Of a stretch of 64,000 nt of DNA, positions 1 through 64,000 are shown piece after piece. Source of the stretch: Balanoglossus misakiensis (lineage: Eukaryota > Animalia > Hemichordata); contig CM082577.2 of the NCBI GenBank assembly GCA_040954595.2, positions 2,995,703 to 3,059,702 of the forward strand. The letters run 5' to 3'. The notes beneath the pieces were generated by a model, which did no database searches, was not told where the DNA came from, and saw only the letters and a list, made by a program, of their open reading frames with translations. Position numbers and translations under genes: made by a program. Position 1 is the stretch's first letter. Every line of letters begins with the position of its first letter.

Positions 1-611
1 AGCCGAAGCGGATTTTTGATAAAGCGCTGTAGTGAGATCGTTCGCAATGACGTAAATCGACTTGCTACCTTGCACGTCACAAAAGAAACCCATGTATCCT
101 GATGCGCAGACGCAGACATGGCTGCTCGGATCGTTGTAAACCACGAAGCACGACCCTCCATTTTGGCATGGATTAGACAAACACGCGTCTTCTACATTGT
201 AATGAAGTGAAACGACATAAAAAGGCAACAGTTTTAAAGTTGGCGAAGTCTTTGTGTGTGAGTACATGAAAGTTTGCGAAATACAAGTACACGTACTCGA
301 CAAAGGTCTGGTCTCACTTTCGCAGGGCTACGCATATTAAACATTTGCGAAGGGGGAAAATTGGAAAAATATTTATTTTCCTCCAAGAATCTCTTCCGGA
401 TTAGTATATTTCAATATAGAAACTGGTGTTTCGCAGCGATGTACAAAACCATAAATATTTTACTGGAGGCTGGTAGTATTAGTCTTCCAGTCACGTGATA
501 GTATCTTGTCTGCCCTCACAAGTGATGATTTCGTTTACTGTGCAACGCATGCGTGGCGGTACTGGAGTCATGCATTTCGTGGAATATTGATTGCGGGGTG
601 TAATCACTGAC

Positions 612-10656
<10,045 letters not shown>

Positions 10657-13329
10657 CTTTGCGCCTAATATCATCATCACCTGCACGACGGTACGGCCAT
10701 TCACAGACGAAGCGTGGCGAACACAAGTATATATCCACAGCGATCGACTGATTCACTATAGTCAGCCACAGGTAATAGTAGAGATTGTATACTGTGGAAT
10801 GAATGCCCACGACTCATGAATAAACATGCCCTGCTTGTTTTAAATATTGATGAGGTTTCGAAAGCCAGCGATTTTTTCCCCTTTCTATTGAGTACGTGCA
10901 TTGTCGTCAAGACTGTTTTGTCATGCAAATGAGGTGCGCATGGCTTCTGACCTCTTTATTTACTCATTGTTTACAAGCAGTGAAAGTTACCTTTAAAAAA
11001 GCCAACAGACACTGTAATTCTAGAAATCGCGAAATCGGGTTCTTCCGAATCGTATTAATTGAATGAAATCTTTCCAAAAATGAACACTCGCCATACTTAT
11101 TGGCTTTATGCAGCCATGCTCTGCTGAGGATAATATGTGCCCGCCAAGGCTCAGATTTCCGCAGCTCAGGTCGTTCGGACAAGCTGTGCGCTTGGCCGAT
11201 TTCTATAGGCCTGCGTACATAAATTTTCATGATGAAGTACTTTCACGAACTGACATGTATTTAAGCCTTGGAGGACAATCCTTGCCAATCCCGTCCCATG
11301 ACCTTTGCAGCTCTCTTTCTCCTTTAATGGTTATCCTAATTATTAAAGCTATTCGCTAGGGGATAAAAACACAGTCGCAAAATAACAACATGCCTCCGTG
11401 ACATTTGTACATACACGACATGTAAAAGTATACGTTGGCAATGTCAGCTGGACTAATCCCTATTGATAATCCCGACGCATACAACACTAATCCTGTTTGA
11501 TAATCCCAACGCACATATGCACGTTTCCATATTTCCTACATATGAACGAGTGAATTAATAAGTGTGTCGAAATGGGATGATTTGTATAAACTAACCGTGT
11601 ACAACCCTGACTACGGTATTTGTTGGGGCGAATATATATTTTCCTTAGCTTCATATCTAAATCTAAACCGTACAAATCTAATCAACATACATCTCATTAT
11701 AAAACGATATTTAAACGTTTTGTTTTCATAGTCATTGACACCGATGACAAAATAAACGCACACGCCCGCATGATGCATTTCGGATGTGCCTATTCACACC
11801 TTCTTTCGAACGTTATCATAATAGTTATTCAGTTGAGCTACTGAATGTTAAGTTATTCTAGATCTGTCCAGCTCTCGACGGGTACGCGGGCGGGTCACAA
11901 GCGATACAGCCCGGCGTGTGGACCACCAATCAGCCGCTGATGTCCAGCGACGTACCGTATTAGCTATCAATTGTGATGCCACACAAAATTCCAGTGGTCC
12001 GTCATTGTTTTCCACTGCTGTTTGGAAAACCTTACATTGTTTCTGTTTAGAGAAGATATGTATTTTCACGTTCATATTTATAGAAAATATTAAAATATGA
12101 ATAGTCTGAAGGACCACTGAAGGATGATTAGGGTTTGTCTCACCAACAATGTCCTATTTACACAAAACGCGTATTATGGTTCTTTCTATAGCTGTTATAG
12201 AAAAGGAAAAGTGGACAATGCCACATGTGTCCACTGTCGTCGTTTATAAATAAAGTGCATTTCTTTTCCGGTTTCAGCTCACTGTTCCCCGAGACAATCC
12301 AATATGGCATCGTTAGTAGCACGACAGTTTTATATCATGTATATACAGCAGATTGAAATCTCAATAAGTTTTAAAACCTTGATCGATGAAAACCGATCAA
12401 CTTGAAGTTTTGTCGCAAACAGGTACACATGTATACGTTACATATTTTCATATGTTACATGTTCAGGGACGTCATCCCCAAACTTTTAATGGTAATGCAA
12501 GTACTTAAATTTTATTTAGTTGTCATCTTTTGTTCTCCCCTAAACGACAGCTTAGATAAGTAATAAATCCGGCCGGATGAAGGTCATTTACGCAAGAAAT
12601 TGAAGTTACACAATCACTAACTTTACATCACCAGAAGAAATTTCGAGAATGGACGCCCTCAACGACGGGTAGACGCCCACGTGGATCACAGGGGAGATAG
12701 TGATTTACTCTCGCCATTGCGCTCTTGTAAATTCGATTACATTTTGGTTTGTGGACATTTTGAAGTTAAACAAGAGTTGAAATTGACGTTACTTGAATCC
12801 AAATATATGTTGGCTTTAATGCGAATCAAAATATTTGGAAGTCGGACCTGTTGACGTGTTTTTATATAAAAGAGAACGTACGGATCTTGTTCTGGTGAAA
12901 AACAAAAGCATTGCCAGCATTTGAAGAACTTTATTTTCAACGCGAGCACACTATTAAAATTAAGAGCCCTTCCCTTTTTTCATGATGATTACATGTAAAG
13001 CCCGCTTATTGAGAACATGTCACTCTTTTGCAGGATCGGCAAGTTCCGGAATTCGAAGGTCTTCATGAATGCACATTCCACGCATACCACGCAGCTACGT
13101 CAGCGCATGAGCTGACGTCTTACTTGTCGTTGATGGTCGAAAAATATCCTTATTTTGGACATTCTGTGCACCTGCGTTATCTGTTGGTGTCATGCGTCGC
13201 AGGCAGTTATTCTTGAGTCCGTGTTTTTTAATGTTTACTGCCTCGTGGTACTGTTTGCGACCGTTTCCAATTCACATGCAAAGAAGGGTCGACGTGCATG
13301 ACTGTATCGAGTCAGTGTCGCAACCGTAC

Positions 13330-13429
13330 CTGGCTGCGACTGTCCGCGGATGACGTCCTATTGTTCGGCCAAGTTGGCAAACAGTGAATGAGTCGAGAGA
13401 ATGACTCACACACTTTTACTTTATAAATA
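13330..13429 (-). promoter_or_regulatory. Candidate TATA/Inr promoter and non-coding first exon of gene A
   Basis: Minus strand reads TATTTATAAAG (13429-13419), TCATTC Inr-like motifs near 13402 and 13389, then a CAG/gtacgg donor at 13330. A matching acceptor gtgcag/ at 10680 follows an AG-free zone. Confidence 0.35.
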
Positions 13430-14653
13430 GCAGCTATATAAAGACAGTCACGACTAGGTTACACGGTCAGTGTGTTACCGCCGGGCTTCGGGAGAGAGTC
13501 ATCTCGCTGGGCGGGGTCTCATCTCAGACAACGTTGTCGGGCGAAGCGGTTCGCAATGACTCGTTAACCGTGTCTGTTTCAGTGTGAGATTCTTTGGTGG
13601 TCAGTGGTCCGAATTTCGCCATTGGCCTAATCATTCATAACCTTGACAGAGGGAAAGGCACGCCCACTCATGCGCTACCTCACGAAAACAGTAGTCGTTT
13701 TATTGCTTTTTACGGCGGTTGCGGCAAATAATGAGACCTTTAGCGCTATATTTCTCACAATAACTCACCCCACTATTGTTACGAGTCTATACAAACCGAT
13801 TTCGGCTTCGGGAAAACGTGATTTTCGTTTGTTATTGTTTTATCACGTTGAAGGAGGGGGCATATGCATGACATGGCACAAATGGACAGAGACAGCCGTT
13901 GCCATGAAGAAATTTCCCCCTGCACAAACCGCCAAAGTGCGAGTTCCTTTGACACTCTCAATGAATGATTAGGTCGCAACACAAGTTATGCAAATTCCAC
14001 CTTGACACTGGCCCTGTGAACTACAGAGGCCGAAGAAAGTAATATGTATCCTGTACTGGATTGATTACACTGCCCCCCCCCCCTCCCTCCCACAAGACCA
14101 TGGCCCTTTTTCGGAAGGTGCACCACTGCCAATGCTGCAGCGTAGCCTCTGACGTCACTTCAGAAAGATGTCAATGTCGATGCTAACATGTACATATAGT
14201 TACCGTGAACCACAGTCCCGTTTTCTGGGCACGCGTGCGACGAACACCAGAAAACAACAACCGCGCCTGCGCAACAGGTGGTTGGAACACAGTCACTCAT
14301 CCCCCCCCCCCCCCACATAGTTGAGATATTTAGCAAGACACAAAATCACCAGCCCGAGCCACTTCAGTAAAAAGAGGGAGAGTCAAAGGTCACAGCCCGG
14401 ACTACATAAACTGTAGACCTGCCACACATTAAAATAAACGAGACACTGCTTTTCCTTTCAAGTTTGCAAGGGCAGGAAATGGGGCTATTGACCCATGATG
14501 ATGTGGTATGTCGAACGATGACAAGTCAAATGACATTTTGGTAATAAATCATGACACAAGACGAGAAAAAATGTACATTCTTATAATTATTTTAATTATA
14601 AAATAGGGGCATTCGACAGCAAATGTTCTTAAAATATTTAATTTCTCCGGTAT

Positions 14654-14659
14654 TTTATT
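14654..14659 (-). terminator. Candidate AATAAA polyadenylation signal of gene B
   Basis: AATAAA on the minus strand about 1.1 kb after the stop, near the end of an AT-rich tract. Other AATAAA copies exist. Confidence 0.3.
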
Positions 14660-14792
14660 ACACGTTAGTGGGTTTCAAACTCTACTGTTGCCGATTTTTT
14701 TTCTCAAAGCATATAAATGAAAAGAAGAACTCTGACGTGTATACTAGTAGTACTGGGCAAGACATGCATTCAGCGAACAAATATACAAATAT

Positions 14793-14836
14793 ATTTTGAA
14801 AATTGTAAAAACGCATTTTGAAAATTGTAAAAACGC
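14793..14836. repeat. 22-bp tandem duplication
   Basis: attttgaaaattgtaaaaacgc occurs twice in tandem. Confidence 0.85.
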
Positions 14837-15740
14837 AATGTACATGTATATTTTTCTCAGGGTTGCTGGTTACACAATTTTCTTGAGAGTTGCTGCGCAG
14901 CAACTATTGCACATTTTGATTTGATTCACAGTTTTCTAAATAATTAACCAAACGCCCGTCAGCTTCAGGGCAGTTTTCCCGCGCTCACGGCCTTAAAATT
15001 CAACACAGCCTATATATCCCCATTATAGTATATAATGACTGTGACAGAGGGATTTCAAAGTAAAACCATTGATATTGCGTTATATAGAAAATCCCCAAAC
15101 TACTACAGGAAGGAAAAATTATAGATGATGGCCGAATAAGAAAAAATAAATGACGTTGAACTCAATATTGGGAGTTTAGAAACATACTTCGGGTATAAAC
15201 TGTATAGCGCTATCTCTACGCGAAGTACTGTAACATGTATCTTAATTCTTGTAGTATAGAATGCTGGTCGGTAGATTCACCCCCGCGCGCTTGGACACCG
15301 GTTTTCTCTGCGCGAATCCTCACAATCGCACAAAATACGCATTCTTACTGCCACTGCCTTCATTTTTGCGTAACTATATTGCATATATTCTTGCCTCCCA
15401 TTTTCAAAATATCAAGCAGCCGTAATTTTATTGACGAAGTAAGCACCACAAAGCAAACCACTTTTCGCGACATGGAATAATTTCCACTGCAGCAAATAAG
15501 CTTATTAAACACGGCGATATGTAAACATATACTGCACAGATCCACCGAATGATGTACAAACATACGTACTGATTGAATTTTTAAAAAAAGGCAATTAAAT
15601 TAACAGAATATATATAAAAAGATTTGATATCAATACAAATATTTAAAGTGTAATTGAAAGGTAAATGTCGTCTGGAATAGTCATGGTTGGGTTTTTATTT
15701 GAATTGGCAGCCATCTTGTTTGTTTGTTCGTACCTCTCGT

Positions 15741-15892
15741 TTACGCACTGCTCTCGCTTTTCTTCTTCTTGCGCATGTCCATACAGACACAGTATATCAT
15801 GACGAAGAAGAGCACGAGGATCATGCTGCCAAGTATGGCGGCAATCATGATCCAGAACCACGGCCAGTCGCCAGACGTTCCCGCGCCAGCAC
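15741..15892 (-). CDS. Gene B last exon: TM helix and cytoplasmic tail
   Basis: [50 protein letters not shown] with TAA at 15741-15743. Confidence 0.88.
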
Positions 15893-18800
15893 CTAAAATG
15901 TTGAAACGACAAAAATATTATTTTCCATCATGGTATAGCCTACTAAATATTCAAATCCAACACAATGCATTGATCATAATTGGCGTAACTAACAACAAAG
16001 TTGAATTCGGTAAACATTTACACGCAAACATGGCATGGGTTGGTCTTTGAACGCTCAACCGAATCACAAAGTTCCCACTATGTTGCCAAAAACTAATTTA
16101 CATTAAAATATGAACTTACTGATTCCACAGAGGTCGCCCTGCCAGTTGGACGCACACATGCACGTGAATCCACCCAATTCGTCGACGCATACGCCACCGT
16201 TCAAGCAAGGGCTGCTGGCACAGTCGTCAAAATCTGAACAGACGATAAGACAATATGGATGTCAGGACTGAAGCCTCGTTCAACACGTGAAGTACGCGCG
16301 TGAATTCCAATGTCTACCAGACGCTCTCGAAATAACGACCAGTATCTACATACACGGTAATAATTGCTACACACTTGTAAATTTTCGTATACATACCTCG
16401 CTCGCAATATTCGCCAGCCCAGCCTGGTTGACACTGGCAGACGTATCTGCCCTCAGCGTCAATGGACGAACAGATGGCAGCGTTTCTACACTGGTGGTCC
16501 ACACACATACCAACATCTGAAGACAACAGGGCGAGAAAAATATATGAATAAACATATATGGTAATTGGGCCCGATGCTAACTCAAAATCACAAACCAATA
16601 GAAATTTTCTTCGCTATTTTAAATTGAGTGTCGAAATTTTTCGAAATTACACCAACATGTCCCGTTTTCTGGTGTATAATATATAGAGAGATTAAGTTCA
16701 GCAGCACGTTTATGAATGTAAAAAGTTATTTGGTTGTTAGGTGAGGGTTAAGCGAAAAAATATATGAATTAAGGGACTCACATTGCTCACAGAAGTCGCC
16801 TGTGTAGGCCAGTGGACAGACACACGCGATCTCGCCCAGGGGAAGTGTAATGCATGTTCCGCCGTTATGACAGCGTGGCACGTTGCTGAGGCAGTTAGTC
16901 ACAACACCTGTGAGATGAGATGAAATCATCGATTAGTATAAACTTATAAGGAACCAGCAACTCTCCATATTGATTTAGAAACCTTCAAAAATTACACTCG
17001 AATAAAATTCCTGGCATCAAAACGTTATAAGTATACTAATTTGGGAAGATCGTCTCTACAGCAAGATATAGAAAGTACAAGAAAATCTATCAGGATGAAT
17101 ACAAAACGTACCTATATCGCAGTTTGTGCCGGATATACCGGACGGACACCTACAGAAATATCCGCTCATGTTATCGTCGTGGCACGTACCGCCATTCATA
17201 CACGGGTTGCTGAAACACGCATCGCCTGTAAATCAAAGTCATACAATTTTATTTAGCGGCATCTTACAAAACAAATGAAATTTACAGACATGTACATCTC
17301 CCCACAAGGATCCCCATATGATTATTTGAACTCGTGTAGCCCTACTTGCTGGTTTGGAAAGAAGTAACCGGTATCTCATTAGAATATGAACTTACGTGTT
17401 TCGCATAAGTCTCCTCTCCACCCAGCTTCACACACGCACGTAAATTTGTTGATATCGTTGATGCAATAACCGCCATTACGGCAAGGGTTTTCGGCACACT
17501 CGTCGACTTCTAAAAAAAAATACCAAGTGAACAAATGTCAACAGATTCCGAAATCTTTGAATTTATAAGTTAATCGCTGTAAAGCTCATAGTCTGTCAAT
17601 CAAAAATGGAAAATGTTGTTATTTTTTCTGTCAAGAAACACAATGTTTTAACTAACCATACTCGCAGAACGTTCCTTCGAAACCATCCGCGCAGTTACAT
17701 TGAGTTCCGCCATTGGCCAAGTCGAGACACGTGGCGCCATTTTGACAAGGCACGGATAGACAACCATACAGAGCTGTTGTGGCAAAGAAAAATGAAAGCA
17801 TTCTACTGAATTGTTGCGACAAAAAGGCAGAGATTACAAAATTCTCATTGAAAATCAAGAATTGTCGGAAAATTATACTGGGCGTTCTTATTTCTCCCTG
17901 TGATTCTCTGTACAATGCAATAAAAATCATCCACTTTTCGAACTTACCAACTTCACATCGACTGCCTTCAAAACCAGTTCGACAGAAGCAGGTGAAAGTG
18001 GCCTTTCCTCCAATGCAGGTACCGCCGTTGTCACAAGGGTTTGGCGCGCACGCGTCAATTTCTGTCAAAAGCGGATAAATTCGCGGAGAAAATGGTTATT
18101 ATAACAATAACACTTAAAATGTGCCATTAAGCCAAAGTAAATCACTCTTTCGACAATAAAAAACGTCATACATTGTATATCGATGAGTCACCGTTGTAAG
18201 CGCTAGTTGTGGTAACGTAGTGAAACTATGCCTTTACAAATTGAATCTTCTTAAACCACCAATCAACTGTTGGAAAGGGCAATTATACAAGACCCACAAC
18301 TGACCTGTTTCGCAGAGACTGCCTTCATAGCCTGGTGGACATGTACACGTGTATTGGTTGTTGTACTTGACACAGGTGGCGCCGTTGTGGCACGGACTGC
18401 TGGAACACACGTCATAACCTACAGGCGAAGTCAAACATTGTACCAAGGTTAGTCATATTTCGCTAGCTCAGGTCTAGGTCTGAATACAACCCACAACTCT
18501 GCGGTTAACGACATCTTAAACGGACAAGGGGCCCACAGGTATGGTCTTGTCAATTACTTCATTGTCAATGTTGGTGATTCTTACCTGCTGAGCACTGGTG
18601 ATGGTCCACGCCTGGCGGGCATATGCAGACGTGACTGCCGAGGGTATCCAGACAGGTTGCCGTGGGCGGGCACGGGTTGCTGGAGCAGTCGTTGATATCT
18701 ACGGATGGAAGAGGAGTGAAGTGAAGAATCACATATACTCACTGCAAACGTCATCAACTTACAAACTGCGACAGGCTTCGGTTGACGTGCAGAAATGACT

Positions 18801-21800
18801 TTAGAATTGTCTGAGTTTACTTACTGACTTCGTTCTGACAGTTAATTCCGTCCCATCCTTCGCTACAGACACAGACATACTTATTGATAGAGTTGATACA
18901 GGTTCCTCCGTTCTGACACGGCGAGCTGGAGCATTCATTGATGGCTGGGGGAGAGAATAGGATGGAGATGAAATGGTGATATTATCAGGACTCATTTGGT
19001 GGACTATCATAATGGCAATTAGGTAGTGAATATATGGACGTAAATTTAACTTTTGAAATAAAAGAAGAGAGAGATGTATCCACTCACTGTCTGATTGGTC
19101 GGTTTCGTACAGCCTGACGGAGAACCCGGCCTCCGTCTTGTCGTAGTCGCTGGTGAATCGAATCCAGCACTCGTTGCCGTCCGTGACGATAGAGGGCGGC
19201 TGGTCATTTCCGGACCAGTGCAGCCGGCGCGAACCGACATCCTGGGCGTCGGCCCAGAGCCCCACGTCCACCCAGTCGTACTTCCACTCCGTGTTGAAGT
19301 CCTGGAACACCACCTGAATGTGCTTGCCGGGGTCGCAGCGGACGATCCAGCGGCAGAACTCGTTGTCGCCGTAGTTGGCGGGATAGTTGGGGGAGTGGAG
19401 TTCGATGGTGCCTTCGTCGGAGATGTCGACCTCGGCAATGCAACCGATTTCTATCAGATTATGGAGAATATCATTGTCAGGTAGTCTTATAATTTCATCA
19501 CTGACTGTATCGAAAATCCTTGCGTGAACTCAGTACCCAATACAAATAATAATGATAATGTCACAAATGTTTTTTTCTCACAAGTGTTCACGTATAATGA
19601 TAATACTAGTATTCCTCATACCTAAATGACAGTTGTTTCCTTGGTAACCTGACGGGCACTGACATCTGTATGATCCGGGCATGTCGATACAGGTTCCGCC
19701 GTTTACGCACGGACTGCTAGCACACTCGTTGGTCTCTGCAAAATGGAACCGTACAACAAACGATCACCAACGCGTAAAAACGTCGTTTGAATCATAAACA
19801 GACCAAAACACAATAGTTTACGAAACCCTGAATTATACAGACACTGATAAGCTGTGTATTAAAATAAGATGTCTGAAATTACTGAAGTTACGTTTAAACA
19901 GGAGTTTCTTGCTGTGACGTGTTTTGATAAATTACATTCCCTGAGAAAAGTGACTTGACACGTGTCAGTCACGTGACTTACCTATCTGGCAGAATATACC
20001 ACTATATCCGGGGAGACAGGAACAAGAAAACATGTTGGGTCCGTTGATGCAGGTTCCTGCGTTGACACACGGGCTACTCAAACATTCATTGATGTCTACA
20101 AAGCGACGAAAAAGATATCCGTGTTAAAGTTTACAGGACTCAACACGGTGGTGTCTTTGGTATATAGAGAATGCCAATGATTTCTTTTAACTCGAGATGA
20201 CTTTCGCACCATCTAAATCATTGAAAGTGGTAAGGATAGTAGAAGTTTTCGATAATGAAAGTTTCAAAATAAAACAAAGAGAATTTGCGTCTTAGACTAA
20301 TTACCGGTTTCACAGCGCACTCCAGTCCAACCGGCTCTGCAGTAGCAAGTGTAACCATTGATGCCGTCCGTACACGTACCGCCGTTCAGACATGGGTGGC
20401 GATCACATTCATCGATTCCTGTAGAAAGATGAGGAAGGTTGATTTAGTCATTATTTTGAGAGAGAAAAGACAGGGATTTCCAAAGTCACATCACGTGATA
20501 AAAACAGCTGTTTCAATAATATATCACAGAGGGCATTCTGCAAACTTACCAAGCTCACATCGTTGGCCAGTGAAGCCTGGTATACAGACACAGGTGAAGT
20601 AGGTCTGACCAGCTTGGTGATTGCACGTTCCGCCGTTCATACACGGACTACTTTGACATAGATTCACAGCTGGGAAAATAACAAAAAAAATATTATGATC
20701 ATTTTAACAGTTAAATATCGAAAGTTAGGCAGAACAATAGACCAAAACAAAAAATTAAGGAAAATACCACTTAAAAAACTAAAGGAATAATATTGAAATT
20801 TCACGTACCTATTTCACAGGTAAGACCTGTCCAGCCAGGTGTACAGGTACAGGTGTAACTTGAGAAGTGGTTGGTGCAAACGCCACCATTTTTGCAAGGG
20901 TTTGTCTGACATCTGTCGACACCTGCAGAATTATGAAAATGATAAAAGTTAGACACCGGGTCATAAATACATGGCAGTTTCACTTGTTCAGAACTCGGAG
21001 TCTTGTTGTTGACAACACTGCAGAAATGCGAAGAGTAGAAGATATCACATCTCTCCCTTACCGATTTCACAACGATCGCCGGTGTAGCCAGTCATGCAGG
21101 AGCAGGTATATCCGTCAACCTGGTCGTTACAGAATCCGTTGTTCTGGCACGGGTTGCTGGCGCACTCGTTGATGTTGGTCTCGCAGCGAGCGCCGGTGTA
21201 TCCCATCACGCAGTTGCAGGTGTAGTGCGTGTTTCCGGTTCCGGCGACGCACATGCCGCCGTTCAAACACGGGTTGCTGGTGCACGGATTGAGAGCTGGG
21301 AACGGGAAGTGAAAATATGAAAGTTGACGACGACTGGGCATAATACATAGACTTGGTTTCCGGACATAATCCGTGTTTCTAATGACAATGCAAATATCTA
21401 TATTCGTCTTACCTATCTCACAACTTGCTCCCGTGAAACCCAGAAGACAGCTGCAGCGATAGTAAGTTCCGTAGTTGCTACACACTCCATCATTCAAACA
21501 TGGATTGGGAGAGCACAAGTCAAGGGCTGTGTGAAGAAACAAAATATTTTAGGGAACAATCAACATTCTTCCACAACACATACCAGTAAGTTAGTACTCG
21601 AAAACCTATCACAATGTTTGCGAAAGGTCATTTTACAGATGTTCTATTTTCCCTCATTTCGCTTTGCCTTTGATTATTGTGGTTGGCAGATGAGCAACTC
21701 GACTTACCTATTTCACAGTAAGTTCCGGTGTAGCCAGTTCGACAGGTGCACTGGAAGTAGGTCTGGTAGTTTGTACAGACAGCACCGTTCTGGCATGGAT

Positions 21801-24800
21801 GAGACAAGCAGTGATCTTTGGCTGCAAAGCAGAAGTGATATACAGTATAGGTTAGCTGACCGTACTCGACTTGCCAAGTGTCGATTTTTACTTTGGTTTA
21901 GATCAAGTTTCAGTGAGGGAATGACTGGTCCTTAGAAAGTCACTGCCTGTAAATTGATCAAAGTTATGCAAGTTGCAAGTTGGCTGTAGTGGACTACTCA
22001 CGCATTTCACAATTGATTCCAGTCCATCCAGGTGCACACTCGCAGGCGTAATGTGTGTACAGGTTGAGACAGGTGCCGCCATTTTGACAAGGACCTTCAC
22101 TGCAGGCATCAACAACTTTAATAGAAAACAAGAAAAATATTTTATTTTTTGAAGGAAACTATAATATAGAATACATGTAACTGTCTTATACTTGTACGTG
22201 TGACAGGGAAAAATGGTTGGTTTACATATGTGCTTTTATAGTCCCTCTAGTTATTGCGAATATGTTCCGACGTCAAAAATAAATCAGGCAACGATTGTGG
22301 GGATCACACGAAAGTTCGCGATGCTAGTACATGTACACATTGCGATACGCCTAATGAGACGATGACGTCCAACTTACCAACTTCACAGTTTATGCCGGAC
22401 CACTGTGGCAGACATTGACACTGGTAAGTCAGTCCACTGGCGAGGCAACTACCGCCGTTCAGACACGGGCCGTTGTAACAGGGGTCAAAGACTGCAGACG
22501 ACAAAAAGTGTCAGTTAGCAATCACAAAATATCGAATCTACATATTGCTCCGAAAATTTCAATTAAGAACATAGATATCGTTGTTGCAAAATTTTCATAA
22601 TGCAAATAGGATATAAACAGTCGCTTACCCTCGGTACAAGTTGGTCCCATCCAACCTGATGCGCATGAGCACGTGTAGTAGAAGACGAAGTTGTGGCAGA
22701 CGCCACCATTCTGGCAAGGGGAGTTGCGACATGCATCTACCGCTACAAAAAGTGAAATAAAATGACATAGAAAAGTTGTCAAAAACTCATAGCAAATATA
22801 TCAGACACTACGTGTTATTAAATGTTGAAAACTGTAAAAACAGTTGCCTTATCAACGCCGAAACCCACGAGAATTTGAAATAAATCTGAATATGCGTCAG
22901 ACTTACGCGTCTCGCAGTTGTTTCCAGCCCATCCGTTTAAGCAAGTGCAAGAATATGAATCCAGCAGGCTCTGACAGGCCCCGCCGTTCAGGCAAGGGTT
23001 CGGCGAGCACAAGTCGACTGCAGTGGAACAATCCAGACCTGTCCAGCCGCGCAGACAACTGCAAGTGTAGAAATTCTGGTAGTTGCTGCAAATGCCGCCA
23101 TTTCTACAAGGGTTGGGGTTGCATCTATTGATTGCTGGAGATTGAAATGAGAAAATCATATAATTACCACATTTGTACGTTAAACATGACTGTTATACCA
23201 GTAACGGTTAGTAATTAAATAACGCTTGCATGTGGCATACCTATCTCACATCTATCCCCAGTCCATCCGAGAGTGCAGGCACAGGTGTACGTCGTCTGGA
23301 GGTTGGTGCATAAACCGCCGTTGAGACACGGGTGAGAAGCGCACAGATCGGTGGCCACTTCGCAGTTCGGCCCCGTCCAACCTTCAGCACAGCGGCACAG
23401 GTAGTACGTTCGGTAGTTGACGCATTCGCCGTTGTTGAGACATGGGGTACGAATGCACAGATCGATTTCTGTCGGGAGACAAGAAAGGTGATTATTATTG
23501 TTATATTCTTGTAGAATTAAATTAAAACTTCGCCAAGTTATACAACAGTACGACTTCTATTGAGACATGTGTGCAGTGTACGTACAAGATCCAAATCTAT
23601 ATCTATCTGTTACTTACCGATTTCACACAGAGTGCCGGTCCAGCCAGCCTGACACCTGCATTCGAAGTACGTGTAGTGATTGACACACTGTTGTGTACCG
23701 TGTGAACAAGGGTTACTGGCGCAGGCATCTCTTTCTGTTAAAAGAAAATCCAAATTTTAAATATACAAGGACACGAAGTCCATGGATCATGCACATAATC
23801 GCTGTTAGTTCGACTAAGTTTCAAAATAATAAAACGCTTCTTCTTACCGAGTTCACACGTCAGACCGACGTATCTGTCCGGACAGGTGCAGGTGTAGTAC
23901 GTTCCGAAGTTGGCACACGCTCCACCGTTCAAACACGGTGGAGTGGAACACATGTCGACCACTGAAACGAAACAGAAAGTGGTTATAGCGACTGTATTGC
24001 CAGATGCTTTCTCGTCCATCTTGCTAGTTGAGACGACACGATTTTTGAATGGTGTCTATATAACTGCTATCGCACATTCCTCTCCCCGTCTCTCTCTTCC
24101 CCCTCTCTCATATCATCGCACACATTTCACTGTACAAGGAACATTGTCATTTCGATAAAGAAACTCCAGGAGCATTGTTAAGGTACTCACGGGTCTGACA
24201 ATTCTGTCCTATGTAGCCCGGCGGGCACTGACACGTGTAATAGGAGTAGTGATTGGTGCAGCGCCCTCCATTGATGCATGGGCTGCTGGCGCATGCGTTC
24301 ACCACTGGCCAAGAAAGGGAACAAAATGTTATCAAAACATTGTTGCAAATGTCAGCGTATATGAGAGTAAGTTGTGCCAGTGTTCAATTATATACAATTA
24401 TCATATCCATTGTTTTCATTCATCAAATTTAATCCAACTTACCAGTGTCGCAGTTGTCTCCGGTCCACTGCTGGGGGCATGTGCAAGTGTAGGAAAGGCC
24501 GTTGTTGGTGGTGCAAATTCCGCCATTCAGACAGGGATAGGACTGGCACAGGTTGATAACTGGAAATATAGAGACGGGGACAGGAAGATGAACACACTGT
24601 ATCAGTCTGTATGTGTCTGTCTGTCTGTCTATCTATACATGGCACGGGGTGTGTGTTGTTCTGCTTAGGATCTAGATACCTCCTAGGGAACTATGATTAA
24701 GCATACCTTGATCGCAGTTGATTCCAGTGTAGCCAGGTGTACACGCGCAGGTGTAGTATGATACGAAGTTTTGGCAAGTAGCACCATTCCTACACGGGCT

Positions 24801-27800
24801 GTTAAGGCAAAGGTCGACCACTGGAGAAAAGGGGAAAACAGTGTTAAAAGCTCAAGATCATGTCATTGTCATCATGATTACATCTGTTAAAATTAAGACA
24901 TGATAGATGTTAACACCATACCTGTTTCACAGTTTGTTCCCGCGTATCCCTGAAGACACGTGCATGTATAATAGTCGTAGAAGTTATTACAGCTGCCGCC
25001 ATTGCCGCACGGATTTCCCACGCATGCGTCGATTGCTGTCGAGGAGTCAGAAGAAAGCAATGATTGGATGTTTCAAAAATTTGTATTAAATCATCAGTGG
25101 GGACAGGTCAGTAAAGTACGGCAGATGTTTATCTGGATGACATGCCGTGTGACCATTTCCACTTTGTTTTAAAACGATATTTCCTCTGTGTTTTAATATT
25201 TGTGATATGGCAAATGCAGAAAAGGGGTCAAAACTGCAGCATACTTACGGACTGAACAGGTTGGGCCACCCCAGCCTACTGTGCATGCGCAGGAGTATGA
25301 CGTGTAGAGGTTATTGCAAATGCCGCCATTAATACAGGGGCTGCTCAGACATGGATTCATTTCTGGAGAGAAAAAAAACGATGAAATAAAGCGTTGATGT
25401 CATTTCTGGAGAAAAATGTGTATTCTGAAAACTCCGATTGGTTGATATCAAGCATGATGTATGCAAAGTGGAAGAAATGAATGCGAGAACGAAACAGTTA
25501 CTGACCGTTGTCACAGTTACTGCCTGTCCAGCCGGGTGTACATTGGCATTCGTAGTAAGAGTAATAGTTGATGCAACTTCCGCCGTTTCTGCAGGGAGTC
25601 GTCGCGCATGCGTCAACGGCTGTTGGCAAATCGTAGAGAAAGGAGAGTTAAAGACTGCGATGCATCGCATACACACTGATGGAAAGTAGAATTGTATCGG
25701 TCAGAAGAGAGATAAAGTCGATCGAATCCGTGAAGAGTCTCGGTGATGGGCGAACTAGAGATGCGACAGACCACTAACAAAATCACGCATGGCAGGTTAA
25801 TTGCTAACGCAACATCATTTTTTTAATAGTTCGATGAAGATCAAAACAGGCTTCTAACAACCAAACGTAGACTCACCAACTTCACAAGTCGGACCAGTCC
25901 ATGCAGTACTACAGGTACACGTATGGTGGGTACGGTAGTTGGTACAACTGCCGCCGTTTTTGCAGGGGTAACTGGTGCAGGGATTCATTTCTTGAAGAAA
26001 ACGAACACATGACAATTAATCGATGTACAATTGATGGCAATATTACCAATTGGAAGCTTATTTTTAAAGAAACGTAACACAGTACTGCGCATGTTCTACA
26101 TGTCTAACCACAGTGCAAGAAACAATAGATCGTACTATGCGACTTGCTCATAATCACCAGTACTGCGCAGACACGAATACGTATGAGACAGAACTAAAAC
26201 TACAGGTTCAGAACAGTCAATTCACCTACCTGTCGCACACGTGCTTCCAGTCCATCCATCCACACACTGACATGTGAAGTACGTCTGGTGGTTTGTACAC
26301 TGGCCGCCGTTCAGACAAGGATTCTCAATGCAAAGATCAATGGCTGTGACAATTAAAAAATCATTAATTCTACAAGAACACATACGTACTTTCCGGAATA
26401 ATTACAACATTAAATATAAACCAAGGTTTGCGAAGATGACCAAGTCTTAAACAATACGCGGTAAATAATACATGCATTTCATAATTAGCAATTCGTATGT
26501 TTCCGTTTGCTTACCGATCCCACAATTGTCTCCAGTCCAACCGCCTTGACAGAAACACGCGTAGTACGTTGCAAAATTTGTGCAGATGCCGCCATTGAGA
26601 CACGGATCGGGACTGCACAGGTTGATGACGATGCCACAGCTGGTTCCAGTAAATCCTGGCAAACACGTGCACGTGTAGTAGGATCCGAAGTTCTGACAGG
26701 TACCGCCGTTGAAGCAAGGATTGGCCAGACACAGGTCGATCTCTGGTTGGCCAAAGAAGAAATCACGTTACGGTCACGTGGAATTTGTAGTCGACACGAT
26801 CTTGAAACACATGAACATAATACGACAATTCTGAAGTTAGAAATGCAAAGAAATACTAAGCAATCGCAACTTACCGTTGCCACAGTTTCCGCCGTTGTAA
26901 CCGGCTGCACAGTCACAAGTGTAGTACGTGTATCGGTTAATACACTGACCGTTGTTGAGGCACGGTGCGCTTAGGCAGGGGTTCATTTCTGCAAGAATGG
27001 ACACAAAAATTGACAAAAGATATTTATTGCATACTTTAAAACCAGCTGCATGTACATTGTAGCATATCCTGTAAAAGAACATGTACAGTTGTTTGTGAGA
27101 AGTATTTATTTAAAAATATATTTGTTCACCTGTTTCACAATTGGCACCACCCCATCCTGCCTGACACTGGCATGTGTAATACGTATAGTAATTTGAACAC
27201 TGGCCTCCGTTGAGACACGGGTCATTTCTGCATGGATTCAATTCTGGGAAGCATCAGAAAAAGAACAAAAACGAGTTATGTTAGTGTGCCGTTAGAAACG
27301 CCTTGTTACAATAATTGTATCTGTAGCAAAGAACACTGCCAACACATTTCAATGTTATTGTTCGTCAAAAGCTTTTGTGGGAGGGTAACTTACCATTCTC
27401 ACAGTTGACTCCGCCCCACCCAATCAGACACTGACAAGTGTAGTAGTCATAGTAATTGATACAGTTGCCGCCATTTTGACATGGGCTGTTCACGCAAGCA
27501 TCGACCACTGTTGGAAAATTCAGATAAAAGTTAAAGTTTTGCCTTCGGGCAAATGTCGTCCCCCCGGATGGTCATTGATTTGGTGTGGCTACAATTGTTC
27601 ATCGAAGATAAACAAGAGGGAGTCTCGTAACACTTACTGCATACCCGGTTACAAGTTCTAGCATGAAATAAATAACCACTATGTGCTAAAATCGCCCAAG
27701 GACAACACCAACAGGCTTACCTTCAGTACAGTATGGACCACTCCACTCCTTCGGACAACTACAAGTATAGTATGTCAAGAAGTTGTTACACTGGCCGCCA

Positions 27801-30800
27801 TTCTGGCAGGGGTAACTGAAACACGGATTTGCTTCTGCAAGAGGAAAGGTAATAAAACACTTTGTCAGATTCTAAAAAGTCTTATTCTAGCGCGTTAACG
27901 TATACAATTATACTAGTCCGATTGCCTGAACGATGGTCTGATTTCTTGTGGCCATATGATATAGTGCTGACACAATACAACCCAATTTGTGATCTGTTTT
28001 ATATTGTTGCATCTACCTTAATTCAGTTCAAATGGTACAAGTGGAATTTTACCTTGGTCACAGTTTGTTCCCGTCCATCCACTTGGACAAGTACACGTGT
28101 AATACGTGTAGAAATTTCTACAACCTCCGCCATTCAAACAAGGGTTACTCTGACACGGATTCAGTTCTGAAAGAGAAGACATTTCAAAATGATATCAGAA
28201 AAATGAATCATTATGCATACAACCAAAATTCGACGAAGCCTGTGGTCTAAACAAACAGAACCGATATTCTTACCTATTTCGCAGTTTTGACCTCCCCATC
28301 CCCGTGCGCATGTGCAGGTGTAGTAGGTGTAATAGTTGTTGCAAACTCCGCCGTTGAGGCATGGCTGATCAGCACACAAGTTAACCTCTGTAAGAACGGT
28401 TAGAAGCCTAGTGAAGTCAAACTAACAGTCTGAGAGCACCACTCACTTAAATATGATCAACATTCAAATTCTGATATATTCCCGCAATGTTGATGTTTTA
28501 TTTTCATGGACAACATATACTACGGTTGGCATGCTGTATGAGACAACACGACGGAACACACAGGGTACATACCTATATCACAGTGAACTCCAGTGAACTG
28601 GCTTGTACAGTAACACGTGTACTTGTTGTGTTCGTTCATGCAAGTACCCCCGTTCCTGCACGGATTGCTTGCACACTCGTTGATATCTGGAAGAAGAACA
28701 CACAAATATTAATGCATCATTACATGGAATATAAGGTATCGACTATTTGTACATACACTACTCTTACATGCGTATTACTATCTGCAATTTGACATTCTTC
28801 CCAACCGGAAAGATCGAAGAGCAGACAATGTCGGGAATGCATCGATTACTAACCTGTGTCGCAGTTGATTCCTGTCCAACCCGCCGTACATGCGCAAAGA
28901 TAACTGTTCTGGAGATTTGTACAAACAGCCCCGTTGAGACATGGTTGGTTTGAACACTCGTCAAAATCTGTAATGTGATGAACAACACGTTTAATAGGAT
29001 TCAGAATAGCTGCGTTAGAGGTTAGACATTTGTATGTTTAGCTCCAAGGTACATGCACATCCATGCCGCACAGAATTAATAATATTGTACTAAAGTGCGC
29101 GCTATACATTGTGAAATCAACTATACACGAACAACTGAAGTTTCCTTTACCTAGTTCACAATTGGTCCCAGTCCAACCAGGTACACATCTACATGTATAG
29201 TGGGTATGGTGATTGACACAGGTGGCGCCATTCACACATGGATTGTCAGCACACTTGTCAATTTCTACAACCAAATTGAAGCAGAGATTATTATCAATAC
29301 GTTGTGCTTGCTTTTGTAAAACTGTTATGGAAAGGGGCAGATGCTGTTTCCAGTACTCCCACTTGACACCATCAGGAATTTTTTTCAAAGAGTTCGTCAA
29401 TTGTCTTACCTGTCTCGCAGTCTTGTCCAGTGTATTGGTAGGTACAGGTGCATGCATAACGACTTGGTGGCACAAGGTTGTAGCAGGTGCCTCCATTCAT
29501 GCATGGTGGATTGAAACACTCATCGATGTCTGTTTCACAGTTGGTGCCCGTCCATCCAAGATGGCAGACACAGCGGTAGTCATTCTGAAGGTCGATGCAC
29601 GTCGCCCCATTCCTGCACGGCACGGTGGCACACTCGTCGGTGTCCACTTGGCAGTTGATGCCGTGCCAGCCAGCGGGGCACTGGCACGTGTAGCCGTTGA
29701 CCCGGTCGGTACAGACACCGCCGTTCAGGCAGGGGTTAGCGGCACACTCGTCTATGTCGATTTGGCAGTTCAGTCCCGTGTAACCGGGCGCGCAGGTACA
29801 ACTGTAGGCGGCCTCCAAGTCAACACAGGTTGCTCCGTTCAAGCAGGGACTGCTGCGGCACTCGTCGGTTGAGGTCTCACAGTTGACGCCAGCCCATCCT
29901 GCTGCACACGAACACTGGTAGGCATTGAAGAGATTGATACAGGTTGCCCCATTCAAACATGGAGACAAAGAGCACTCGTCAAAGTCAAGGTCACAATCTG
30001 TACCAGTCCAGCCCGGGGCACAGTTGCAAGTGTAAGCGTTGACGTGGTCCCGACAAACACCTCCATTTTGACAAGGGTTGCTGGCACACTCATCAACGTT
30101 GGTCTGGCAGTTTTCACCTGTCCAACCAAGCAAGCAAGTGCAAACATACCTTCCGACGTAATCATTGCAGGTGCCACCATTCAGGCAAGGACTACTGGAG
30201 CATTCATCTATTTCGATCTCACAGTTGAAACCCCGCCACCCTGTTGCGCAGGTACAGGAGTAGGAGTTTTGCAGATTGTTGCAGAAGCCTCCGTTCAGGC
30301 AAGGTGAGCTGTAACACTCGTCAAAGTCGATGCCACAGTTGTGGCCAATCCAGCCAGCAACACAGCTGCAGGTGTAAGAGTTGATATTGTCGAGGCAAGC
30401 ACCCCCATTCAAACATGGTGAGCTCGCACACTCATCAATATCTGAAAATAATTAGACAAATGTTATTAAGTATGTATATCAGATTGACATTTTGTTTAAT
30501 TCTATCAAGATATGTCTTTTAGCACTTTTATGTCTTACCTATTTCACAGTTTGAACCAGTCCATCCTTGGAGACACTGGCAGGTATATCGGTTAATTCCA
30601 TCGATGCAAATACCACCGTTGACACATGGATTGTTCAGACACTCGTCAACATCTGGAAAAGTAAGGGCATGGTTGAAAGATTCAATACAACAATGTTAAG
30701 TTCGATGACCACCTTTAAAAGGCAGAGACATTTACAATAAAAATTGACCAAATGATTGAGCATATATATTAGTGGCATGACTTCCACTTACTTGTTTGAC

Positions 30801-33800
30801 AGTTAAGGCCCGTGAAACCAGGAAGACAATTACAGGTGTATCCAGTCAAACCATCGACACAGATGGCACCATTGAGGCATGGAGCAACAGCACAGAAGTC
30901 AAAATCTGAAAGCGAGAAAAGTATTAACACAATAAATTACTCAATGATGCTATATGTTTTAATTTTGCTTACTCATTCCCATTTCAAATATATGTAGTGG
31001 TCTCCAGCCATGGTTCATAAACTCATTATAACTGCACACACTTACCAATTTCACAATTTGTGCCAACCCATCCCAAGGGACAGTCACATCTGTAGGCATT
31101 GAGCATGTTATGGCAAGTTCCACCATTTTGGCAGGGACCGGTAGCACATTCATCCACATCGATTTCACAGTTGACTCCCTGCCAACCAGGTGTGCATGTA
31201 CAGGTGTACATATTGATTAAGTCCATGCATTCCCCTCCATTCCAACAGGGACTGCTGGCGCATTCATTGATCTCGGAATCACAGTTGATACCAACCCATC
31301 CCGGAGCGCAGTCACATCTGTAGGAGTTTACCAGGTCAATGCAGGTTCCACCATTTGAGCAAGGGCTGCTGATACACTCGTTGAAATCGACGCCGCAATT
31401 GGAACCTATCCAACCTTGCACACACGAGCACGTGTAACCATCGATGCCATCAGTACACACGCCACCATTCAGGCACGGATTGCTCGCGCACTCGTTGATG
31501 TTGATCTCGCAGCGCAGGCCAGTCCATCCGGACGCACACGTACAGGTGTACCCGTTGATACTGTCAGCACACACACCTCCATTAAGACACGGGTTACTGG
31601 AGCACTCATCAATGTCTGTTCCACAGAGTGAGCCGGTCCACCCTGGTAAGCATATGCACGTGTACCCAGCAACGGAATCGCTACAGATTGCACCGTTTAG
31701 GCAAGGATTACTGGCGCATTCATTGACATTGGTGTCACAATGAACACCAGCCCAGCCCGCCAGACAGTCACAGGTGTAGCCGTTAACAATGTCTCTGCAA
31801 GTCCCACCATTTACACATGGACCACTGACGCACTCGTCAATGTTTGTCTCACAGTGAGCACCGTTCCATCCTGGTACGCAGACACAAGCATAACCATTCA
31901 CGGCATCTTCACAAAGTCCACCATTCAGACAAGGACTGCTGGCGCATTCATCGATATTGATCTGACAGAAATCACCAGTCCACCCAGCAACACAGGTACA
32001 CGTATAACCATTGATCGCATCGAGGCAGGATCCACCATTCAGACAAGGGGCGCTGGCACACTCATCAATGTTGACTTGGCAGAAATCGCCCTCCCAACCA
32101 AGCGCACAGACACACGTGTAGCCATTGACTGAATCAATACATAAACCACCATTGCGACAGGGGCTACTTGCACATTCGTTGATGTTGATTTCGCAATATA
32201 TCCCCATCCAACCGGCACTGCAGCTGCAGGTGTATCCATTCACCCCATCTTGGCAGATGGCTCCATTCAGACAGGGATTGCTGGCGCATTCATTAATGTT
32301 GATCTGACAGAAGTCGCCGTTCCAACCAGGCAGGCAAGTACACGTGTATCCATTGATGGCATCGATGCAGTTTCCGCCATTGAGACAAGGGCTGCTGGCA
32401 CACTCGTTGATGTTGATCTGACAGAAATCCCCAGTCCAACCAGCAACGCAGTTACATGTGTAGCCATTAATGCCGTCCAAACAGTTGCCACCATTCTGAC
32501 AGGGACTACTGAAGCATTCATTGACATTTATTGCACATACATCACCGGTCCAGCCTGGCAAGCAATTGCAGGTGAAGGCATTTACACCATCTATGCAGGA
32601 CCCACCATTCAGACACGGGTTATTGGCACACTCGTCGATGTTGATTTGGCAGTGCAGACCACTCCAGCCTGCTAGGCAGGTACAAGTGTAACCATTGATT
32701 CCGTCCACACAGTTGCCGCCATTCTGACAAGGGTTGCTGGCACACTCGTTGAAATTTATCTGACAGAAGTCGCCCATCCAACCAGGGAGGCATGAGCACA
32801 TGTAACCGTTAACTAAATCTGCACAGGTACCGCCGTTCTGGCACGGGTTGCTGGCGCACTCGTCAAAGTTGATCTGGCAAAACTCTCCAATCCAGCCAGT
32901 GATGCACGTGCAAAGGTATCCATTGACACCATCAGCACAGGTAGCGCCGTTTAGACACGGGTTGCTGGCACATTCATCAAAGTTGATTTGACAGAAGTCA
33001 CCGGTCCAGCCAGCGATACAAGCACACGTGTAACCATTGATTGAATCCATGCATGTACCTCCTTTCTGGCAAGGGTTACTGGCACACTCATCAAAGTTTA
33101 CATGACAGAACTCACCGACCCATCCTGCCAGACAGGTACATGTGTAGCCATTAATCGAGTCAGAACAGGTTCCTCCATTCTGGCACGGGTTGCTGGCGCA
33201 TTCATCGAAGTTTATGTGGCAGAATTCTCCAATCCACCCAAAGGCACATGAACACATGTAGCCATTGATAGCATCGGTGCAGGTACCGCCATTTTGGCAT
33301 GGATTGCTGGCACACTCATCAAAGTTAATTTGGCAGAAGTCGCCAATCCAACCAGCATTGCAGGAACAGGTGAAGCCATTGATGCCATCAGTACAGACGC
33401 CGCCATTTTGACAAGGATTGCTTCCACATTCGTTGAAGTTTATATGACAGAAGGCACCGACCCATCCTGCCAGACACGAGCAAGAGTAGCCATTGACCAA
33501 ATCAGAACACGTGCCTCCATTCTGACAAGGGTTGCTTGCACATTCATCGAAGTTGATGTGACAGAACTCGCCGATCCATCCCGGGACGCATGAACACGAA
33601 TAACGGTTGATCAGGTCTGTGCAGGTGCCGCCATTTTGACAGGGGTTGCTTGCACACTCATCGAAATTGATCTGGCAGGTATGTCCAACCCATCCTGCAA
33701 GACACTCACAGGTATAGCCATTGATTGAGTCGACGCAGTTAGCACCATTCTGGCAAGGGTTGCTGGCGCACTCGTCGAAGTTGATGTGACAGAAGTCTCC

Positions 33801-36800
33801 GATCCAGCCGGCAAGACAGTTACAGGTGTGGCTGTTGATTCCATCGATGCAGGTACCACCATTGCGACAGGGATCGGAAGCGCATTCGTTGATGTTGATT
33901 TGACAGTAGTCACCAGTCCACCCTGGGAGGCAGACACAAGTGTAGCCATTTATACCATCAAGGCAGTTGCCTCCATTCTCACAGGGGGAGCTTGCACACT
34001 CGTTTACATTGATCTGGCAGAAGACACCTGTCCAACCGAGCGCACAGGTGCAGGTGTAACCATTGACAGCATCGGCACAGGTACCACCATTCAGGCAAGG
34101 GTTGGAGGCACACTCGTTGATGTTGATCTCACAAATGTTTCCAGTCCAACCAAGCAGACATGCGCACTGGAAACCGTTGATCAGATCGGTACAAGTACCA
34201 CCATTCAAGCATGGATTTACAGCACACTCGTCGATGTTAATCTGACAGAAATCACCTGCCCAGCCAGGCATACATGTACACGTGTAGCCGTTTACTGCGT
34301 CTACACAAGTACCACCGTTGAAACAAGGACTACTAGCGCATTCATCAATGTTGATCTGACAGAAAACGCCCGTCCATCCTAAATCACAGGCGCACGTGTA
34401 ACCATTGATACCGTCCAGACAGGTTCCACCATTCTGACAAGGGCCGCTCGCACACTCATCGATGTTGATTTCGCAAACGTTGCCAGTCCAACCAAGGAGA
34501 CAGGAACATTGGTAGCCATTGATCAGATCGGTACACACGCCACCATTCAAGCATGGATTTACGGCACACTCATCGATGTTGATCTGACAGAAATCACCTG
34601 CCCAGCCAGGCATACATGTACAAGAGTAACTATTCACCGCGTCCACGCATGTAGCACCATTTAAACAAGGACTACTAGCACACTCGTTGATGTTGATCTG
34701 ACAGAAGACGCCCATCCATCCTAAGACGCATGTGCACGTATAGCCGTTGATTCCGTCGAGACAGGTACCACCATTTTGACAAGGATTGGAGGCACACTCG
34801 TTGATGTTGATTTGACAGGTATCACCAGTCCATCCGAGTAGACATGCGCACTGGAAACCGTTGACCAGATCGGTACAAGTACCACCATTCAAGCATGGAT
34901 TTACAGCACACTCGTCAATATTGATCTGACAGAAATCACCCGTCCAACCAGGCATACATGTGCAAGTGTAGCCATTTACTGCATCAACACAGGAACCACC
35001 ATTTAAACAAGGACTACTAGCACACTCGTTGATATTAATCTCGCAGAAGACACCAGTCCAACCCAAGACACAACTACACGTATAACCATTGATACCATCA
35101 AGACATGTGCCACCATTTTGACAAGGATTTGAAGCACATTCGTTGATGTTGATCTCACAAACGTTTCCGGTCCAACCAAGCAGACATGCGCACTGGAAAG
35201 CATTGACCAGATCAGTACAAGTACCACCATTCAAGCATGGATTTCCGGCACATTCATCGATGTTGATCTGACAGAAATCACCTGCCCAGCCAGGCATACA
35301 TGTACACGTGTAGCCGTTAACTGCATCTACACATGTACCACCATTCAAACAGGGACTACTAGCACACTCGTTGATGTTGATCTGACAGAAAACCCCCGTC
35401 CACCCCAGGAGGCAGGCGCACGTGTAGCCATTAATTCCATCGAGACAGGCGCCGCCATTCTGACAGGGATTCGAGGCGCATTCATTGATGTTGATTTCAC
35501 AGAAGTCCCCCGTCCAACCCAGAACGCAGTTGCAGGTGTAAGCGTTAATTGCGTCAAAGCAGGTACCACCATTCTGACAGGGACTACTAGCACATTCGTC
35601 GATGTTGATCTCGCACATATCACCAGTCCATCCAGGAACACAATTGCAAGTGTATCCGTTGATCAGGTCGATGCAGGTGCCACCATTCACACAAGGAGCG
35701 CTCAAACACTCGTTGATATCTGAAAAATATACCAACAATAAAATAAAATCATGATTAAAACTACAATCACAGTTGAAGATTTAACACTCGTGTGAGTCCT
35801 GTGTTTTTATGTACCTTCCAAACTTTTAATCATTTGTAGGAAGTTATAACAATGACCCCCAGCGATGTTTGGGAGATATTTATGTCACCCTGTCCACATT
35901 TTATAATGAGGTTGATCAGGTAAATGTGGTTCTGTCGAACCAGACTGCGGAAACTCACCGATTTCACAGAAGGTCCCGGTGAAGCCAGGAGCACAGATAC
36001 AAGAACAGCGGTTGATACCGTCGACACAAGTTGCGTCATTCAAACAAGGATCGCTGGAACATTCGTCGAAATCTGTAAAGGGGAAATTTCACAGGAACAT
36101 AATATGTATTGCCCCTATAGTAGTTATCTTGGGTAGAAATATTGACAGCTTACGGTGTAGTTGTTCTCATGTCATGTGTATAAAAACGCCGAAGGACCCA
36201 AGGATACAATAGTGTTGATAGGGATTTTTATTTAGGTTTTCCACTTACTTATTTCACATCTAGTCCCAACCCACCCTGGGACACATTCACAGGAAAAGGC
36301 GTTCAGGAGATTGCTACAGGTTCCGCCATTCTCACAAGGATTGCTGTCACATTCATTGATGTCTACAAAATTGGAACACAAAAGAAGAAATGTTAGAGCG
36401 TTTGTATTGAATGGTCTATGGATAAAAAGGGTCATGCTCACCTTTTTATAGGTGAACAGGTCTAATTCTTGTAGATGGAATTTATAAGTAATTGTTCCCT
36501 ACCCGACCTTTACAGCCTAAAGGTTCAGAAAAATACTCACCTACACACGTATATGTGAAGGGTTCATCAATACATCGATAACCAGGTTGACACGGATTAC
36601 TTGCGCATTCGTCGGCATCTGAAATCAAAATCAAAATACGCACTCAGTCAGTCTACTTATCAAAGCCATTAAATGGGTATATTTAAGTAGATAACTCAGA
36701 TATGATTGTTCGTTTCCTTTCTCAATACCTGCCTTTATAGTGGAAGAAAATTAAAATTGACTTACCCACTTCAAAAGTTATGTTGAAACCTTGAAAGAGA

Positions 36801-39800
36801 ATGTTTTTATCGGTGAAGAATGTCATCCACACCTGGTCGTCCTCGACCAAGAAGACGTTATTGGCATCCGGCAGCCCGATTCCCTGGAACGTGTACAGGA
36901 TCTGGTCGAAGTCTACGACCGGGCCGACACCGATCTCTACCACGTCTTTGTTCATCTCCGTCTCGAAGAAGTTGACGGTCAGCCGAAGGGCGTAGGCGTT
37001 GGGGTAGGATATGAGGTAGAGGCAGTTCATTCGGTTTTCATACTCTCCGGGATGGTTGGGCGACGTCACGTCGAACGTCTTCATGTTGTAGAAGTTCTCG
37101 CCGCAGTTACCGACTGTTGAGTTAGTAAATCAAAGTGTTTTTTGTTTTACAAATGGAAGGATGAACCAACATACGGATTCGGAAAGGAAAAGAACCGATA
37201 TCAATGTCAGAACTATTATTAAACCTGACTACAAGTGTGTTTAGTTTTACGATTGGTTTAATGAAGGTGTGTACTTGTGTGCACAGTTTACGTTGAACAG
37301 TGTTTGACCATTATGTCTAGCTGGACAGGTCGTTCACTGTAGTATAACATTTATCAAAGTTATGTGACATAAAAGACGCCTATTAACCGCACAAGTGAGG
37401 AATCCAAGACTATTGTCCGGAGCTATTGTCCGACCTTTTGTGCTGTTTACGAGTGATGAACTCATAGTCAAGAGGAAGGCGCTGGGGGCGCACTTCCGCG
37501 GTGACTCTCCAAGCGAAAGCGAACTTTCCGGAAGGCCCACCCGCAGGCAGTGGGCCTTTACAAAGACGTGTGACAATACTACAAAAAACAAGAAACAATA
37601 CTCTTTCCTACAGCCGTTGTTGTGAGTTTCCTTCCTTTATATTTTCCCCACTTTCCCCTTCTAACCTAACCAAACAGGACGTGGTCTTTAGGGGAGGAAG
37701 TTTGTGTTTCCTACCTGTATTTTGATCGCAGGTGATACCCATGAAACCATACGGGCAATGACATCGGTAAGAGCCGCTGTCCAGGTTAAAACACGATCCT
37801 CCATTCTGGCACGGATTGCTGGAACAAGCATCTTGTCCTAAAATGAAAGGAAATCAGTCCTATTACAAAAACTTGTTATATAGCTATTAGTCTCTCAGAC
37901 TGGTAAAACCAATCTAAGTCGTTTAGAACCACTGCATCCGTTAAAAAGTGATCACATTTCGTTAAATTTTGAACTTCATTGTTTAAATCGTCGGATTAAA
38001 ACCGCCATCCACCGTGCTTCCTCTGACGAACAATGCAAGGTCGCGCCTTTTCCCCACCGTGGAATAATCACATGTATGGGAATGTTAACCCGTGCCTCTA
38101 GGGTGATATTTTTAATATGATGACGTTTGCATTGTTTTGAGTGTCGGGCTATTCATCGGTTTCATCCGTCGTAACGGCGATACTTGTTTTCACTAGCGGT
38201 AAAATGTTCACACGCCAACGCGAACGGTTTTCAGTTCCACAATTCCCTGAGACCAATCAGGCAATCAAGCATTTTATCAGCACGAAAAAAATGAAGGAAA
38301 CGCGGCAATTTAAAGTCGTTTCAATGGCATATCTCCACTTCGCGTATTACAGTAACACGACCGCGCATGCAAGAAGCCTGTCGAGTGAAACTTCCACCAT
38401 CTTCCGTCTAGACGATTTTGACAACATTCCGAAGGGGTCACACCGGTGTCAATGTCACCCTTAGAGTACAAAGGAAAGGAACGCCGTGAACAGGGGTGCG
38501 GAGTTTCCGGTCAAACACCTGAGGCTCTCTTTGCAAGGAAGCTTAGTGCGGGGTGCGAATTCCACTTTCTCTCAAGGTGGGGAGACGCGATTTATGATTA
38601 TGATAATACCTTTAAAGGGGCAATACGATATTCTACGTGACGTCAACAGTGTAAATAACCCTCAACAGAAAAACAAATCTGCACTGTGTTTACCCTAGCA
38701 ATTCGAAATGGCACATCCTTGGTTTAATTAGCCTCAATTCATTGTAGGGATAAAACGAAATGTTTGATTTCAAAACACCTTTGTAAAATAACTTAATAGC
38801 AAGATAAAAGCTGGTATCAATTACAAGGTTGCGAAACAAATATAGTGAAATTAATTGAAATCTGACAAAGCTTCATGAAAGAGGGGAGGCTGTTCTTGCT
38901 TGACAAACTCGAATCGAAGTCCAGTATAGACTATGGTGACCTCAGTGAGTTTTGGTTGAGTCAGATACGCCCAACCTCTCGATCGAATATTGCTTCTTTA
39001 GAAGAAATAATCGCCCCGCCGCTTAATCATACCCAAGTCCCATAACACACCCTCTGCGGGTGAAGTATACGAACAAATATAGCCCTGTCCCTTTCTACGC
39101 CTTTTAAGTGGCCTTTTTATGTCCAACACATAAAAGCGCGCAATGAGTGTCCCGCACACTAACAATGACGTTTTGAATGTGAATACTATAACAGCCTTGG
39201 GTGTTGATATTTACAATGACTACACAGCTGATTTTGCCGGTTGATTTCACCCGGGGCCCCGTGTACTAATAGAGTAAATCTCCATTCTATAACCTTGGCA
39301 GTAATGTGCCTTTTTGTGTGGGATCACGAGGCTTGTGGTATTTCGCAACTTCAGGGTTAGCGTGTTTTATGGGGATATCGAGGGTATCAATTTCAATATC
39401 AAGGGCAACTGTTTGGGTATTCCCGGTGTATTTCCAAAGTATAATCCTGCCAGTCGGGGGCTTACGGACATACCAGCAGGTATGGCAAACTTATTATTTT
39501 ATACACGGAGCACGTTTCTTCTTTCTGTACATGTGAAAGAATTCAAGTAAAAGATCCAGAGATTATGATGTATGACGCAAACTCTCTGTTAACTACAGGT
39601 TGCCTTGAGATATTACGACAAGTATCGCATTTGGCGTTGTATAAACATGAAAAACATGTCAGAAAGTCTCGTGGGGTGCATTCTGATGGTCCAGTGTAAC
39701 TTTTTAGGCTGCACTCTCGATCAAAGTGGTCTCATCACGCTTTATACTGAACCCCGATTCACAGACGCGAGACTTGTTTTTACATGTGCTTAGCGCGAGT

Positions 39801-40284
39801 GAGTTCTTGTGCCGAGTCGAACATTCCGAGCAACTAAAAGATTACCTGTTGCCCGGAAATCTACAGACACATTTCAAACAAGAAGGCGAAAGTGTCCTCA
39901 TCGAGACAACTCTGACATTTCGGAGATTTACGGCGTCCGTCAATCATGTGCTAATACTGGCTCCTCTTAAAGTCGGTGTATATTATAGTTAGTGTATCAG
40001 GCGTTGTCTTACTTTCACTGCGAACTTTGGAACAGTTTTCTTCCACTCGCCACCAAAATGACATCGCGGACAGGGTGAAATGATGACAGAAAAAAGTTAC
40101 GATGAAAAATTAATCCAGACCACTGGGATTTGAACTTAGTCATTACAGTCCCCGACCCCGGGGACAAGCACAAAATCGAAAACGCCAGCAATAAATGCGT
40201 GTACAACTTTCACTCACCTTGTGATTTGACATCGGGTACTGCTGTCAACGACAATATAACGGCGATAAGGTAAACCGACTTCAT
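15741..40284 (-). CDS. Gene B: giant fibropellin-like type I membrane protein (SP-EGF-CUB-about 90 EGF-CUB-10 EGF-TM-short tail), 55 coding exons, about 4231 aa
   Basis: Exons: 40218-40284, 37715-37837, 36766-37113 (CUB1), 36541-36618, 36249-36362, 35959-36072, 31046-35719, 30792-30905, 30539-30652, 29410-30441, 29151-29264, 28854-28967, 28573-28686, 28274-28387, 28053-28166, 27721-27834, 27394-27507, 27130-27243, 26875-26988, 26515-26742, 26230-26343, 25877-25990, 25506-25619, 25249-25362, 24922-25035, 24707-24820, 24443-24559, 24191-24304, 23848-23961, 23618-23734, 23241-23468, 22907-23134, 22629-22742, 22378-22491, 22002-22115, 21708-21821, 21413-21526, 21062-21295, 20809-20922, 20550-20669, 20305-20418, 19982-20095, 19622-19735, 19088-19450 (CUB2), 18825-18944, 18585-18698, 18305-18418, 17948-18061, 17657-17773, 17396-17509, 17112-17225, 16782-16907, 16397-16516, 16120-16233, 15741-15892. 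All introns are phase-1 GT-AG, and the manual sum of 12696 nt is divisible by 3. Confidence 0.9.
19088..19450 (-). CDS. Gene B membrane-proximal CUB domain exon
   Basis: GCIAEV...[18 protein letters not shown]...[13 protein letters not shown]...[17 protein letters not shown], a canonical CUB motif in a 363-bp phase 1-1 exon. Confidence 0.93.
20550..29264 (-). CDS. Gene B block of roughly 30 Tyr-rich non-calcium-type EGF modules, mostly one per 114-bp exon
   Basis: Recurrent C-x-N-[YFHL]-x-[TSD]-Y-Y-x-C-x-C, e.g. [36 protein letters not shown]. Confidence 0.88.
29410..30441 (-). CDS. Gene B exon encoding 9 calcium-binding-type EGF repeats
   Basis: 1032 bp = 9x114+6; D-[IFVT]-D-E-C motifs; matches ORF 29372..30412. 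Confidence 0.93.
31046..35719 (-). CDS. Gene B giant exon encoding 41 calcium-binding EGF repeats
   Basis: 4674 bp = exactly 41x114; consensus [38 protein letters not shown]; matches ORF 31026..35738 trimmed to splice sites. Confidence 0.96.
34124..35491 (-). repeat. 342-bp higher-order coding tandem repeat (3 EGF x 4 copies)
   Basis: The motif cctgcccagccaggcatacatgtaca recurs at 35281, 34597 and 34255, with a variant at 34939, i.e. a 342-bp period. Confidence 0.85.
36766..37113 (-). CDS. Gene B N-terminal fibropellin-type CUB domain exon
   Basis: NCGENF...[18 protein letters not shown]...[22 protein letters not shown]...[22 protein letters not shown]. It resembles, from memory, the sea urchin fibropellin CUB (KDVVEYGIGP...FSTDRNIVNRGFRITF). 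Confidence 0.92.
40218..40284 (-). CDS. Gene B first coding exon (signal peptide)
   Basis: [22 protein letters not shown] plus a phase-1 gtgagt donor; joins in frame to EGF exon 37715-37837. Confidence 0.8.
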
Positions 40285-42734
40285 TATATAATCCAAATAA
40301 TTGAGGAATTTTGAGAAATAAATAAATATACTTGTTAATAAATTTCAGTTCTCTAGAGATCAAATCAACATCGGTAAATCATGATGCCGCTTTGCATGCA
40401 ATATATATAAACACTTTGAAATTTTAAAACTTTTAGACACTGCTGGTCTGGTCCGTACTGTTCGGTGGAATAAAACTTTCTGTGGCGTGTACCCTTCTTA
40501 AAAGAGATTTTGGTTTTCCGTTGAATGGAAGTTTGTGACAAAAGAAGGTGTTGACTGGAATTTCTTGCCTGGAAAGCACCTTTACAACTTTACAGGGCGA
40601 GTAATGACAGGCGTGTCCTTCGCGGCTGTTCTATGAAACGATGTACCACCCCGTAAAAAAGACGCCCAGTGGCCGAAAACTTTCATTCTGAGAATATGAT
40701 TTTAAACAGTACTGTATGCAATGGTTGTGTTTAAAACAGAAATCGCGTTTTAACTTTCTTTGAGGCTTGCTTCGTGTAAAGACTGTGCGTTTCGAAATCC
40801 ACAGGTTTGTACTGAGTGATGACGGTGCTTGGAAGAGCAAGACCACCCTCCACATGACCATATATGGTCTTTCTGATTTGAATAAACATGACATAGTAGG
40901 TTCATCCGAGGTCACGCATTGGCAGCAGCTTCCCATATTACGCTCTGAAGGAGTATTCATATTGTCTACCTTCCCTTTATGATTGAGCGAAAGTTTCGAC
41001 CGATTAATCATCTGTTTACACCCGATGAATAAAAATACAGAAGTACAAACCGAAGAATAGGCTGCACACCGAAGCATTCAAAACTCGACTGTGTTGGTGA
41101 TATCGGTGGCAGTCATATTGAGCGGACATGCATTGAACAAGCAAGTCATTATTTTGGCTCTGTAAAAAAACCTAAATAAAAGAAAACTCCTTTTCTATGG
41201 AATACACTACCAGAAAAGCCAAACATGGAAGTTTACGGGATGGAACAGCGATGCACTCAGTAAAACGTCAATACTCGTATACGTAATTGCAACAAAAAAC
41301 TCACACCAACCGCGTCTTAACAATTGACCACGACACACTCCTTAGGAAATACCTTGAAAACAATCCCACAACAGTTGGTCCGTTAGTCTATCATCATCAA
41401 TCAAAGTTTCTTACGTAGGCATTGCATACTTTGATATTGTTCCCAGGGCGTTGCCGTCAGGTCAGGTCGTTAATACTGTGGGTGAACAAAAAAGGAACAC
41501 ACTGTTTCATTGTTTGAGGTTTTATAGCTTTTGTGATCGTAGAAGTGAACGGACATAACGCTCGGTGAAGAAAGTGAAATGCTATTTTTAAGTCTCCGTC
41601 AGAGTACAAACAACCTTTACTGTATCATAGGCATAATGCATTCGGGAAAGTTCCTCTGAAAGAAGCTTTGCTGCGCAGACGCAGTGAGCGACGAAGACAC
41701 GGTACCAAACGCGAACGTCGTCTATTTTGCCTGGCTGCTATTTTTACTGTCCGTACAATGCATCCCAGCGGAATGACTAAACCTTGCGGCTATGAAAAGC
41801 CCAAGCAAAATAAAAACATGTACTGATATATACATGTATCATGTTTTACCTTCCGACCTTCAGAGATGAATTAACAGAGAAGCATAACTTGTGACATCGG
41901 ATTTTGCTGTAAACTTGTTCATTCCCCAGGACGTCCACTCTTGTCGCGACTGAGACCTCGAAGCTCATTGGTTACACTCGCTGACAAATAACAGATGCAG
42001 CACTTGCAATATGCAGATTCATATGACCTATCAACCTCACTCGGCTAATACACCTTTCACTCGAATAGTAAAATTAAATCTTGAAACCCAGAGACAAATT
42101 GAAAAAATGCACTAGTTTCGACTTTTTGATAAGTAATTACTTGAATAAAACTCCATGACAGTGTCACTGACTTGCCTTAAATTGCCTTAAACTTTTTAAA
42201 AATGTTGTTTAAAGTAGATCAAGAAACTGTAGTTGAAACACACTTTCCACCACCACAAAAACTACAGTTAATGAGTTTTGAAGTTGAATAAGACATAAAA
42301 CACAATAGTGTGGACTCAAAGTAGTAAAGCCTTTCAAATCTTTCATTGCAGCCACAGGTGATGCCAAATCACGTTCAGGTCAGTGAGCAACTGTGTGAGT
42401 TTTATTACGTTGTTAGTTTTCAAGTGCAGTGAATTCAGGTGAGTCGGGGGCACATATTTCTTTCCGGGGTGTACTCGTTACAAGAAAGGCAGTGATAACT
42501 CACTATTGTAAATAAAACTTGTAATGTTGGGACGAACGCTACAAACCAATAAATGACTTTGAAAGAATTGGAGACGATCCTTTCAAACCCTGGTTAGTCC
42601 TCAGACAGGCTTTGGAGTCGTTGTGACAGGGAGGTACGTTAATGTTGGAAACCCCAAAAACCATGAATTGTCCTGGCCTGACATACATACATACATACAT
42701 ACACCATATTTACGTCATTATATAAATCATCATT

Positions 42735-42740
42735 TTTATT
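42735..42740 (-). terminator. Candidate AATAAA polyadenylation signal of gene C
   Basis: AATAAA at the end of a roughly 1.7-kb AT-rich tract downstream of the stop at 44439. Confidence 0.35.
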
Positions 42741-44438
42741 ACAAAAAGTTAATTTTCATAAGGCAACTTTCATACAAAAATGCTTTTTTCATTTTTGAAA
42801 AATTCAAAAGGGAATCAAAAGATATTGCTGGGAGTTGATTGATTTTGTGATATATATTGGCTTGTAAATATAATCAGTACTAAAAAGCAGAAGTATTAAG
42901 TCTATCATTGAGACAAAAAAATGAACGGATCTGGAAATTAAACTTCAAATATGCATAGGCGTGTCTTATGGACCCTAAAAATTAAAAATTCAGTGCATTT
43001 TTAAAATCATGACATCTGAGGCAAAAAAAACTAAGTGTGACCATATGAAATGTAACAACAAGGTGGCTGCATAGATAACAAGTACTGGAAATCTGGTCCA
43101 GGAAAATTACGTTTTATCTCATTTACAAAATTTGGAAAAAAATTTTCACAATCCACCATTTGTACACCTTCGTTTTTAACTGTGAAAAAATCATCAGAGT
43201 TAAAATTGCACTAATATACACATCATGTTGACTTAAAAAAAAGACAAAACGTGGAGACATGTCTATATCTAACACTACATATACATACATAATATATAAA
43301 AATTGTAAATGACTCTAAATTCCTTTAAAGACCTTATCTAGCTTTACAAATAAAAAAACATAAATAAAAATTACAAAAAAAACTGCAGCAATCAGTGGAG
43401 AAATCACTTTGTGATTTTAGAATATACATGGACACCAGATTAATTATGACCCACACCAGTTAATATACAAAGGTTATGTTTATTCCCTATGTTTGTCAAG
43501 GTAGGTTTGATAAATATGTGTTCACCGTTTTTTAAAAAAATGAATGATTATGGTAAATTGGAAGAAGGGTTCACTGAGATTTCATCTCGTTATCATAAAA
43601 AGAAGTACATGTTTTGTTTTAATAAGTCTGTGTAATATTTTTTTTTTCAAGTTATACAAATACAAAGCAATTGTGTCAATGAGATTCTTGTTACTGGTTT
43701 CCTGATCTGGAGAGAGAAGTATGACCGAATTCAACCCGGAGTAATTCTTCCTGACTCTTACCCACAACACCATCCTTAATACTGTTTTATTCGCGACATT
43801 TAGTGAAGGGGCGATTGTGCTTTCATTTTTGAAGCATGGTCTTCAGTCAACTTTGAGGGCAGTTGTGACGTCTGGACTGACACACAAGACCTGTTGCATT
43901 GTCAACGAGAGATTAAACATTCTCATAACAATGATCGACTAAAATAGAGATTTATTTAAACCTTGTACTCCCTGATTCCAGATACACAGGACATGACTGC
44001 CACTAAAAACAGTGCAAATGAACCAGTTGCCATGGTTACTTGAGTGGTAAAACTAGGCAAAACAACAACAACTCCGGGTTGATTTACAGCCATGTGACCA
44101 CAATCCACACTACAATCACCATTTTTGTTACCATTTTTTAATAATTCTTTCATTTTACAATCATACTTTTGTCGGTTTAGTATTATCACTGAAATACAAG
44201 CAGCATCAGATACCAGCTGCTTCTGTTCTGTAAAATAGTTCCTCAAACACTTCCTCAGATAATTTAACCCTTTTCTTTCACGTTTTTCCTTCTCTCCCCC
44301 ACTAGTAGAAAACCACGTTAAAAAACTTTACATGAGTACTGTTAGAGTCAAGCTTTGTCATGATTGACAAAAAGTGAATGATTTCGTATTTTTTTATATA
44401 TTTTTCTTTAAAAAAATATTTGGTATAAGTTGGGTTTT

Positions 44439-63824
<19,386 letters not shown>

Positions 63825-64000
63825 CTACAGAAGAAAATATGCACGGTCAAAATTTCTGCCTTATTATCCACGTTCTGTCACCTCCCCCCTAATCCCACGT
63901 GAGCGGTTCTGACTTATCAAGAAAGGACCATGGTGTGGTCTGAACTACTATGATGGTATAGGGGTGGTTACAACGAGTGAATGTTTTTCGAGGACTTCTT

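Follow-up and report, generated by a model that had tools for sequence, protein, structure and literature searches.

A 55-exon gene model on the minus strand was found to encode, in prediction, a giant type I membrane protein, which we propose, with a probability of roughly 0.5, to act structurally as a long tether or spacer that links an epithelial cell surface to the apical extracellular matrix. The gene lies in a 64,000-nucleotide stretch of Balanoglossus misakiensis DNA (the window). Its predicted domain order was a signal peptide, one EGF module, a first CUB domain (CUB1), a truncated EGF with four cysteines, 91 EGF modules, a second CUB domain (CUB2), 10 EGF modules, a transmembrane (TM) helix and a 13-residue tail.

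Gene model and neighboring genes

The model ran from the ATG at 40284 to the TAA at 15741 and gave a predicted coding sequence of 12,696 nt (4,231 aa, single stop). Exon boundaries followed a rule based on the cysteine pattern in the genomic sequence, with four overrides and five exons placed by hand; all 54 introns were GT-AG and phase 1, and the 52 introns downstream of CUB1 measured 97-265 nt each. Every exon of the model encoded signal peptide, EGF, CUB or TM sequence (Table 1). The totals were 102 six-cysteine EGF modules, one four-cysteine truncated module and two CUB domains, which agreed with the preliminary description of about 100 EGF modules, one truncated module and a second CUB. 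The TM helix with a tail of about 13 residues was likewise recovered, as 19-residue hydropathy windows above 1.6 started only at residues 4190-4205, with the 13-residue tail beyond them in the last exon. CUB2 and the TM helix were not adjacent but separated by 10 EGF modules. Pfam PF00431 matched both CUB domains (E 3e-16 and 9e-19), and within the 4,674-nt exon Pfam recognised EGF in 41 stretches. Exon 1 ended at a Q-G junction, as in fibropellin-3. We also observed a polyA-type hexamer at ~15699 and a single RGD at residue 4017, which was treated as incidental. A sequencing-run search with 29300-36400 listed no RNA run, which weighs neither for nor against expression.

Table 1. Predicted features of the gene and its neighbors (window positions).
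Feature	Position	Strand	Remark
Exon 1, ATG and predicted signal peptide (22 aa)	40218..40284	-	hydrophobic N-terminus judged by eye
EGF1, without calcium motif	37715..37837	-	
CUB1, fibropellin-type	36766..37113	-	
Truncated 4-Cys EGF (Cx4Cx5Cx8C)	36541..36618	-	
EGF2-3, one module per exon	35959..36362	-	
4,674-nt exon, 41 tandem calcium-binding-type EGF (EGF4-44)	31046..35719	-	
EGF45-58, mostly calcium-binding type	28573..30905	-	
9-EGF exon within the EGF45-58 stretch	29410..30441	-	
EGF59-89, Tyr-rich block, mostly one module per exon	20550..28387	-	
EGF90-92	19622..20418	-	
CUB2, membrane-proximal type	19088..19450	-	
EGF93-102, divergent juxtamembrane stalk	16120..18944	-	
Last exon: TM helix, juxtamembrane Cys, basic stretch, 13-residue tail, TAA	15741..15892	-	
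Upstream tandem paralogue	44439..63824	-	50 exons seen, 5' end beyond window
Downstream gene: signal peptide, Reeler domain, EGF exons	68..10656	-	runs off window

The locus is predicted to encode one intact gene, as had been supposed at the outset, and nothing within it points to a second one. Although the model was built from genomic sequence alone, it is hardly credible that it joins two genes by mistake, contains a repeat expanded by the assembly or describes a pseudogene: the frame stayed open through 55 exons with short introns, a filter found no signal-peptide-like exon among the 54 exons checked, the 55-exon model held no internal TM exon, and relatives carry the same two ends. Expansion of the EGF repeats during assembly was ruled out because no units were identical (top DNA identity 0.91, 92 of 102 units compared) and synonymous changes were in excess, with 17,160 differences at third codon positions versus 7,992 and 6,633 at the others.

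The truncated EGF had the cysteine spacing of CREMP modules. The same four-cysteine module sits after each of three CUB domains in Asterias proteins, so its interpretation as a decayed module was ruled out.

The upstream paralogue contained 25 eight-cysteine EGF modules, five further EGF modules, a CUB2-type CUB, 18 EGF modules, a TM helix and its own stop. The downstream gene, which is likely a third family member judging from its sequence, matched Amphiura P0201 best in the local set (36% over 171 aa, E 2e-25).

CUB domains and relatives

By sequence, CUB1 is of the fibropellin type. Its best match among 2,078 stored CUB domains was Lytechinus pictus fibropellin-3 (XP_054771358.1, P0126) with 47-49% identity, and the EGF-CUB-EGF tip cassettes of the two proteins were 45% identical over 186 aa. 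In a 69-CUB tree with one true fibropellin sampled, CUB1 fell within a group of 23 rows that was separated at 98/91, and it adjoined the group containing fibropellin-3 at 84/62; the search and phylogeny suggested earlier as a check hence put CUB1 among fibropellin-type CUBs, with sisterhood to fibropellin-3 as one possible placement. In the cassette tree, the tip cassette joined those of Asterias and Ptychodera (a sea star and a hemichordate) at 86/86, and sisterhood with fibropellin-3, again the one true fibropellin sampled, gave an AU p of 0.083. A word-index search with CUB1 alone yielded 0 of 44 candidates, an ESM Atlas search returned generic CUB clusters only, and in a CUB profile search cubilin and tolloid proteins made up most of the matches, of which the 120 listed of 574 included no other fibropellin of the avidin type. 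The full HMMER search covered the best 150 of 1,328 matches by whole-protein score, in which single-CUB relatives are under-sampled. The AF2 model of CUB1 (pLDDT 90.8) agreed with solved CUBs. Residues Y24, E52, D56 and D101 were invariant in 7/7 aligned relatives, and this Tyr-Glu-Asp-Asp set, which we take to be the signature of the calcium-binding CUB subtype, marks a candidate site.

The reported absence of an avidin domain was borne out: Pfam Avidin matched none of the 44 minus-strand ORFs of at least 35 aa at 10750-16130, and tblastn with the fibropellin-3 avidin domain found no match better than E 0.85 in the whole window. As a positive control, fibropellin-3 itself matched Pfam Avidin at E 6e-30. 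Fibropellin-3 shares with the present protein the SP-EGF-CUB-(EGF)n start and a calcium-binding-type EGF array, whereas the present model has 102 EGF modules, adds a truncated EGF and a second CUB, and ends in a TM region instead of an avidin domain. Additionally, fibropellins are secreted without a TM helix, in contrast to the helix in the last exon of our genomic model, although secreted splice forms of the gene are conceivable. By the family's own definition, the predicted product is outside the fibropellins. The proposed kinship with fibropellins thus stood for CUB1, but the name mega-fibropellin overstates membership, because avidin is absent and the cassette leans towards sea-star and hemichordate cassettes.

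CUB2 is, by its sequence, of a lineage separate from CUB1. It grouped with the CUBs of the upstream paralogue, the sea urchins and Amphiura at 92/71 in the 69-CUB tree, with two sea-star CUBs (Acanthaster and Patiria) outside this group. In the cassette tree, CUB2-type and tip cassettes were split at 100/100 with no third group. That CUB2 arose by duplication of CUB1 within the gene was ruled out (21/97 identical, AU p 0.0007).

Sequence comparison indicates that sea-urchin proteins from Diadema (XP_072167955.1) and Lytechinus (XP_041474351.1 and XP_063961993.1) likely share both ends with the present protein. They start with an N-terminal EGF, a likely degenerate fibropellin-type CUB and EGF, as here, and end in 34 EGF-CUB-8 EGF-TM with a CUB2-type CUB; the bounds of their N-terminal CUB-like regions were set by eye, and these regions escape Pfam and form long branches in the tree. 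In contrast, these proteins have 44-45 EGF modules, tails of about 77-79 residues and no Tyr-rich block, and a large part of the array is replaced by about 1,700-1,800 residues of other repeats without a Pfam match. The proteins of Acanthaster (XP_022095362.1), Patiria (XP_038064211.1) and Amphiura (XP_072035205.1) contain 62-80 EGF modules, a membrane-proximal CUB, 6-10 EGF modules and a TM helix, and the Amphiura protein resembles the present one further in its 10 EGF modules past the CUB and its short tail. However, their tips are FN3 or Reeler rather than the fibropellin cassette, and their longest EGF runs are 36-40.

The membrane-anchored design is therefore, at the level of sequence, not unique, since the upstream neighbor and uncharacterised proteins of sea urchins, sea stars and brittle stars have it too. 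On sequence grounds, we place the protein in a so far uncharacterised family of echinoderm proteins that share a CUB-(EGF)n-TM base but differ in tips and shafts. Giant membrane EGF tethers are already known as a class, and the gene extends a known design. Drosophila Dumpy, with 308 EGF modules, builds filaments that run from the epidermis to the cuticle (10.1101/2025.09.16.676614). It is likewise a giant EGF-array protein linking epidermis to apical matrix and is taken here as an analogue, far larger, with DPY modules and no CUB tip. Dumpy presumably also carries a ZP domain and a membrane anchor; our gene model had no ZP domain or DPY module region. Notch and Delta-like proteins have EGF modules of the same type, with the same linker length and the packing aromatic, whereas the present model has no LNR, DSL or ankyrin region.

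The EGF array

The longest unbroken run of 91 EGF modules was followed by a next best of 45 among 388 proteins examined, where the long-protein search covered 2,726-5,000 aa and the best 120 of 941 matches listed. The full calcium motif was present in 51/57 modules of EGF2-58 and in 1/31 modules of EGF59-89. An aromatic residue stood four residues past C5 in 100/102 modules, six-residue linkers were found in 96/99 EGF-EGF joints, and EGF4-18 displayed a 3-module periodicity. AF2 prediction of eight EGF modules, run without an alignment, reached a pLDDT of 42.

The calcium motif, packing aromatic and linker length are given in PMC4826273 as the rod-predicting features of EGF pairs, and joints without the calcium motif are described there as unpredictable from sequence. 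At about 3 nm per EGF module (PMC3415683), the 102-module array could possibly reach ~0.3 µm at most. The reach of a few hundred nm put forward in the preliminary description is thus possible, but a uniformly rigid strut is unsupported because about one third of the array is without the calcium motif.

Proposed function and alternatives

In the tether that we propose, EGF2-58 would form a calcium-stiffened rod of ~170 nm, since it combines the calcium motif, the packing aromatic and linkers of six residues, to which Notch EGF pairs owe their rod shape. The joints of EGF59-89 would differ, and this segment would carry Tyr-rich hairpins that may serve lateral packing or cross-linking. At the distal end, the fibropellin-type EGF-CUB cassette would bind partners in the matrix, for example secreted fibropellin-type proteins or its own copies, probably via the acidic candidate calcium site of CUB1. 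The matrix may be the embryonic apical lamina, which is described as formed by fibropellins (PMC10336842, PMC9325501), or an adult glycocalyx-like cuticle. Three points stand against an extended, load-bearing tether. The array may be compact, as the Notch ectodomain is given as ~25 nm by EM, not >100 nm, in PMC3415683; 30/31 modules of EGF59-89 were without the full calcium motif, and their joints are unpredictable; and a load-bearing role is weakened because no anchor to the cytoskeleton is recognisable in the tail.

It is also conceivable, if somewhat unlikely, that the TM helix is only a trafficking or assembly anchor and that the ectodomain is shed and polymerises as a fibre (a tube-foot adhesive meshwork or an egg or larval coat), with the Tyr block cross-linked by peroxidase. 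Tandem-EGF proteins are described in octopus egg-tether fibres (PMC10336842) and in sea-star adhesive cells (Sfp3, 4a and 4b; PMC9382459), and urchin tube-foot discs express a peroxidase and a transcript known by description as CUB plus calcium-binding EGF (PMC7037938). The 20 copies of the Tyr motif, as against at most one per protein in 386 stored proteins, are consistent with such a fibre. However, the protein contained no furin-type site, its sole dibasic match (residue 3746) being inside CUB2; it was strongly acidic and Lys-poor, and the TM base was kept in 8/8 relatives checked.

A role in cell-cell adhesion, or as a decoy modulator of Notch-type signalling through Notch-like glycosylated EGF repeats, appears improbable. 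The closest solved structures to the EGF modules were Delta-like 1 and Notch1/2, and the O-fucose and O-glucose consensus motifs occurred in 54/102 and 65/102 modules, but this Notch likeness is generic for the EGF type, the Notch and Delta-like signature domains are missing from the model, and a protein that may measure up to 0.3 µm is too long for ordinary junctional gaps. Notch-type signalling itself is unlikely because the 13-residue tail is too short. We judge just as improbable a long-reach recognition receptor for gametes, microbes or particle capture, with the CUB tip held beyond the glycocalyx. The CUB is a ligand-binding module, the structural matches of the CUB1 model included cubilin, MASP and neuropilin complexes, and tips vary within the family between fibropellin-type CUB, Reeler and FN3; yet the tip has its nearest homologue in a matrix protein, and no endocytic or signalling motif was apparent by eye in the tail.

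The structural tether also leads to a broader and rather doubtful scenario, in which an undescribed family of giant echinoderm membrane tethers with a common CUB-EGF-TM base and swappable tips would anchor the apical lamina or cuticle and set its length, and secreted fibropellins would have arisen from a tether tip when an avidin exon replaced the base. The present gene would then be the extreme member, encoding a rod of ~0.3 µm in which one half is stiffened by calcium and the other can be cross-linked through tyrosine. With its long two-block array and a neighbor that carries eight-cysteine EGF variants, the gene is well suited to asking how stiffness and reach are determined in EGF arrays. 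Fibropellins are named for the sea-urchin apical lamina, a layer described as needed for gastrulation (PMC9325501), and a membrane family with a fibropellin tip is a concrete candidate for holding that layer on cells, which likely family members in Lytechinus and Diadema make testable in model urchins.

Gene model and EGF array

A regular-expression search of the whole window, which is animal DNA rich in introns, revealed 132 EGF cores, all of them on the minus strand. The splice model predicted from genomic sequence, with exon ends placed by rule and by hand, runs from an ATG to a TAA through 55 exons, and all 54 introns were GT-AG and in phase 1. The coding sequence of 12,696 nt encodes 4,231 residues and contains one stop only. 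The protein comprises, in order, a signal peptide, EGF1, CUB1, a truncated four-Cys EGF, 91 EGF modules, CUB2, 10 EGF modules, a TM helix and a 13-residue tail. This model reproduced the module counts of the preliminary description, and both CUBs and the 41 EGF modules of a 4,674-nt exon were recovered by Pfam. The 52 introns 3' of CUB1 measured 97-265 nt, and the two first introns were longer (2,380 and 601 nt). A filter scan of the 54 introns found no signal-peptide-like exon, and the sole strongly hydrophobic stretch was the final TM helix; these results supported the earlier proposal of a single, membrane-anchored product. We conclude that the main gene is a real, intact and very long single gene; that the model is an artefact is highly improbable. 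We also observed two juxtamembrane Cys in the tail, possibly palmitoylated, and a Ser-Ser-Ala C-terminus, which we take to be a weak PDZ-type ending.

Features of the locus, with positions in the window
Feature	Position	Strand
Main gene	15741-40284	-
CUB1 (N-terminal)	36766-37113	-
41-EGF intronless exon	31046-35719	-
9-EGF intronless exon	29410-30441	-
CUB2 (membrane-proximal)	19088-19450	-
C-terminal tail region	15741-15800	-
Upstream gene	44439-63824	-
Eight-Cys EGF block	54817-63824	-
Seven-Cys EGF modules	53849-54597	-
Downstream Reeler-EGF gene	68-10656	-
Long (CT/AG)n microsatellite, Reeler-gene intron	~4515-4650	

The unbroken run of 91 EGF modules was the longest among 388 proteins examined (searched up to 5,000 aa), the second being 45. 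The array is divided into two blocks, scored with what we take to be the consensus motifs: in EGF2-58, 51 of 57 modules had the calcium motif and the net charge was about -3.5 per module; in EGF59-89, 1 of 31 had it, and Tyr averaged 2.6 per module compared with 1.0. A Tyr-rich loop motif was present in 20 copies and at most once per protein in 386 stored proteins; by a looser aromatic count, one clam protein came near (19/35 modules versus 24/92). All but two of the 102 modules had the packing aromatic, and a six-residue length was found for 96 of 99 linkers.

Most modules outside the 41- and 9-EGF exons occupy one exon each, and these two exons suggest intra-exonic tandem expansion or intron loss. 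DNA identity between units reached at most 0.91 (92 of 102 units compared, equal length), EGF4-18 were periodic by three modules (0.78-0.79 at lags 3, 6 and 9 versus 0.67-0.70 at the remaining lags), and divergence among the large exon's 41 units was mainly at third codon positions, all of which is consistent with ancient tandem duplicates kept under purifying selection.

Relationships of the tip and the membrane base

A full HMMER search with CUB1, followed by per-domain rescoring of the best 150 of 1,328 matches, revealed that the closest CUB was that of the avidin-bearing Lytechinus pictus fibropellin-3 (XP_054771358.1; 54/115 identical), which was still the top match among 2,078 CUB domains taken from all stored proteins. 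The next matches were one unnamed 142-aa record and proteins of Ptychodera, Asterias, Patiria and Anneissia. The N-terminal EGF-CUB-EGF cassette showed 45% identity to fibropellin-3 over 186 aa, and in a tree of 69 selected rows CUB1 lay inside a 23-row group separated from the remainder at 98/91. By sequence, CUB1 is therefore classed as fibropellin-type, as had been anticipated; a closer placement, and with it orthology, was less clear: in a 20-row tree the cassette leaned to Asterias and Ptychodera (86/86), and its sisterhood with fibropellin-3, the one avidin-bearing fibropellin sampled, was not rejected (AU p 0.083). CUB1 and CUB2 as sisters were rejected (AU p 0.0007). CUB1 was predicted as a standard CUB fold (pLDDT 90.8), and Tyr, Glu, Asp and Asp were retained in the alignment at putative calcium-site positions, presumably the calcium-site signature. 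The truncated EGF is conserved: in Asterias proteins, three CUBs are each followed by the same four-Cys module. Its Cys spacing is identical to that of CREMP modules, described as stable two-disulfide EGF truncations (10.1101/2025.09.16.676614).

The Pfam Avidin model, which matched fibropellin-3 as a positive control (E 6e-30), matched none of 44 downstream minus-strand ORFs, and a search of the window with the fibropellin-3 avidin domain yielded no match (E 0.85 at best), in agreement with the avidin absence noted previously. Because it lacks avidin and has a membrane anchor, the predicted product is outside the fibropellins by definition. Of the "membrane-anchored mega-fibropellin" in the preliminary description, the anchor and the fibropellin-type CUB1 were retained, and fibropellin membership was not, avidin being absent and the predicted product membrane-anchored.

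A large-exon search among proteins of 2,726-5,000 aa yielded, in the best 120 of 941 matches, six proteins with a CUB detectable with the window's CUBs. The Diadema and Lytechinus relatives were 3,759-3,954 aa long (five sequences, counting cluster members), and the two mapped fully ended in 34 EGF-CUB-8 EGF-TM. Their N-termini consist of EGF, a CUB-like region that Pfam does not detect, and EGF; this region, delimited by eye and on long branches, fell on the fibropellin side in both trees. Their proximal CUB grouped with CUB2, the upstream-gene CUB and an Amphiura protein (XP_072035205.1) at 92/71 in the 69-row tree. The Acanthaster and Patiria proteins combined FN3 tips and 71-80 EGF with a base of CUB-EGF-TM type, whose CUB lay outside the CUB2 group. 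No named relative in this family has an annotation more specific than "uncharacterised" or "-like". These comparisons indicate a fibropellin-type tip on a membrane base common to echinoderm relatives. Judged on sequence, the source animal is likely an echinoderm, a hemichordate being the less probable alternative. In two stored sea-urchin membrane relatives, a long series of ~135-aa repeats (by eye) without a Pfam match replaces part of the EGF shaft (P0165, ~250-2070; P0166, ~225-1900). Among the papers listed by full-text searches, a scope outside which most subscription journals and the original fibropellin papers lie, no title or abstract opening described a membrane-anchored fibropellin relative; a tube-foot CUB-EGF transcript (PMC7037938) could be a family member.

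Neighbouring genes

The upstream gene, a paralogue of the main gene, has the same base, and its CUB was identical to CUB2 at 45 of 115 positions. The downstream gene (signal peptide-Reeler-EGF) runs past the window end, and its top match was the Amphiura protein (Reeler, 62 EGF, CUB, TM). The locus is likely, by sequence, a three-gene cluster of the CUB-(EGF)n-TM family. The upstream gene also contained 25 successive single-exon EGF modules with eight Cys, one additional Cys in the C3-C4 loop and another after C5, likely forming a fourth disulfide; the main pattern (regex) occurred 23 times in this gene and in none of 386 stored proteins. Between this block and the six-Cys modules lie three seven-Cys modules, whose best matches in the main gene were its Tyr-rich modules.

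Possible function of the EGF shaft

In two Notch studies, EGF pairs with calcium and the packing aromatic were rod-like, joints without calcium could be bent or flexible (PMC4826273), one EGF spanned ~3 nm, and entire Notch appeared compact in EM (PMC3415683). By analogy, the main-gene shaft would reach at most ~0.3 µm, ~170 nm of which would be stiff, so that the reach of a few hundred nm proposed earlier is possible as a maximum.

That the product is shed to build structural fibres of an adhesive or a coat is unlikely, a cell-adhesion molecule or Notch decoy is more doubtful, and a recognition receptor is marginally more doubtful again. Given the matrix-protein tip, the long shaft and the almost absent tail, the most likely role is that of an apical-matrix tether or spacer, to which we assign a probability of about 0.5. 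The proposed tether would have an analogue in Dumpy, whose filaments span epidermis to cuticle (10.1101/2025.09.16.676614).
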